Below are positions 1 through 64,000 of a stretch of DNA of 64,000 bases, piece after piece (the stretch's first letter is position 1; each line of letters starts with the position of its first letter). The notes beneath the pieces were generated by a model that searched no databases, was not told the DNA's origin, and saw only the letters and a program-made list of their open reading frames with translations. Source of the DNA: Hydrolagus colliei. Its lineage: Eukaryota. The translations under genes were made by a program, and so were the position numbers. The stretch lies in the NCBI GenBank assembly GCA_035084275.1, contig CM068775.1, positions 1,240,001 through 1,304,000 of the forward strand, given 5' to 3'.

Positions 1-699
1 ATGACCCCGTCACCTCGCACTGGACAACACCCGACACATAAAAAACACATACGGTTGCCAATGTACATGATTGACTGCGTTGCACTTGTCCACTCATCTC
101 CCCCTGAGATGGTCGAGTGAAACTAAAAGCGAAGACCGGCTTTGTGGGTGGGAGAGTTGGAGCGAAAAGTATATGTTATCCCAGAAGAAGTGGCTGCATG
201 GAATGCCATTCTTGTCAATATCTGTAAGAACTAAATGACAAATCTCCCATTTCTTTAAACATTTTCAGTTGTTAGCATCACATGATCATTAACTGCCAAA
301 ACACTTTAAATTTATGAAAGGGTTATTTACCAAAGGGTCCCCAAAGGGCAATGTCCTTTTATTTACACAAACCAGTCAGTGAATTTAAACTCCCTACAGT
401 CAATCGCTGCAGTAAATTCTAACTTCCATTCATTAGATTTGGCTTGTGCCGCCTCCACCTGATCTTTCCCTTTCTTTACTTGTTCCTACAATCCTTCTCT
501 AGGTCGTTAGTACACTGTCCTACTTCTTGCATATCTTACTCACCCACTGTCTAAAAGCTTGCCTTTGTCTTTCTTCTCTGCTGTTCTTTGGACTCATTTC
601 ACACCATATAAGTCTAAACCAAATGCTATCCTAATCTCTGGCTCATGTGACCTGTCGGAAATATTCAGTGTATTCCTGTCGCTGTCTCTGTCTGGGCTC

Positions 700-1560
700 A
701 ACCTTGTGATAACCCCACAAGACCCATAGGAACACGTATTTCCCGTCTACACAACCCTTTCCGAGATCCTTCATTAACGTTTCTTATACTTATTATTTAT
801 CACAAACAATACAACCTATAAAGGCTTCAACAATTAGATGCATGTTCTTCCTAATTTATGTGAGAGCTGATTATCCTACTCAGACAACTTACCAACAATT
901 AAATCACTATTTTGTTGGGTCGCTTCATGATCACCAATTTGTTGGAATTTCCGATTCCGAGAGTTCAAAATAATGACCCAACAATCCTTAATAAAGTTGT
1001 AGTGATTTAATGATTATAACCAATAAACATGATAGAATAAAAGAATCATACTACCAGTTCTATGTAGAATACAATGCTGGATTCAGGCTGTTACACCATA
1101 GTCAGGTTCAAGGCTTCTCGCATTATCTTTATACTTCTCCATCATAACTAACTCAGCCAGTACTTCCATATCCCAACAGACCCCCATTTAGATCCCTTCG
1201 TGGTCACCAATTTGTTGGGATTTCAGATCCCGAGAGTAAGGACCCAACAAGCCTTAGTAAAGGTGTAAATGATTTTTATTACAACAAAAGAATATTAGAT
1301 TCATTAAGGAAGGTACAATGAATAATACTGGATTATAGCTAATACATATATATAGGGTAGTATTATTAAAGGTGAGATATATATAAAGTACAAATCAACA
1401 CACAGTAAGGCTAAAATCTAAGGAATTGCATTTTATACTAGTCCCGTTGAGTTCTGCAGATGGTTGATTTGTCCAGGTCTTTTCAGCACTATGGTCAACC
1501 ACCAGCTTGTACAGACCAGTAGTGCCCTCTCTCCTTCTCTGGCCTTCTCTTGGATCTAAG
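700..1560 (-). mobile_element. Degenerate ERV/LTR-element fragments, same family as 13035-14446
   Basis: About 930-1140 (and a partial repeat at about 1200-1290) aligns with 13610-13800; TAC(T/C)TCCATATCCCAACAG is shared with about 14428-14446. Boundaries approximate. Confidence 0.45.
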
Positions 1561-3856
1561 CCGCGTGGAGGAGGCATCTTATCGAGTTTCTTCATCTGCA
1601 GTAGGGACACAAGTGGTTTGTGATATGTCTCGAGGATGAAGTGTAGTCCTAGTACATAGTCAGAGAACTTCTTGCAGGCCCAGGTTGCAGCTAGTGCTTC
1701 TTTTTCGATTACTGCATATCGCTTCTCCATGTCACTGAGAGAACGTGTTGCATAGTAGATAGCGTTTTACATCATCTTGTTTCTGAAGGAGAACGGAACC
1801 AATGCAGGATGCTGAAGCATCAGTGGCAATGAAGGTTGGATATTTTGGGTCGTAGTGAGTGAGAATTCCAGCTGAGAGTAGCAAATCCTTCACGTTTTGA
1901 AATCTTTCACTTTATTGTGTGTTACCCCAATACCAAGCTGTCTCTTTCTGTAGCAGCTGGCATAATGGCTCATTGATCTCTGCCAACCCAGGGTCGAACA
2001 TCCAAAGTTGGTTGACCATTTCCATGAATCTCTGGAGCTCAGAGATGTTGGATGGCACTGGATACTCTGCAATGACTGTAGTCTTGCATTGGATAGCATG
2101 TAGACCTGCACCATCTATCATATGATCTAACCACTTGATGGAGCCTTTGCAGAATTCACATTTGTCATTGAGTGTGAGGCCAGCTTCGAGTAGTCACTGC
2201 AAGATTGCTCTCACATGACGGTTGAGTTCAACTTGTGTGGCACTGTGAATGAGATCCATATGGCAAATGACACCATTGACACCAACGAGGATACCAGACA
2301 TTGTTCATTGGAAAAGTTCTGGTGCAGAACTAATGCCGAATGGTAGCCAGTTGAAACAGTAATGACCTGAAGGTGTGATGAATGTGGTCAGAAGTTTTCA
2401 ATCCTCATCAAGTGGTATCTGCCAAAGTCCACTCTTTGTGACTAGTTTGGAGAAGATTCTACTTTTCCCAAGCTTAGTCAAGCTCTCATCGACTGAGGAC
2501 ATAGGGTGAATCTCACATTGTACACTCTTGTTGAGTGAGGTCAATGCAGATGTGATAGTAACCGTTTGATTTAGGCTTGGATAGCATACATGAGTACCAT
2601 GTTGTTGGTGTAGTGACTGGGGAAATGACACCCTGTTGAAGCATGGACTGAATCTCCTTTTCCACTTGTGGTGGTAGAGGGTGAGGCACTTTTCTCAGTG
2701 TGTACAAGCATACTGGCTTGGCGTCAGGGCACATTGGTATGTTGTACGGTGTCTGAAGTTTTCCCAGGCCAGTGAATAATCCAGGATATTCTGCTTTGAA
2801 GTTGGGAGTTCGACTCTGCTTCACCTCGTTTACTCTTGCGATGAGGCCAAGATCGACGCATGCTCATTTACTGAGCAGCGAACACTCTGTCTCTTTCTTA
2901 CTGTGGCAAACTGTCTTGAAATGACCTTTCTTTTGGCAATCGTCACATATGGCATCTTTTGCAGGATATTGTTGACGTGAATGGCATTGTCTGCCACACT
3001 ATTGACAATTATCGGCCTTGGAAGCTCGTGTTTGCTGCATTAGTTTGCTCGACTTTAAGCTGTTGTCGTTGGTGTCGTTTTGCGTTTAGTGACAAGATCG
3101 ATGTCACCACAGGCAACGTCACGGCTGTCATATCTTGCCTCTGACTGACGGCATATATGGACCGCTTTGTCAAGTGTCAGGTCCGCTTTGGCCTGCAGAG
3201 AGCCTGACAATTTTTCATCCAGCACTCCAACAACAAATTTGTCTCTGATCAATCTGTCCTTGAGCTTGCCGTATTGACAGTCTAAACAAATCTTATATGA
3301 AATCATCAATGGATTCCCCTGGCACTTGTTTTCGCCTGTTAAAATGAACCCTCTCCATGATCACATTACCTCTGCCTTCATAGTGTTCAGTTAGTGCTGC
3401 TATAACTTCATCAAATGTTGCAATTTTCCCAACTATTCTGAGAGTGATTATAATATTGTCAGCGTATTCGCCTATGGAAAATAGGAGTGCGCTCACCTGT
3501 TTTCTGTCAGCTTTTTCATTGAGACTTGAGGCGATGCGGTAACGTTCAAAATGATTGATCCATTTAAGCTACAATTCACTTTGGTTTGGTCCATTTCCAC
3601 CCTCAAGCTTGCCTGACAAATTAATCTGGGTCGACAGATGTGTGTCCATGTTGTGGGTTTAACTTTCGGACCGCTGCTATCATGTTATATTCGAGATATA
3701 AAAAAGAGACCATGTAGGGATGGATTTTCATGTAAGACGACTTTTATTAAGATGGCTACATTCCATGTAATTCCATGTGCTACAACAGTGGCCAGGAGAG
3801 GGTACTATAACCGTTACATCTGCATATAAGGGCATAGTGATTAGCATAATCCTTCA
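1560..3856 (-). mobile_element. Ty3/gypsy LTR retrotransposon, 5' part (LTR, PBS, gag, RT, RNaseH), frameshifted and 3'-truncated
   Basis: ORF pieces: gag (ERVHFNRRKQVPGESIDDFI; LKDRLIRDKFVVGV), RT (KSGLWQIPLDED), RNaseH (RYAVIEKEALAATWACKKFSDYVLG). LTR 3683-3856 (TG...CA on minus) matches 35394-35568. Followed by TGATAGCAGCGGT, resembling a tRNA-Leu PBS. Confidence 0.9.
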
Positions 3857-6269
3857 ATCTGTGTCCAGCAGTGAAGCCAGATTGCCATATGCTGGAGGCC
3901 GGTGTGGGAGTCACAGTTGAAGCTGGGGTTCAGGCACATGTCCCAGTGATGATGTGGACCCACGTCTCTCAATGACTGTCTCCTCAACTCTATGTGGGTC
4001 ACTGATGTTGCAGATGTTGCCACGTGTCATCCACAAACTAAACAGTCACTGCCCTTTACAATATCTCCGGTGAAGCGCTTTGTGACGTCTGGACATTATG
4101 ATCAGCCACCGTATCACATAACAAGCATTATTATTGTCAACTGATTGGAGGGTTTGGAAAGTAGGAACACCATACTTGTTACTTGTTCCTCCTGAGAAAT
4201 AATTGGATTGTCTTTCAGCCTGGCTCCCAGTCACATGGCCCTCCTCACCCAGCAGAATATAACAACAACAAATATCATCTGTAGAGCGCCTTTCACTTCG
4301 GGGAAATATCCCAACGCATGGTAGACAGCGACATTACATTGGGGATACTTTACAGTATCTCTGGTGACACGGTTTGAGATTCTGAATGAGATGACAAGGC
4401 ACTGTATCAAATGGAATGAATATTAGTATAATAATAATCCAGACTCCTGCCAGCGAGGTGACAGGTGACAGGGAATGGACGGGTGGCATGTGATTCTGCG
4501 CTGGACGTGACTGGGATGTTACTGGCCAACACCATCCACGCAGCCCTGTAAAGTGCCCGCTCCCTCGGCCCATCAATTACATAGCATCTCGCTGGCCTGC
4601 GCTCACTGATTCTCCGGGTCAACAATCTCCACCACCTCCATTGGTACCAGCCCATCCTGATGATCCCCGAGTGAAACGAACAATGACAAATTGCTTATAA
4701 ACAGAGCTGTTCAGGTGGAATCAGGTCTTAAAGAACGTAACACAGATCTAGGAGTGGCCGGGAGAAGGGCATGGTTTGAGGATGGCAACCAAAGGAAAAG
4801 CCAAAGTGATTAGATTCTGAGAGAAATTTAAAAGCAGAAAGAGAAGGTCTGACGTAAAGGGATTTGGGGAGAATTTTCGAAGACCGGGGACATAGCAAAA
4901 TATTAGCAGCTTCACTGCTTATCCCTCTGCATTGTATTGCAGTTGATCTAGAAAGGAGACAGAAAGGAGAGGATTAGCTGCCAACAAGGCCATGTCTCTC
5001 TGCAGAAATTGCAGGATTGGACAGGAGAATGTCAACTCTCCAAACCCGGCCACACTGTAACTCTGAGTATCTGGGTCTGACACTCACCAGGTTGGCTTGA
5101 GGCTCCTCTTGAGCCTCTTGTGGCAACACGACCACCGGGTTGAGAGGGGAAGATAGACCTTTCTCCTGAAATATAAACCAGTTTTTAGTGCTTGCAGACT
5201 AGGTGTCTTGATTCTAACTATCCTTAACTATCCAAAGACTTGGGATGTCCTCTCTACTGCAGGGAGAGTGAGAGAGTCACATTTGCTGTGTAGTTTCTGA
5301 GTTTGGGCTGGGAATTAACTGAAGAATGTCTTGAACAGGAACTCTCAGATCAGGGACATCTCCCAGGGCCGTACGCAGGATTTTTTTTGGGGGGGTGCGA
5401 ATTGCTAGTGATGGGACCAACAATGGCCGGCGGCTTGGGGGCTGCCCCCGAAGCCCCCTCGAGGTCTCCGACGTTTTACACAGTTTGAGGTCTTATTTAA
5501 TCAATTCAGAAGATCCGATATGAACGGTAAATGTTTCATGCCCTCGGTGTTTAAGAGCATCATTATTTATTCAGTGTTTATATTTTCCCCGGTAGTCCGT
5601 GTCTAATTGGGAAGGTCGAATGTGTTCGCCGATAAAAGCCAACACGATTGTTGACTCGATGATGTAAGGAATGCGAACGATAAAGTAAATTACAATCCAA
5701 TTAACACAGTACAATGACGAATGCTTGATAAATGTATGCGTATAGAGAAAATGATCATAAACTACAGATTGACGGTAATTAATAAGTTGTTCTGCATTGT
5801 TATCCTAAGACTAAATTTCTTTCGGACTGTAATGAACAATAATGTAAGAGTAAAGTATGAATGATGTGCTCAGATATTCCAGCAAAGCAAATTTTATAAA
5901 AGACAAGAAAATATACAGAAACTGAAAATCAGTGTCAAACAGTTAATTCACACGTGTTACAAGCCTGTTATCAGCATTATCCTGAAAATATCGTTGAACT
6001 GTGAGCAATAGTGTAGTTAGTTTTTATTTATTTATTTAGAATCAAAATGAAAGGCATCGAGCAATACTGATCTGACGAAAAAATACTTGAAAAAATAAGG
6101 GAGGGGAAATTAATTATTTAATAGCGTTCCGTATTCGAGACGCCTCGGTCGCTTTGAAGCCAATACGTCAACCGCTCTACCAATATCGATTTCCATATTA
6201 TAATGAATGTACATTAACGCGAGGGCTGAAAGTCGCTCCTATACGGAGCAGAATGCTGGACACTTAGGC

Positions 6270-6540
6270 AAACCCAGGAGATTAGGTGACTCGTGAGGTA
6301 TATACCAGGCTTCTAAGAGACGCCCTGAACGTTTACTGGCGACAGCATCTGACAAATAGTGAGCTATATGGTACACTACCACACTGGTACCACAGACATT
6401 ACCGCAGAGGCGTCTTAGGTTTAGCGGACATAGCTGGAGAAGCCGGGAGGAAACTGTCCATAGTGCTACTATCCTATGGGAACCATTGCAGGGTCACAGA
6501 ACACGAGGTAGACCGACCCTAACCTACCTCGCTACATGAA
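6270..6540 (+). mobile_element. RTE-clade LINE 3' fragment nested in the DNA transposon
   Basis: ORF 6286-6522 YTRLLRDALNVYWRQHLTNSELYG resembles the RTE-type RT C-terminus. Mirror copy at about 53005-53275. Confidence 0.55.
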
Positions 6541-6889
6541 ATGCACGGATTATATTATTATTCAAAGAGAGAAAGAGTGACTTTCAGAGGAGTCACGTTA
6601 CAGAGATTTGTGTAGGAAGAGCTGTTGCTTTGCAGACTCGACTGCACCTGTCCTTTATATCCCGCTGGTGTGAGGCAGCAGTTCTGGGGACCTCAACTCT
6701 AACAGGTGCAGGTTAACAATCCTTTAAGTTATAGCCAATTACGTGACACTGCCCACAAACCCTGAAAATAAATCTCAGTTGTCAATCAGTCAGATATGCA
6801 ACCTCGACCTTGGGAATGTCTTCAGATTCAGAGGCACTGAGTAGGAGGGAAAGAAAGTTTCCCACAGGTGATAGAAGACAGCAGCATCA

Positions 6890-7320
6890 CCTGGCGAGTC
6901 GCCTGGCACAGTGAATAGCACTCTGGCCTCTGAGTCAGAAAGTTGTGGGTTCAAACCCCACGTCGGCACTCGGTATCACACAGAGGAAGCTGACACTTCA
7001 ATGTGGTGCTGTGGGGGGGGGGGGGGGGGGGGGGGGTTAGAGGCTGTTCTTTTGGTTGAGATGCTGAACCGAGGTCTGATCCGTCTGTTTAGATGGATGT
7101 GAAAAGATCCTCTGACACTACTCGAAAAGCGGAGGGAAGTCTCTCTCCTGTTGTCCTGGCCAACAAACGCCCCCAAATAAAATCGGTGACTCACTCCATC
7201 GGTGTTTGTGGGACAATCCTGGGCAAAAACTGGCCACTTTACAGTACGTTCTGTGAAGCCTCTGAGCTGTCTGACAATGTACTAAGGCACTATTATCAAT
7301 TGCTAACATTATCAGATTAA
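6890..7320 (+). mobile_element. tRNA-derived Deu-domain SINE nested in the DNA transposon
   Basis: tRNA-like head with B-box (GGGTTCAAACCCC) followed by Deu-like core GCTGACACTTCA...AACCGAGGTCTG...GATGTGAAAAGATCC...GTCCTGGCCAA. Mirror copy at about 52225-52660. Confidence 0.7.
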
Positions 7321-8030
7321 AATACGATTTCAGCTTCCACAAAGTGGTGCTACCTTTTTATGTAGTGACTGTATACGGGATGATTTCCGATTGACACACC
7401 ACGTGGAATAGGCGCTAAAGCATTAGGTCTACGTCCATGAGTATTTCTTTTAAAGATAGGCATTCCCGTCCAGACACATATAACTTTTTTGTTGGGTTCT
7501 CAAAAGCTTTAATTTCTCAGAATCTTGTAAATATGTTGTCATTGTTTGCCGGCATTACAGTCACACCTCTCAAAACTTGAGTCATTTTTACTTACGGTGA
7601 TCAGATGAAAAGATGATTTTAACTCCAGAATTGGTGCTGCCCCTTGTGGCTGTTTACGGGATGATTTCCAAACGAGGATTTGAGTCTTGGCGCCTATTGT
7701 TTATCCAATCACGAGTCACAGACTCGCCGCGTCATGGACTGGTGTATCGACGCGGTATGTTTTGGGGTAGACGCCGATTCTGGTGTGCGACTCGATAATT
7801 TTATATTAATACTAAATCATTCAAAGATGTGTATTTATAATTTATACATAGTTTTGAAGAACTGATTGTTGCACAAATGCTCAATAAATTTACTTGGTAT
7901 TTAAATTTGATAAAAAAATGCAATTCTCTACCCCGGAAAATGTGGACCTTTTATAATTTGGGGGGGTGCGTACGCACCCGTCGCACCCCCTCTGCGTACG
8001 GCCTTGCAGTATAGAGCAGACACTGAGGTC

Positions 8031-8097
8031 AGTATGTGTATGGGACTGTGTCACTGTGTATACGGGGCTCACAGCATTAACTGTCAATACAAAAACC
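8031..8097 (+). other. IGHD: IgH D segment (TATACGGGGCT, 8059-8069) with 12-bp-spacer RSS on both sides, cluster 1
   Basis: 5': AGTATGTGT (8031-8039) + 12 nt + CACTGTG (8052-8058). 3': CACAGCA (8070-8076) + 12 nt + perfect ACAAAAACC (8089-8097). All three frames are open. Confidence 0.92.
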
Positions 8098-8436
8098 CTT
8101 GAACACCAAACCAGATAATCTCTCCCACTGCTGGCGTGTGTGGGTTCCAATTAACGTGAGGAGATTTGATATGTTTATAATGGGGCCTAACACTGAGTAA
8201 TTTACCTGATTTTAATCGACATAAAAACATAAAATATAATCTTGAATCTGTGGGTGACAAGTGAAGGTGTTTGACAGGAACATTGCAAACTGGCAAAGAT
8301 ACAAACATTTAACAGCTAAACACAGAGCTGTGCAATTGTTTTCAGAACATTACAGAACTATACGGTTCCCGGTATTTAGTTTGGGGAAATCACCATTTAC
8401 AATAATAAGGTGTTTGTGTGGCCGGCCCTCACAGCA

Positions 8437-8523
8437 GGTTATTGCAGTGATCAGCACACTGACTGTAGCACTGTGACTACCTTGACTGCTGGGGACAAGG
8501 CACCATGGTGACAGTGACTAACG
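8437..8523 (+). other. IGHJ: IgH J segment (8476-8523, YLDCWGQGTMVTVTN) with 23-RSS, cluster 1
   Basis: GGTTATTGC (8437-8445) + 23 nt + CACTGTG (8469-8475); WGxG motif; phase-1 donor G|GTAAGA at 8524. Confidence 0.95.
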
Positions 8524-8902
8524 GTAAGAAACAAACACTCACTCACAATGCTGAGTTTGGATTTATATGTTTATTTTATTCTCTTTAACAGCTATTTAAT
8601 TTAATGACCTGTGAGTTGCCAGGGCTATCTCAGAGTTTATTGGAAGTTAAATTCATTTCACTGCTGTTGCTTTCAACAGCCACTGTTGATTTAAGGATTA
8701 TTCTGTCCATGTTTAGTTCATTGCTGGTGATATTTGTGGTGGTTAGTGACTGTACAGCTGAAGTTACACTGATGGACTTTCTGCAATGTCTGATCACGGT
8801 GACTGGCGGCTGCTGATTTTGGGTATAATCAGGAATTGTATAAAAGTGTTTGAAACTTTGCCCACATGTTGGGAATCAGGGCCTGAATGTTGTGGGATGA
8901 GC

Positions 8903-9660
8903 GACTTTAGCTGTGACCTGAAACTGGGAAGAGAGGGGATGAGGCAAAGGGAGTGAGGAAGGGAGTTCCAGAGCCTTGGGACATAGTGGCTGAAGGCACG
9001 GCTGCCGAGGGTGGAGTGGAGAATTCGGGGGGACATGGAGGAGGCCAGACCCAGTGGAGTGAAGGCAGCGGGTGCTGGTTTGGGGAGAGCGGAGATCAGA
9101 GAGATAAGAAGGTGAAGAGGAATGGAGAGATTTGAATACAAGGGTGAGGATCTTGAAGTCGATCCTCTCTGGGACAGGGAGCCAGTGAAGTCTGGCAAGG
9201 ACTGGGGTAACGGGCAGCGAAGCTTGTAGCGGGTGAGTATGCAGGCAGCAGAGTTTTGGATTATCTGGATTTTGTGGATTGTGGTCGAGGGGAGACCGAC
9301 GAGGAGGGTGTTGCAATAGTCCAGCTGAGAGGTGACAAAGGCGAGGAACAAGGTTTCAGCGGCTTTTGTGGTGAGGTATTGCCGGAGACGGGCGATCCGT
9401 CAGAGGTGATAGAAGGCAGTGCTGGTCATGGACCAGATGTGGGGGAGGAAGGTCAGTTGGGGGTCGAACCTGATGCCAAGGTTGCGCACAGGTTTGGAGA
9501 GATTTAGGGGCCAGGCCGGGAAGGTGGAGGAGCTGAGAGCCGTGTGAATGGAGACATGGACGATTGCCAAGGAGTATGGCCTCCATCTTGTCGACATTCA
9601 GCTGCAGGAATTTCACGCTCATCCAGCCCCTGATATCTGACAGACAGGCTGACAAAACAT
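8903..9660 (-). mobile_element. L2-clade LINE 3' RT fragment
   Basis: ORF fragments CLSDIRGWMSVKFLQLNVDKMEAILLG and LDYCNTLLVGLP...IQNSAACILT. Confidence 0.8.
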
Positions 9661-9927
9661 CAGGGGACTGGAGTCACAAAGTGAAGTGGTCATTAAATCA
9701 CTATACCTTGATTAAGAAATGTTGGGTCATTATTTTGAACTCTCGGGATTGAAAATTCCAACCATTACAGTACTAGTAGGCCAAGATAGTGCAGTATTGT
9801 GAAAGAGTTCAGGAAGTGTAATTTTTTTTCAATTTTTAATTAAAACAAATAATTTGCCCCCAAAATTTCATGTTGTGCAATCATGCAGCTCGATGATTAG
9901 AGCCGTCACCAAGTAAGCCAGTGACCT

Positions 9928-12514
9928 AGAATCATAGAATCATAGAATTTTACGGCACAAAAGGAGGCCATTCGGCCCATCTAGTCTGTGCCGGCTCTTT
10001 GAAAAGAGCGATTCAATCCCATTGCCCTGCCCGCTCCCCATAGCCTAATAGACCCGTTCTCCCTAAATAAAGATCTAATTCCCTTTTAAAAGTTGTTATC
10101 GAATCAGCCTCCACCACCTTTTCAGGCAATGCATTCCAGATTCGAACAACTCGCTGAGTGAAAAAATTTCTCCTCAGCTCCCCTCTACTGCGCCTTGAAA
10201 CTATTTTAAATCTGTGACCACGAGTCACAGATTCGCCCACGAGTGGAAATAGTTTTTCTCTATTTGCCCTGTCGAAACCCCTCATGATCTTATAAACCTC
10301 TATTAGGTCTCCCCTCAATCTTCTCTGCTCCAGAGAGAATAACCGTAGCCTATCTAGCCTCTCCTCATAGCTGAAGTCCCTCAATCCTGGCACCATCCTT
10401 GTAAATCTTCGTTGTACCCTTTCCAATGCCTTCACATCCTTTCTGTAGTGTGGTGACCAGAATTGAACACAGTATTCCAGCTGAGGCCTCACCAAAGTCC
10501 TATAGAGGTTAGTCAGCACTTCCTGACTTTTGTACTCTATACCCCTATTTATAAAGCCTAGTATCCCATATGCCTTCTTAACAGCCTTGTCTACCTGTCC
10601 TGCCACCTTCAACGAGTCACTAACACAAATCCCCAGGTCTCTCTGTTCCTTCACACCATTTAAAATTGTACTATCTAGCCTATATTGCCTCCCTTCATTT
10701 CTTCTCCCAAAATGCATCACCTCACACTTCTCTGCATTAAACTTCATCTGCCATGTGTCTGCCCACTTTACCAATTTGTCTATATCCTCTTGCAGATGGC
10801 TACTATCCTCCTCACTGTTTACTATTCTCCCTAACTTAGTGTCATCTGCAAACTTGGAAACTGTACTCCGTACACCCAAGTCCAGATCATTGATGTAGAT
10901 TACAAACAGCAATGGTCCCAAAACCGATCCCTGTGGCACACCACTGCTCACTTCCCTCCAATCTGAAAAACAGCCGCTCACTACAACTCTCTGCTTTCTG
11001 TCTCGCAGCCAGTTGTGGATCCACGCTGCCACTGTCCCTTTTACGCCATGGGCCTTTAATTTCATAATAAGTCTCTCATGTGGCACTTTGTCCAATGCCT
11101 TTTGAAAGTCCATGTAAACTACATCGACTGAGCTACCATTATCCACCCATTCCGTTACCTCATCAAAAAATTCTATCAGATTTGTAAGGCAAGATTTGCC
11201 TTTAACAAATCCATGTTGACTGTCCTTTATTAGCCTATATCTTTCTAAGTGAAGATCTACCTTGTCCCTGATTATGGACTCTAGAAGTTTGCCCACTACC
11301 GACGTTAGACTGACTGGTCATTAGTTACCAGGCTTGTCCTTCTGCCCCTTTTTATACAAGGCAGTAACATTAGCTATCCTCCAGTCCTCTGGCACGACCC
11401 CTGTGTCCAAGGAAGATTGAAAGATCGTGGCCAGAGTCCCTGCTATTTGCTCCCGTGCCTACTTAGTAACCTAGGGTGCATCCCATCCGGACCAGGTGAC
11501 TTATCCACCTTGAGCGACGTCAACCTTTTTAGCACTTCCTCTCTGGTTATAATTATTCTATCCATTTCTCCTACCCTCTCCTCTAATACCATGGCATTGG
11601 CTGTATCATTTTCTTTTGTGAAGACAGAGGCGAAGTACTCATTCAGTACATCAGCCATGCCCTCTGCCTCCACAATGAGATTTCCTCCTAGGTCCCTAAT
11701 TGGCCCCACCCTCTCCTTGACCAACCTTTTACTCTTAATATGTTGGTAAAAAACCTTAGGGTTCCCCTTAATCTTACTCGCTAATTGTTTTTCATGCAGT
11801 CTCTTTGCCCCTCTAACTTCCTTTTTTAGTTCTATCCTACACTTCCTATATTCTGCTTGGTTCCCTTCTGAATTTTGAGCCTGACACTTATCATAAGCCT
11901 CTTTTTTTTGTTTATTTTGGCCCCGATTTCCTTAGTCATCCAGGGAGGTTTGGATGCCTTACATTTCACCTTTGTGGGGATGCTTTTGACCTGTGCCTGA
12001 ACTATCTCCTCTTTGAACGCTGCCCACTGCTCGTTAGTTGTCTTACCTGCCAATTTTTCTTTCCAATCCACCTTGGCTAGGTCCCACCTCAACTCATTGA
12101 AATTAGCCCTTTTCCAGTTGAGTGTCCTCACCTGTGATCGTTCCTTATCCCTTTCCATAATTATTCTGAATCTAACGATATTGTGGTCACTATTCCCTAG
12201 ATGCTCGCCTACAGAAACCTGTTGAACTTGCCCTACCTCATTTCCCAAAACTAGATCCAGCAATGCTTCTTTCCTCGTTGGACTGGAAACATACTGATCA
12301 AGAAAGTTGTCCTGCACACACTTCAGGAATTCTTCTCCCTCCTTGCCCTTTACTCTACTATTCTGCCAGTCTATGTTGGGATAGTTGAAGTCACCCATTA
12401 TCACTACTCTATTAGCTCTGCATTTCTCCGTGATACGCTTGCAGATCTGCTTGTCTATCTCCTCCCCACTATTTGGTGGTCTATAGTATACCCCTAACAG
12501 TGTAACTGCACCTT
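9928..12514 (-). mobile_element. CR1-clade LINE, 5'-truncated, ORF2 (partial endonuclease + RT) disrupted
   Basis: ORFs 11832-12566 (YYRPPNS, MGDFNYPNIDW, LLDLVL), 11443-11724 and 10013-11296 ([39 protein letters not shown]); (ATTCTATG)n tail at 9928. Inserted into a SINE that is uninterrupted at about 48760-48860. Confidence 0.95.
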
Positions 12515-12771
12515 GTTTGATTCCCAGCATGATGAAACATTTTACAATTTTCCTCGTGCCACACACCTCTGTTTACCTAGCAGTGAACAATTCTCATGTG
12601 AAAACACTATTGTTTATTCACTGGTCTGGAACTAATTGCATTAATTACATTTATTAATTGTTCAAGTTGTACTTAGCATTCACTATAAGTACAAATTTCT
12701 TTCACTCTGAGCTCAGTGAGTTCATTGAAGCCTCCACTTCAGGAGGAAAACACCAGAGTGTAAAACAGGGC

Positions 12772-12841
12772 ATGGAATTTCCAACACTATATGCTATAGT
12801 AGCTATTTACTACCCCATTCTGGTAGCATTTGGAATTCCGG
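12772..12841 (+). CDS. GPCR gene 1, coding exon 1 (MEFPTLYAIVAIYYPILVAFGIP, first half of TM1)
   Basis: ATG 12772, phase-1 donor G|GTAATT at 12842. Paralogous exons at 38471 and 49069. Confidence 0.85.
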
Positions 12842-13034
12842 GTAATTCTATTTGTTTTCATGGTCTGGCAATTGTGAAGAGACTAGTTCAATTGAACTTT
12901 TGTATAGTGGCTTGTCATGTCTACTCGAAATCTCAAATCAGTTCAAAGAATATACGGCAAAGTCAAATGACTTTGTGTTTGTGGGTGAAAGGCGATAGCT
13001 AATTGTGTATTTCTGTGCCCTACAAACTTTCATG

Positions 13035-14446
13035 GACCAAACGTCTGGTCCGTTATTTCCCGCCAAGCCGGAGTATTCAATCCACGCTGATCGAAACCTG
13101 TCATCATACTGGCAGACAGACTTGGTACTTTCTTGATGGCAGGCGGATATTTTATTCCAATCAATTTGAGCTGGACCTTGGTTGCAAAGCCAGGTTTGGA
13201 CAGCCGTCCATCCTGCTTCCAAGTTCCCACCATCAGGTCCCATTGCCACAGTTACTTGTTTTTGCAGCAAACGCGCATCTCAACCCGTGGCCATCACAGA
13301 CAATATTTGGACCCTGTCTTGAGGGTGTAAGCGGTAGATCATATGCAAATGATTGAGCTGCTCCCAAATTTTTATGGCACCTTTCCGGGGATCAGATAGT
13401 GATTTGGACCAATTGTCGATCTTTTCTGGATCGGCTGGAGCATGGATCGACACCAGTATATCCCGAAAAGCCCCGGGTACTGTGACATTAGCTTGTCGAC
13501 CTCGATGCACCGCTGTCACTTGTGGCACACGTGGGGGAGGGAGGACAGTTGAGGGTAAAACAAGACACCCTGGTTCCTGACTGACTTCGAGAGTTGGAGA
13601 GTGCAGTGTTGTGATTTCCGATCCCGAGAATACAATACAATGATCCAACAATTCTTAATAAAGGTATAGAGATTTCATGATTTTAAACAATTATAAATGA
13701 TAGAATAAAAGATTCATACTACCAGTCCCATTTAGAATACAATGCAGGATTCAGGCTGTTACACAATATGTCAGGTTCAGGCTTCTCACAATACTCACTC
13801 CTTCTGACTTTCCATCTCTAACTGACCCTTCTCTGCCTGTAAAACAACCATTCTGAACCATGATCCGCTCCAGTAGATCTGGACAACAGTGGCAGGCTGG
13901 AGATATCGGTTTACCCTGAGACATTCCCTAACTGTTGTGATGAGCCACTCTTTCTCTCCTACCTCATTCTCCACCATAACTAAGTCAGCCAGTTGATCAC
14001 TTGGAAATTGTCCAGAAGCGATGTCAAAACCAGACTATCTAAAGGCCAGAGTTGTACGGAGTTGTTTGCCTCCCTTCTTTTCCCAGACCTTGAGATGGCT
14101 CTCCTGCTACTCACTTGGCAATTGCCCAAATGAGTACAATTCTTTGTGCCTTTGTTAATTGAGTCCTCTGTCCCTATCTATATCTTGAGCTGTTCTCCTT
14201 CAATTCTTTATTTATCACAGAAGCTACTGATGTTATTGTGCCCCTTGGATTATTGGCATGGACCAGTATCCAAGATTGTCTCAGCGCAGGGGAATGTGCA
14301 CCTGGTGTTTTGGGTAGACAAGTTGTTTCTCTCTCTTTTGCTCAAGGTTGCTGACCATGCCTGTTTTGTGGATAGATGGTTTTAATTGGTGCCTGATTCG
14401 AACTAACTATAATTAATTTTTAATACAGTACCTCCATATCCCAACA
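13035..14446 (-). mobile_element. Endogenous-retrovirus-like gag remnant inside the GPCR1 intron
   Basis: Minus ORFs WSKSLSDPRKGAIKIWEQLNHLHMIYRLHPQDRVQIL and QIDWNKISACHQESTKSVCQYDDRF resemble capsid/MHR. Absent from the paralogous GPCR2/3 introns; GPCR3 homology resumes at about 14447 (=50510). Confidence 0.6.
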
Positions 14447-14792
14447 GCAGCCTTGAATGCCGATGCTGCCAGTGCCTGTGTTGTGGAGTTGCTGACATGA
14501 GTTAATCAGGTGGATATTCAACTAGGTGCATGGGAAGATTTCTTAAGGATTGGGATGATAGTTGCTGTTATGAAGGAGACGGGAATGATGCCGGATAAAA
14601 GGGACAGGTTGACTGTATCAGCAAGTAGTAGGGTAAGGTGGTGGAGCTCTGAGGTAAAGAGACGAGTCGGGATGGGATGCAGGGAGTGGACTTCATGGAG
14701 GATACGGTTGTGATGACAGAGGATGGGGAAACATGTTCTCCCCATCCTCATCCATTCTGAAGTTGTAGAAGTAAGTCAATCGACCGACCGAC

Positions 14793-14823
<31 letters not shown>

Positions 14824-15330
14824 AACTTACAGTTATATATTGCCTTTCATGTCAAGAGGATGGCCCAAGGCACTCTACAGTTTGGTAGGGACAAGAGCAT
14901 TTGGGGGAGGGGTCGGGTCAGGATGAAGAAGAATAGCAAAATTAACTATATTTGTGGGCAAAATGTGACAGCCAAATTATGCCCAGGATGGATGGGTAGA
15001 TGATGGGGTGTGGGAGGGCGGTGTGTGGGGGCAGAAGTTGGAAGGGTGGTGACAGCTACGTGGATTCCCTTGATTTTGTTCTCGAGATCATCCAGCATCT
15101 CCACACAGTGGGAGTTGTAGGAGAGGATCTGTGATATGGACGGGGAAGGGTGGAGGAGCTGGTTTGTTGAGGAGAACAGGAAATTGTGGTTGTCCTGGAT
15201 TATCCTGGAGTAGAAGTATGATTTGCTGGAGACCAGAGCAGAGAGGTAGTTTTTGATGTGCCAGATATGCCAGTGGACCATTAGACCTGATCTTTGAGCA
15301 ACTGGAGGTGGCTGGTGAACTAGGGTGAGG
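14447..15330 (-). mobile_element. Degenerate L2-like fragments shared with the GPCR2 and GPCR3 introns
   Basis: Aligns to about 40400-41000 and 50510-51440; SFKTAxIxPILKK-like remnants. Confidence 0.6.
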
Positions 15331-15580
15331 TTCGAGAGTAACACTTTGGAAAGAATCAGGAGAAATCATTTTGCTGATTGTTTAATGCAGGCTACCTTAC
15401 AACAAGGCCACAATTCAAAACCGTATGAAAGGTTTGCTGAAGGTTTGAGATATGGACAATTTTCTAAAGTAATTGAATCAACTCAAAGAATAAACAACCA
15501 AATATGACACACCCTTAAACTCCTCATCTCACACCTGTATTCATGTGAATAATTTTTCCTATTTTCTTTCCTTCACACAG

Positions 15581-16512
15581 TTAATTTGCTGGCGATTGTG
15601 ATCCTGTCAAGAGGAAACTGTGGCCTCTCAATGTGCGTCACTCGCTATCTGGAGGCCATGGCAGCCGTGGATCTCCTGGTTGTCCTCGTGGATGTGTTGT
15701 TAAACCAAATTAACAATCTGTATTTCCCATTAAATTTCTTATTCTACACTCCAGTGTGTAGTGTTAGAGTGGTGTTGATGAGTGCAGCATTGCTCATGTC
15801 TTTGTGGTTCACTGTTGCTTTCAGTTTTGACCGATTTATCGCCATTTGCTGCCAAAAGCTGAAACCAACATATTGCACGGAGAGAACGGCCACAGTGGTT
15901 ACTGTAACTCTGTCTGTTTGTAGCTGCGCAGTCAGCATTCCTTGTTACTTTATATTTGATCCTCAGTTCACAGTTAACAATACCCCGTGGTACTGTATCT
16001 TCAAACCAAACATTTATACTTTGCTCACCTGGAAATTATACGAAAGGTTTATCCGTGTTTTTAATCCACTGTTTGTGTTTGCTTTGATTTGCCTGTTCAA
16101 TGCTGTGATTATCAGACACATTCTGATGGCCAGTAAAGTCCGCAGGAGGCTTCGGGGTCAGAGAAAAGCTGACAAAACAATTGATCCCGAGTTGGAAAAC
16201 CGAAGAAAATCCATAATTTTACTGTTCGCCATATCAGGCACTTTTATAATTTTGTGGATAACATATGTTCTACATTCCTTCATATGGCAACTTTCCAATT
16301 TTAATTATAGCGAAACATTGGTCAATAACACCCGATATATTGTCCAAGAATCTGGACTCATGCTTCAAAAGTTGAATTGCTGTACAAACACCTGTATATA
16401 TGCATTAACTCAGAAAAAGTTCAAAGAGGAGTTTAAGAAAGGGTTAGTTTATCCCTTTGATATCATTGCTAAATTAATTATAAAATACCAGAAAAAATCA
16501 TTAGGAAAGTAA
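15581..16512 (+). CDS. GPCR gene 1, exon 2; class A 7TM receptor, GPR139/142-like; spliced product about 333 aa
   Basis: Acceptor TTCACACAG|TT gives GIP-V-NLLAIVIL in frame. TM2 D (AVDLL), ECL Cys, TM3 FDRF, TM6 W, TM7 NTCIY, helix 8 KFKEEF; no stops. Family assignment is from recalled similarity, not a search. Confidence 0.92.
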
Positions 16513-16849
16513 TTGGCTACAAACGTGGTTCAACTTCACCTACATTGGTGACTATCTTCACAAACATTGAAACTTTCCAAAATTACTGTATGATCTGTAG
16601 TTAACAGGGATGTAGTCGAGTCCTCCTCATCCTCATCCAAGTCCCTGGTGTCTGAGTCCAATCCCATGCCACTTTTTAATGTCCGAGACCGAGTCCGAGT
16701 CACTGTATGGAAGTATAATTAAATATATACCCATGTGATCAAACTATATTATAATTAGAACTAATATTGTGATAATTACTAACCTCATTAAAGTAAAACA
16801 GACACTTATACTGGTCTCGTTGAACTAAAAGAACTCTCAGTATCTTCAA

Positions 16850-17195
16850 AGAAGGTCTGGTCAACACTCATTTCTCACGGGAACAGACAGGCCTTGAGCC
16901 GGGTGGTACCACTGACACCAGCTGCTATACCTATCTCCATGTGACTTTGATAAGTAATTAGGTGTGTCAAGATAGCATTCATTTCTGTCCATTCCCTCTG
17001 TAATTCAACTAATACATTGTGTATTGTTTTAAGTGTATAAAAGGAGGAGTTGGACTGTTCCAAACTCAGAGGACAAGAGCGACTCCCATTGAGAGACGCA
17101 TATTCTCCTCTCCTTTACTAGTATTGTATTAATAAAGCGCATTCTAATTATCTGTTTGAAGTGTTGTTTTCTAATAGAAAGAGAAATAATACTAC
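16850..17195 (+). mobile_element. Solo-LTR-like repeat, copy 1 (copy 2 at 27629-27956)
   Basis: High similarity to 27629-27956, which starts TGTAGG and ends CTACA; TATAAAA and AATAAA present; TSD not found. Confidence 0.6.
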
Positions 17196-17199
17196 ACAA

Positions 17200-17430
17200 A
17201 TATCGGACTTAACATTAACCGAAGGTTCGATAGTCCGAACACACAAATTTCCTATACCCAGGGCATTTACCGTGGGTATCACTCAATAGTCCGAACCGAC
17301 AATGAAATAAGGTTATTAATCCGAACATTTGCATCCTTAGGTTTAGGGTTAGGGTTAGAGTTAGGGTTAAGCGAAGCTTCGGACTAACGAACCTTCGGAT
17401 TAATGAATCTTTCGGACTATCGAGCTATAA
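17200..17430. repeat. MITE-like element with inverted subterminal motifs and internal (TTAGGG)n
   Basis: A(G/A)TCCGAAC x3 on the left, TTCGGA(C/T)T x3 on the right, TTAGGG-like hexamers at about 17337-17368. Confidence 0.5.
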
Positions 17431-17439
17431 CCCACAGAT

Positions 17440-17920
17440 TCATATCTACCCAGGCCCACAAACACTCACACTCACCCAGATCCACACACACTAACATACA
17501 CACACATCCACCCAGGCGTGGACACACTCCCACAGTCTCAGACACTCTCATCCACCCAGACCTACACACTGATTCACACACACATTCACACACACCCATA
17601 TCCACCCATGCTCACCCAGGCCCACGAGCTTCACATACTCGCACACACTCACAATAACACATATCCACACATAGTCACTCACACTCACCCAAGCCCACTC
17701 ACTAACACACACTCAAAATCACCCAACCCCCACCGCCACACACTCATAATCACGCAGGCCACAAACACACAAACTCACAGACATTCACAATCACCAGGGC
17801 TCACACACCATCACAATCACCCAGATACCACCTCCCTCCCCCCCCCACCACACACACTGTCACTTAGGCCCACACACTCAGTATCATCCAGGCCCTCACA
17901 CACACTCACACTAAACTGAT
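17440..17920. repeat. CA-rich low-complexity tract
   Basis: Degenerate (CA)n; the overlapping His/Thr-rich ORFs are artefacts. Confidence 0.85.
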
Positions 17921-19347
17921 CACATTGCTGCAGCTCTTGGCCAGGCAGGAGACTCACTTCTCCCCTTTTATACGTTGCTGTTACAAACACAGCTTACTTT
18001 TACTGTTACTCATTTTACTGGAAGTCTATCTGCAGTTGTTTGACAATTTATATGGTCCATGTTATTGTTCTCTAAGATACGAAACATCATCTTGACAGTG
18101 AGGGCCAGTATCTCATCCCTTCCCCAATCAGCCTCACATGGCCACAGGCAGCAAAGGTGCTAATCAGTAGCACTCAGAGATGAACCCTGTTACACTTAAT
18201 CCTCAATCCCTTTAGTTTATTTCCCCAGATATTTGTGTCAGTTCCTCTATTGCTTTACAACAATATTAACCATTTTGATATAGACATGGGGCCATGTATA
18301 AAAATATTGCTGATGCCACAATAGGGGTAAGGCACACAGTCAGGAATAACCTGGAGAATTGCATAAAGTTACAGAGCGTTTAGCTGAGTTGGCAGGAAGG
18401 TTCAATATTGAGACACCAGTTTGTTGACAGTATATTTTGCGAAAAGTCACTCAAGCAAAAGCAAAATAATTGTTATAATTGGAATATGGAAGACTTGGAG
18501 ATTATGTCGATGTGAGTGTGTATCCAATAGACTATTAGAATGGATTCATTGTGTTTCACACTGGTAATCGATTGCCAATGACATATAAAGTTAACAGGAT
18601 TGTGAGAAGAGTTACTGTGTGCAGTTCTAGACATTACTATATTAAGGACATAAGAGCTCCTGAGAGGGTTTAGAGAAGTTTCACAAAGATCACAAAGATG
18701 ATCCCGGTGATTGGCGTTTACAGTGATGAGGATCAGCTGCAAACATTGTGGCTGTTCTCATAAAAATAGATGGTAAAAGAACAAACATGAAGGTTTTGAA
18801 AGACGTGACAGAGTGAAAGACGATGATATCAATATAAACTGGATAAAATATACAGGAAAGTCACTGTAAAATATAAAAGCAGAGTGGATTTTTATATAGA
18901 GATCTTTTAGAATATAGGATTCTTCATCACAATATCATAATGTGAAGTCATTTCAAATGGTATCAATAGTCACCATGTAAATGTGCAAATGAACAGGCAG
19001 AAGGTGGAATTGGAGGATTGGAGCAGGTCTGCCCTTGCTCTACCTGCAGAGTCTCAATGGAGGATTTCCGTGCTCTGTAATTCCACAGAGTTCACTTTTC
19101 CCAATGCATTGGATACAACGATTTGTTGGGAACAAACACACAAATGATTAAATCAATCTCTCCTTTATTTCTCTTAATAGTAAAAGCTTGGAAGAATTGG
19201 CAGGAGGTTCTGTGTAGTTCAATAGAGGGAAGGGAGCCCGTGAACAACTGGGAAACTTTATATACATTAATAATCAAACAGGGAAAAGAAGAAAAGTCTC
19301 AGGTTTCAATCTCCTCTGAATATATTTCTTATCCTTTATCCTCACAG

Positions 19348-19478
19348 ATTTCCCAACCGAGATGATGCTGTAAGGTTTCCCACCAGATGAAAGTGGCAAC
19401 CTCTGGCCTACTGCTTCCACCTTCATCATCCTCTTCTTCCTGAGTATGTTCTACAGCGCCACCATCACTCTAATTAAG
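19348..19478 (+). pseudogene. IgH transmembrane (TM1) exon with one in-frame stop
   Basis: Acceptor CCTCACAG|AT (phase 1), [43 protein letters not shown], donor AAG|GTGAGG. TASTFIxLFxLSxFYSAT is the conserved antigen-receptor TM motif. TAA at 19371-19373. Confidence 0.9.
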
Positions 19479-19699
19479 GTGAGGAGAGTAAATTAATTGA
19501 CGCCATGAGGTGATAGAACAGCTGCTGTTAAATACTTGTTCATGGCAACACTGATAGTGATGCTCATTACAGCCACTGTGCTGGGAAACTCTATCTGTCC
19601 TTACAGGGCAGGATCCTTGTGACTGAGCTGTGTGAAGGTGAAGGACATATCCTATCACCCTTACACACCCAATCACACCTGACATATACTCACCTGGTA

Positions 19700-21245
19700 T
19701 AGACAAGGATGGAGGAGATGGGGTCACGGAATTTGGAATGGTAGAGGACACGGGCAGCGGAATTCTGGATTATCTGTGGAGGGAGAAATTGAGAAGGCCG
19801 ACCAGCAAGGCGTTTGCATAATCGAGCCGGGATGTAATGGAGGCGTGGATGAGGGATTCAGTGGCTTTGGGGGTTAGGCATTGGCTGGGTGATCATGAGT
19901 GGGGCAATGTTCCAGAGATGGAGAAAGGCAGAGCTGGTCATTGCTTCGATGTGGGGGAGGAAATACCGTTGAAGGTTGAACAAGACACCTAGGTTCCTGA
20001 CATGCTTGGTGAAGTTGAGTGTGCAAACATGGAGGTTGATACTGCCATTGGCTGAAGGAAGGAGGCGCTGGTGTGAGCCAATCAGTAGGGCCTCGGATTT
20101 GTTGACATTCAACTATGGAAAGTTAGCTCTCATCCAAGACTTGATGTCTGACAGACAGTCTGTCATGACAGAGGCAGTCCTGGGGTTGAGGATAGAGGCA
20201 GAGAGATAGAGTTGGGTGTCATCCGCATACATGTGGAAGTTAACCCCATGTCTGTGGTTGATGTCACCAAGTGGGAGCATACAGATGTTGAAAAGTAGGG
20301 GGCCAAGGACAGAGCCTGGGGGACGCCAAGGGTGACAGTGCAGGCACTGGAAGAGAAGCCGTTGGTGGCAACAAAGTGTAGGCAATGAGAAAGGTAGGAG
20401 TTGAACTAGGTGAGGGCAAAGTTCTTGAGGTTGGGATAAAAGTATTCCGGGAAAGTGATTGAGCAGATTGGAAAGAGATTGATTTCTAAAATTGGAATTA
20501 AAGGACTGAGTGAATCTACATTGTCTTTTAGATTCAATTACATCACAGATACTTTAATATAGCTCAGTCCTGTAGCTCAGTGGTTAAAGCATTCACCTTA
20601 CATGAGACCTGTGTTCAAATCCAGGAAGGTCAGAGTTAAACCTTGGACAAATTTCCTTACTCCACACTACAATAACAACAACATAATTACATTTATAGAG
20701 CACCTTTCACGTCAGGAGGATGTCCCGTGGTGCTGAACAGTCTGGTCGGGACCCGAGCACTGGGGGGGAAGTGTCGGGGTAGGGAGAAGGAGAAGGAGAG
20801 TAGGAGATGTGGCAGAGTTAGGAGGGAAGCAGAAGGTACGGTCGAAGAGGAAGGTCTTGAGTCCGGCCTTAAGGAGGAAAGAGAGGAAGTGAGGCAAAGG
20901 GATTGTGGGATGGAGTTCCACAGTGTGGGAGCAGAGAGGCTGAGAGCCCGGCCAGTGATTGGAGGGCGGTTAGGGCGGGATACGGAGCAGGCCAGAGCCT
21001 GCTGAGCGGAGGGGTCTGTCGGGTTGATACGGAGACAGTAGGTCGGAGAGATAGGCGGGGGAAAGATCGTGAATGGCCTTGAAAGTGAGGACAAGGATCT
21101 TGAATTCGATCCTCTGGGGGATGGGGAGCCAGTGGCGATGGGCGGGGGTGGGAGTGATGTAGTCGTGGAGGAGCCTGGTGCGGGAGAGTACACGAGCTGC
21201 AGAGTTTTGAATGATCTGCAGCCTGTGAAGGGAGGAGCTAAGAAG
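19700..21245 (-). mobile_element. L2-clade LINE fragments (RT core 19700-20400; 3' end 20675-21245)
   Basis: [19 protein letters not shown]...[13 protein letters not shown]; RIKFKIL-like stretch; (AAC)n tail at about 20675. Confidence 0.8.
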
Positions 21246-22039
21246 GCCTAATAATAATCCCTCAAAAAATACAATGATAAAAATTGGTCATTTCAATCTA
21301 CAATTGTTTGTGTGTACAATTGGCTGTGGCATTTTGCCCACAATTATAGTCAATTTACTTTACGATATATGCTGTGAAGTACTTTGAGACATCTAGAAAA
21401 GCGCTAAATCAAATGCAAAGTTTATTATCACCAGTTGAACGTGTTTGTGTGTGGATTATTATACACCAATAAAAACAAACTTAAATACTAGCTCGTCACG
21501 AAGGCTGAAATTATTGATGCTATGCTTACTTCTATTTTCCAGGTAAAATTAGTTTCTCCACCCCAGCTTCACAGATGTGCCTCGTGTGTTTATGTTTATC
21601 ACCAATGTCTTGTGACAGATTATGTGATGTCTTGTTTCACGCATTTTACAAAATCACAGGAATTAAACATAGTATTGTGCAGCTCCATGAATTTTAGTGA
21701 CTTTTCTTATTGTTATTTTATATTACAGTGGGCCTTTGGGGAATAACAAATCATGTTGGGATTTAATTTAGCGTCACACCTCTCTGATATTCTTTATTTG
21801 CCGTTTACCATGTGTGAGGTGTAATGATACAGAAAGACAGAGGCTGTTATACTTTGACTTCAATCTGAAGCTGTACATATTGTATTCTGCTCCTGTATCA
21901 TAGTGCCTACAGACACTGTATACTTGTTTGCCTGAAGTATCAATAAATGATCAAACTTAGTGAGCTGTTTGTTCCCTCTCTTTCCTGTTTCTTTTGTCTC
22001 AAGTGTGTCTTGGCTTCTGATTTCCAAATGGTTCAGATA

Positions 22040-22067
22040 CACAGAAGCTCAGCATTAAACAAAAACC
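22040..22067 (+). promoter_or_regulatory. Isolated 12-RSS-like motif
   Basis: CACAGAA (22040-22046) + exactly 12 nt + perfect ACAAAAACC (22059-22067); no recognisable gene segment attached. Confidence 0.45.
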
Positions 22068-24029
22068 GTTAAACAAAAGCTGTTAAGCTGTTAAACAAAA
22101 GCTGTTAAACAGTCCAACAGTCCAGTTAGGGTTTTGCTGAGAACGCCATCAATGTTTCCGCTTGAGTTGTGTCTTAGCTCCAGTGATCAGCAGCTGCTTT
22201 TGTTTTCCATGTGTAATTATTTTATTGTTTTCACAATAAATGCTTGAATGCAGGATGGAAGGTGCAGATTTAAGTAAAAGAGTGAGCGCAACAAGGAAAT
22301 ATCATTTGAATCCACATGATTGTAGTTATAAATGTCACAGTACATTGCTGTTTTACACAACAACAAGTTGTGTTTATATAGCAGCCCTCACTTGTCAGCA
22401 TTTCACAGTGACACAGAATGTCCCGGCATAGAAGCACATTTGGTCTCAGATTTTTTTGGCCTGTCGTTTTTCTAAATGAGTATTTGCTCATTTCTCATAT
22501 ACAATTATCCCATCTCTCTCCCCATATACCCCATAGGTTCCTTTTTTAAACCCATTTCAGTTTTTCCCTCTTTTTGTCTGTCTCCGCAGCTAATTCTATT
22601 GATATGTGAAGAACAACAACAATACAACAACAGTAAACTTGTATAGAGCCTTTCATGACAGGAGGATGTCCCATGGTGCTGGACAGTCACTGTTTCAGAC
22701 TTGAGCTGGGGACAGGGGTGGGGGAGTGAAGGGGGGATTAGGATTTGCTGATTGGTCCATCAAAGAGGAGTCTTGAGGAGGGACTTGAAGGAGGCCAGGG
22801 AGGGGCGAGGCAGAGGGACAGTGGGAGGGAAACCTGATAACATTCTTAGTGCAGAAATGTGCTGCAATGTGTACCTTGATTATTCTGCAAATACAAGAGC
22901 ACAACCCTTGATCTATCCTGTGTTCAGTATGTTTAACATCCTTAGTTATAATTCCTTTTAATCTGAGATGATCCACTGTAACACATCAGTTTTTCAACAT
23001 AGGAATAACATACAAACATAACAATTGCTAGTTGATAGAAGGTTATGGTCCATACAGTTCACCTTCCACCATCCTGGCAGTCACATGCACACGTCGTGTC
23101 CCAAACTATATACAGTATCTCCTATTTCCTAAAATAGATCTATTAATTTGCTTTTGAAAGAATCAACACATATTCCTTCCACCATCTCCCTGGGGAGTCT
23201 GTTCCATACATTTACTGCTCGCTCACTCAAATAGTATTTCCATAGATTTGTTTGGAATTTCAAATGCAGGCCATGCCCTCTGGTTAGCTGCCACTCTATA
23301 CCTGTATTTTGCTCCTGATGTTCCCCTTCCTGAGAATGAGCCCAACTAGGAAGTAATTTAGCTTGGGTCATGCTTTACTGCTTTACGCAGAATTGTAGCA
23401 AGTCCACAACTTGGCTAAAATGTAAAATACACGCACACATTTAAAATATATTTGCACAAATTTCTGGTATCAAGTACAGCAAACTATCACAAATTACATC
23501 AGGAAATCACTTTTTACACTGGGAGGACATTCCAAGACACTGAATCAGGATACAGTTTGTACTGGTTTCAAAACATTTGGTATTTCAAAAAAGTTCTGCA
23601 ATCTTTCTACTAATAATCATCTTTGCCTTTGATATGGAGCTGTATCAAACCCTGGGAGACATCTCAAACCTTTTACAGTTTACAAGTGAAATGACTGTAT
23701 ATTTTGAACATTCTTATTAAATCCGTCCCCACCACCCTTCCAAGCAGTGCATTGCAGACTGTAATACAACAACAATAACAATTAAATTGCACTTACAAAG
23801 CGCCTTTCATGTCGTGAGAATGTCCCAAAGAGCAGAACAGTCAGGTCGGGACCCTAGCGGGATGGGGGTGGTGGGGGGGGGGGGGGGGGGGGGGAGGGTC
23901 AGGGTTGTCCTTCACCTCCAGAATTATCTTGGAGTAGAATGACAATTTGACGGAGGATAGGGCGGAGCGGTAGGAAGAAGTGAGGTCCAGCCACATATGG
24001 TGGACTGTGAGGCCGGATTTGAGCCAGTT

Positions 24030-24590
24030 GCCATCCCACCTGCCATTGGTGATAGTTCCTCCCCATCTCCCATCAAAACCTCTCAGTTTTGACCATCTCT
24101 AATAAATCTCCCGTAAAGCTTCTCAGCTCCAAGGAGAACAATCCCAGATAATCTTGTCTCTACACAAAACTAAAGTCCCTCGTACCTGTTACCATCCTTG
24201 TAAATCTCCTCTGCAGTTTCTCCACAGCCGTGACATCATTCCTAAAGTGTGTGGCCGAGACGTGGACAGAATTCTCCAGCTAAGCACCATACAGTGGCTT
24301 GCAGTGAGTTGCTGTGGTCAAGATCACAAACGACATCTTGTCCATCTGTGACCAGAGCTCCCACTGCCTCTTCATCTTCCTCGAGCTCTGCTGCCTTTGA
24401 CACCATGGGGACCACTCAATCCTCCTCCACCACCTGTCCTCTCACTTCAACCTTTAAAGTTCTGTCCTTGACTAGTTCAGGTCCTATCTCTCACACAATC
24501 TCTACTTTGTCCCCAACAACAATTTCTCTTCCAGCATCCACACAGTCTTGATACGTCAGTGTGGACGTGGCTCGGCCTCTCCTACCTTTA
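24030..24590. mobile_element. CR1 fragment (minus, about 24030-24285) abutting an L2 RT fragment (plus, about 24290-24590)
   Basis: CR1 RFTRMVPG/LFSLE-like sequence on minus; VKITNDILS...SAAFDT on plus. Confidence 0.6.
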
Positions 24591-25139
24591 AAACCGGTTC
24601 CTCAGTTTCTTCCCATAATCATTATTGCGACAGAAAATTGTGCCTCAAATTACAAAATAAAAGTTCAGGTTTCTAATAGGAAACCAGTGGGAAGACTGAT
24701 AGAGATGAAGAGTTACACTGTCTTCATTTCGTTGGATAGAATGGGCTAAAGTGGAGGAACCCGGAATGCGTATTGATTTGAACACAATGAGGATAATAAT
24801 AAAACATCAACAGAAATGGCTGGGAACACGCAGCAGGTCAGGCAGCATCTATAGAGAATGGAAAAGTCAGTCAACCGTTCGGGTCCACGATCGTTTGTCA
24901 GAACTGACGAATGGCCCTCAACCCAACCCAGGGCTCTCCAGGCTTCTCCCTCTGACCTGCTGCCGTCTCTGGGCTTCAGGCCTCGTCCCACCCCCACCCC
25001 CACCCTTTGAGGGGTCATCATTGCCATCGCTGCCAACACAAGTCTCCTGAAGGCAGCGAAAGTCTTGAGCGAGCGCCGACCGTTTGGGGCCGAGGAGCAC
25101 GCTGGGTGAGGGGGGAAGCAGCGCATGTGTCAGGCCACG

Positions 25140-25545
25140 TGCTGGCGGGGACCTGATAGAGGTCTTCAAGATCATGAAAGGTATCGACAGGCTAGATAGG
25201 GAAAAGCTGTTTCCTCTGGTAGGTGTGTCTGTGACACATGGTCACAGTCTTAAGATATCTACTAAAAGAGGCAGATTAGAGGTTAGAAGAAATGTTTTTA
25301 CTCAGCGAGTTGTTCGAATTTGGAATGATCTGCCTGAAAAGGTAGTGAGTTCCGATTCGATAGCAGCTTTTAAGATAGAACTAGATAGGTATCTGGGGAA
25401 GACGGGGTTCCGGGGTTATGGGGAGAAAGCTGGTGATTGGGGTTAATGAAAGTGACTTGCTCGGTCACAGAGCCGGCACAGACTCGATGGGCCGAATGGC
25501 CTCCTTCTGTGCCGTAACATTCTATGATTTTATGATTCTATGATT
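25140..25545 (+). mobile_element. CR1 LINE 3' fragment
   Basis: GGDLIEVFKIMKGIDRLDREKLFPL...FTQRVVRIWNDLP; ATTCTATG tail. Confidence 0.9.
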
Positions 25546-26519
25546 TGAGATCGCGCTTTTCACGTCTTCTAGACATTTCAAAGCGCTTCACAGAATATAC
25601 AGTAAAGTGAATTGACTGTGTACATGTGGGCGAAATGTGGCAGCCAATTGCGCACAGCAGTGTCCCACAAACAGTCATGGATTAAATGACCGATTTCTTA
25701 TTTGAGATATTGCACTTTTCAAGTTTTTTAGGCATCTCAAAGCGCTTAACTGAATATACTGTAAAGTGAATTGACTGTGCAGTTTGGGATTTACAGTGAA
25801 ATGAGATATTGATGCCTTTCACCCTCAGCTCAGCCGTCTCTGAACATTGAGCTGATTAGCTCTGAAATCATTAGTTTGCTGCCAGCGACCAGTGTCACTG
25901 TGTGTTAAGCATCTCATTTCACCCACAAATATACAGTCAAGTCACTTTACAGTATATTCTGTGAATTGTTTTGAAATGTCCAGAAGATGTGAAAAGCGCT
26001 ATAGCTAATGTAAGGCATATTATTATAAACAACTGGATCTCCTACACTGCAGCTGTGTTACGTAGAGTTTACTATTTGTTTATTCAAATACAATCTGTGT
26101 ATTTTTGGCAGATCAGTTGGTGTAAAACAGGAAACTGATGATTATAAAGCAGCAACGACCTCTTGTGTCTCTGTGCACTGTTAGGAAGCCTCATTCCATT
26201 GCTGTTAAAATCAATTGAAATGAAGTCTGAACTCTGACTGTCGCTGACTGAAATAGTGACTGGTGTGTGGGGCAGCTGAGGGAATGAGACTGTGAGCAAC
26301 ACATTATTGCCAATATCAATTAAAATGAAAACCTTCACTATTATTTCTGTAATATCTGAGCAGATTGAGTGGCTGTATTTTCAATCAGATTCCCAACAGT
26401 ATAAACCCACTTTACTCTCAGACTCACCCCCTCCCCCAGATCAGCCTCTTTAAACTGCAGCCACTTTCCTTATATTAAATAACGGATTGAAATACATATT
26501 AGAACCGATCAGATAACCT

Positions 26520-26790
26520 TCCAGTCGCTCATCCCACAACATTCAGGCCCTGATTCCCAACATGTGGGTAAAGTTTCAAACACTTTTATACAATTCCTGA
26601 CCACATTATACCCCCAAAATCAGCAGCCGCCAGTCACCGTGATCAGACATTGCAGAAAATCTATCAATGTAAATTCAGCTGTACAGTCACTAACCACCAA
26701 AAATATCACCAGCGATGAACTAAACATGGACAGAATAATCTTTAAATCAACAGTGGCAGTTGATAGCAATAGCAGTTAAATGCATTTAAA
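26520..26790 (-). other. Inverted paralog of the IgH J-downstream intron
   Basis: Reverse complement of about 8650-8910 and 63740-64000. Confidence 0.85.
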
Positions 26791-28108
26791 GCACATGCGA
26801 GGAGCTGATGCAAAGGAACCACATGATGCTACTCTGAAAAAGCCGCGGAGAGTTTTGCTGCCAGCAATGGGTGGCTTGATCGTTTTCGAAAGCGATACCA
26901 GGTACATTCTATCAAAATGTGCAGGGAAGGTGCTAGTGCTTTCTCTCTCTGTGTCTCTTTCTCTCTCTGTCTGTCTCGGATTGCGCTCTCCCTCTCTATT
27001 TGCCTCTCTATCCCAGTCTCTGTGTCTCTTTCTCCCTCTCTGTCTGAGTCTCTCGCTGTCACAATCTCACTCACAGTCTCCCTCTCTGTCTCAGTCTCTT
27101 TCTCTTTAACTCTCTCTCCCTGGCACCCCCTCCTCCTCCAGCAACTCCAGCAACAATTAAAATTCAATTCAAAAAATTTTCACTTGTAAAAAAAGTACAG
27201 TTCAGTATTGCAGCCTTCAATAGCAGTGCTACCTACCTTATGCCGTCGCTGGTACACCGCAAATGTTAGTGCTGGGCGCTAGGCTAGGCGCAAGTGTGGA
27301 AATATAATTAAACATATACCTATGTGTAATCAAATGATATTATAATTAGCATTAACATGTAATGATTACTAACTACATTATAGTTAAAAACAGACACATA
27401 GTTGAGCTAGGAGAATGCTGACCATATTATTTGGTCAGACAACTAAACCAGCTTCTCTAAGGTCAGAGTACACTGGGAGGGATGCCATTTACATTGGTCA
27501 ACTGAAGTCAGGACAAAGATTCACACCAACTGCATATGCAGTCCTGTGGGAATGGATGAATCACTATCAACCCAGAACAGATAAAGAGACAAGCGTACAG
27601 ACTGAATCTTATTATCTTATGTATTTCATGTAGGTCTGGTCAACACTCATTTCTCATGGGAACAGTCCTTGAGCCGGGTGGTACCACTGACGACAGCTTC
27701 TATAGCTATCTCTATGTGACTTTGATAAGTAAATGTGTCAAGATAGCATTCATTTTCTTTCTCTCTGTAATTATACTAATCCATGATGTATTGTTTTAAT
27801 TGTATAAAAGGAGACATTGGAGCATTTCCAAACTCAGAGGACAAGGGCGACTCCCATTGAGAGACGCATATTCTCTCCTTTACTAGTATCATATTAATAA
27901 AGCGCATTCTAATTATCTGTTTGAAGTGTTGTTTTCTAACAGATAAATAATACTACACAAATAGTGGATTCAGCACAAGTCATTATTGGGAACGATTTTT
28001 TTCTTATACGGAAACACAGTAGGGACCTCCCTCCTGCAAGCTTAACGCAATTTTCGCTTAACGAGGGGTTTTGAAGTCCCTAACCCCTTCATTAAGTGGG
28101 GGATACCT
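26790..28108 (+). mobile_element. Tigger/pogo-type DNA transposon remnant with nested (CT)n and solo LTR
   Basis: 26848-26940 encodes ESFAASNGWLDRFRKRY (CENP-B-type HTH motif). Right TIR-like TTAAGTGGGGGATACCT at about 28091-28107 abuts the TA present in the paralog at about 63006. Confidence 0.65.
27629..27956 (+). mobile_element. Solo-LTR-like repeat, copy 2
   Basis: TGTAGG...CTACA; similar to 16850-17195. Confidence 0.6.
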
Positions 28109-28402
28109 TTATGTCCAACAGCTCAGCTGGTAACGAGGATATTTGTGAACTGTCATCTAGTCAGCCTCCAATCGCAGTGCTTCCCGCCTCAAACAGCACA
28201 GTGTCACTTACCAGCTGAAATTACAGAATATTACAGCACAAATAAGCAGCTCATTCACCCACCATCAAACCACCGTTCACTGTATTTGTTTGGAATGATA
28301 AGGAATCCATTCTAAGCTTTTCCTTTAATCTTTTCCACAGACACATTGACACCATAACTGCCCTTCAGTTGAGGGTGGGAGGGGCTGCCTTTCCTCCCCT
28401 CA

Positions 28403-28918
28403 TGTATTTGTAGGAGACCAGCCCAGTTGCCTCTCACTGCGAGTCACTTGCACAGTAAGAGATGGCGGTGTCGTGAACTGTTGGGCTTTTGCTGTTCAGA
28501 TCGATGATGTTATTGGAATTATTACTGTTAACAGTGACACGGCTTTGAATGCCAGGTGTGTAACGACTGTTGGATGAGGATGTTGGGTGATGGAGGAGGA
28601 GTTATTCCAGCCCCTTCCCAGGAACCTGCTGGACTCAGGCCATCCAGTACTAGCTGAGATCAAACCCGCTGGTTCTACAGGTGAGTCTCAGGGCCTGGCC
28701 AGGCTTCCCAGTTAGAGACGACGGCTGTGTCAGCACCACATCAACCTGGACACCTGTAAAGAACAAATGACCGAAGATTAATTATTGTGAGATATCCCGG
28801 CTCTGTGACATTGCAGAGAGAATCACACACACACACACGCACAGTCAGACTTGTCCCAATAATAGAACTCACGGGAGAAGAGAGCCAGCAACAGACTGAG
28901 AGATATCAGGGACCTCAT
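28403..28918 (-). pseudogene. IGHV: IgH V pseudogene A: leader 28918-28873, V exon 28753-28442, 23-RSS 28441-28403
   Basis: Leader MRSLISLSLLLALFS, GT-AG intron, [44 protein letters not shown]...DTAISYCAS (three stops, including the conserved FR2 Trp). Heptamer CGCAGTG + 23 + ACAAATACA. Confidence 0.95.
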
Positions 28919-30027
28919 GTTTCTGGGCAATTGTCAGAACTGACCCTTGAGACCAATAACCGAGGGACAAAGATCTGCCGGATGGACAGATGGCCTCAGT
29001 CCCCAGTGACCGCTATTTAACAAGGGGCAGTGGGGCCAGGTGTTTGGAGAATGGACCAACAGCTACAGGACTGAGGGGAGTCACGCCTCACATTCCCTCT
29101 GACCTGCACAGATCAATAATTGTGCCCTTTACATTCTGCATTGACAGCAACTTCATATTAATATAAGTGTCAATAGTATTAGCCCCAGCACTGACCCTGA
29201 AGCCTCGTGAATAGTTTCCTTTAATGTGTGTTTGCATCTCTGTGTGTGTGTGTGCTAGTGAGTGTGTATGTGTGGACAAGGATGGTACGTTCAACCCAAT
29301 TCTATGGGTACAGTGAGCGACTTTTCAAGGTAGGGAGATGGTGACAAAGAAAGTGTTGACGTTATCATGGATGATATGGTTGTGATGATAGATGATGGGG
29401 AGACTGGTTCAAAGGTGTGAAAGGAGGAACACTAGGATTTGGATAGCAGAGAAGTGGGGAGGGGGTGGAAGTTGGATATTGGAAGGGTATTGACAGCTGA
29501 GCAGATTCCAGCATCTCCTCGCAGTGGGAGTTGGAGGAAAGGATCTGCAGGGCAAGGCGGGGAGGGCAGAGGAGCCAGTTTGTCATTGAGAACAGGAGCC
29601 TTGGATTGTCCTTCGCCTCCAAGATTATCCTGCATGGAAGGAAGAGTTGGCAGAGGCCGGAGCTCTAACAATGTAATTTTATTGTTGTTGTTGTAGATTG
29701 AGCGCAGTAATCACCTTCATTATGTCACTGCTTTCAGTGTATTGAATTCTGTAGCCAATGATTGAACAACTGAAAACAAACGGGAACTGACTCCACATTT
29801 TCATGTGCTTCATAACTACAACAACAACAGAATTCAGTTCAGCAGCTGGAGTAATGTTTTATATTTCACTTGTTGCCTGAAATGTTTACAACCGTTTCTA
29901 TCTCTACAACCTATCATTTATTTTCATGGTGGTTGTGTTTTTTCCTTCTCCAACCTCTTCAATGTTGAATGCATGAGCGTGTGTGTCAATACTTAAGGAT
30001 GATTTTGCAAAATAAAAGTTAAATAAA

Positions 30028-30100
30028 TGTTTCCACCAGGTTTCGAACCTGGGACCTTTCATATGTGAGGTGAACATGATAACCACTACACTACAGAAAC
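30028..30100 (-). tRNA. tRNA-Val(CAC), probably a pseudogene
   Basis: GTTTCTGTAGTGTAGTGGTTATCATGTTCACCTCACATATGAAAGGTCCCAGGTTCGAAACCTGGTGGAAACA matches vertebrate Val-CAC apart from mostly CpG-type changes; one anticodon-stem mismatch. Confidence 0.85.
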
Positions 30101-30429
30101 TTCAGTGACCTGATTACCATCAAGAGTTTAATACAAAATCCTTTTGTATTAAGATCCAAAAGATGCCTTTTGGATCTTTGTCAAAACTCAAATGCAGGGT
30201 TGGGTTTGAACAGCTCAAATCCCACCGCTGACGAATGTTTATCTTATCAAACTCCCAATTCATGATAATGAGCCATGGACATTGCCCTGTTATTATCAGT
30301 TCCCTGGAGAACTGCAGGTACGCTGGGCTGAGGAGGAAGATGACTGAGATCACCACAGAGGATAGACTTGACCCTGTTATTCCATCGTTAACCACCTCCT
30401 CTGGGATCCAGCTGAATCCTAGCCTCACC

Positions 30430-31215
30430 CCCCAGGAAAGTTGTATCTAATTAACTGGGAATAATCTAAGTGAGGCAGGTACAGGTACAGGATACATGCA
30501 GGGAATATTGGCTGCTGGGACTTCCAATGCCCACTTTGTTGCCTCCACCAGGCACATTATCCCAATGACACAAACTCCGCCGCCGCATTCTCACCCATAA
30601 TAAACTGCCTCCTTCACACCAGTGCAGCCAGATCCACTTATTCTCCATCACTGAACAGGTTCATTTCAAGATCCTCACCCTCGTTTAAGAAACTCTTCAT
30701 CACCTGACACCTCCCTACCACTCCAACCTGTTTACTGCCCAAACCACAACCCATTGCCTCTGCTCCACTGGCTTGGTTTTCTGCATGTCTCTCATGACCT
30801 CTGGTAGCCTTGCTTTCAGCAATTACAATCATAATCCTTGCATTTGATACAGTGCTTTTTGTGTCCTAGGCGTCTCACTCAATGTACTTCACAGAATATA
30901 TCAGTGGGCTCTGGCCTGCTCCATGTCCTCTGCCTGAAACACCCTACCATTGATGACCGGGCTTTCAGTCTCTCTGCACCCACACTCTGGAACTCCATCT
31001 CGCAATCACTCCACCTTGCTTTCCTCCTTCAAGACTGGTCTCAATATGTTCCTCTTTAACTGTGCCTTCTGCTGCCCTCCCTACTCTTCCACCTTTTCTA
31101 CTCTCTGTCCCCCTGCCATTCTCCTAACCTTCCCCCCCTGCTCGGGTCCCGATCTCACTATTCAGCATCTTGGGATATCCTCCCAATGTGAAAGGCGCTC
31201 TATAAATGTAATTTT
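30430..31215 (+). mobile_element. L2-clade LINE 3' fragment
   Basis: RAFSLSAPTLWNSI; 3' end AAGGCGCTCTATAAATGTAATTTTGTTGTTG as in the other L2 tails. Confidence 0.7.
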
Positions 31216-31400
31216 GTTGTTGTTGTATATTATCAGTGAATTTACTTTTGCGAGCGGAATGCTGCAGCCAACAGCAGTGTCCTGCAAACAGTTGTGGATT
31301 GAAGTGACCAATCTATTATTGTGTTTATTTGAAGGGATTGTTAGCAGGTGTGTAAAGAAAGTTGCCCAAGGGGAGTGTGGAATACAAATGTGTTGCCTTG

Positions 31401-31865
31401 TAAGAACATAAGAATTAGGAGCAGGAGTAGGCCATTCGGCCCTTCGAGCCTGCTCCACCATTCAATAAGATCATGGCTGATCTTCTCACCTAACTCTGAT
31501 TACCTGCCCTATCCACATATCCCCTAATCCCTCTATTTCAAAAATCTATCAGTCTCAGCCTTGAAAATGTTCAAGGACTGAGCATCTACAGCCTTCTGCG
31601 GGGGGAGTGAATTCCATAAACTCACTACCCTCTGAGTGAAGAAATGTTTCCTCAACTCTGTTCTAAAAGGCTGACCCTTAATTTTAAGACTGTGACCCCT
31701 GATTATAGATTATCCTGCCAGAGGAAACTGTCCCTCAGTGTCTACTTTATCCAGCCCTTTAAGAATCTTATATGTTTCAATAAGATCCCCCCTAATTCTT
31801 CTGTACTCTGGAGAATACAGCCCTAGTTTATTCAACCTATCCTCACAGGTCAGTCCCCTCATCCG
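31401..31865 (-). mobile_element. CR1-type LINE 3' fragment
   Basis: AGAACATAAGAA tail and GGCCATTCGGCCC motif; FFTQRVV-like sequence on minus. Confidence 0.75.
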
Positions 31866-31976
31866 GAATGTGACAAAAATCGCAGGAAAACGCCAATCCT
31901 ACTGCTCCAGGCCAGGTCTACACGGTCACCGCACTGGAATATCGCAACCGGACTCAGGCATTTCCTGACTCGGGAG

Positions 31977-33312
31977 GTGCTTCTTTCTTCCTCGCCCTCC
32001 TCACTTTCTCTCTACTACCCCCCCCCCCCCCCTCACTTTCTCTCTACTCCCCCCCCCTCCCCCCCTCCTCACTGCCCCCCCTGCCCCCTGCCCTCCTCAC
32101 TTTCTCTCTACTCCCCCCCCCTCCCCCCCTCCTCACTGCCCCCCCTGCCCCCTGCCCTCCTCACTTTCTCTCTACTACCCCCCCCCCCCCTCACTTTCTC
32201 TCTACTCCCCCCCCCCTCCTCTCTGCTCCCCCCCCCCCACCTCCTCTCTGCCCCCCCTGCCCTCCTCACTTTCTCTCTGCTCCCCCCCCCCCCCTCACTT
32301 TCTCTCTACTCCCCCCCCCCTCCTCACTTTCTCTCTACTCCCCCACCCCCCCCTCCTCACTTTCTCTCTACTCCCCCCCCCCCCATCCTCTCTGGCCCCC
32401 CTGCCCTCCTCACTTTCTCTCTACCCCCCCCCCCCTACTCTCTGCTCCCCCCCTCCTCTCTGCCCCCCCTGCCCTCCTCACTTTCTCTCTACCCCCCCCC
32501 CTCCTCTCTGCCCCCCCTGCCCTCCTCACTTTCTCTCTACTCCCCCCCCCTACTCTCTGCTCCCCCCCTCCCCCCCCCCTCCTCTCTGCCCCCCCCCTCC
32601 TCCCTGCCCCCCCTGCCCTCCTCACTTTCTCTCTACTCCCCCACCCCCTCCTCACTTTCTCTCTACTCCCCCCCCCCTCCCCCCCTCCTCACTGCCCCCC
32701 CTGCCCCCTGCCCTCCTCACTTTCTCTCTGCCCCCCCCCTCCTCTCTGCCCCCCCCTGCCCTCCTCACTTTCTCTCTACTCCCCCCCCCCCTCCTCACTT
32801 TCTCTCTACTCCCCACCCCCCTCCTCTCTGCCCCCCCTGCCCTCCTCTCTTTCTCTCTGCTCCCCCCCCCCTCCTCTCTGCCCCCCCCTCCTCTCTGCCC
32901 CCCCTGCCCTCCTCTCTTTCTCTCTGCCCCCCCCTCCTCTCTGCCCCCCCTGCCCTCCTCTCTTTCTCTCTGCCCCCCCCTCCTCTCTGCCCCCCCTGCC
33001 CTCCTCTCTTTCTCTCTGCCCCCCCCTCCTCTCTGCCCCCCCTGCCCTCCTCTCTTTCTCTCTGCCCCCCCCCTCTCTATCCTCCCCTCCTCTCTGCCCC
33101 CCCTCCACTCCTCTCTTTCTCTCTGCTCCCCCCCCCCTCCTCTCTGCCCCCCCTGCCCTCCTCTCTTTCTCTCTGCCCGTGCCCCCTCCTCTCTGCCCCC
33201 CCTGCCCTCCTCTCTTTCTCTCTGCCCCCCCCTCTCTATCCTCCCCTCCTCTCTTTCTCAGTGCCCCACACTCTCTATCCCCCACTCAATCTCTATCTCT
33301 CTGTACCCCACC
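31977..33312. repeat. 1.3-kb C/T-rich degenerate minisatellite
   Basis: Units such as CCCTCCTCACTTTCTCTCTACTCCCC and CCTCTCTGCCCCCCCTG; the 447-aa Pro/Leu/Ser ORF is compositional. Confidence 0.9.
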
Positions 33313-33328
33313 CCATTTAAGCCACAAT

Positions 33329-35568
33329 GTGAATTGTGGCTTAAATGGATCAATCATTTTGAACGTTATCACATCGCCTCAGGTCTCAATGAAAAAGATG
33401 ACATAAAACAGGTGAGCGCACTCCTATTTTCCATGGGAGATTGCGCTGATAACATTATAATCACTCTGTGAATAGATGAGAAAACTGCAACATATGATGA
33501 AGTTATAGAAGCACTAACTGAACACTATGAAGGCAGACGAAATGTGATCGTGGAGAGGGTTCAGTTTAACAGGCGAAAACAAGTGCCAGGCGAATCCATT
33601 GATGTTTTCATACAAGATTTGTTTAGACTAGCGGATAACTGTCAATATAGCGAGCTCAAGGGCAGCTTAATCAGAGACAGAATTGTTGTTGGAGTGCTGG
33701 ATGAAAAATTGTCAGATTCTCTGCAGACCCAACCGGACCTCACGCTTGACAAAGCGGTCCATATATGCCGTCAGTCAGAGGCAAGATATAACAGCCGAGA
33801 CATTGTCCGTGGTGACACCAGGTCCACTAGCATCGATCATGTCACTAAACGCAAAACTCCATCCAACGACAACAGCTTAAAGTCGAGCAAACAAATGCAG
33901 CAAACACGAGAATGTGCTATAACCGATACATCTACATATAATGGGAATGATCAACCAACTGGGGAAGTTCGACCCTAGGTTGGCGGAGATCAACGAGCCA
34001 TTACGCCAGCTGCTACAGAAAGAGACAGCTTGGTATTGGGGTAACGCACAGCAGAGTTCATTTCAAAACGTGAAAGATTTGCTACTTTCATCTGTAGTTC
34101 TCGCTCACTATGACCCAAAACGTCCAACCTTCGTTGCCACTGACGCTTCAGCATCTGACATTGGTGCCGTTCTTCTTCAGATTCCAAGGTCGATAATTGT
34201 CAATGGTGTGGCAGACAACGCCATCCAATCTACTATGCATCACGTTCTCTCTGTGACACAGAAAAGCGATATGCAGTAATCGAAAAAGAAGCACTAGCTG
34301 CAACCGGGGCTTGTGAGAAGTTCTCTGACTATGTACTAGGACTACACTTCATCCTCGAGACAGATCACAAACCACTTGTGTCCCTTCTTCAGATGAAGGA
34401 ACTTGATAAGATGCCTCCACGCATACAGCGATTCCGCCTTCGTCTGATGAGATTTAGTCCAACAGTCCAGTAGGTTCCAGGCAAACACCAGAACACACCC
34501 GATGCACTATCCTGTACTCCTGTCGGCACACCCGAGGAATCCGACACTGCGCTGATTGCAGAAATTGAAACTTTTGCGAATCATACAATGAATACACTAC
34601 CAGCGAGTAGATGATGCCAACTTGACATCGCCGCAGCTCAAAAAGCAGACAAAGAGTGCGCGCAGATCAAAGAGTATTGCTTAAGTGGTTGGCCTGCTTA
34701 CATGCCACACACACCACCAGTTCGCCAAGGTACCCACAGGCAAACGGCGAAGCTGAGAGAGCAGTTCGTACAATGAAAGGGCTACTCAAAAAGAATGAAG
34801 ATCCCTATCTTGCCCTCCTGACGTACACAGCGTCTCCTCTCCAGAATGGCCTGTCACCAAGCGAGCTGCTGATGAGCAGGAAACTTCGAACAACACTGGC
34901 TATTCTTCCATCAAACCTTCAACCAAAGGTTCAATCCGACCAGAAGATCCGACAGAAGGAAGAGGTACATCGTGCAAACCAGCAACAAAACTTCAACCTT
35001 TGTCACCACACTAGAGATTTGCCAGAGCTTCATCCCGGCGACACTGTTTGGATCGAAGATCAGGACCGCCACGGAACTGTCCTCAACCAAACTTCCAACC
35101 CACGATCCTACATCATAAAAACCAGTCCCGGCCACAGTTCGATGAAACCGATCAGCTCTGGTTAAAGCACCACCTAAAAAACCACTACTGGAACCTCCAC
35201 CAACTACACCAACTGATGTAACAGAACAGACCGCAACTTCACCTCAGAAGTTCTCACCGTCTCCATCATTGTCACAAACGCCGAGTGTTCAACCACCAGC
35301 TGTGATGACAACACATGGACGTGTAGTGAAACCTCCTGATCGCCTTAATTTTTAAGTGATCTTAAAGTACACCTGTCTGTACTTGGGGGGAGATGTAGGA
35401 TTATGCTAATCACTATGCCTTTATATGTAGATGTAACGGTTATAGCACCTTCTCGTGACCACTGTGGTAGCACATGGAATTGCATGCTTGTGGTCTCTTC
35501 TTAATAAAGCGGTCTTACATGAAAGTCGATCTCTCCATGGCCTCTCTTTTATATCTCGAATATAACAC
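33329..35568 (+). mobile_element. Ty3/gypsy element, internally deleted (gag, RNaseH, integrase fragments, PPT, 3' LTR)
   Basis: ORFs 33544-33978 (gag), 33941-34279 (ATDASASDIGAVLLQ), 34656-35165 (YPQANGEAERAVRT); PPT GGGGGGAGA at 35385-35393; LTR 35394-35568 (TG...CA, AATAAA). Confidence 0.9.
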
Positions 35569-35589
35569 TGCACTGCTTAACTGACGTAT

Positions 35590-35738
35590 GTATGTGCGCT
35601 TGTGTCCAGAAGGGCGCGAGATTTAAACTTTCGTTATAGCGAGCGCAGCCTTCGCTAAGCGAATAGGTGGGTACAAATAGAAACCCTCGTTATAGTGAAG
35701 TTTCATTAACAGGGCGTTTGTTAAGCGCGGGCTACCTG
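35590..35738 (+). mobile_element. Tigger-like MITE end fragment
   Basis: Repeated CGTTATAG/TTAAGCG motifs ending in GGGCTACCTG|TA. Confidence 0.45.
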
Positions 35739-35849
35739 TATTTTTAATTTTTATTAGAGATTAACTGCAAAGTGGGGCATTTCAAATTCACATTAATTGT
35801 GGAGATTAACACATTTTAAAAATATGTCAAACAGAAAAGGAATGGCTTT

Positions 35850-35920
35850 TGCCTTGACTGGGATTGGAACCGAGGTTGCTGCAGCCACAACACAGAGTAC
35901 TAACAGAGTACAGTCACAGC
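35850..35920 (-). tRNA. tRNA-His(GTG) pseudogene
   Basis: TTAGTACTCTGTGTTGTGGCTGCAGCAACCTCGGTTCCAATCCCAGTCAAGGCA matches vertebrate His-GTG; D-arm and B-box damaged. Confidence 0.8.
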
Positions 35921-36720
35921 TGTACACTTGCCTCCACATACACAGCAGTTACCAACAAGTATAAGACACAATATGCAATTATATTTTGAGAATTAACAGG
36001 TTATTCACTGCTGTGGATGTGTTTGCTCTTACTCCGACAGTTCAAAATACTTTATATTTTAATGAGGTTAACAACTGAGACAAACTGGCTTTGATTGTAC
36101 TTTTTTTTTTGTCTTCTAGACATCTCAATGCGATTCACAAAATATACTGTAAAATGAATTGACTGGATATTTGTGGGTGTAACACATCAGATAATTACAA
36201 ACAAGCGATCTGACTCACAATTGGGTTCCTGCTGACTACTTGATAAACAGAGGTGTGTTGCGTAAGGAAACTTGGCCCATAAGAATCAAACCCAGGTCCC
36301 TGGTTAGCAAGGTGAGCACAATCATGATTTCTGACATAATCAATACTTACCTGAATTTCTACACTCACTGGTTGTTGAACTCTAACCTCTCAATGCCCTG
36401 AAAGCTGAGGAAGTCAATTGTTTGAGTTGAGCAGGTCCTGAATGTAACTGTTGTTGCTGATGGTGAGGCATTGCAAACAATAATCCTGGGGGAAACGTGA
36501 GACATTATTTGGAGTCAAATGAGGTGAAAAGGCCTGGATCACAGTATTTGTGCTGATCAGAGAAGTCCAACATTAAAAGGTTGGTAAAAGCCCAGTAAAT
36601 AGTCACTCAAATTGTTACTGCAGCAAAACAAAAATGAAAAACAATGGGTACGTTGTTTGTGACCTTATTTCAAGTGCGAGTAAAGAGTTGAACAAGAATA
36701 GATTTGTTTCAGAAGAGGAT

Positions 36721-36793
36721 CGTCCCTGGATGGGTTTGAACCATCAACCTTCAGTTAATAGCCAAACGTACTAACCAATTACGCCACAGAGAC
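36721..36793 (-). tRNA. tRNA-Asn-derived pseudogene (anticodon GTT>ATT)
   Basis: GTCTCTGTGGCGTAATTGGTTAGTACGTTTGGCTATTAACTGAAGGTTGATGGTTCAAACCCATCCAGGGACG matches vertebrate Asn-GTT. Confidence 0.85.
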
Positions 36794-36934
36794 TTCTGTC
36801 TTGAACTCTTCTTCCAGGGAAATACAACATTTTGTTGACTTAATTGCTGTCACAGTTAAACTCTGGTTTGGTAAGTAATGTCATCACCGGCAAGTGAGTT
36901 ATTGAAAGGGTTAAACTGAATACAAATAGAAGTT

Positions 36935-37090
36935 TAATACATAGAAAGAGGCTTATTAGGAAAATAGAGGCCCACGGCGTTAAAGGGACAGTGGCAGCAT
37001 GGATCCACAACTGGCTGCGAGACAGAAAGCAGAGAGTTGTGGTGAGTGGCTGCTTTTCAAACTGGAGGGAAGTGTGCAGTGGATCCCCCA
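36935..37090 (+). mobile_element. Short CR1 RT fragment
   Basis: VKGTVAAWIHNWLRDRKQRVVVSGCFS, near-identical to the CR1 at 9928-12514. Confidence 0.8.
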
Positions 37091-38470
37091 GGTATCAGTT
37101 GTTGTGGTTGTTTCCATCACCAATACTTTTCCTGAAATATTCAAACATATTACAAACACACCGGAGGCTGCTTTCAATTCTCAGCTCTGTGATTTCAGTT
37201 GGTTAAACTCCAGCAGTTCCCCAAAGCTCACACTCTGGTTCCTCAGCCTTGGGTCTTGCTGACCTGGTCCAAATACTGTCTGGAATCAGGTAAACAGGAT
37301 GTGTCCTCCTTGTAAAGCTTGTTCATTCCATTCCAAACATAGCAATTCCCATGTGTGGGTAGCATGGACCTCACTAACTTGCATTGAGCTTGACAATGGG
37401 TTTGTGACACCCAGCTGACAAGATGTTATTATAGATAATCTGTTACAATATATTTCATTACAAAACTTTGATACATAAATACCAGATTATATTATAGATG
37501 AAGTGGGTATGTGATGAACTATGATGGCTAAGAAGTTGGTCTCAACATGGTAGGGTTGATGACATTGTTTACTTATTGAAAATGAAGATTTGATATAAAG
37601 TACTGTAGCTCGATGTGCAATCCTGTAACTCAGTGGTTAGAGCACTAATTTTAAAAGTGAGATACATGGTGGTTGATTCCCAGAACAACAGGGTGAAACC
37701 TTGGGTGTAGAGTTTCCTCACTCCACATGCCTGATAATCGTCTCTCACAAAAAACAATAATAAAATTGATCATTTCAATTCACTACTTTTTTGTGGGATA
37801 CTGCTATGAGCAATTGGCTGCCCACCAATATACAGTCAATAATTATGTTATATTCTGTGAGGTGCTTTGAGACGTCTAGAAGACATGAAAAGGCACAATA
37901 TCACATGCAAGGATTGTTATAATCAAAGATTACAATAATCACAGCTGCCAATTCAATGACAATCACTGACAGTAGAAATGCAAAAGTACTTAGTTGCGTA
38001 ATGTGGTTACATTATCATGATTAGACAGAGGATCCTTTGACTCTGTGGATTCCTATTGTGTATCACTATGAGGCCAAGATAGTATTGGGAAAGAGCATGG
38101 CAGAGTTCAGGGAATTTAGTGTTTTTTTCAGATTTTCAATTAAAAAAAAAAATTTGCCCCCCAAAATTTATATTGAGCAGTCATGTATATAGCTCAGTGT
38201 TTAGAGCATTCACCGAGTAAGCCAGTGGCCTGGGTTCGATTCCCACATGGACAAAACATTTTTCCTTATGCCACATGCCTCTGTTTACCTAGCAGTATAC
38301 AGTTCTCATTAGAATACTCTCGTGTTTGTTCATTGGTCTGGAACTAATGGCATTCATTATTCAAGTTGTACCTTCACATTCGCTATAAGTATAAATTTAT
38401 TTCAGTGTGAGCTCAGTGAGTTGATTGAAGCCTCCACTTCAGCAGGAAACACCAGAATGTGAAACAGGGC

Positions 38471-38540
38471 ATGGAATTTCCAACACTATACACTATAGTA
38501 GCTATTTACTACCCCATTCTGGTAGCTTTTGGAATTCCTG
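38471..38540 (+). CDS. GPCR gene 2, coding exon 1
   Basis: ATG 38471, MEFPTLYTIVAIYYPILVAFGIP, phase-1 donor G|GTAATT at 38541. Confidence 0.85.
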
Positions 38541-39159
38541 GTAATTCTATTTGTTTTCATGTAATGCCAATTGCGAATAGATGAGTTCAATTGGCACTTG
38601 ATATAGTGCCTTATGATGTCTTCTGGAAATCTCAAATTAGAAATCTCAAAGCAATTCAAAGAATATCTGGTAAAGTGAAATAACTGTTGGTGAAAGGCGA
38701 CAGCTAATTGTGTGTTTCCATGTTTACAAATTATCGTTGCTTGAAATTATCAATTTTATGATCTTTTGATGATGGATTATTACCAGTGGTGGAGTAAGGA
38801 AACTTGCTGAAGGTTTGCCCTGACCTGCCTAGAATCAAACCCAGATGAATCGCTTGAGGACTCGGTGACTGCTCTAATCACTCAGCTACAGACTTGGCTA
38901 CAGAAATGGGGATAACCAAGGCTGTGAATCTAAATGTATAACTTGATCTGAGATATGGTTCAGACTCAAAGAGCCAAAATATCTCAGTTCTCTAGTAAAT
39001 ATATGTGATTACATAATAACTTTTCTGAATTCAATAAAACAGAATAAAAAATGGACACACAATTTGTGGCTTTTACCCTAGCTGAGTTATTCAGAGAAGG
39101 CACTGATTAATTGTACTATAATATTTTGGAACCATTTTGCTGGGATTTGAATATTACAA

Positions 39160-40900
39160 GAAGAGCAAAATTACATTTATTGAGATCCTTTCATATCGGG
39201 AGGTCATCCCAAGGCACTGAACAGTTGGATCGGGACTTGAGCAAGGGAGAGCAGTAGGTGGGATCGGCAAGAGAGAGTTCGGTTGGGAGGGAGAGAGTTG
39301 GGAGGGGAGCAGAAAGCATGATCGAAGAGGAGGGTCTTGATACCAGCTTTGAGGGAGGCAAGGGAGAAATCCATGTGAAGGGACTGTGGGATGGAGTACC
39401 GGCGATGGTAGGATGGGTCAGGAAGGGGACATAGAACAATGAACGGAGGGGTTGGGAAGGATCATAGGGTGACAGCAGGACGGAGAGATAGGAAGGACTT
39501 GAAAGTGAGGATGAGGATCCTGAATTCTGAGGATGGTAAGCCAATGGAGCCGGGCAAGGGTGAGATGCAGTCGCAGAGCTTGATGCAGGTGAGGACATGA
39601 GCTGCAGAGTTCTGGATGATCTGCAGATTGTGAAAGGAAGAGCCAGAATGGACAGAGAGGAGGGAGTTTCCATAGACGAGCCTTGATGTGATGAATGTAT
39701 GGACAAGGGTTTTGGAAGACTGAGGTGTGAGGCAGTGGCAGGGTCTATCAAGTTGCGAAGGTGGTGGAAGCAGCAGTGGTCATAGCGTGGATGTGGGGGA
39801 AGAAAGATACGCTTCTGATTGGCTTTGCGAGGTGGAGAGTGCAGCCTTGGATGCTGATGTTGCCTGCACATGAGGTGCGGAGCTGCCAATGTGAGCCAAT
39901 CAAGAAGGCATCAGTCTTGCCGTCATTCAACTGGAGAAAGTTGTCTCTTGTCCTGAACTCGTTGACAGACCAACACAACTTCAGGATGCTGGGATTACGA
40001 GAATTGAGGGTGGAAGCAGCAAGGTAGAGCGTAAGAAGTAGGAGCAGGAGTAGGCCATTCGGCCCTTCGATCCTGCCCCACCATTCAATCATGGCTGATA
40101 TTTCTTTCTAACTCAAGCTACCTACCTTATTCCCATACCACTTAATTCCTTTATAAGAGTTGGGTTTCATCCGCACACATGTGGAAATTTACCCCATGTC
40201 TGCAGATTATGTCACAGAGGGGGGCATATACAGTGTGCAGAGAAGTGGACCAAGGACAGAGACCTGAGGAACGCTGCATGAGACAATGCAGGGGCGAGAG
40301 GAAAAGCCATTAGTGGAAGCTAAGTGTAGGCGGTGTGAAAGATAGGACTGGAAAGAGTAAAGGACAGATCCTTGAAAGTTCACATGGGAGGAGAGGTGGT
40401 GGATGATTGAGTGGTCAGGATATAATTTGTGACCATGACCAGAGCAGTTTCCGTGGTGTAGGCAGCAAGGAAGACTAATTCGAGGGGATCATGGAGGTAA
40501 TTGATGAGAGAAAGTAGGGAATCAGTGAGGCAACGACATTTTCAAGGACATTCATGGAGGATTTCATGGTGATGACAAAGGATGGGGAGACAGGTTCGAA
40601 TGTGTGGAAGGAGGGATGGTTAGACATTGGGGTGTGGTGTGGGTGGTGCAGAGGGGGTGGAAGTTGGAAGGGTGGTAACAGTTGAGCGCATTCCCTCAAT
40701 TTTGGACTCGAAAAAATCCAGCATCTCCGCACAGTGGGAGTTGGAGAAGAGGATCTGAGAGATATGATGGGTAGGGCGAAGTAGCCGGTTTGTTGTGCAC
40801 AACAGGAACTTATGGTTGTTCTTCACCTCCAGGATTATTCTGGAGTAGAAGTACGATTTGGAGGAGACCAGAGCAGAGAGCTAGTTTTTGACGTGGTCCA
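39160..40900 (-). mobile_element. L2-clade LINE fragments in the GPCR2 intron
   Basis: NFLQLNDGKTDAFLIGSH and similar frameshifted RT pieces. Confidence 0.7.
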
Positions 40901-41256
40901 GCCAGATATGCCAGTGGACCATTAGACCAGATGTGAGCCAGGTGTGTTCAACGGCCGGCACCTGGCCTTTGAGTAACAAGAGGTGGCTGGTGAACTAGGG
41001 TGAGGTTTGAGAGTAACACTTTGGAAAAAAATGAGGAGAAATAATTTTGCTGATTGTTTAATGCACGCTACCTAAGAACAAGGCCACTATTCGAATCTGT
41101 ATGAAAGGTTTGCTAAAGGTTTGAGATATGGACAATGTTCTCAAGGAATTGAATCAACTCAAAGGATAAGCAATCAAAAATGACACAGCATTAAGCTCCT
41201 CATCTCACACCTGTATTCACGTGAATAATTTTTCCTATTTTCTTACTTTCACGCAG

Positions 41257-42218
41257 TTAATTTGCTGGCGATTGTGATCCTGTCAAGAGGAAACTGTGGT
41301 CTCTCAAAGTGCGTCACTCGCTATCTGGTGGCCATGGCAGCCACAGATCTCCTGGTTGTATTCGTGGATGTGTTGTTGAACAAAATTAACAATCTGTATT
41401 TCCCATTAAGTTTCTTATTCTACACTCCAGTGTGTAGTGTTAGATTTGTGTTGCTGGTTGCAGCATTTCTCATGTCTTTGTGGTTCACTGCTGCTTTCAC
41501 TTTTGACCGATTTGTCGCCATTTGCTGCCAAAAGCTGAAACCAACATATGGCACGGAGAGAACGGCCACAGTGGTTATTGTAACTCTGTCTGTTATTTGC
41601 TGCTCAGTCAGCATTCCCTGTTACTTTTCACTTGTTCCTCAGTTGATAATTAACAATACCCCGTGGTACTGTGTCTTCAAACCAAACTTTTATACTTTGC
41701 TCACCTGGAAATTATACGAAAGGTTTATCCGTGTTTTTAATCCACTGTTTGTGTTTGCTTTGATTTGCCTGTTCAACGCTGTGATTATCAGACACATTCT
41801 GATGGCCAGTAAAGTCCGCAGGAGGCTTCGGGGTCAGAGAAAGGCTGAGAAAACAATTGATCCCGAGTTGGAAAACCGGAGAAAATCTGTCATTTTACTG
41901 TTCGCCATATCAGGCAGTTTTATAGTTTTGTGGACAACTTATATTCTACATTCTTTGATATGGCAACTTTCCAATTATAATTATAGCGAAACATTGGTCA
42001 ATAACACCCGATATATTGTCCAAGAAACCGGAACCATGCTGCAAAGGTTGAATTGCTGTACAAACACCTTTATATATGCATTAACTCAGACTAAGTTCAG
42101 AGAGGAGTTTAAGAAAGGGTTAGTTTATCCCTTTCATATCATTGCTAAATTAATGGTAAAACATCATAAACACAAGGAAGGAAAGAAATTGGTGGCAAAC
42201 ACGGTTCAACTTCAGTAA
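41257..42218 (+). CDS. GPCR gene 2, exon 2; class A 7TM receptor, GPR139/142-like; spliced product about 343 aa
   Basis: Acceptor TTCACGCAG|TT; intact ORF with FDRF and NTFIY; longer C-tail than its paralogs. Confidence 0.92.
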
Positions 42219-43099
42219 CATTGGTTAACATTCAGTTACATCTTCACAAACAGGGAAGCCTTCCATCATTATGAGCAGATATTAATTATTCATAACATAT
42301 ACATAGCTGCCGTCCAAATAATTGCTGGTATTATACATTTATTACACTTCAAGTCAGGGGGATGTACCAAGGCACTAAACAGTGGCGGATTCATCCTGTA
42401 CTTTGTGGGTGGGGAATATATTGATTGGGAAGCAATTTGTTTGTAGTATATATATATAACTACTGGAAAATAAATAAAATTGATTGAGCTCTGACAACAG
42501 CTTAACGGCTTTCCATGATTTGCCCGTCCTCACTAGATCATGGGCTAGACAGAGAATAATATGCCGAGTCACAAGTGCACAGGATGTGAGATTTCCACCA
42601 ATCTCTGTGGAGAAGGTGATATGTCCATTCCCTATGGAGCTCGGACTGTCAAAGTCAAACACTGCCAAAAATTTATTAAACAATAAAAGACATGTAACTC
42701 AAAACTGTCTGAAGTTGTTGGGTCCCGTAGCATAGTGTTTGGATAACACACTTGGCAAGGGAGTGGACTCAGCTTCAATTGCCTGGCCGGATAATAATTG
42801 GACATGTTTTCATACTACAAACACCTCTGTTTACCTAGAAATGAGAAGTAACCCATCTGTTGGTCGATCACTTTTCTGGGGTAATAATGCCTTCCAGAAA
42901 CAATCTGAATAATAATGTGGTCACTCAATCCCTAACTGTTTGTGGGACACTTGCTGTGTGTGATCAGCTGCAATGCGTCACCAACAAAATACACAGTTAA
43001 TATACCGTTAATTCACTTTAGAGTATATCCTGTGAAGCATATCGAAGGTAATGTATAACATACAAGGATTATTATTATTGTCCCTTCTGCATAAGTCAT

Positions 43100-45970
43100 C
43101 TTGCTGTCAATATTACAACTGGGTGGCCGCCCAGTAAAAGTGTGTCTGTGACACCGGGCATCACAGAGCACATACTGTGGGCACACACTGCAGTTACACC
43201 TGGTGGCCACACCCGCTGACTGTGGCGCTGTGGCGTCCTGCACAGAGAAATCTCAACAGTGACAACAACAAAATGACATGTTTAAAGCACAGAGTCCTCC
43301 CACAGGAGCCTTCCCAATGGTCATTGTGTACATAGTGAAGACTGAGATTGATAGATTTGTAAAGGAGAGAGGCATTCAGACACAATGGGCTGACTGTCAT
43401 CCTCGAGTGCTGTATAATTCTATGATTGAACACATTTTATCTATTAATATTACTTTTTATTCTACCATTACTGATTTACCAATCACAGCCACTTGAGATG
43501 ACCTGACAGCTGCTTTTGTTGTTGTTGCTGTTGGAGTGAAGGGCAATAATGTATGAAAGGTCAGGCTGTGGGCTCTGTGGTGTGAGGGCAGGAAGCTGAT
43601 CACTGATTGACTGCAGACAATCACAGCCGCTTCCTGACAATTGTGTTGTGAGTTTCTGCCCAACCTGAAGGCAGCTTGACTCATCCTGTGTCTTTCCAGC
43701 AAGAAGTCTTTAGATACAAACAGCAGCATCTTGTGTAGGGTTTTGCAAATGAGCTGATCTGCAACTTAAACATCTGTTCTATAACATCTGCAAATTATCA
43801 TTTCCTGTAAACGTAAAAGTCAGAAAAATATGCCTGAATAGCAAAGAAATAAATGACACAGAACTATCCATATTTCTGTTCATTGATCAGGAAATCCAGC
43901 CTCTCTTAATGATTGTTTTATGTAATAATACTACAGAAAAGGTTTTTTTTTATCAAAGCCGGAATATTTTGTGAGGTGACCATGGAGCTGTTCTGTGTCT
44001 TGTTGTCTAGGAGCCATGAGTAACAAAAATACTTGGATTTGATGTAGCGCTTTTCACATCTTCTAAACTGTGTCTCAAAGCGTTTCACAGAATATACTTT
44101 AAAGTGGATTGACTCTATAGTTGTTGGCGAAACACGGCAGCTAATTGCACAAAGCAATGTCCTGGATTGAAACGACCAAATTGTTATAGGTTTCTTTGGG
44201 ATGCATTATTATTCAACATGTGGAGTAAGGAAACTTGCCCAAAGCATCGCCCTGCATGGAATTGAAACACAAGTCTCACGCTTGACAGTCGAGGGCTCCA
44301 ACCATTGAGCTACAGGAATCCTCAGTGATGATAAGTTTCCTGCTATGCGGGATTGATGTTATGCTCACAGGTTTGCTGTAAGATAGGAGGCCTTGTCGAT
44401 CTTGTACAGTTTCCAGATCCAGTGCCCAAAGGAGAATTCAAGATTCAGCGGTGGATCCACATGTCTCACTGTAGAGTCCTGTATCTCAGGGGTTAGAGCA
44501 CTCACCTCGCAAGCCAGAGACAAGGGTTTGATACCTGGCAGGACAAAGCCTTGGGCAAGTTTCCTTACACCACACTTCTGATAATAAGCGATCAAGATAA
44601 TAAAATAATAATAAATTACTGAAACCACTTCTGATACAAGCTTCATGTTATTTCTTCCCAGTTTCCTTCTCCCGCTTGTCCTGAAGGAGTGTGGCTGGTC
44701 TGACATTACACTGGGCTCCCACTGCACCAGCAGCCCTCCCCACCTGGCTTCTCACCCCAAGAGAACATTTCATGTCTGGCTTGAAATCATGAGCCGCCAC
44801 ATCAAACCGTTCACCACCATTGCACTATTTCATAACCAATCAAGCTTGTGATTACAGTAAATGCAGGGACTGAGAACAGAGAGGATTATTATTATAAGTG
44901 GACTGAAGGCTGAATTCACTCCCATTATCTTCCAATCCAGAGATAATTATTGAGGCCATGTTTGACATCGACACAGACAATAAGATAGACTTCCTCAAAT
45001 GTAAGACAACAGAGAGGAAAGTAGGAGTAAGGACACATCGACAAGTGATAAAATAGAAAGAAAGAGATTAAAATTGCCAGGAACATAAGTTTTTTTAATA
45101 TCAATATATCCACATCAAAATGCCAGTTGAAATAACAAGAGGATTGATGCCTTCATGCCCATTTGTGATGTGAAATCAGGATTGAAAGAGCAGGAAACAG
45201 GGAGTAATTATCTGCAGATGATCAGAACATCACTAAACTATAGGAAATCATAAATGTTTTAATTAAGGCACAATGTTAATTATTGCACATAAAATAAACA
45301 GTTGCTACACTTTGTAATGCATTTGTGAAGTTCCTTTAGACATTTAATTACAAAGAAAAGGCATTATGTCAAATGCAAGTTTTATGATCAAAAAGATTAT
45401 TATATAAACATAAGAAAATAATAATTGCAGCACAAAAGACACAGGTCCATCTGGATTGCCTTCCACCATCCTGGCCGTCACACATACTTGTCATGTCCTC
45501 AACAATATACTATACCACGAAATATTATTTTCAAAAGTAACCCAGGGCTTCTATTTTTTTCTGCTGCCACTGTCTCCCTAACTTTAACAGTCACTCACTG
45601 AAATAGGGTTCACGTAGGTTTGTGTTGAACTTACCAATTACACACACACACACACACACACACATTAAAGGAAACAATTCATGAGGCTTAAGGGTCAGTG
45701 CTGGGGCTAATACTATTGACTCTTATATTAATATGAAGTTGCTGTCAATGCCAAATGTAAAGGGCACAATTATTGATCTGTGCAGGTCGAAGGGAATGTG
45801 AGGTGTGACTCCCCTCAGTCCTGTAGCTGTTGGTCCATTCTCCAAACACCTGGTCCCACTGCCCCTTGTTAAATAGCGGTCACTGGGGACTGAGGCCAAC
45901 TGTCCATCCGGCAGATCTTTGTCCCTCAGTTATTGGGCTCAATGGTCAGTTCTGCAAATTGCCCAGAAAC
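43100..45970 (+). repeat. Segmental duplication block (V-upstream region), paralog of about 58390-61555
   Basis: Colinear alignment with near-identical islands at about 43100-43290 and 44650-44870. Confidence 0.85.
45790..45970 (+). promoter_or_regulatory. Candidate VH promoter (also about 61375-61555 on + and 28919-29100 on -)
   Basis: Conserved in all three V genes: GTGACTC, CACCTG E-box, TTAAATA at 45869-45875 about 100 bp before the ATG. No ATGCAAAT octamer, as expected for cartilaginous-fish VH promoters. Confidence 0.55.
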
Positions 45971-46308
45971 ATGTGGTCCCTGATATCTCTCAGTCTGTTG
46001 CTGGCTCTCTTCTCCGGTGAGCTCTATTATTGGGACAAGTCTGACTGTGTGTGTGTGTGTGTGTGATTCTCTCTGCAATGTCACAGAGCCGGGATATCTC
46101 ACAATAATTAATCTTTGGTCCTTTGTTCTTTACAGGTGTCCAGGCCGATGTGGTGCTGACACAGCCATCGTCTCTAACCGGGAAGCCTGGCCAGGCCCTG
46201 AGACTCACTTGTAGAACCAGCGGGTTTGATCTCAGCAAATATGGCATGAACTGGGTCCGGCAAGTTCCTGGGAAGGGGCTGGAGTGGCTGCTCTACATTT
46301 CGTACACA
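45971..46308 (+). pseudogene. IGHV: IgH V pseudogene B: leader 45971-46016, V exon 46136 to truncation at about 46308 (CDR2)
   Basis: [26 protein letters not shown]...[19 protein letters not shown], then an abrupt switch to sequence paralogous to 36248 onward; no FR3 and no RSS. Confidence 0.93.
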
Positions 46309-46741
46309 GAGGTGTGGTGAGTAAGGAAACTTGGCCAATATTTGGAATAGAACCCAGGTCTCCCGTTAACGAGGTGAGCTACAGGACTCCACAATCATGA
46401 TTTCTGGCATAATCAATACTTGTCTAACCTCACTTGTTGTGGAACTCTATTCTCTCAGTGCCCTGAAAGCTGAGGTAGTCGGTTGTTTGAGTTGAGGAGG
46501 TCCTGAGTGTAACTTTTGTTGCTGATCATGAGTCAAACTGTGTATTCATACAATAATCCTGGGGGAAACGTGAGACATTATTTGTAATCAAATGAGGTGA
46601 AATCATCCATCTAACCTACCGTCCGTCCGTCCGTCCGTCCATCAGTCCGTCAATCCGTCCATCAGTCCGTCAGTCAGTCAGTCAGTCAATCAATACACTT
46701 GTTTATTTTGCGCCAAAAATAGATTAGTTTCAGAATAGGAT

Positions 46742-46815
46742 CAACCCTGGGTGGGCTTCACCCACCGACCTTTCAGTTACCAGTTGAACGTGCTAACCAA
46801 TTGCGCCACAGAGAC
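46742..46815 (-). tRNA. tRNA-Asn-derived pseudogene, paralog of 36721-36793
   Basis: GTCTCTGTGGCGCAATTGGTTAGCACGTTCAACTGGTAACTGAAAGGTCGGTGG...CCCACCCAGGG; anticodon reads GGT, B-box damaged. Confidence 0.8.
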
Positions 46816-47232
46816 TTCTGCCTTGAATCCTTCTTCCAGGAAAATACAGCATTTTGTTGACTTAATTGTTGTCACTGGTAAACTCTGGATTGATAAGAAA
46901 TGACAACATCTGTAAGTGAGTTATTCAAAGGTTCAATCTATATGCAAATAGAAGTTTAATAGATAGAAAATGATCATGGTGGAGACACTGAGATAGATTT
47001 CCAGAGGCTGGTGCCTTGTCAATAGAGGGCAACACCATTGGTGACATTGAAGGGATGGGGCAGACACATTTCAACAGTGGGCGTAACATCTGTGCAAGTA
47101 AATGTGATATATAAATATTATTTATCACAATACCTGTTGTCGTAACGAAAGAAACAGATTTGTTCCCTTCAATAGTGTTGGAATGTCCTCCCGACATGAA
47201 CGGCTCTATACATATGTAATACATATGTGGAG

Positions 47233-47345
47233 CCCTGTAGCTCAGTGGTTAGAGCACTCGCCTTACAAGTGTGAGATCTGTGTTAGAATCCAGGCAGATC
47301 AGGGCGAAACCTTGGGCAAGTTTCCTTACTCCATGTGCCCAATAA
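47233..47345 (+). mobile_element. tRNA-derived SINE (family also at about 20570, 37620, 38188, 44480, 48385, 48760, 59960 and in minus-strand copies)
   Basis: GTAGCTCAGTGGTTAGAGCA A-box head followed by AAACCTTGGGCAAGTTTCCTTACTCCA. Confidence 0.75.
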
Positions 47346-49068
47346 TAATCCGTCCAAAAAAACCCACAATAATAAAAATTGGTCATTTCAATCCATGGCT
47401 GGTTGTGGGACGCTGCTGAGTTTCGCCCACAAATATACAGTCGACTTTCCTTCCTTTTTTCCCCCTGCCACGACCCCTCCCCTTTTGCTTCTTTACCCCC
47501 TTTTGCCCCTAGTCCCACTTCCGTGACTGATTGTGGGACACTGCTGTGCGCAATTTGGCTGCCATGTTTCGCCCACTAATACAGTTACTTTTCCTACTAT
47601 GCTTTATCCTGCCCTGATCCTTCCCACCCTGCTCTTGTCCTACCTGACTGTACAGCGCCTTGCGATGTCCTCTCGACGTGAAAGGCGCTATATAAATGTA
47701 AGTTTTGTTTTTTGTTGTTTGAGTGCAATTGGCTGCTGCGATTCACCCAAAAATATACAGTCAATTCACCTTACAGTACATTCTGTGAAGCAATTTGGCA
47801 CGTTGATAAGATGTGAAAACGCAATATCAAATGCAAGGATGATTAACATTATTAATTATTGTTGTTGTTTCCATCACCAATACTTTTCCTGAAATATTCA
47901 AAAAAAATTACAAACACAGCGGAGGCTGCTTTCAATTCTCAGCTCTGTGGTTTCAGTTGGTTAAACTCCAGCAGTTCCCCAAAGCTCACACTCTGGTTCC
48001 TCAGCCTTGGGTCTTGCTGACCTGATCCAAATACTGTCTGGAATCAGGTAAACAGGATGTTTCCTCCTGGTAAAGCTTGTTCATTCCATTCCAAACATAG
48101 CAATTCCCATGTGTGGGTAGTATGGACCTCACTAACTTGCTTTAAGCTTGATAATGGGTTTGTGACACCCAGCTGACAAGATGTTATTATACGTCATAAT
48201 TATAGATATATTTCATTAAGAAACTTTGATACATAAATACTGGTTATATTTTGGTTGAAGGTGGGTAGGTGATGAATTATGAAGGCTTAGATATTGGTCT
48301 CAAAAAACGTAGAGTTTATATTTCATTGTTTACTCACAGAAAATCAACATTCGATGTAAATTTCTGTGGCTCGATGTGGAGTTCTGTAGCTCAGTGGTTG
48401 GTGTACTTGTCTTAACAGTGAGATATGTGGTTGTGCTTCCCAGAGGGTGAAGGTGAAGATATGAAAAGGCGCTATATCACATGCAAGGATTGTTATATTC
48501 AAAGATTACGAAGAAGGCACAGCTGCCGATTCACTGACAATCACTGACAGTAGAAATGCAAAAGTAGTTAGTTGCATAAAGTGGTTGGGTTATCATGATT
48601 AGACAGAGGATCCTCTGACTCGATGGATTCCTATTGTGTATTACAGTACTATGAGGCCAAGATAGTGCAGTATTGGGAAAGACTTTAGGAAATATGATTT
48701 TTTTTCAGATATTCAATTTAAAAAGTAATTTGACCCCGAAATTTCATATTGTGCAGTCGTGTAGCTCAGTGTTTAGAGCACTCACCAAGTAAGCCAATGA
48801 CCTGGATTTGATTCCCAGCAGGATGAAACATTTTGCAAGTTTCCTTGAGCCACACACCTCTGTTTACCTAGCAGAGTGCAATTCTCATGTGAAAACACTA
48901 TTGGTTATTCACTGGTCTGGAATTAATTGCATTAATTACAATCATTAATCAAGTTGCACCATCACATTCACGAAAAGTACAAATTTCTCTCAGTGTGAGC
49001 TCAGTGAGTTGATTGAAGCCTCCAATTCAGCACGAAAACCAGTTTTACACCAGAGTGTAAATCAGGGC

Positions 49069-49138
49069 ATGAAATTTCCAACAGTGTACGCTATAGCAGC
49101 TATTTACTACCCCATTCTGGTAGCATTTGCAATTCCAG
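49069..49138 (+). CDS. GPCR gene 3, coding exon 1
   Basis: ATG 49069, MKFPTVYAIAAIYYPILVAFAIP, phase-1 donor G|GTAATT at 49139. Confidence 0.85.
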
Positions 49139-49759
49139 GTAATTCTATTTGTTTTCATGGTCTGGCAATTGTGAAGAGACGAGTTGAATTGGCATTTTGT
49201 ATGGTGGCTTATCATGTCTTCTAGAAATCTCAAATCAGTTCAAAGAATATACGGCAAAGTGAAATGACTTTGTATTTGTGGGCGAAAGGTGAGAGCTAAT
49301 TGTGTGTTTCCGTGTCCTACAAACTATCATGTATTGAAATTATCAATTTTATTAACTGTTGATGTTGGATTATTACCAATGGTGGAGTGAGGAAACTTGC
49401 TGAAGGTTAGTCCTGACCTGCCTGGAATTGAACACAGATGCATCGCTTGGTGAATGGTCTAATCACTCAGCTACAGGACACGGTTACAGAAATGGGGATA
49501 ACCAGGGCTATGAATCTGAAAGTACAACTTGATCTGAGACCTGGTGCAGACTCAAAGAGCCAAAACATCTCTGTTCTCTTGCAAATCTATACGACTCATA
49601 ATAACTTTTCTGAATTCAAATATAACTATCAAAAATGGACACACAATTTGTGGCTTTTAGACGAACTGGGTTATTCAGAGAAGGCACTGAATAATTGTAG
49701 TATCATATTTTTGAGACATTTTTCTGGGATTTCAACCTTACAACAACAACAATGACAAA

Positions 49760-51440
49760 ATTACACATATAGAGCACGTTTCAGATTGGGAGGATGTCCC
49801 AAGGTGCCGATCAGTCAGGTCAGGATCCAAGTAAGGGAGTGGGGCAGGGTAGGGGTTTGGGCTTTAGAGTGTTAGGAGGGGAGGGAGAGATTTGGGAGAG
49901 CAGCAGAGGCATGGTCGAAGAAGACTAGCCTTGAATACCGGTGTTGAAGGAAGCAAGGGAGGAATCCAGGTGCAGGGAATGTGGGATGGAGTTCCAGAGT
50001 GTGTGGGCAGAGATATTGAAAGCCCATCTGCCAATGGTAGGACAAGTCAGGTGGGTGACATGGAGATGACCACAGACCACTGAATAGGGCGATCTGGCAG
50101 GTTCATAAGCGGACAGAAAGTTGGAGAGATAGGAGGGGGCCAGGTAATGAATGGCCTTAGAAGTGTGGAGGAGAATCTTGAATTTTATCCTCTGGGGATG
50201 TTGAAGCAATGGAGCCGGGCAAGGGTGGGAGTGATGTTATCACAGAGCTTTGTGTAGGAGACGGCATGAACCACAGAGATCTGGATGTTCCGCAGATTGT
50301 GAAAGGAAGAGCCAGAAACGACAGTGAGGAGGGAGTTTGCATAGTCGTGCCTTGATGTGATGAATGTGTGGACAATGGGTTTGGTAACCTGAGGGGTGAG
50401 GCAGTGCTGCCATCTGGCAATGTTTCAGTGTTGTTGATGTGGGGGAGGAAGGACAATTAAGGGTAGAACTAGACACCCAGGCTTGCGTGACTTTGAGAGA
50501 TGGAGAGTGCAGCCTTGGAAACCGATGCTGCCAGTGCCTGAGTTGTGGAGTTGCTGACATGATCCAATAAGGAGGATATAGGTGCATCACATCATGGGAA
50601 GATTTCATGGTGTGATAGTGGCTGTTATGAAGAGAATGGGAACTATCCGGATGAAAAGTACAGGTTGACTGTGTCGGCAAGTAGTAGCGTAAGGAGGCGG
50701 AGCTGGGTGGTAAGGAGTCGAGTCGGGATGGGATCCAGAGAGCAGATGGTGGACATCATGGAACATACGGTTGTGATGACAAAGGATGGGGAGACACGTT
50801 CTCCCCATACTCATCCATTCTGAAGGTACAAAAGTCGGGATCAATGAGTCAATGAATGAACGAACGAACAAATGAACGAACGGACGGACCGACCGACCGA
50901 CCGACCAACCAACCAATCAAGACTTACATTTATATCATGCCTTTCATGTCAAGAGGACGGCCCAAGGCACTGTACAGTTCGGTAGGGACAAGAGCATAGA
51001 GGGAGGGATCGGGCAGGATGAAGACGAGTAGGAAAATTAACTGTTTATTTGTGGGAAAAACGCAGCAGCCAAATTGCACAGAGTAGGGATAGGTAGATGT
51101 TGGGGTGTGGGAGGGTGGTGTGTGGGGGCAAAAGTTCTAAGGGTGGTGACAGCTAAGTGGATTCCCTCGATTTTGGACTCAAGGTCATCCAGCATCTCCT
51201 CACAGTGGAAGTTGGAGGAGAGGATCTGAGAGGTGGACGGGGAAGGGTGGAGGAACTGGTTTGTTGAGGAGAATAGGAACTTTTGGTTGTCCTGGATTAT
51301 CCTGGAGTAGAAGTACAATTTGCTGGAGACCAGAGCAGAGAGGTAGTTTTTGATGTGCCAGATATGCCAGTGGACCATTAGAGCAGATTTGAACCAGGTA
51401 AGTTCAGCGCTCGACACCTGATCTTTGAGTAACTGGAGGT
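49760..51440 (-). mobile_element. L2-clade LINE fragments in the GPCR3 intron
   Basis: HPQRIKFKILLHTSKAIH...WAFNISAHTLWNSIP; (AAC)n tail at about 49740-49755. Confidence 0.7.
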
Positions 51441-51530
51441 GGCTGGTGATCGAGGGTAAGGTTCGAGAGTAACAGTTTGGAAAGAATCAGGAGAAATAAT
51501 TTTGCTGATTGTTTAATGCAGGCTACCTTA

Positions 51531-54180
51531 CAAGGCCGTACGCAGGGGGGGTGCGACGGGTGCGTACGCACCCCCCCCCCCCCCAAATTATAAAAGGTCC
51601 ACATTTTCCGGGGTAGAGAATTGCATTTTTTTAAATCAAATTTAAATACCAAGTAAATTTATTGAACATTTGTGCAACAATCAGTTCTTCAAAACTATGT
51701 ATAAATTATAAATACACATCTTTGAATGATTTAGTATTAATATAAAATTATCGAGTCGCACACCAGAATCGGCGTCTACCCCAAAACATACCGCGTCGAT
51801 ACACCAGTCCATGACGCGGCGAGTCTGTGACTCGTGATTGGATAAACAATAGGCGCCAAGACTCAAATCCTCGTTTGGAAATCATCCCGTAAACAGCCAC
51901 AAGGGGCAGCACCAATTCTGGAGTTAAAATCATCTTTTCATCTGATCACCGTAAGTAAAAATGACTCAAGTTTTGAGAGGTGTGACTGTAATGCCGGCAA
52001 ACAATGACAACATATTTACAAGATTCTGAGAAATTAAAGCTTTTGAGAACCCAACAAAAAAGTTATATGTGTCTGGACGGGAATGCCTATCTTTAAAAGA
52101 AATACTCATGGACGTAGACCTAATGCTTTAGCGCCTATTCCACGTGGTGTGTCAATCGGAAATCATCCCGTATACAGTCACTACATAAAAAGGTAGCACC
52201 ACTTTGTGGAAGCTGAAATCGTATTTTAATCTGATAATGTTAGCAATTGATAATAGTGCCTTAGTACATTGTCAGACAGCTCAGAGGCTTCACAGAACGT
52301 ACTGTAAAGTGGCCAGTTTTTGCCCAGGATTGTCCCACAAACACCGATGGAGTGAGTCACCGATTTTATTTGGGGGCGTTTGTTGGCCAGGACAACAGGA
52401 GAGAGACTTCCCTCCGCTTTTCGAGTAGTGTCAGAGGATCTTTTCACATCCATCTAAACAGACGGATCAGACCTCGGTTCAGCATCTCAACCAAAAGAAC
52501 AGCCTCTAACCCCCCCCCCCCCCCCCCCCCCCCACAGCACCACATTGAAGTGTCAGCTTCCTCTGTGTGATACCGAGTGCCGACGTGGGGTTTGAACCCA
52601 CAACTTTCTGACTCAGAGGCCAGAGTGCTATTCACTGTGCCAGGCGACTCGCCAGGTGATGCTGCTGTCTTCTATCACCTGTGGGAAACTTTCTTTCCCT
52701 CCTACTCAGTGCCTCTGAATCTGAAGACATTCCCAAGGTCGAGGTTGCATATCTGACTGATTGACAACTGAGATTTATTTTCAGGGTTTGTGGGCAGTGT
52801 CACGTAATTGGCTATAACTTAAAGGATTGTTAACCTGCACCTGTTAGAGTTGAGGTCCCCAGAACTGCTGCCTCACACCAGCGGGATATAAAGGACAGGT
52901 GCAGTCGAGTCTGCAAAGCAACAGCTCTTCCTACACAAATCTCTTCAACGTGACTCCTCTGAAAGTCACTCTTTCTCTCTTTGAATAATAATATAATCCG
53001 TGCATTTCATGTAGCGAGGTAGGTTAGGGTCGGTCTACCTCGTGTTCTGTGACCGTGCAATGGTTCCCATAGGATAGTAGCACTATGGACAGTTTCCTCC
53101 CGGCTTCTCCAGCTATGTCCGCTAAACCTAAGACGCCTCTGCAGTAATGTCTGTGATACCAGTGTGGTGGTGTACCATATAGCTCACTATTTGTCAGATG
53201 CTGTCGCCAGTAAACGTTCAGGGCGTCTCTTAGAAGCCTGGTATATACCTCACGAGTCACCTAATCTCCTGGGTTTGCCTAAGTGTCCAGCATTCTGCTC
53301 CGTATAGGAGCGACTTTCAGCCCTCGCGTTAATGCACATTCATTATAATATGGTAATCGATATTGGTAGAGCGGTTGACGTATTGGCTTCAAAGCGACCG
53401 AGGCGTCTCGAATACGGAACGCTATTAAAGAATTAATTTCCCCTCCCTTATTTTTTCAAGTATTTTTTCGTCAGATCAGTATTGCTCGATGCCTTTCATT
53501 TTGATTCTAAATAAATAAATAAAAACTAACTACACTATTGCTCACAGTTCAACGATATTTTCAGGATAATGCTGATAACAGGCTTGTAACACGTGTGAAT
53601 TAACTGTTTGACACTGATTTTCAGTTTCTGTATATTTTCTTGTCTTTTATAAAATTTGCTTTGCTGGAATATCTGAGCACATCATTCATACGTTACTCTT
53701 ACATTATTGTTCATTACAGTCCGAAAGAAATTTAGTCTTAGGATAACAATGCAGAACAACTTATTAATTACCGTCAATCTGTAGTTTATGATCATTTTCT
53801 CTATACGCATACATTTATCAAGCATTCGTCATTGTACTGTGTTAATTGGATTGTAATTTACTTTATCGTTCGCATTCCTTACATCATCGAGTCAACAATC
53901 GTGTTGGCTTTTATCGGCGAACACATTCTACCTTCCCAATTAGACGGACTACCGGGGAAAATATAAACACTGAATAAATAATGATGCTCTTAAACACCAA
54001 GGGCATGAAACATTTACCGTTCATATTGGATCTTCTGAATCGATTAAATAAGACCTCAAACTGTGCAAAACGTCGGAGACCTCGAGGGGGCCTCGGGGGC
54101 AGCCCCCAAGCCCCCGGCCATTGATGGTCCCATCACTAGCAATTCGCACCCCCCCATTAAACATCCTGCGTACGGCCCTA
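51531..54180 (-). mobile_element. Non-autonomous hAT-like DNA transposon, copy 2, in the GPCR3 intron
   Basis: Reverse complement of 5364-8006. Flanked by the duplicated target CTACCTTA (51523-51530 and 54178-54185); the empty site GGCTACCTTACAACAAGG is at 15390-15407. Confidence 0.9.
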
Positions 54181-54366
54181 CCTTACAACAAGGCCACAAT
54201 TCGAACCTGTATGAAAGGTTTGCTAAAAGTTTGAGATATGGACGATGTTCGCTAGGAATTGAATCAACTCAAAGAATAAACAACCAAATATGACACACCC
54301 GTAAGCTCCTCATCTCACACCTGTATTCATGTGAATAATTTTTCCTATTTTCTTTCCTTCACACAG

Positions 54367-55298
54367 TTAATTTGCTGGCGATTGTGATCCTGTCAAGAGG
54401 AAAGTGTGGTCTTTCAAAATGCGTCACTCGCTATCTGGTGTCCATGGCAGGCACGGATCTCGTGGTTGTCCTTGTGGATGTTTTGTTAAACAATATTAAC
54501 AATCTGTATTTCCCATTAAATTTCTTATTCTACACTCCATTATGCAGTGTTAGACTTGTCTTTGTGGCTGCAGCAATGCTCATGTCTTTGTGGTTCACTG
54601 TTGCTTTCAGTTTTGACCGATTTGTCGCCATTTGCTGCCAAAAGATGAAACCAACATATTGCACGGAGAGAACAGCCACAGTGGTTATTGTAACTCTGTG
54701 TGTAATTTGCTGCTCAGTCAGCATTCCCTGTTACTTTTTATTTGCTCCAAAGTTGATAATTAACAATACCCCGTGGTACTGTATCTTCAAACCAAACTTT
54801 TATACTTTGCTAACCTGGAAATTATACGAAAGGTTTATCCGTGTTTGTAATCCACTGTTTGTGTTTGCTTTGATTTGCCTTTTCAACACTATGATTATCA
54901 GACACATTCTGATGGCCAGCAAAGTCCGCAGGAGGCTTCGGGGTCAGAGAAATGCGGAGAAAACAATTGATCCCGAGTTGGAAAACCGAAGAAAATCCAT
55001 AATTTTACTGTTCGCCATATCAGGCAGTTTTATAGTTTTGTGGACAACTTATGTTGTGCATTCTGTCATATGGCAACTTTCCAATTATAGTTATAGCGAA
55101 ACATTGGTCAATAACACCCAATATATTGTCCAAGAAACTGGAAACATGCTGCAAATGTTGAATTGCTGTGCAAACACCTGTATATATGCTTTAACTCAGA
55201 CTATGTTCAGAGATGAGTTTAAGAAAGGATTAGTTTATCCCTTTCATATCATTGCTAAATTAATGATAAAACAGCAGGAAAAAACGGTAGGAAAGTAA
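54367..55298 (+). CDS. GPCR gene 3, exon 2; class A 7TM receptor, GPR139/142-like; spliced product about 333 aa
   Basis: Acceptor TTCACACAG|TT; intact ORF with FDRF and NTCIY. Confidence 0.92.
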
Positions 55299-55859
55299 TT
55301 GGCGACAAACACGGTTCAACTTCACCTACATTGGTGACTATCTTCACAAACAGGGAAACTTTCCAACATTACTGTAAGCTCTGTAGGTAATGTATTAAAT
55401 TAATGTATCAATTATATTAACAATAGATATTTGAGATATGTGATTGGTCGGTCGCTTCTGTTGGGATCCGGTACAAGTGTAGTTTTGTTGTTGTTGTTGT
55501 GACTGGCTTCACAATGATGGGAGCTGGTTGTGACCGGCTTCGCAGAAGAGACAACAAACTGGTTAAGGTTGACAAACCATTTCATTATCGGTGTGTTTCC
55601 CATGGAGAGGTGGTCTGTAGGTGGAGAGACAGCTGAGCAACATTTGGTTTTGCAGAGGAACACTCTTGCAAAAGAAACTGGGTGAAAATATCACGTGATG
55701 AACATAAAAGGGGGGATCGATTTGAGGATCAAAGAAGAAAGAAAAGAAGATTGTGGAACTTGGAGTCGCCATATTGCAGCTTCTGAACAAGGAACAGTCA
55801 AGACTAAGTCTTACACAACTGTCAACACCTTTACTGGTGCTCTCAATCTATGTAACTGT

Positions 55860-56480
55860 AGAGAATCATAGAATCATAGAAATATACGGCACAAAAGGAG
55901 GCCATTCGGCCCATCTAATCTGTGCCAGCTCTTTGAACAGAGCAACTCAATCACACTGCCTAGCAGTCATTCCATAACCTAACAGACATGCTCTTCCTAA
56001 ATCGAGATCTAATTCTCTTTTAAAAGCTGTTGTGGAATCTGTCTCCACCACATTTTCAGGCAATGCATTCCAGATTCGAACAACCAGCAAAAAATTCTCC
56101 TCAGTTCCCCTCTGCTTCGTTTTGAAACTATTTTAAATCTGTGACCACCAGTCACTGATTCACCCACAATGGAAACTGTCTTTCCCCATTCACCCTGTCG
56201 AAACCTCTCATAATCTTATAAACCTCTATCACATCTCCTCTCAATCTTCTTTGTTCTAGAGAGAATAAGCCTAGCCTTTCCTCATAGCTAAAGTCCCTCA
56301 TTCCTGGTACCTTACTAATACATCTCCTCTGCACTCTTTCCAATGCCTTAATATCCTTCCTAAAGTGTGGTGACCAGAATTGTACACAGTACTCCAGCTG
56401 ATGCCTAACCAAGTCTTACAGAGGTTAATCAGAACTTCCTGACTTTTGTATTCTATATCCATATTAATAAAGCCTAGTAT
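55860..56480 (-). mobile_element. CR1 LINE 3' fragment
   Basis: [26 protein letters not shown]; AGAATCAT tail. Confidence 0.9.
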
Positions 56481-56859
56481 CCCATATGCTGTACTGTGCT
56501 GTACTGGGATATTGTTTTGCTGTTTGAAAGGGCTGCTGTGTCTGAATACCTCAATACCTTTTGGTGGACATTAAATTAAACATAAATTTGACATTATTCC
56601 TCCTTCTCTTTGGCAACATTGGTTGGGTCAACTTAAATCCTTGTGAGCTGTGGGTCATTACGAAAGCATTGTTGTGATGCATACTTTTAATTAGTTATAA
56701 ATATTACTAATCTGAATTCACGTTCATGTTTTTTTGTACTCTTGTGTCATTCTGTATTTCACCAGCACATCACAAGACTAACTAACCCTTAAATTATGAA
56801 GAGATATCAATGATGTACTGTTTCCTTACAAATGTAGTAACAGTGACAACAAGATTAAA

Positions 56860-58360
56860 TTGATAGAGCGCCGTTCATGTCGGAAGGACGTCACAAGGCA
56901 CTGAACAGTCAGCATTCGGGAACCAAGCAAAAGGGAGGGGTGGGATAGAGGCAAGAGGAGGCAGAGAATTGGGAGCACAGCTGGAGGTACAGAGTGTGGG
57001 ATGTGTGAGACAGGGTGGCTGCAGTCGGACAGCCGGTGGCATCTGCCATGGTGAGCGCAATGGAGAATTTGAAGATTGGGTCAGAGGAAGGCTGTGGAAA
57101 GGTCAAGCAATAATAGAAATCAGAGCAGTTGGAGGGAGGGGAGGTTTGATTGGGAATAGTGGAGTGTGGGGGACAGGCACAAGAGCATTTTGGGGAAGCA
57201 GTGCTATGACTAGGATCAGACAGTGTTGGAGGGTGGGGGAGAGGTGGGCGATGGTTGTCAGTGAGGCAGGGTTTGCCCTCTGGGCTGGTGTGGATCATAA
57301 CGGCTGTTTTCGCAGTGAGTCCAGGGCTGGGAAATTCTAATGAAGTGGGTGTGATGACATCACACGGCTGCCGGTTTCCGGTTGGTTGAGGCCTCGGTGA
57401 GTCAGTGATCTTGGTGATGGTGCTTCAGACCAGCTGAGGTGAATCCCTGGTCATCTTTGCGGCCTCAGGCCTCAAGTTGGTTCTTGTGGCAATTGAGGTT
57501 GAAATCCACATCGATAAAGTGGCCAAAGCCTCGGGTCAGCCTGTCCATAGGTCCTCCTTGCCTGTGAGAAGCTCCAGGAGCTGGTTCTGATCATGATTCA
57601 GGTCCTGCTCGACTGTGACCATGGAATTCTCTACCACAGGAGGCTGTGGATGCTCAATCCTTGAATATATTGAAGATTGAGATTGATAGATTTGTAAAGG
57701 ATAGAGGGATTTAGGGATATCAGGATAGGTATGGTAAAGGGAATTGGGTTAGTAGATCAGCCATGATCTTATTATGTAGTAAAACAGTCTTGAGGGGCTG
57801 AGTAGCCTACACCTGGTCTTATTTCTTATGTTATTATTTTCATGTTTGGTGTTTTTTACTGAAGTTACACCCGCACCAAGATCCACGACCACATCACCTC
57901 GCCCGGATCCATTGGCTCCCCATCCCCCAGAGGATCTAGTTCAAGTTCCTCAGCCTCAATTTCAAGGCCATTCATGGACTTTCCCCTCCTATCTTTGTGA
58001 CATACTATGAATCTGCCCTCCCCTACTTTCAGCGGGCTCCAGCCTGCTCCATATCCCTCACCTGTCATGCTCTACCATTGGTGGTTGGCCTTAAAGCCTC
58101 TCTCCCCCCTCACTCTGGAACCCATTCCCAGAGTCCGTTCAACTCGCTCCCTCGCACACCTCCTTCAAGGCCGATCTCAAGCCTGTCCACTGAATGTGTC
58201 TTCTGCTGCCCTCCCAACTCTATCCCACCCCTCCTAACTCTCTCCCTCCTGTCTTAACTCTCTCCTGTCCCTTTGAACTCAGTCCAGACCCTTCCCACTA
58301 CATTGGCTCAGGTCCTGACCCTGACTGTTCAGCCCCTTGGGACGTCCTCCCGATATGAAA
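56860..58360. mobile_element. Mixed L2/CR1 fragments
   Basis: L2-type 3' ends at about 56860 (minus) and 58350 (plus); CR1 3' piece at about 57640-57830. Confidence 0.55.
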
Positions 58361-61300
58361 TGTTCTCTATAATGTCACTTTGTTGTTGTGGTGGCCGCCC
58401 AGTAAAAGTGTGTCTGTGACACCGGGCATCACAGAGCACATACTGTGGGCACACACTGCAGTTACACCTGGTGGCCACACCCGCTGACTGTGGCGCTGTG
58501 GCGTCCTGCACAGAGAAATCTCAACAGTGACAACAACAACAAAATGACATGTTTAAAGCACAGAGTCCTCCCACAGGAGCCCTCCCAATGGTCATTGTGT
58601 ATCAAGACTGAGATTGATAGATTTGTAAAGGAGAGAGGAATTCAGACACAATGGGCTGAATGGCCTCCTCCAGTGCTGTATAATTCTATGATTGAACACA
58701 TTTTATCTATTAATTTTACTTTTTATTCCACCATTACTAATTTACCAATCACCGTCAGTTGAGATGACCTGACAGCTGCTGTTGTTGCTGTTGGAGTGAA
58801 GGCCAATAATGTATGAAAGGTCAGGCTGTGGGCTCTGTGGTGTGAGGGCAGGAAGCTGATCACTGATTGACTGCAGACAATCACAGCTGCTTCCTGACAA
58901 TTGTGCTGTGAGTTTCTGCCCCACCTGAAGACAGCTTGACTCATCCTGTGTATTTCCAGCAAGAAGTCTTTAGATACAAACAGCAGCATCTTGTGTAGGG
59001 TTTTGCAAATGAGCTGATCTGCAACTTAAACATCTGTTCCATAACATCTGTAGACTCCTCTGAATTTCCTGTCAACTCAAAGTCTTGAATTGTAAGTATG
59101 AAAAATAAACCCCAAACAATATGTAAATACTTCCATATTTCTCTTGGTTGATATGTAAAGCCAGCATCTCTTATTGATATTTTAAAAGCTAAAAATACTA
59201 AAGGCGAAACAAAAAATGTGTTGACAGGCACATTCAGGCGATAAAAAATCATATCACAAGCTCAGTGTAGGATGTGCTGCATGTTATTTTCTGGGTATTT
59301 AGTCTGTACATCTGTGCCACATTACACCAGCGATACACTGGAAAATATTAACTGGCCACTGTTCAGATACGCTATCACTTGATGCCACTGTCAGAATGCA
59401 ACTCTTTGCAATCACACTTTTTATGGAGTGAACAGACTCAGGAGGCCGTAGACAGAGTTATTTTGTGAGGTATTATTATCAAGCGTGTGGAGGAAGGAAT
59501 CTTGTCTAACGTTTTGCACTGACTTGAATGAAACCCAGGTTTGTGGACTTCCAGACTGTGTCTCAAGGAATATACTGTAAACTGGATTGACTCCATATTT
59601 GTCAGCGAAACGCGGCAGCCAATTGCAAACAGCAGTATCCCAAAATAGTCTTGGATTGAAATGACCAATTTATTTTTCGGTTTCTTTGGGATGCATTATG
59701 TGGATTAAGGAAACTTGCCCAAGCCATCACCGTGCCTGGAATTGAAACATAGGTCACTCGTTTGAAAGTCGAGGGCTCTAACTATTGAGCTACAGGACTC
59801 CACTGTAATTAGTTTCCTGACGTGTGGGATTGATGTTGTGCTCTGACAGGTTTGCTGTAAGATAGGAGGCCTTGTAGATCTTGTACAGGTTCCAGATCCA
59901 GTGCCCAAAGCAGAATTCAGGAATCAGTGGTGGATCCTCATGTCTCAGTGTGGAGTCCTATAGCTCAGGGGTACACACTCAACTGCACTCATCTCGCAAG
60001 CCAGTGACCAAGGTTTGATTCCTGGTAGTGCAAAAACCTTGGGCAAGTTTTCTTACTCCACACGTCTGGTAATAATCCATCAAGATAATAAAATAATAAT
60101 AAATGACTGAAACCATTTCTGATTCAAGCCTCAAGTTATTTCTTCCCAGTTTCCTTCTCCCCCTTGTCCTGAAGGAGTGTGGCTGGTCTGACATTACACT
60201 GGGCTCCCACTGCACCAGCAGCCCTCCCCACCTGGCTTCTCACCCCAAGAGAACATTTCATGTCTGGCTTGAAATCATGAGCCGCCACATCAAACCGTTC
60301 ACCACCATTGCACTATTTCATAACCAATCAAGCTTGTGATTACAGTAAATGCAGCGCCTGAGAATAGAGAGGTTTATTATTATAAGTGGACTGAAGGCTG
60401 AATTCATTCCCATTATCTTCCAATCCAGAGATAAATACCGTGGGCATGGTTGACACTGACACAGACAACAAGATAAACCTCCTCAATGGTAAGAGAACAG
60501 AGAGTGAAGTAGGAGTAAATGGAAAACACATTGAGAAGTGATCAAATAGAAACAACAAGATTAAAATTGCCAGGAACATAACAAGTTTATTTTAATATAA
60601 ATATTAAAAAATCATACAATTATAATTTTTTTAACATTAATATATCCACATCAAAATGCCAGTAGAGGTAACAAGAGGATTCACACCTTCATTCCCATAT
60701 GTGATGTGAAATCAGGATTGGAAGAGCAGTAAACAGGGGATAATCTACAGATCAGAACATCGCTAAACCACAGGAAATAATACATATTTTAATTAAGTCA
60801 CAATATTAATTATTGCTCACAAAATACACAGTCACTACCTTTACAATTCATTCTGTGATGTTCCTTGAGATGATTCATCAATGTAATGAGGTATTGTTTC
60901 AAATGCAAGGTTTATGATATTAACAATTATTATTATAAGAATAAGAATTGCAGCACGTCAAAATACCACGGTCCATCTGGATTGCCTTCCACCATCCTGG
61001 CTGTCACACACACATGCCATGTCCTAAACAATACACACAATCAATATATCTTATTGATTTGGTAAAACAATCTGCTTCCACCATCTACTTAACTTTAACA
61101 GTAGCTCAGTGAAATTGTGTTCCCACAGATATGTGTTGGACTTATTGCTCTACTACACAAAGACACAAGCATAGACACACACACAGTCACTCACTAGCAT
61201 AGAAATACACACAAACAAATACACACACATACGTTAAACAAAACAATCCACAAGGCTTCAGGGTCAGTGCTGGGGCTAATACTATTGACACTTATGAATT

Positions 61301-61555
61301 TGAATTCATATTCAAAAATGAAGTTGCTGTCAATGCCGAATGTAAAGGGCACAATTATTGATCTGTGCAGGTCAGAGGGAATGTGAGGCGTGACTCCCCT
61401 CAGTCCTGTAGCTATTGGTCCATTCTCCAAACACCTGGCCCCACTGCCCCTTGTTAAATAGCGGTCACTGGGGACTGAGGCCATCTGTCCATCCGGCAGA
61501 TCTTTGTCCCTCGGTTATTGGGCTCAAGAGTCAGTTCTGACAATTGCCCAGAAAC

Positions 61556-62714
61556 ATGAGGTCCCTGATATCTCTCAGTCTGTTGCTGGCTCTCTTCTCG
61601 CGTTGAGAAGTCAGCTCGTCTGACTTGTACACATAATAGTTATCTGCAAACCTGCACTATGCTTTCCTTAACCTTTGGTCAGCACTCATGAGCCTGTTTA
61701 GCAATAAGAGGAAAACAGGAGCGATGTTATGACTTTTAAGACATACCATGGTTTTGTGTTATTGTGTCTGGCGGACATACCATTGTTCGGTTGTTTGTGT
61801 AAACTGACGCCTATACTGCCTTGTTGTTGCATAGAAAGCTCTAGGCTTGTTTATCATATTTTACTACAAGGTTATGATGTTATTGTAAGCTCCAGGCTTC
61901 GAGGCTTCGAGGCCTATCTTGTTATTAGAAAGCTCTAGGCATATCTTATTATTGTACGCTATAGCTGGCTTATGTCTCATTGACTACAAGGCTACGATGT
62001 TTTTATGATGCAGTTGCAAGACCATGTTGTTTATAGCCCGGCATGAGTCATGTGGCGAAAAATGTATAACTACCCATGTAAAGGTTGCTCTGTGTGTGCA
62101 CTTGGAGTAGACGGACGACAGTCTGTACCTAAGGTGTACACCGCTTTGCAAACGCTTAATAAACGTTGTTGAACTACACACCCGAGTCACATATTTGTGA
62201 ACAGAACCACCAACCAAGGTACTGAAACGAACCAGTTTCACACCGTGAGTTCTATTATTGGGACAAGTCTGACTGTGTGTGTGTGTGGCTGTGATTCTCT
62301 CTGCAATGTCACAGAGCCGGGATATCTCACAATAATTAATCTTTGGTCATTTGTTCTTTACAGGTGTCCAGGCCGATGTGGTGCTGACACAGCCGTCGTC
62401 TCTAACCGGGAAGCCTGGCCAGGCCCTGAGACTCACCTGTAGAACCAGCGGGTTTGATCTCAGCAAATATGGCATGAACTGGGTCTGGCAGGTTCCTGGG
62501 AAGTGGCTGGAATGGCTGCTCTACATTTCGTACACATCTGCGTCCAACAGTCGTTACACACCTGACATTCAAAGCCGTGTCACTGTTAACAGTAATAATT
62601 CCAATAACATCATCGATCTGAACATCAAAAGTCCAACAGTTCACAACACCGCCATCTCTTACTGTGCAAGTGACTCGCAGTGAGAGGCAACTGGGCTGGT
62701 CTCCTACAAATACA
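61556..62714 (+). pseudogene. IGHV: IgH V gene C: leader 61556-61601, V exon 62364-62675 (open frame), 23-RSS 62676-62714; probably non-functional
   Basis: Both Cys and the FR2 Trp are present, but the leader donor is split by an LTR, the heptamer is CGCAGTG, and WVWQ, KWLEW, NTAISYC deviate from consensus; nonamer ACAAATACA at 62706-62714. Confidence 0.93.
61604..62242 (+). mobile_element. Solo LTR (639 bp) inserted in the V-C leader splice donor
   Basis: TG...CA ends; 4-bp TSD GCGT (61600-61603) / CCGT (62243-62246); AATAAA at 62158; internal imperfect repeats. Absent from V-A and V-B. Confidence 0.85.
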
Positions 62715-63124
62715 CGAGGGGAGGAAAGGCAGCCCCTCCCACCCTAAACTGAAGGGCAGTTATGGTGTCAATGCTGTGTCTGTAGCAAAGATTAAAGGAA
62801 AAGCTTAGAATGGATTCCTTATCATTCCAAACCAATACAGTGAACGGTGGTTTGATGGGGGGTGAATGAGCTGCTTATTTGTGCTGTAATATTCTGTGAT
62901 TTCAGCTGGTATGTGACACTGTGCTGTTTGAGGCGGGAAGCATTGCGATTGGAGACTGACTAGATGACAGTTCACAAATATCCTCTTATTACCAGCCGTT
63001 GGACATATTTGTTTTCTGTTTCTGTGGCTGTGAAGAAAGTGTTAGACAGACGCTGTGCCATGCCACAGGAAAATAGTCCATTTCAGTGAATGTTGGCAGC
63101 CAGTATAGAGCAGACACTGAGGTC

Positions 63125-63191
63125 AGTATGTGTATGGGACTGTGTCACTGTGTATACGGGGCTCACAGCATTAACTGTCAATACAAAAACC
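63125..63191 (+). other. IGHD: IgH D segment (63153-63163) with 12/12 RSS, cluster 2
   Basis: Identical to 8031-8097. Confidence 0.92.
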
Positions 63192-63529
63192 CTTGAACAC
63201 CAAACCAGATAATCTCTCCCACTGCTGGCGTGTGTGGGTCCCAATTAACGTGAGGAGATTTGATATGTTTATAATGGGGCCTAACACTGAGGATTTTACC
63301 AGATTTTAATTGACATAAAAACATAAAATATAATCTTGAATCTGTTGGTGACAAGTGAAGGTGTTTGACGGGAACATTGCAAACTGGCAAAGATACAAAC
63401 ATTTAACAGCTAAACACAGAGCTGTGCAATTGTTTTCAGAACATTACAGAACTATACGGTTCCGGTATTTAGTTTGGGGAAATCACCATTTACAATAATA
63501 TGGTGTTTGTGTGGCCGGCCCTCACAGCA

Positions 63530-63616
63530 GGTTATTGCAGTGATCAGCACACTGACTGTAGCACTGTGACTACCTTGACTGCTGGGGACAAGGCACCATG
63601 GTGACAGTGACTAACG
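63530..63616 (+). other. IGHJ: IgH J segment (63569-63616) with 23-RSS, cluster 2
   Basis: Identical to 8437-8523; donor G|GTAAGA at 63617. Confidence 0.95.
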
Positions 63617-64000
63617 GTAAGAAACAAACACTCACTCACAATGCTGAGTTTGGATTTATATGTTTATTTTATTCTCTTTAACAGCTATTTAATTTAATGA
63701 CCTGTGAGTTGCCAGGGCTATCTCAGAGTTTAGTGCAAGTTAAATTCATTTCACTGCTATTGCTTTCAACAGCCACTGTTGATTTAAGGATTATTCTGTC
63801 CATGTTTAGTTCATTGCTGGTGATATTTGTGGTGGTTAGTGACTGTACAGCTGAAGTTACACTGATGGACTTTCTGCAATGTCTGATAACGGTGACTGGC
63901 GGCTGCTGATTTTGGGTATAATCAGGAATTGTATAAAAGTGTTTGAAACTTTGCCCACATGTTGGGAATCAGGGCCTGAATGTTGTGGGATGAGCGACTT

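What the first reader, a model, noticed from the sequence alone, without database searches (positions are those of the whole stretch)
8031..64000. IgH V-D-J segments and a GPCR gene form one co-duplicated cassette; GPCRs intact, Ig segments all damaged
Seen: three intact two-exon 7TM genes alternate with IgH pieces, in the order V-upstream block, V, (D, J), GPCR-upstream block, GPCR. Both upstream blocks are duplicated colinearly (43100-45970 = 58390-61555; 36245-38470 = 46309-49068). Every V is disabled by a different lesion, no CH exon is recognisable, and no GPCR has a stop or frameshift. Established: cartilaginous-fish IgH loci are V-D-J-C miniloci. Inference: the amplifying unit is Ig+GPCR with selection on the receptor. 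Either Ig clusters hitch-hike on a GPCR expansion, or the GPCR uses Ig regulatory or recombination machinery. I know of no description of this linkage but could not search.
Basis: partly seen in the sequence, partly recalled or inferred. Interest (0 to 1): 0.85.

Follow-up and report, generated by a model that had tools for sequence, protein, structure and literature searches.

The report
Dead antibody segments beside duplicated receptor genes
In a chimaera-type (elephant-shark-like) genome, broken antibody heavy-chain gene pieces lie among three intact copies of a hugely expanded orphan-receptor family and were copied along with them by ordinary local DNA duplication, so the linkage looks like passive hitch-hiking, not a new immune-receptor system.

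Summary
The window holds three intact two-exon rhodopsin-type GPCR genes (G1-G3). They alternate with IgH pieces: three VH segments, two copies of a D flanked by 12/12 RSS, and two copies of a JH with a 23-RSS. No constant-region exon was found by three methods. All three V segments are defective.

The anatomy argues against a selected "Ig+GPCR cassette". Units B (36244-46308) and C (46309-62536) are a simple head-to-tail tandem duplication. Its junction cuts V2 in CDR2, with ACA microhomology. V1 and V3 share a crippled RSS heptamer (CGCAGTG) and YYC->SYC, so the V was probably already dead when it was copied.

The GPCRs belong to a very large chondrichthyan "probable GPR139"-like family. In the five other loci I fetched, this family sits in arrays without any Ig. 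Five shark IgH clusters had no such GPCR within 10 kb.

The GPCR reading frames have been kept open by selection: neutral expectation is about 1e-5, and dN/dS is 0.5-1.0.

Best reading: a constant-less IgH pseudo-cluster was trapped in a duplicating GPCR array. This is ordinary genome dynamics with low novelty. The genome-wide test within the source species could not be run.

The parts
12772..16512 (+). GPCR gene G1 (GPR139-like). Exon 1 is 12772-12841, exon 2 is 15581-16512; 333 aa, intact.
38471..42218 (+). GPCR gene G2. Exon 1 is 38471-38540, exon 2 is 41257-42218; 343 aa, intact.
49069..55298 (+). GPCR gene G3. Exon 1 is 49069-49138, exon 2 is 54367-55298; 333 aa, intact. Its intron carries a 2.65-kb DNA transposon.
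28110..29274 (-). V1 patch: about 330 bp of promoter, leader (ATG at 28918), V exon 28753-28442 with three in-frame stops, and RSS23 at 28441-28403 with heptamer CGCAGTG.
45640..46308 (+). V2: promoter, leader (ATG at 45971), and V exon from 46136. It is truncated in CDR2 at the tandem-duplication junction 46308|46309.
61556..62714 (+). V3: leader 61556-61599; a 644-bp solo-LTR-like insertion at 61600-62243 (TG...CA ends, about 4-bp duplication) at the leader/donor boundary; V exon 62364-62675; RSS23 at 62676-62714 with heptamer CGCAGTG.
63125..63191 (+). D segment (coding TATACGGGGCT, 63153-63163) with 12-bp-spacer RSS on both sides.
63530..63616 (+). JH: RSS23 at 63530-63568 and coding 63569-63616 (YLDCWGQGTMVTVTN), followed by a GTAAG donor.
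8007..8907 (+). Second D-J copy, 98.6% identical to 63101-64000. D with RSS at 8031-8097, J RSS at 8437-8475, J coding at 8476-8523. It lies 4.2 kb upstream of G1 exon 1; 2.6 kb of that distance is a LINE insertion.
36244..46308 (+). Tandem-duplication unit B: GPCR-upstream block, G2, spacer, V-upstream block, and the 5' half of V.
46309..62536 (+). Tandem-duplication unit C, colinear with unit B. It is enlarged by later insertions and continues into the undisturbed V 3' half, D and J.
51534..54177 (+). TIR DNA transposon (ends GGCCGTACGCAGG / CCTGCGTACGGCC, target duplication CTACCTTACAA) in the G3 intron.
5365..8006 (-). Second copy of the same DNA transposon (98.7% identical). It abuts the D-J copy and has no target-site duplication.
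9928..12516 (-). LINE insertion (endonuclease plus reverse-transcriptase ORFs) in the block upstream of G1.

Best explanation
A constant-region-less IgH V-D-J pseudo-cluster (an 'orphon') lies inside a tandem array of GPR139-like orphan GPCR genes in a holocephalan genome; Callorhinchus milii is the closest match. Repeated local segmental duplications, with units of about 10-16 kb, non-homologous junctions and later transposon insertions, copied whatever lay in the interval. Purifying selection kept the receptor reading frames open, while the already non-functional Ig pieces decayed or were cut by the breakpoints. The Ig-GPCR linkage is therefore physical and passive (hitch-hiking), not functional.

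Shown: the gene structures, the lesions, the duplication junction, and the ORF-maintenance statistics.
Inferred: the order of events, and the absence of any functional coupling.
For: (1) Units B and C are colinear over their whole length. The junction reads V...TACACA|GAGGTGTG..., which joins V CDR2 to the start of unit B with ACA microhomology. The V2 'lesion' is therefore the duplication breakpoint itself.
(2) V1 and V3 share the heptamer CGCAGTG, the nonamer ACAAATACA and YYC->SYC, so these defects predate their split.
(3) No CH exon is found by Pfam on ORFs, tblastn or tblastx. In real shark clusters, Cmu1 was seen downstream of V/J inside the same ~20-kb loci: about 6.5 and 9.3 kb past J in L007 and L005, and about 5 kb past V in L006.
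(4) The GPCR family is very large: 2125 hits in the 90%-identity clusters, the top 120 essentially all named chondrichthyan sequences (a few carry no source name), and 109 clusters at 50% identity with E<=1e-30. Members form dense arrays without Ig. L002 has three in 21 kb. L001 and L008-L010 have no V, J or C.
(5) Five shark IgH loci, about 108 kb in total, have no family member within 10 kb.
(6) The three CDS have no indel in 999 nt and no stop. Flanking non-coding DNA at 84-91% identity has about 6-13 indels per kb. A neutral simulation gives P(no stop in all three) = 0.005 and P(no frameshift) = 0.002-0.012.
(7) No RSS lies beside any GPCR exon, and there is no conserved upstream ORF or acceptor.
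Against: - The V gene plus about 300 bp of promoter is 94-99% identical among the three copies, while the adjoining flanks are 67-88%. I attribute this to gene conversion, but constraint on some function is not excluded.
- With transposon insertions removed, J lies only about 1-1.7 kb from the G1 start codon, so shared regulation is physically possible.
- The context sample is small (10 loci), and only two of them are from C. milii.
- No genome-wide test and no expression data were available.
- The window ends 384 bp after J3, so what follows there is unknown.
Confidence: 0.8

Rival explanations
1. Functional coupling. The GPCR genes have co-opted Ig promoter or enhancer elements (or are lymphoid receptors), and the Ig remnants are retained because they regulate the receptor. 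The selected unit would then really be Ig+GPCR.
For: The V-plus-promoter island is 94-99% identical among copies against 67-88% in the flanks. J lies about 1-1.7 kb from the G1 ATG once the LINE and other insertions are discounted. The J donor and the GPCR exon-2 acceptor are both phase 1.
Against: - The duplication breakpoint cuts a V, and D-J is absent from unit B.
- V1 is inverted and lies more than 9 kb from any GPCR.
- Family members elsewhere lack Ig neighbours.
- The frame upstream of exon 1 has stops and indels in G2, and no conserved acceptor.
- A phase match happens by chance one time in three.
- A J-to-exon-2 splice would delete most of TM1.
Confidence: 0.05
2. A still-functional IgH minilocus whose constant exons lie outside the window, or far downstream beyond the inserted GPCR. 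On this reading the Ig pieces are not orphans.
For: The J and D segments and their RSS are well preserved. The V3 exon is an open frame, and a 98%-identical V is on record as a predicted protein, P0121. The window ends 384 bp after J3.
Against: - Downstream of J1 there are 55 kb without any C exon.
- Both V segments that still have their 3' end carry a CGC heptamer.
- V3 has lost canonical R38, G and Y residues, and has a 644-bp insertion at its leader donor.
Confidence: 0.07
3. Assembly artefact. On this reading, mis-joined or falsely duplicated contigs create an apparent interleaving of Ig and GPCR sequence.
For: Two stretches are about 98.6-98.7% identical: 5365-8006 to 51531-54179 (inverted), and 8007-8907 to 63101-64000. 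The second ends at the window edge.
Against: The first is a TIR transposon with a clean target duplication in G3. The Ig-GPCR adjacency recurs in copies that are 84-92% identical, each with private insertions and substitutions, which an artefact would not produce. There are no N runs.
Confidence: 0.05

Closest known systems
Cartilaginous-fish IgH cluster (minilocus) V-D-(D)-J-C
   Same: VH with a split leader and 23-RSS, D with 12/12 RSS, and JH WGQGTMVTV with a 23-RSS and splice donor. The order and spacing V-0.4 kb-D-0.4 kb-J match. VH is 62-66% identical to C. milii and Heterodontus VH.
   Different: No constant exons. Only one recognisable D. The V RSS heptamer is mutated. All V segments are defective. 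A GPCR gene sits where the J-C intron and Cmu1 lie in the shark loci L005 and L007.
Immunoglobulin orphons (V/D segments dispersed outside functional loci by segmental duplication, e.g. human IGHV/IGHD orphons on chromosomes 15 and 16; from my own knowledge, not tested here)
   Same: Non-functional, constant-less Ig segments copied passively together with unrelated neighbouring genes.
   Different: Here the host is a holocephalan, the neighbours are a tandemly expanding GPCR family, and the set includes D and J with good RSS.
Human GPR139 (PDB 7VUG and relatives)
   Same: It is the closest solved structure (E 1.8e-13 against about 1e-6 for the next GPCRs). The public annotation name for relatives is 'probable G-protein coupled receptor 139'.
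   Different: The match is only distant. In the 50%-identity library, hits fall abruptly from 40-57% identity to about 28-31%. The family has hundreds to thousands of copies in chondrichthyans, against a single-copy neuromodulatory receptor. DRY reads DRF and NPxxY reads NTxxY in G1-G3.
Tandem arrays of fast-evolving chemoreceptor-type GPCRs (OR, TAAR, V1R) that grow by birth-and-death duplication
   Same: Dense tandem arrays, with one gene per 7-10 kb in L002 and in the window. Pairwise dN/dS is 0.5-1.0 with the ORFs kept intact. The cytoplasmic half is conserved and the outer half is variable.
   Different: There is no evidence for a sensory function or sensory expression. The gene has a conserved phase-1 intron after residue 23.

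Membership tests
Chondrichthyan IgH minilocus | VH gene segment with leader intron and V-set fold | tested here: met
   Pfam V-set E 2.6e-8 for the V3 ORF. tblastn with C. milii VH gives E 3e-32, 3e-29 and 2e-19 for V3, V1 and V2.
Chondrichthyan IgH minilocus | Recombination signal sequences obeying the 12/23 rule at V, D and J | tested here: inconclusive
   Spacers are correct: V 23, D 12/12, J 23. The V heptamer is CGCAGTG in both V1 and V3, and the CAC triplet is normally essential (own knowledge).
Chondrichthyan IgH minilocus | JH with the WGxG motif and a splice donor | tested here: met
   YLDCWGQGTMVTVTN followed by GTAAG, present twice.
Chondrichthyan IgH minilocus | Constant-region exons (C1-set) within a few kb downstream of J | tested here: not met
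   Searches are all negative. Control loci L005, L006 and L007 show Cmu1 by tblastn downstream of V/J (about 5-9 kb); in L004 only the record's own gene call shows C1-set exons.
Chondrichthyan IgH minilocus | Open, functional V reading frame | tested here: not met
   V1 has three stops. V2 is truncated. V3 has an insertion at the leader donor plus non-canonical W, W and S residues.
Rhodopsin-family (class A) GPCR | 7tm_1 profile over all seven helices, intact ORF | tested here: met
   E 4e-19 to 5e-22, profile positions 4-260 of 260. Spliced ORFs are 333-343 aa.
GPR139 orthologue | Orthology to vertebrate GPR139 (single copy, high identity) | tested here: not met
   Only E 1.8e-13 to human GPR139. 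It belongs to a separate multi-copy clade. No tree was built.
Chondrichthyan 'GPR139-like' expanded clade | High similarity to annotated members, and a shared two-exon structure with the intron after about residue 23 | tested here: met
   74% identity to C. milii P0001, and E<=1e-92 to 120 members. In L001, exon 1 and exon 2 are seen 2.4 kb apart. In L002 and L008-L010 the tblastn match starts at residue 23-25, and the called genes in L008-L010 span 2.9-8.3 kb.
Tandem segmental duplication | Head-to-tail colinear copies with a single novel junction joining the unit end to the unit start | tested here: met

The most novel reading that the evidence does not exclude
The Ig remnants are not mere passengers. 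On this reading, the V-promoter island (kept 94-99% identical among copies) and the J-proximal region act as regulatory modules for this sub-clade of GPR139-like receptors. That would give a lymphoid-expressed GPCR lineage born inside an IgH cluster of a holocephalan.
Probability: 0.04. Interest if true: 0.7.

Novelty: new member of a known kind. Interest (0 to 1): 0.25.

Why it matters
As it stands, this is a clean worked example of two things. First, Ig 'orphon' pseudo-clusters can arise and spread in a cartilaginous fish simply by lying in the path of a duplicating gene array. Second, a duplication breakpoint can itself be the disabling lesion.

It is useful for annotating chondrichthyan Ig loci, because V-D-J sets without a constant region should not be counted as clusters. 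It also serves as a caution against reading function into co-duplication.

The more interesting by-product is the GPCR family itself. It is a very large, fast-turning-over, chondrichthyan-wide 'GPR139-like' expansion, and I found no paper on it in the held library. Cartilaginous fishes have very small canonical olfactory-receptor repertoires (PMC6368271, PMC11979771), so the tissue expression of this family deserves a look.

Tried and rejected
(1) An Ig-V-GPCR fusion by splicing J to the GPCR. The J donor and the exon-2 acceptor are both phase 1. However, the frame upstream of exon 1 is closed in G2, it is shifted by indels between copies, and there is no conserved acceptor. Splicing to exon 2 would remove most of TM1. 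Rejected.

(2) RAG-signal involvement in the GPCR spread. No RSS lies near any GPCR exon or unit boundary. The only extra RSS-like hits (22040, 60000) are isolated and weak.

(3) Remnants of destroyed GPCR copies around V1 (27294-27963 and 29365-29663). These matches are either not shared by the other units or fall in a multi-copy repeat, and tblastn finds no GPCR coding remnant. Not counted as evidence.

(4) Looking up the window's own G1 and G3 proteins to obtain flanks beyond the window. Neither is on record.

(5) Literature searches for the Ig-GPCR linkage or for the GPR139-like expansion in cartilaginous fishes. Nothing relevant turned up.

(6) C. milii VH proteins from the database have no contigs attached, so IgH neighbourhoods in C. 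milii itself could not be fetched.

(7) A canonical Ig octamer in the V promoter. Only 7-of-8 matches were found, which is uninformative.
Full report
**Source and general character**

The window has no N runs and is about 65% self-similar at blastn level. It is rich in transposons. These include a LINE with endonuclease and reverse-transcriptase ORFs at about 9928-12572 on the minus strand, LTR-retroelement pol fragments at 1398-3583 (minus) and 33325-35165 (plus), short multi-copy repeats that may be SINE-like, and a TIR DNA transposon.

The best protein matches are to Callorhinchus milii. The GPCR is 74% identical to P0001. The V3 exon is 98% identical to a predicted protein, P0121, that carries the same odd substitutions, and 65-66% identical to other C. 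milii VH. Interspersed repeats match C. milii loci at 75-87%. The source is therefore a holocephalan, probably C. milii or a close relative.

**The GPCR genes**

Three long ORFs on the plus strand hit Pfam 7tm_1 over the whole profile. Each starts behind a polypyrimidine-CAG acceptor, in the second half of TM1. tblastn with the N-termini of relatives found a 70-nt first exon 2.7-5.2 kb upstream of each ORF, reading MEFPTLYAIVAIYYPILVAFGIP with a GTAATT donor. The spliced products are 333, 343 and 333 aa with no stop or frameshift. The same split after about residue 23 is seen in relatives from C. milii, Heptranchias and Heterodontus. No other GPCR fragment exists in the window.

**The GPCR family**

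- A word-indexed search gave 2125 hits. All 120 listed had E<=1e-92, and essentially all that carry a source name are chondrichthyan. Most are named 'probable G-protein coupled receptor 139'.
- An exhaustive search of the 50%-identity representatives gave 109 clusters with E<=1e-30. Identity then drops abruptly to about 28-31%.
- Human GPR139 is the nearest solved structure, but only at E 1.8e-13.
- This is therefore a large, lineage-specific GPR139-like clade, not GPR139 itself.

**Selection on the GPCRs**

- The three CDS are 90.6-92.2% identical, with pairwise dN/dS of 0.53-0.84 by NG86 and up to 1.05 by ML.
- Adjacent introns and upstream blocks are 84-91% identical, with about 6-13 indel events per kb. 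The CDS have no indels in 999 nt.
- I placed the observed substitutions at random on the consensus CDS. All three copies stayed stop-free in only 0.5% of 20,000 trials. The expected 4-6 frameshifting indels give P(0) of 0.002-0.012.
- The reading frames have therefore been maintained by selection. The amino-acid sequence is only weakly constrained, or is diversifying.

**The Ig pieces**

Three VH segments, two copies of one D and two copies of one JH are present.

- V1 (minus strand) has three in-frame stops.
- V2 ends in CDR2.
- V3 has an open V exon, but it reads WVWQ for WVRQ, GKWLEW for GKGLEW and ISYC for YYC. A 644-bp element with TG...CA ends and a duplication of about 4 bp (solo-LTR-like) sits at the last leader codon and donor.
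- V1 and V3 share the RSS CGCAGTG-23-ACAAATACA and the Y->S change. These defects are therefore older than the V1/V3 split (7% divergence).
- The D has 12/12 RSS. The J has a good CACAGTG heptamer with a 23 spacer and a GTAAG donor.
- RSS-like matches exceed chance: 5 against 1.0 expected for each spacer, with 0 of 100 shuffles reaching 5.

**No constant exon**

- The 150 longest stop-to-stop ORFs, all of at least 80 aa, gave one V-set hit and no C1-set hit.
- tblastn with the C. milii Cmu1 domain from P0130 found nothing.
- tblastx with the J-C regions of three shark clusters hit only LINE fragments and the J.
- In real clusters, Cmu1 lay a few kb downstream of V/J: about 6.5 and 9.3 kb past J in L007 and L005, and about 5 kb past V in L006.
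- In the window, that interval after J1 is occupied by G1.

**Duplication anatomy**

Unit B (36244-46308) and unit C (46309-62536) are colinear block by block. Each contains the GPCR-upstream block, exon 1, intron, exon 2, a spacer, the V-upstream block, the leader and the 5' half of V. Unit C is enlarged by private insertions.

At the base level, V2 reads ...CTCTACATTTCGTACACA|GAGGTGTGGTGAGTAAGG. The left part matches V3 up to 62536, and the right part matches the first bases of unit B at 36244. The two sides share ACA. This is the single novel junction expected from a head-to-tail tandem duplication of the interval from 2.2 kb upstream of the GPCR to mid-V. Three things follow:

- The V2 truncation is the breakpoint itself.
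- D-J was not part of that unit.
- The only complete gene in the unit is the GPCR.

Unit A (8007-16604) carries D-J followed by G1. Its upstream block is interrupted by the LINE. The D-J stretch is 98.6% identical to 63101-64000 and runs to the window edge, whereas G1 is only about 91% identical to G2 and G3. A younger duplication therefore probably extends beyond the window.

The stretch 5365-8006 is an inverted, 98.7%-identical copy of a 2.65-kb TIR transposon. The other copy sits in the G3 intron with a clean CTACCTTACAA target duplication.

V1 is an isolated, inverted patch of 1.15 kb.

**Is the linkage general?**

- Five loci around family members had no V, J or C by tblastn: C. milii L001 and L002, Heptranchias L008, and Heterodontus L009 and L010, about 122 kb in total. 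L002 shows three GPCRs in 21 kb.
- Five shark IgH loci had no family member within 10 kb: whale shark L003, bamboo shark L004-L006 and cloudy catshark L007, about 108 kb in total.
- The sample is small, and IgH neighbourhoods in C. milii itself could not be fetched.
- Within the window, the three adjacencies are copies of one ancestral adjacency, so they count as one event.

**Interpretation**

The data fit a constant-less IgH pseudo-cluster trapped inside a birth-and-death GPCR array and copied passively. I put this at about 0.8.

The main loose end is that V plus about 300 bp of promoter is 94-99% identical among the three copies, while the flanks are 67-88%. Gene conversion among V segments is the ordinary explanation, but it was not tested.

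The alternatives each get about 0.05: functional coupling, a functional cluster whose constant exons lie outside the window, or an assembly artefact. The reasons are given in their own sections.

I also tested the idea that J could splice in frame to the GPCR. The phases match, but there is no conserved upstream frame or acceptor, and splicing to exon 2 would remove most of TM1.

**Literature**

Searches for the GPR139-like expansion in cartilaginous fishes, or for any Ig-GPCR linkage, found nothing relevant. The catshark sensory-genome paper does not mention the family (PMC11979771).

**Verdict**

Novelty is low for the linkage. The GPCR expansion itself is the more promising lead.

Noticed in passing
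12772-16512, 38471-42218, 49069-55298; loci L001, L002, L008-L010: The GPCRs belong to a very large chondrichthyan-wide 'probable GPR139'-like clade: 2125 hits, 109 clusters at 50% identity with E<=1e-30, and dense tandem arrays. It has a conserved phase-1 intron after about residue 23. I found no paper on it in the held library. A chemoreceptor-like role is speculation.
   Followed up: partly
45683-46308, 61270-62536, 28442-29230: The V gene plus about 300 bp of promoter is 94-99% identical among V1, V2 and V3, while the adjoining flanks of the same duplication units are only 67-88% identical. This suggests gene conversion, or a later spread of a roughly 1.15-kb V patch.
   Followed up: partly
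5365-8006 (-) and 51534-54177 (+): Two 98.7%-identical copies of a 2.65-kb TIR DNA transposon (ends GGCCGTACGCAGG...). The G3-intron copy has an 11-bp target duplication. The other copy has none and abuts the D segment directly, so a transposon-associated rearrangement probably removed the V of that unit.
   Followed up: partly
8007-8907 vs 63101-64000: The D-J stretch is 98.6% identical between units A and C, while the neighbouring GPCRs are only about 91% identical. The similarity runs into the window edge, which implies a younger duplication (and probably a fourth GPCR) beyond 64000.
   Followed up: no
9928-12572 (-): A LINE with long open endonuclease (246 aa) and reverse-transcriptase (434 aa) frames is inserted in the block upstream of G1 exon 1. 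It looks young.
   Followed up: partly
31977-33320: A 1.3-kb C/T-rich tandem-repeat block with 59.5% GC and strong C skew. It mimics a 447-aa proline/serine/leucine 'ORF' and is not a gene.
   Followed up: no
G1-G3 exon 2 (e.g. 41257-42218): The receptors read FDRF where class A GPCRs have E/DRY, and NTCIY or NTFIY where they have NPxxY. The C. milii relative P0001 keeps NPCIY.
   Followed up: no
L003 (Rhincodon typus, 10207-10530): The whale-shark VH hit aligns continuously through the J motif, so it looks germline-joined. No Cmu1 was detected in the 10 kb downstream. This may be another constant-less IgH element.
   Followed up: no
1398-3583 (-) and 33325-35165 (+): Two inverted fragments of the same LTR-retroelement pol (RNase H and integrase-like ORFs), 84-87% identical, flank the first half of the region.
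   Followed up: no

Follow-up and report, generated by a model that had tools for sequence, protein, structure and literature searches.

True vertebrate GPR139 orthologs are highly conserved, and the structure of human GPR139, an orphan receptor of class A that responds to L-Trp/L-Phe and melanocortin-type peptides, has been solved (7VUG-7VUJ). Other class A receptors, i.e. the olfactory receptors, TAARs, MRGPRs, and the formyl-peptide receptor-like vomeronasal receptors, have expanded in a lineage-specific manner, with positive selection acting on their binding pockets. The cryo-EM structures of human GPR139 revealed agonist contacts that include 2x62, 3x32, 3x33, 3x36, 7x38, and 7x42, and the contact residues comprise E3.32, F3.33, I3.36, H5.42, W6.48, R6.51, N7.39, and Trp residues of ECL2 (PMC8807744).

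We analysed a window of 64,000 nucleotides from Hydrolagus colliei (assembly GCA_035084275.1, contig CM068775.1, positions 1,240,001 to 1,304,000), which contains three tandem, intact, two-exon class A GPCR genes, A, B, and C, all on the + strand and within 43 kb. The proteins have lengths of 333, 343, and 333 aa, respectively. In gene A, coding exon 1 (12772..12841) spans Met1 to the first base of codon 24, i.e. the N-terminus and most of TM1, and coding exon 2 (15581..16512) contains the rest of codon 24 to the stop, i.e. the end of TM1 through helix 8; the latter was defined by its ORF, an AG acceptor after a polypyrimidine tract, and a Pfam 7tm_1 match of 69.6 bits. The coding exons of gene B are located at 38471..38540 and 41257..42218, the second extending 10 codons beyond the stop position of the other two copies, and those of gene C at 49069..49138 and 54367..55298, with the three paralogs terminating at 16512, 42218, and 55298. 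An earlier, sequence-only reading had started at 15581, which is indeed where exon 2 of copy A begins, and had overlooked the short first coding exons. These were located by tblastn with the N-termini of relatives, and the ATG and the GT donor were checked. Every exon 1 encodes M-E/K-F-P...GIP and ends with the first base of codon 24, the introns are GT..AG introns of phase 1, and all three copies have intact ORFs and canonical splice sites.

The assignment to class A is based on matches to Pfam PF00001 (7tm_1) of 69.6, 70.7, and 79.1 bits, compared to a cut-off of 30.5 bits. The AlphaFold2 model (pLDDT 88.9, pTM 0.84) shows seven helices, an ECL2 hairpin, and helix 8, with helices at residues 4-34, 41-71, 80-113, 124-148, 172-218, 226-261, 274-300, and 302-330. 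A Foldseek search with this model yielded 1,764 matches, 1,432 of them at E ≤ 0.001, and the 50 matches listed are all class A GPCRs. The micro-switches N25 (N1.50), D54 (D2.50), S3.39, D107-R108-F109 (DRF), W249 (W6.48), N293 (N7.49), and Y297 (Y7.53) are retained, as is the C3.25/ECL2 cysteine pair (C83 and C162). Both Pro6.50 and Pro7.50 are replaced by Thr in the trio, and Thr is likewise present in 92 and 117 of 120 family members, respectively, so that the CWxP and NPxxY motifs occur as variants. Two family-conserved positions are radically changed, i.e. A has Glu at 2.44 and B has Gly in place of the near-invariant Cys122 of ICL2.

By sequence, GPR139 is the best solved relative, with an E value of 7e-7 in the single-sequence search versus 1.6e-5 for the mu-opioid receptor, and of 1.7e-18 (69.8 bits) in the family profile search, followed by CCR5 with 2.6e-14 (56 bits). 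By fold, NTSR1 and CCK1R outrank GPR139 among the Foldseek matches listed. The trio and GPR139 have in common DR[YF], S3.39, W3.41, W6.48, an N7.49-x-x-x-Y without Pro7.50, and, in a gapless alignment, Asn at the usual site of Tyr5.58. Unlike GPR139, the trio has lost the contact residues E3.32, F3.33, H5.42, and R6.51, and it has Thr for Pro6.50, an N-terminus of three residues, and an ECL2 hairpin with the disulfide pair to C3.25, where GPR139 lacks a Cys in the alignment used; furthermore, two coding exons and many tandem copies contrast with one conserved gene. Of the contact residues introduced above, only W6.48 is kept in the trio, plus N7.39 in copy C. An identity of 24% to the human GPR139 segment and agonist-contact residues that are not kept argue against GPR139/GPR142 orthology of the trio. 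The top Foldseek matches among those listed were peptide receptors (NTSR1, CCK1R, galanin, somatostatin, opioid, and chemokine receptors; TM-scores of 0.68-0.74), in which, as in the trio, a disulfide links the ECL2 beta-hairpin to TM3. The trio differs from them by its near absence of an N-terminus and by the lack of Pro6.50 and Pro7.50, and the identity is only 16-21%.

The trio belongs to a cartilaginous-fish family carrying the automatic NCBI name "probable GPR139", and a literature search for papers on this family retrieved none. Of the 120 best matches, 118 carry a species name, all of cartilaginous fish, and many shark matches share contigs. The database searched does not contain the window proteins themselves. 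The cartilaginous-fish members are 47-72% identical to the trio, the closest match having 72%, and have the identical two-exon structure; the phase-1 intron after codon 23 is common to the trio and to Callorhinchus milii and shark loci. Single relatives occur in the coelacanth, salamanders, and a teleost, the bony-vertebrate proteins being 28-31% identical. In the tree the trio forms a clade (support 99) nested within a holocephalan clade with C. milii proteins (support 100). The family comprises about 106 clusters at 50% identity with E ≤ 1e-30. The large lineage-specific tandem expansion that is expected of chemosensory families is also found here. Repeats common to the window and C. milii are merely 65-78% identical. 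Judged by sequence, A, B, and C appear to be recent and functional duplicates in an ancient "GPR139-like" family of jawed vertebrates that is greatly expanded in cartilaginous fishes.

To compare the binding sites, a pocket list of 14 positions homologous to the human GPR139 agonist contacts (PMC8807744) was used, which is independent of the trio data. The assignment relies on homology at 24% identity to GPR139 and not on coordinates of the AlphaFold2 model. Residues were counted from C3.25/DRF, W6.48, and N7.49/Y7.53; the alignments of TM2, TM3, TM6, and TM7 to GPR139 are gapless from conserved anchors, while that of ECL2 is ambiguous, as two alignments disagree. All residue states given by the sequence-only reading were correct, i.e. 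(A/B/C) 2.62 Q/K/N, 3.29 V/F/L, 3.32 M/L/V, 3.33 S/V/A, 3.36 L/F/M, 6.56 F/L/V, 7.39 L/T/N, and 7.43 K/R/M. In TM3, the variable stripe 3.29-3.36 (codons 87-94) reads VVLMSAAL in A (15769..15792), FVLLVAAF in B (41445-41468), and LVFVAAAM in C (54555-54578), and 3.32, 3.33, and 3.36 match GPR139 agonist contacts. In TM7, residues 7.39-7.43 (codons 283-287) are LMLQK in A (16357..16371), TMLQR in B (42033-42047), and NMLQM in C (55143-55157), with 7.39 and 7.43 aligning with N271 (7x38) and L275 (7x42) of GPR139. Position 2.62 (codon 66; 15706..15708, 41382-41384, and 54492-54494) aligns with F85 (2x62). These six positions thus correspond to agonist contacts of GPR139, but 6.56 is no such contact. 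It lies on a helix face that is rotated by 40-140 degrees from the contact face of TM6 and that also carries other conservative changes (6.49, 6.52, and 6.53), and the helical phase suggests that it points away from the contacts. A second hot spot, absent from the earlier reading, is formed by the TM4 tip and first ECL2 strand (codons 148-155), where seven of eight residues vary: IFDPQFTV in A (15952..15975), SLVPQLII in B (41628-41651), and LFAPKLII in C (54738-54761). All these segments are on the + strand.

The proposed multi-nucleotide codon changes exist insofar as several of the listed sites have two nucleotide differences per codon. Eight nucleotide sites in codons 1-325 show three bases, and six of the eight are first or second positions of codons 87, 90, 91, 150, 283, and 287. 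Relative to the outgroup state, the majority of the pocket changes involve one nucleotide step and fall on different lineages; hence, one multi-nucleotide event does not account for them. Invariant in all three copies are the TM5 pocket wall together with W6.48, Y6.51, H6.54, S6.55, and W6.58, as well as the activation switches and the cytoplasmic surface of TM5-ICL3-TM6. K2.62, I7.39, and R7.43 are the pocket states common to the C. milii relatives, and each of these states has given way to another residue in two members of the trio. No TM positions vary more in the family as a whole than 3.32 and 3.33, and the mean entropy is 2.04 for the pocket list versus 1.25 for TM positions overall (P = 3e-4).

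Ten of the 325 alignable codons differ three ways at the protein level, and six of these ten are in the 14-residue pocket list (hypergeometric P = 3.7e-7; P = 3e-4 within outer helix halves and loops only). The pocket list contains 13 of 77 amino-acid state changes (permutation P = 1.5e-5 for the whole gene and 3.6e-4 for the outer half). A two-class codon model with fixed site classes resulted in an omega of 3.7 for the pocket versus 0.62 for the background (likelihood ratio test, P = 5e-7 against the background value and P = 2.4e-4 against omega = 1). For comparison, three shark paralog trios of the same family that are equally diverged (85-91% identity) have conserved pockets (omega 0.13-0.39), and the background omega of the control trios is 0.28-0.46. 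Three more divergent relatives of the holocephalan clade (two from C. milii and one other) have 0.50 changes per site in the pocket and 0.53 elsewhere, compared to 0.93 and 0.24 in the window trio, and for close pairs within species the pocket excess is merely 1.3-fold (P = 0.08). The diversifying selection proposed earlier is thus supported by a replacement excess at homologues of GPR139 contacts, with omega above 1 and without a parallel in the shark trios; however, the blind random-sites check that had been suggested, run as M1a versus M2a on the three sequences, was not significant (2dlnL = 3.4, P = 0.18), so that the claim of selection depends on the prior taken from the structure. As the trio was chosen after its pattern had been noticed, the P values are optimistic.

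The segment from TM5 to ICL3 (codons 171-234; 16021..16212 in A, 41697-41888 in B, and 54807-54998 in C, + strand) had been described as almost identical even at silent sites. This holds for the protein, with replacements in five of 64 codons compared to 57 of 237 for the remainder of exon 2 (Fisher P = 0.003), but not for silent sites, at which seven of the 64 codons differ and, outside the segment, 16 of the 237 (P = 0.29, the segment having the nominally higher share). Between pairs of copies, dS is 0.10-0.16 in TM5-ICL3 and 0.08-0.14 in the rest, i.e. dS is normal, and omega is 0.07-0.27. Because only replacement changes are depleted, the invariance reflects purifying selection on the protein and not gene conversion.

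Relaxed constraint would mean that the copies are partly redundant or pseudogenising and that their pockets drift, while few structural regions are held. The whole-gene omega of 0.47-0.81, roughly double the value in the shark controls, is in accord with this, as is the loss of the stop codon in B; the high background omega, the loss of Cys122 in B, and the Glu at 2.44 in A hint at some general relaxation. In addition, M1a already fits with 62% neutral sites and is not significantly improved upon by M2a, and the gene-wide number of three-way sites is near the neutral expectation of about nine. However, drift predicts an omega of about 1 without spatial preference, whereas at least six three-way sites among the 14 pocket codons were found in none of 20,000 neutral simulation runs, and P remained at 1e-4 with branches lengthened 1.5-fold and at 7e-4 with doubled branches. 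The rejection of omega = 1, the three intact ORFs, the low omega of TM5-ICL3, and the strict invariance of the TM5/TM6 wall, which makes up half of the pocket list, likewise argue against relaxation, which we regard as unlikely.

Gene conversion could have homogenised exon 2 with the pocket codons left over, or could have imported patches from divergent family members, yielding clustered differences in TM3, TM7, and ECL2 without selection on point mutations. A GENECONV-style permutation, the form in which this previously suggested check was run, detected no significant identical tract within exon 2 for any pair (P = 0.11-0.98), and silent divergence is even along the exon, TM5-ICL3 included. 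The local dS of TM3 (0.05-0.23, from only about 10 silent sites) is below the level of an import from distant paralogs. The differences do cluster at codons 87-94, 148-155, and 283-287, and divergence is lower in exon 2 with about 450 bp of adjoining intron (0.06-0.16) than in homologous segments deeper in the intron (0.13-0.31). Moreover, A groups with C in the flanks, with B as the outlier, and the silent sites of the exon disagree (chi-square P = 8e-4); the differing genealogies show that conversion or recombination occurred in the past, and dS may therefore be an unclean neutral yardstick. Yet neutral homogenisation would also erase pocket differences, and their survival thus still implies selection. 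We regard conversion as slightly less probable still than relaxation. Least probable is chance with ascertainment, i.e. that one lucky trio among many vertebrate paralog trios was picked by eye: the finding was chosen for its pattern, the blind site test was not significant, and the signal sits in only 14 codons, but the pocket list stems from a structure that was determined experimentally and independently of these data, P values between 4e-7 and 4e-4 would withstand a correction for thousands or, at the upper end, hundreds of comparisons, and nothing alike is seen in four control trios of this family.

We consider pocket-focused diversifying selection in the trio to be probable. The replacements since duplication would have outpaced the silent rate in one orthosteric sub-pocket, which comprises the TM2 top (2.62), TM3 (3.29, 3.32, 3.33, and 3.36), TM7 (7.39, 7.43, and, in C, 7.31), and the first ECL2 strand. 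Most likely, sub- or neofunctionalisation has left all three with a single signalling output and with one anchor for the ligand part that they have in common, and each receptor would read a different, variable ligand part in the TM2/3/7 sub-pocket. The substitutions may accordingly alter ligand selectivity, and G-protein coupling is presumably shared. This complete scenario of a tandem trio with pocket-focused selection and sub- or neofunctionalisation is favoured with some reservation. By analogy, the trio resembles ORs, TAARs, MRGPRs, and FPR-like receptors in its tandem array, rapid paralog birth, replacements in the TM3, TM7, and ECL2 pocket, and conserved intracellular face, and the likeness to chemosensory or pattern-recognition families is to be taken in this sense. 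ORs and TAARs have coding regions of a single exon, whereas the trio has an intron within TM1, and, unlike in expansions of the OR/TAAR/MRGPR type with selection on the pocket, recent shark duplicates of the trio's own family keep their pockets; therefore, pocket diversification looks episodic rather than continuous. Fast-changing ligand-contact residues combined with a fixed signalling side are a familiar sign of new ligand specificities, and the trio would be a new example of this known phenomenon in a previously undescribed receptor family.

Three long plus-strand ORFs, belonging to the tandem class A GPCR paralogs A, B and C, end at 16512, 42218 and 55298, and have a polypyrimidine tract and a CAG acceptor, in frame, at their starts. 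With the N-termini of full-length relatives as queries, a first coding exon of 70 nt was found 2.7-5.2 kb 5′ of each ORF, i.e. at 12772-12841 (A), 38471-38540 (B) and 49069-49138 (C), all on the plus strand and each with an ATG, a G|GTAAT donor and a phase 1 junction to exon 2. The second exons span 15581-16512, 41257-42218 and 54367-55298, respectively, and the start at 15581 proposed in the sequence-only reading coincides exactly with the first nucleotide of the second exon in copy A. The spliced proteins of 333, 343 and 333 amino acids (A, B and C) are free of stop codons, and all three match Pfam 7tm_1 with 70-79 bits. An AlphaFold2 model of copy A, based on an alignment with 106 relatives, is confident (pLDDT 88.9, pTM 0.84) and comprises seven helices, of which TM5 is long, followed by helix 8; residues 149-155 and 158-164 form a beta-hairpin in ECL2. 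Its top Foldseek neighbours are peptide-binding class A receptors, i.e. NTSR1, CCK1R, galanin, opioid and chemokine receptors.

The segments 5365-8006 and 51531-54179 (inverted) as well as 8007-8907 and 63101-64000 (direct) are 98.6-98.7% identical, which probably reflects a young transposable element or the recent copying of a segment. The inverted copy sits in the intron of gene C, which is therefore 5.2 kb long, compared with 2.7 kb in A and B. A LINE-type element on the minus strand (10013-12566), with long ORFs for an endonuclease (Exo_endo_phos_2) and a reverse transcriptase (RVT_1), ends about 200 bp 5′ of the gene A start codon. The upstream homology of the three genes starts only at about 12510, so that the promoter-proximal region of gene A may have been replaced. 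A C/T-rich minisatellite at 31995-33145 (periods 29, 46, 64 and 104; GC 0.60) gives rise to a spurious ORF of 447 aa that is rich in Pro and Ser and, in antisense, to one rich in Gly, Arg and Glu. Four further long ORFs have no Pfam match (34656-35165 on the plus strand; 8794-9351, 20693-21193 and 39191-39889 on the minus strand), and they are probably decayed transposon remnants, because several overlap repeats of the window or of a Callorhinchus milii locus. The repeats common to the window and that locus are 65-78% identical.

Of the 333 aligned codons, 99 vary among the three copies, 29 only silently and 70 with an amino-acid change. Within codons 1-325, ten “three-way” sites carry a different residue in each of A, B and C, i.e. 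codons 66 (2.62), 87 (3.29), 90 (3.32), 91 (3.33), 94 (3.36), 148, 150, 257 (6.56), 283 (7.39) and 287 (7.43), and the divergent C-terminal tail adds another three. With the numbering anchored at C3.25/DRF, D2.50, W6.48 and N7.49/Y7.53, all residue states listed in the sequence-only reading were reproduced. That reading did not include the first ECL2 strand (148-155), in which seven of eight residues differ. The size and polarity of the TM2/3/7 sub-pocket vary by copy, for example with L/T/N at 7.39, K/R/M at 7.43 and Q/K/N at 2.62 in A/B/C. The outgroup states at four positions (K2.62, S3.33, I7.39 and R7.43) indicate that most changes were single-nucleotide steps in separate lineages. Eight nucleotide sites have a different base in each copy, and at six of them, in codons 87, 90, 91, 150, 283 and 287, the differences replace the amino acid.

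For an independent definition of the pocket, we used the agonist contacts of human GPR139 determined by cryo-EM, i.e. 2x57, 2x62, 3x32, 3x33, 3x36, 5x43, 6x48, 6x51, 6x54, 6x55, 6x58, 7x30, 7x38 (= 7.39) and 7x42 (= 7.43) (PMC8807744). They map to positions 61, 66, 90, 91, 94, 181, 249, 252, 255, 256, 259, 275, 283 and 287, and the alignments of TM2, TM3, TM6 and TM7 with GPR139 are gapless from conserved anchors. In TM5, either Pro186 or position 189 could be 5.50, with 189 being the better choice by the gapless GPR139 alignment; since neither candidate for 5.42 varies in the trio, the pocket result is the same under either numbering. ECL2 was left out of the main test, because the alignments disagree on its contacts: W166, I169 and W170 of GPR139 correspond to codons 150, 153 and 154 with HMMER, and the same segment corresponds to 160-167 with MAFFT. 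Position 6.56, which had been counted as a pocket position, is not among the GPR139 contacts, and its changes are conservative. By helical phase, it would lie in a TM6 stripe (6.49, 6.52, 6.53 and 6.56) 40-140 degrees off the contact face (6.48, 6.51, 6.54, 6.55 and 6.58), while the same argument would place 3.29 on the TM3 contact stripe.

The pocket-focused divergence of the trio is real and statistically supported. Six of the ten three-way sites belong to the 14 pocket positions (hypergeometric P = 3.7e-7), and the enrichment persists when the universe is confined to outer helix halves and loops (P = 3e-4). Of the 77 amino-acid state changes, 13 are at pocket positions (permutation P = 1.5e-5 for the whole gene and 3.6e-4 for the outer half). 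In our own maximum likelihood codon model, with a star tree, shared branch lengths scaled to the silent rate and two fixed site classes, omega was 3.7 for the pocket and 0.62, a high background, for the rest (likelihood ratio tests: P = 5e-7 versus equal omegas, P = 2.4e-4 versus omega = 1). Simulations under omega = 1 yielded six three-way sites among 14 in none of 20,000 runs. With doubled branches, P was 7e-4, which would also allow for deep-intron divergence being the truer neutral rate. A blind site test of the proposed diversifying selection (M1a versus M2a, three-taxon star tree) did not reach significance (2dlnL = 3.4, P = 0.18); the sites with the top posteriors were the flagged ones, and the power is too low with three sequences, for which the evidence of omega >1 hinges on the prior knowledge of the structure.

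For comparison, the same codon model was applied to the DNA of nine shark genes of the same family, forming three paralog trios of 85-91% identity (loci L002-L010). Their pocket omegas are 0.13, 0.39 and 0.36, versus backgrounds of 0.46, 0.32 and 0.28, and none of the three shark trios has a three-way pocket site. Three relatives of the holocephalan clade that are more divergent, two of them from C. milii, have 0.50 changes per site in the pocket and 0.53 elsewhere, compared with 0.93 and 0.24 for the trio in the window. The absence of a pocket excess in these controls shows that the method is not biased towards positives, and that the burst is specific to the trio. On a longer evolutionary scale, no part of the helices varies more than the pocket. 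The family-wide entropies of 3.32 and 3.33 are the highest of all TM positions, and the mean of the pocket positions is 2.04 bits versus 1.25 (P = 3e-4). Together with the conserved pockets of the recent control trios, this makes the diversification look episodic. Pairs of proteins gave a weak pocket excess for 35 close pairs within species (P = 0.08) and none for 39 pairs between species. In view of this weak excess and the conserved shark pockets, we make no claim of odorant-receptor-like behaviour for the whole family.

The sequence-only reading had also described TM5-ICL3 (codons 171-234) as nearly identical even at silent sites. The near-invariance holds for the protein, with replacements in 5/64 codons versus 57/237 outside (P = 0.003), but not for silent sites, which differ in 7/64 versus 16/237 codons, with dS values of 0.10-0.16 versus 0.08-0.14. 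Gene conversion as the cause of the invariance was rejected in view of this equality of dS with the rest of the gene; instead of conversion or nucleotide-level constraint, the pattern suggests purifying selection (omega 0.07-0.27). A GENECONV-style permutation of the longest identical runs found no significant tract within exon 2, and one marginal A-C run (P = 0.035) appeared only when the intron was included. Exon 2 and its flanks have different histories. The flanks (14975-15580 and 16513-16630 in A) group A with C and leave B as the outlier, with 13/39/13 sites unique to A/B/C, versus 6/4/13 for the silent sites of the exon (chi-square P = 8e-4); in addition, divergence is lower in exon 2 and the intron next to it than in segments deeper in the intron. 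Thus, some recombination or conversion has occurred, possibly with patches imported from paralogs elsewhere in the genome. Gene B has lost the stop codon of A and C and reads ten extra codons (42186-42218), and its codon 122 (41550-41552) encodes Gly instead of the Cys of the ICL2 motif YCTE, which is present in 119 of 120 family members. Codon 48 of gene A (15652-15654; 2.44) encodes Glu instead of the V, L, M or I of the family. These radical changes at conserved sites, B Gly122 and A Glu2.44, may reflect a partial relaxation of constraint. Two changes common to the trio concern the TM5 kink and the pocket or its vicinity: codon 95 (15793-15795 in A; 3.37) encodes Leu, in place of the Asp, Glu or His found in most of the family, and codon 189 (16075-16077 in A; 5.50 by the gapless alignment to GPR139) encodes Val at a position that is Pro in 113/120 members.

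Among the best 120 protein matches, all those with a species name (two have none) are from cartilaginous fishes, and almost all were automatically named “probable GPR139”. The closest is from C. milii (72% identity), and in the tree the trio forms a clade (support 99) within a holocephalan clade (support 100), apart from 98 shark and ray proteins. Compared with solved structures, the family profile hits human GPR139 first (E = 1.7e-18) and CCR5 next (2.6e-14). The trio is only 24% identical to human GPR139 and does not retain its ligand contacts; judged by sequence, it is a distant relative and not an ortholog. The family motif set is an unusual signature among class A receptors: Thr replaces the usual Pro at 6.50 in 92/120 and at 7.50 in 117/120 members, the motifs reading LWxTY and NTCIY, and the Cys-rich ICL1 (GKCGLSKC) and ICL2 (AICCQKLK) are almost invariant. 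A full scan of 1.8 billion representatives gave about 106 family clusters at 50% identity (E <= 1e-30), beyond which only isolated relatives of 28-31% identity occur in coelacanth, salamanders and one teleost. Shark genomes contain dozens or more family genes each. The C. milii relative P0003, the next-best match, shares the two-exon structure of the trio, and requires a frame shift in the ECL2 region (10916-10921 of its locus L001, WEZY01002705.1) that the annotated protein bypasses; this may indicate a pseudogene or a fault in the assembly. At the end of that locus, the opposite strand carries part of a more distant family member. Our search of the literature on GPR139 in sharks and cartilaginous fishes, on expansion and on chemosensation found no description of the family expansion. 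The pattern is of a known kind, the trio is new, and the family is annotated yet undescribed.

The variable TM2/3/7 sub-pocket is the counterpart of the deep GPR139 pocket in which the agonist's phenyl ring lies. The other pocket wall is invariant in the trio, consisting of TM5, W6.48, Y6.51, H6.54, S6.55 and W6.58 of TM6, and the second ECL2 strand, suggestive of a common ligand anchor. The invariant cytoplasmic face of TM5-ICL3-TM6 suggests that A, B and C could have one coupling partner in common. We infer that the three would be receptors for related yet distinct small ligands or short peptides; the N-terminus of three residues argues against large protein ligands.

Duplicated GPCRs with diverging pockets and a retained G-protein face are well known elsewhere, and the value of the trio is that of a new case and a lead, not of a new principle. 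Classical odorant receptors are very few in cartilaginous fishes, and the closest characterised relative, GPR139, responds to aromatic amino acids and peptides; therefore, the family could be chemosensory. By analogy, the trio might be a snapshot of the evolution of ligand specificity in an unrecognised vertebrate class of chemosensory or environment-reading receptors, with pocket bursts after some duplications, although we regard this as rather improbable. If the proposed divergence in ligand selectivity holds, the trio would be a compact natural experiment, in which about 8-15 residues separate otherwise alike receptors, and residue swaps should reveal the positions that set ligand choice in an orphan family. 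The trio also draws attention to a large GPCR expansion of cartilaginous fishes that is masked by the automatic name “GPR139”.
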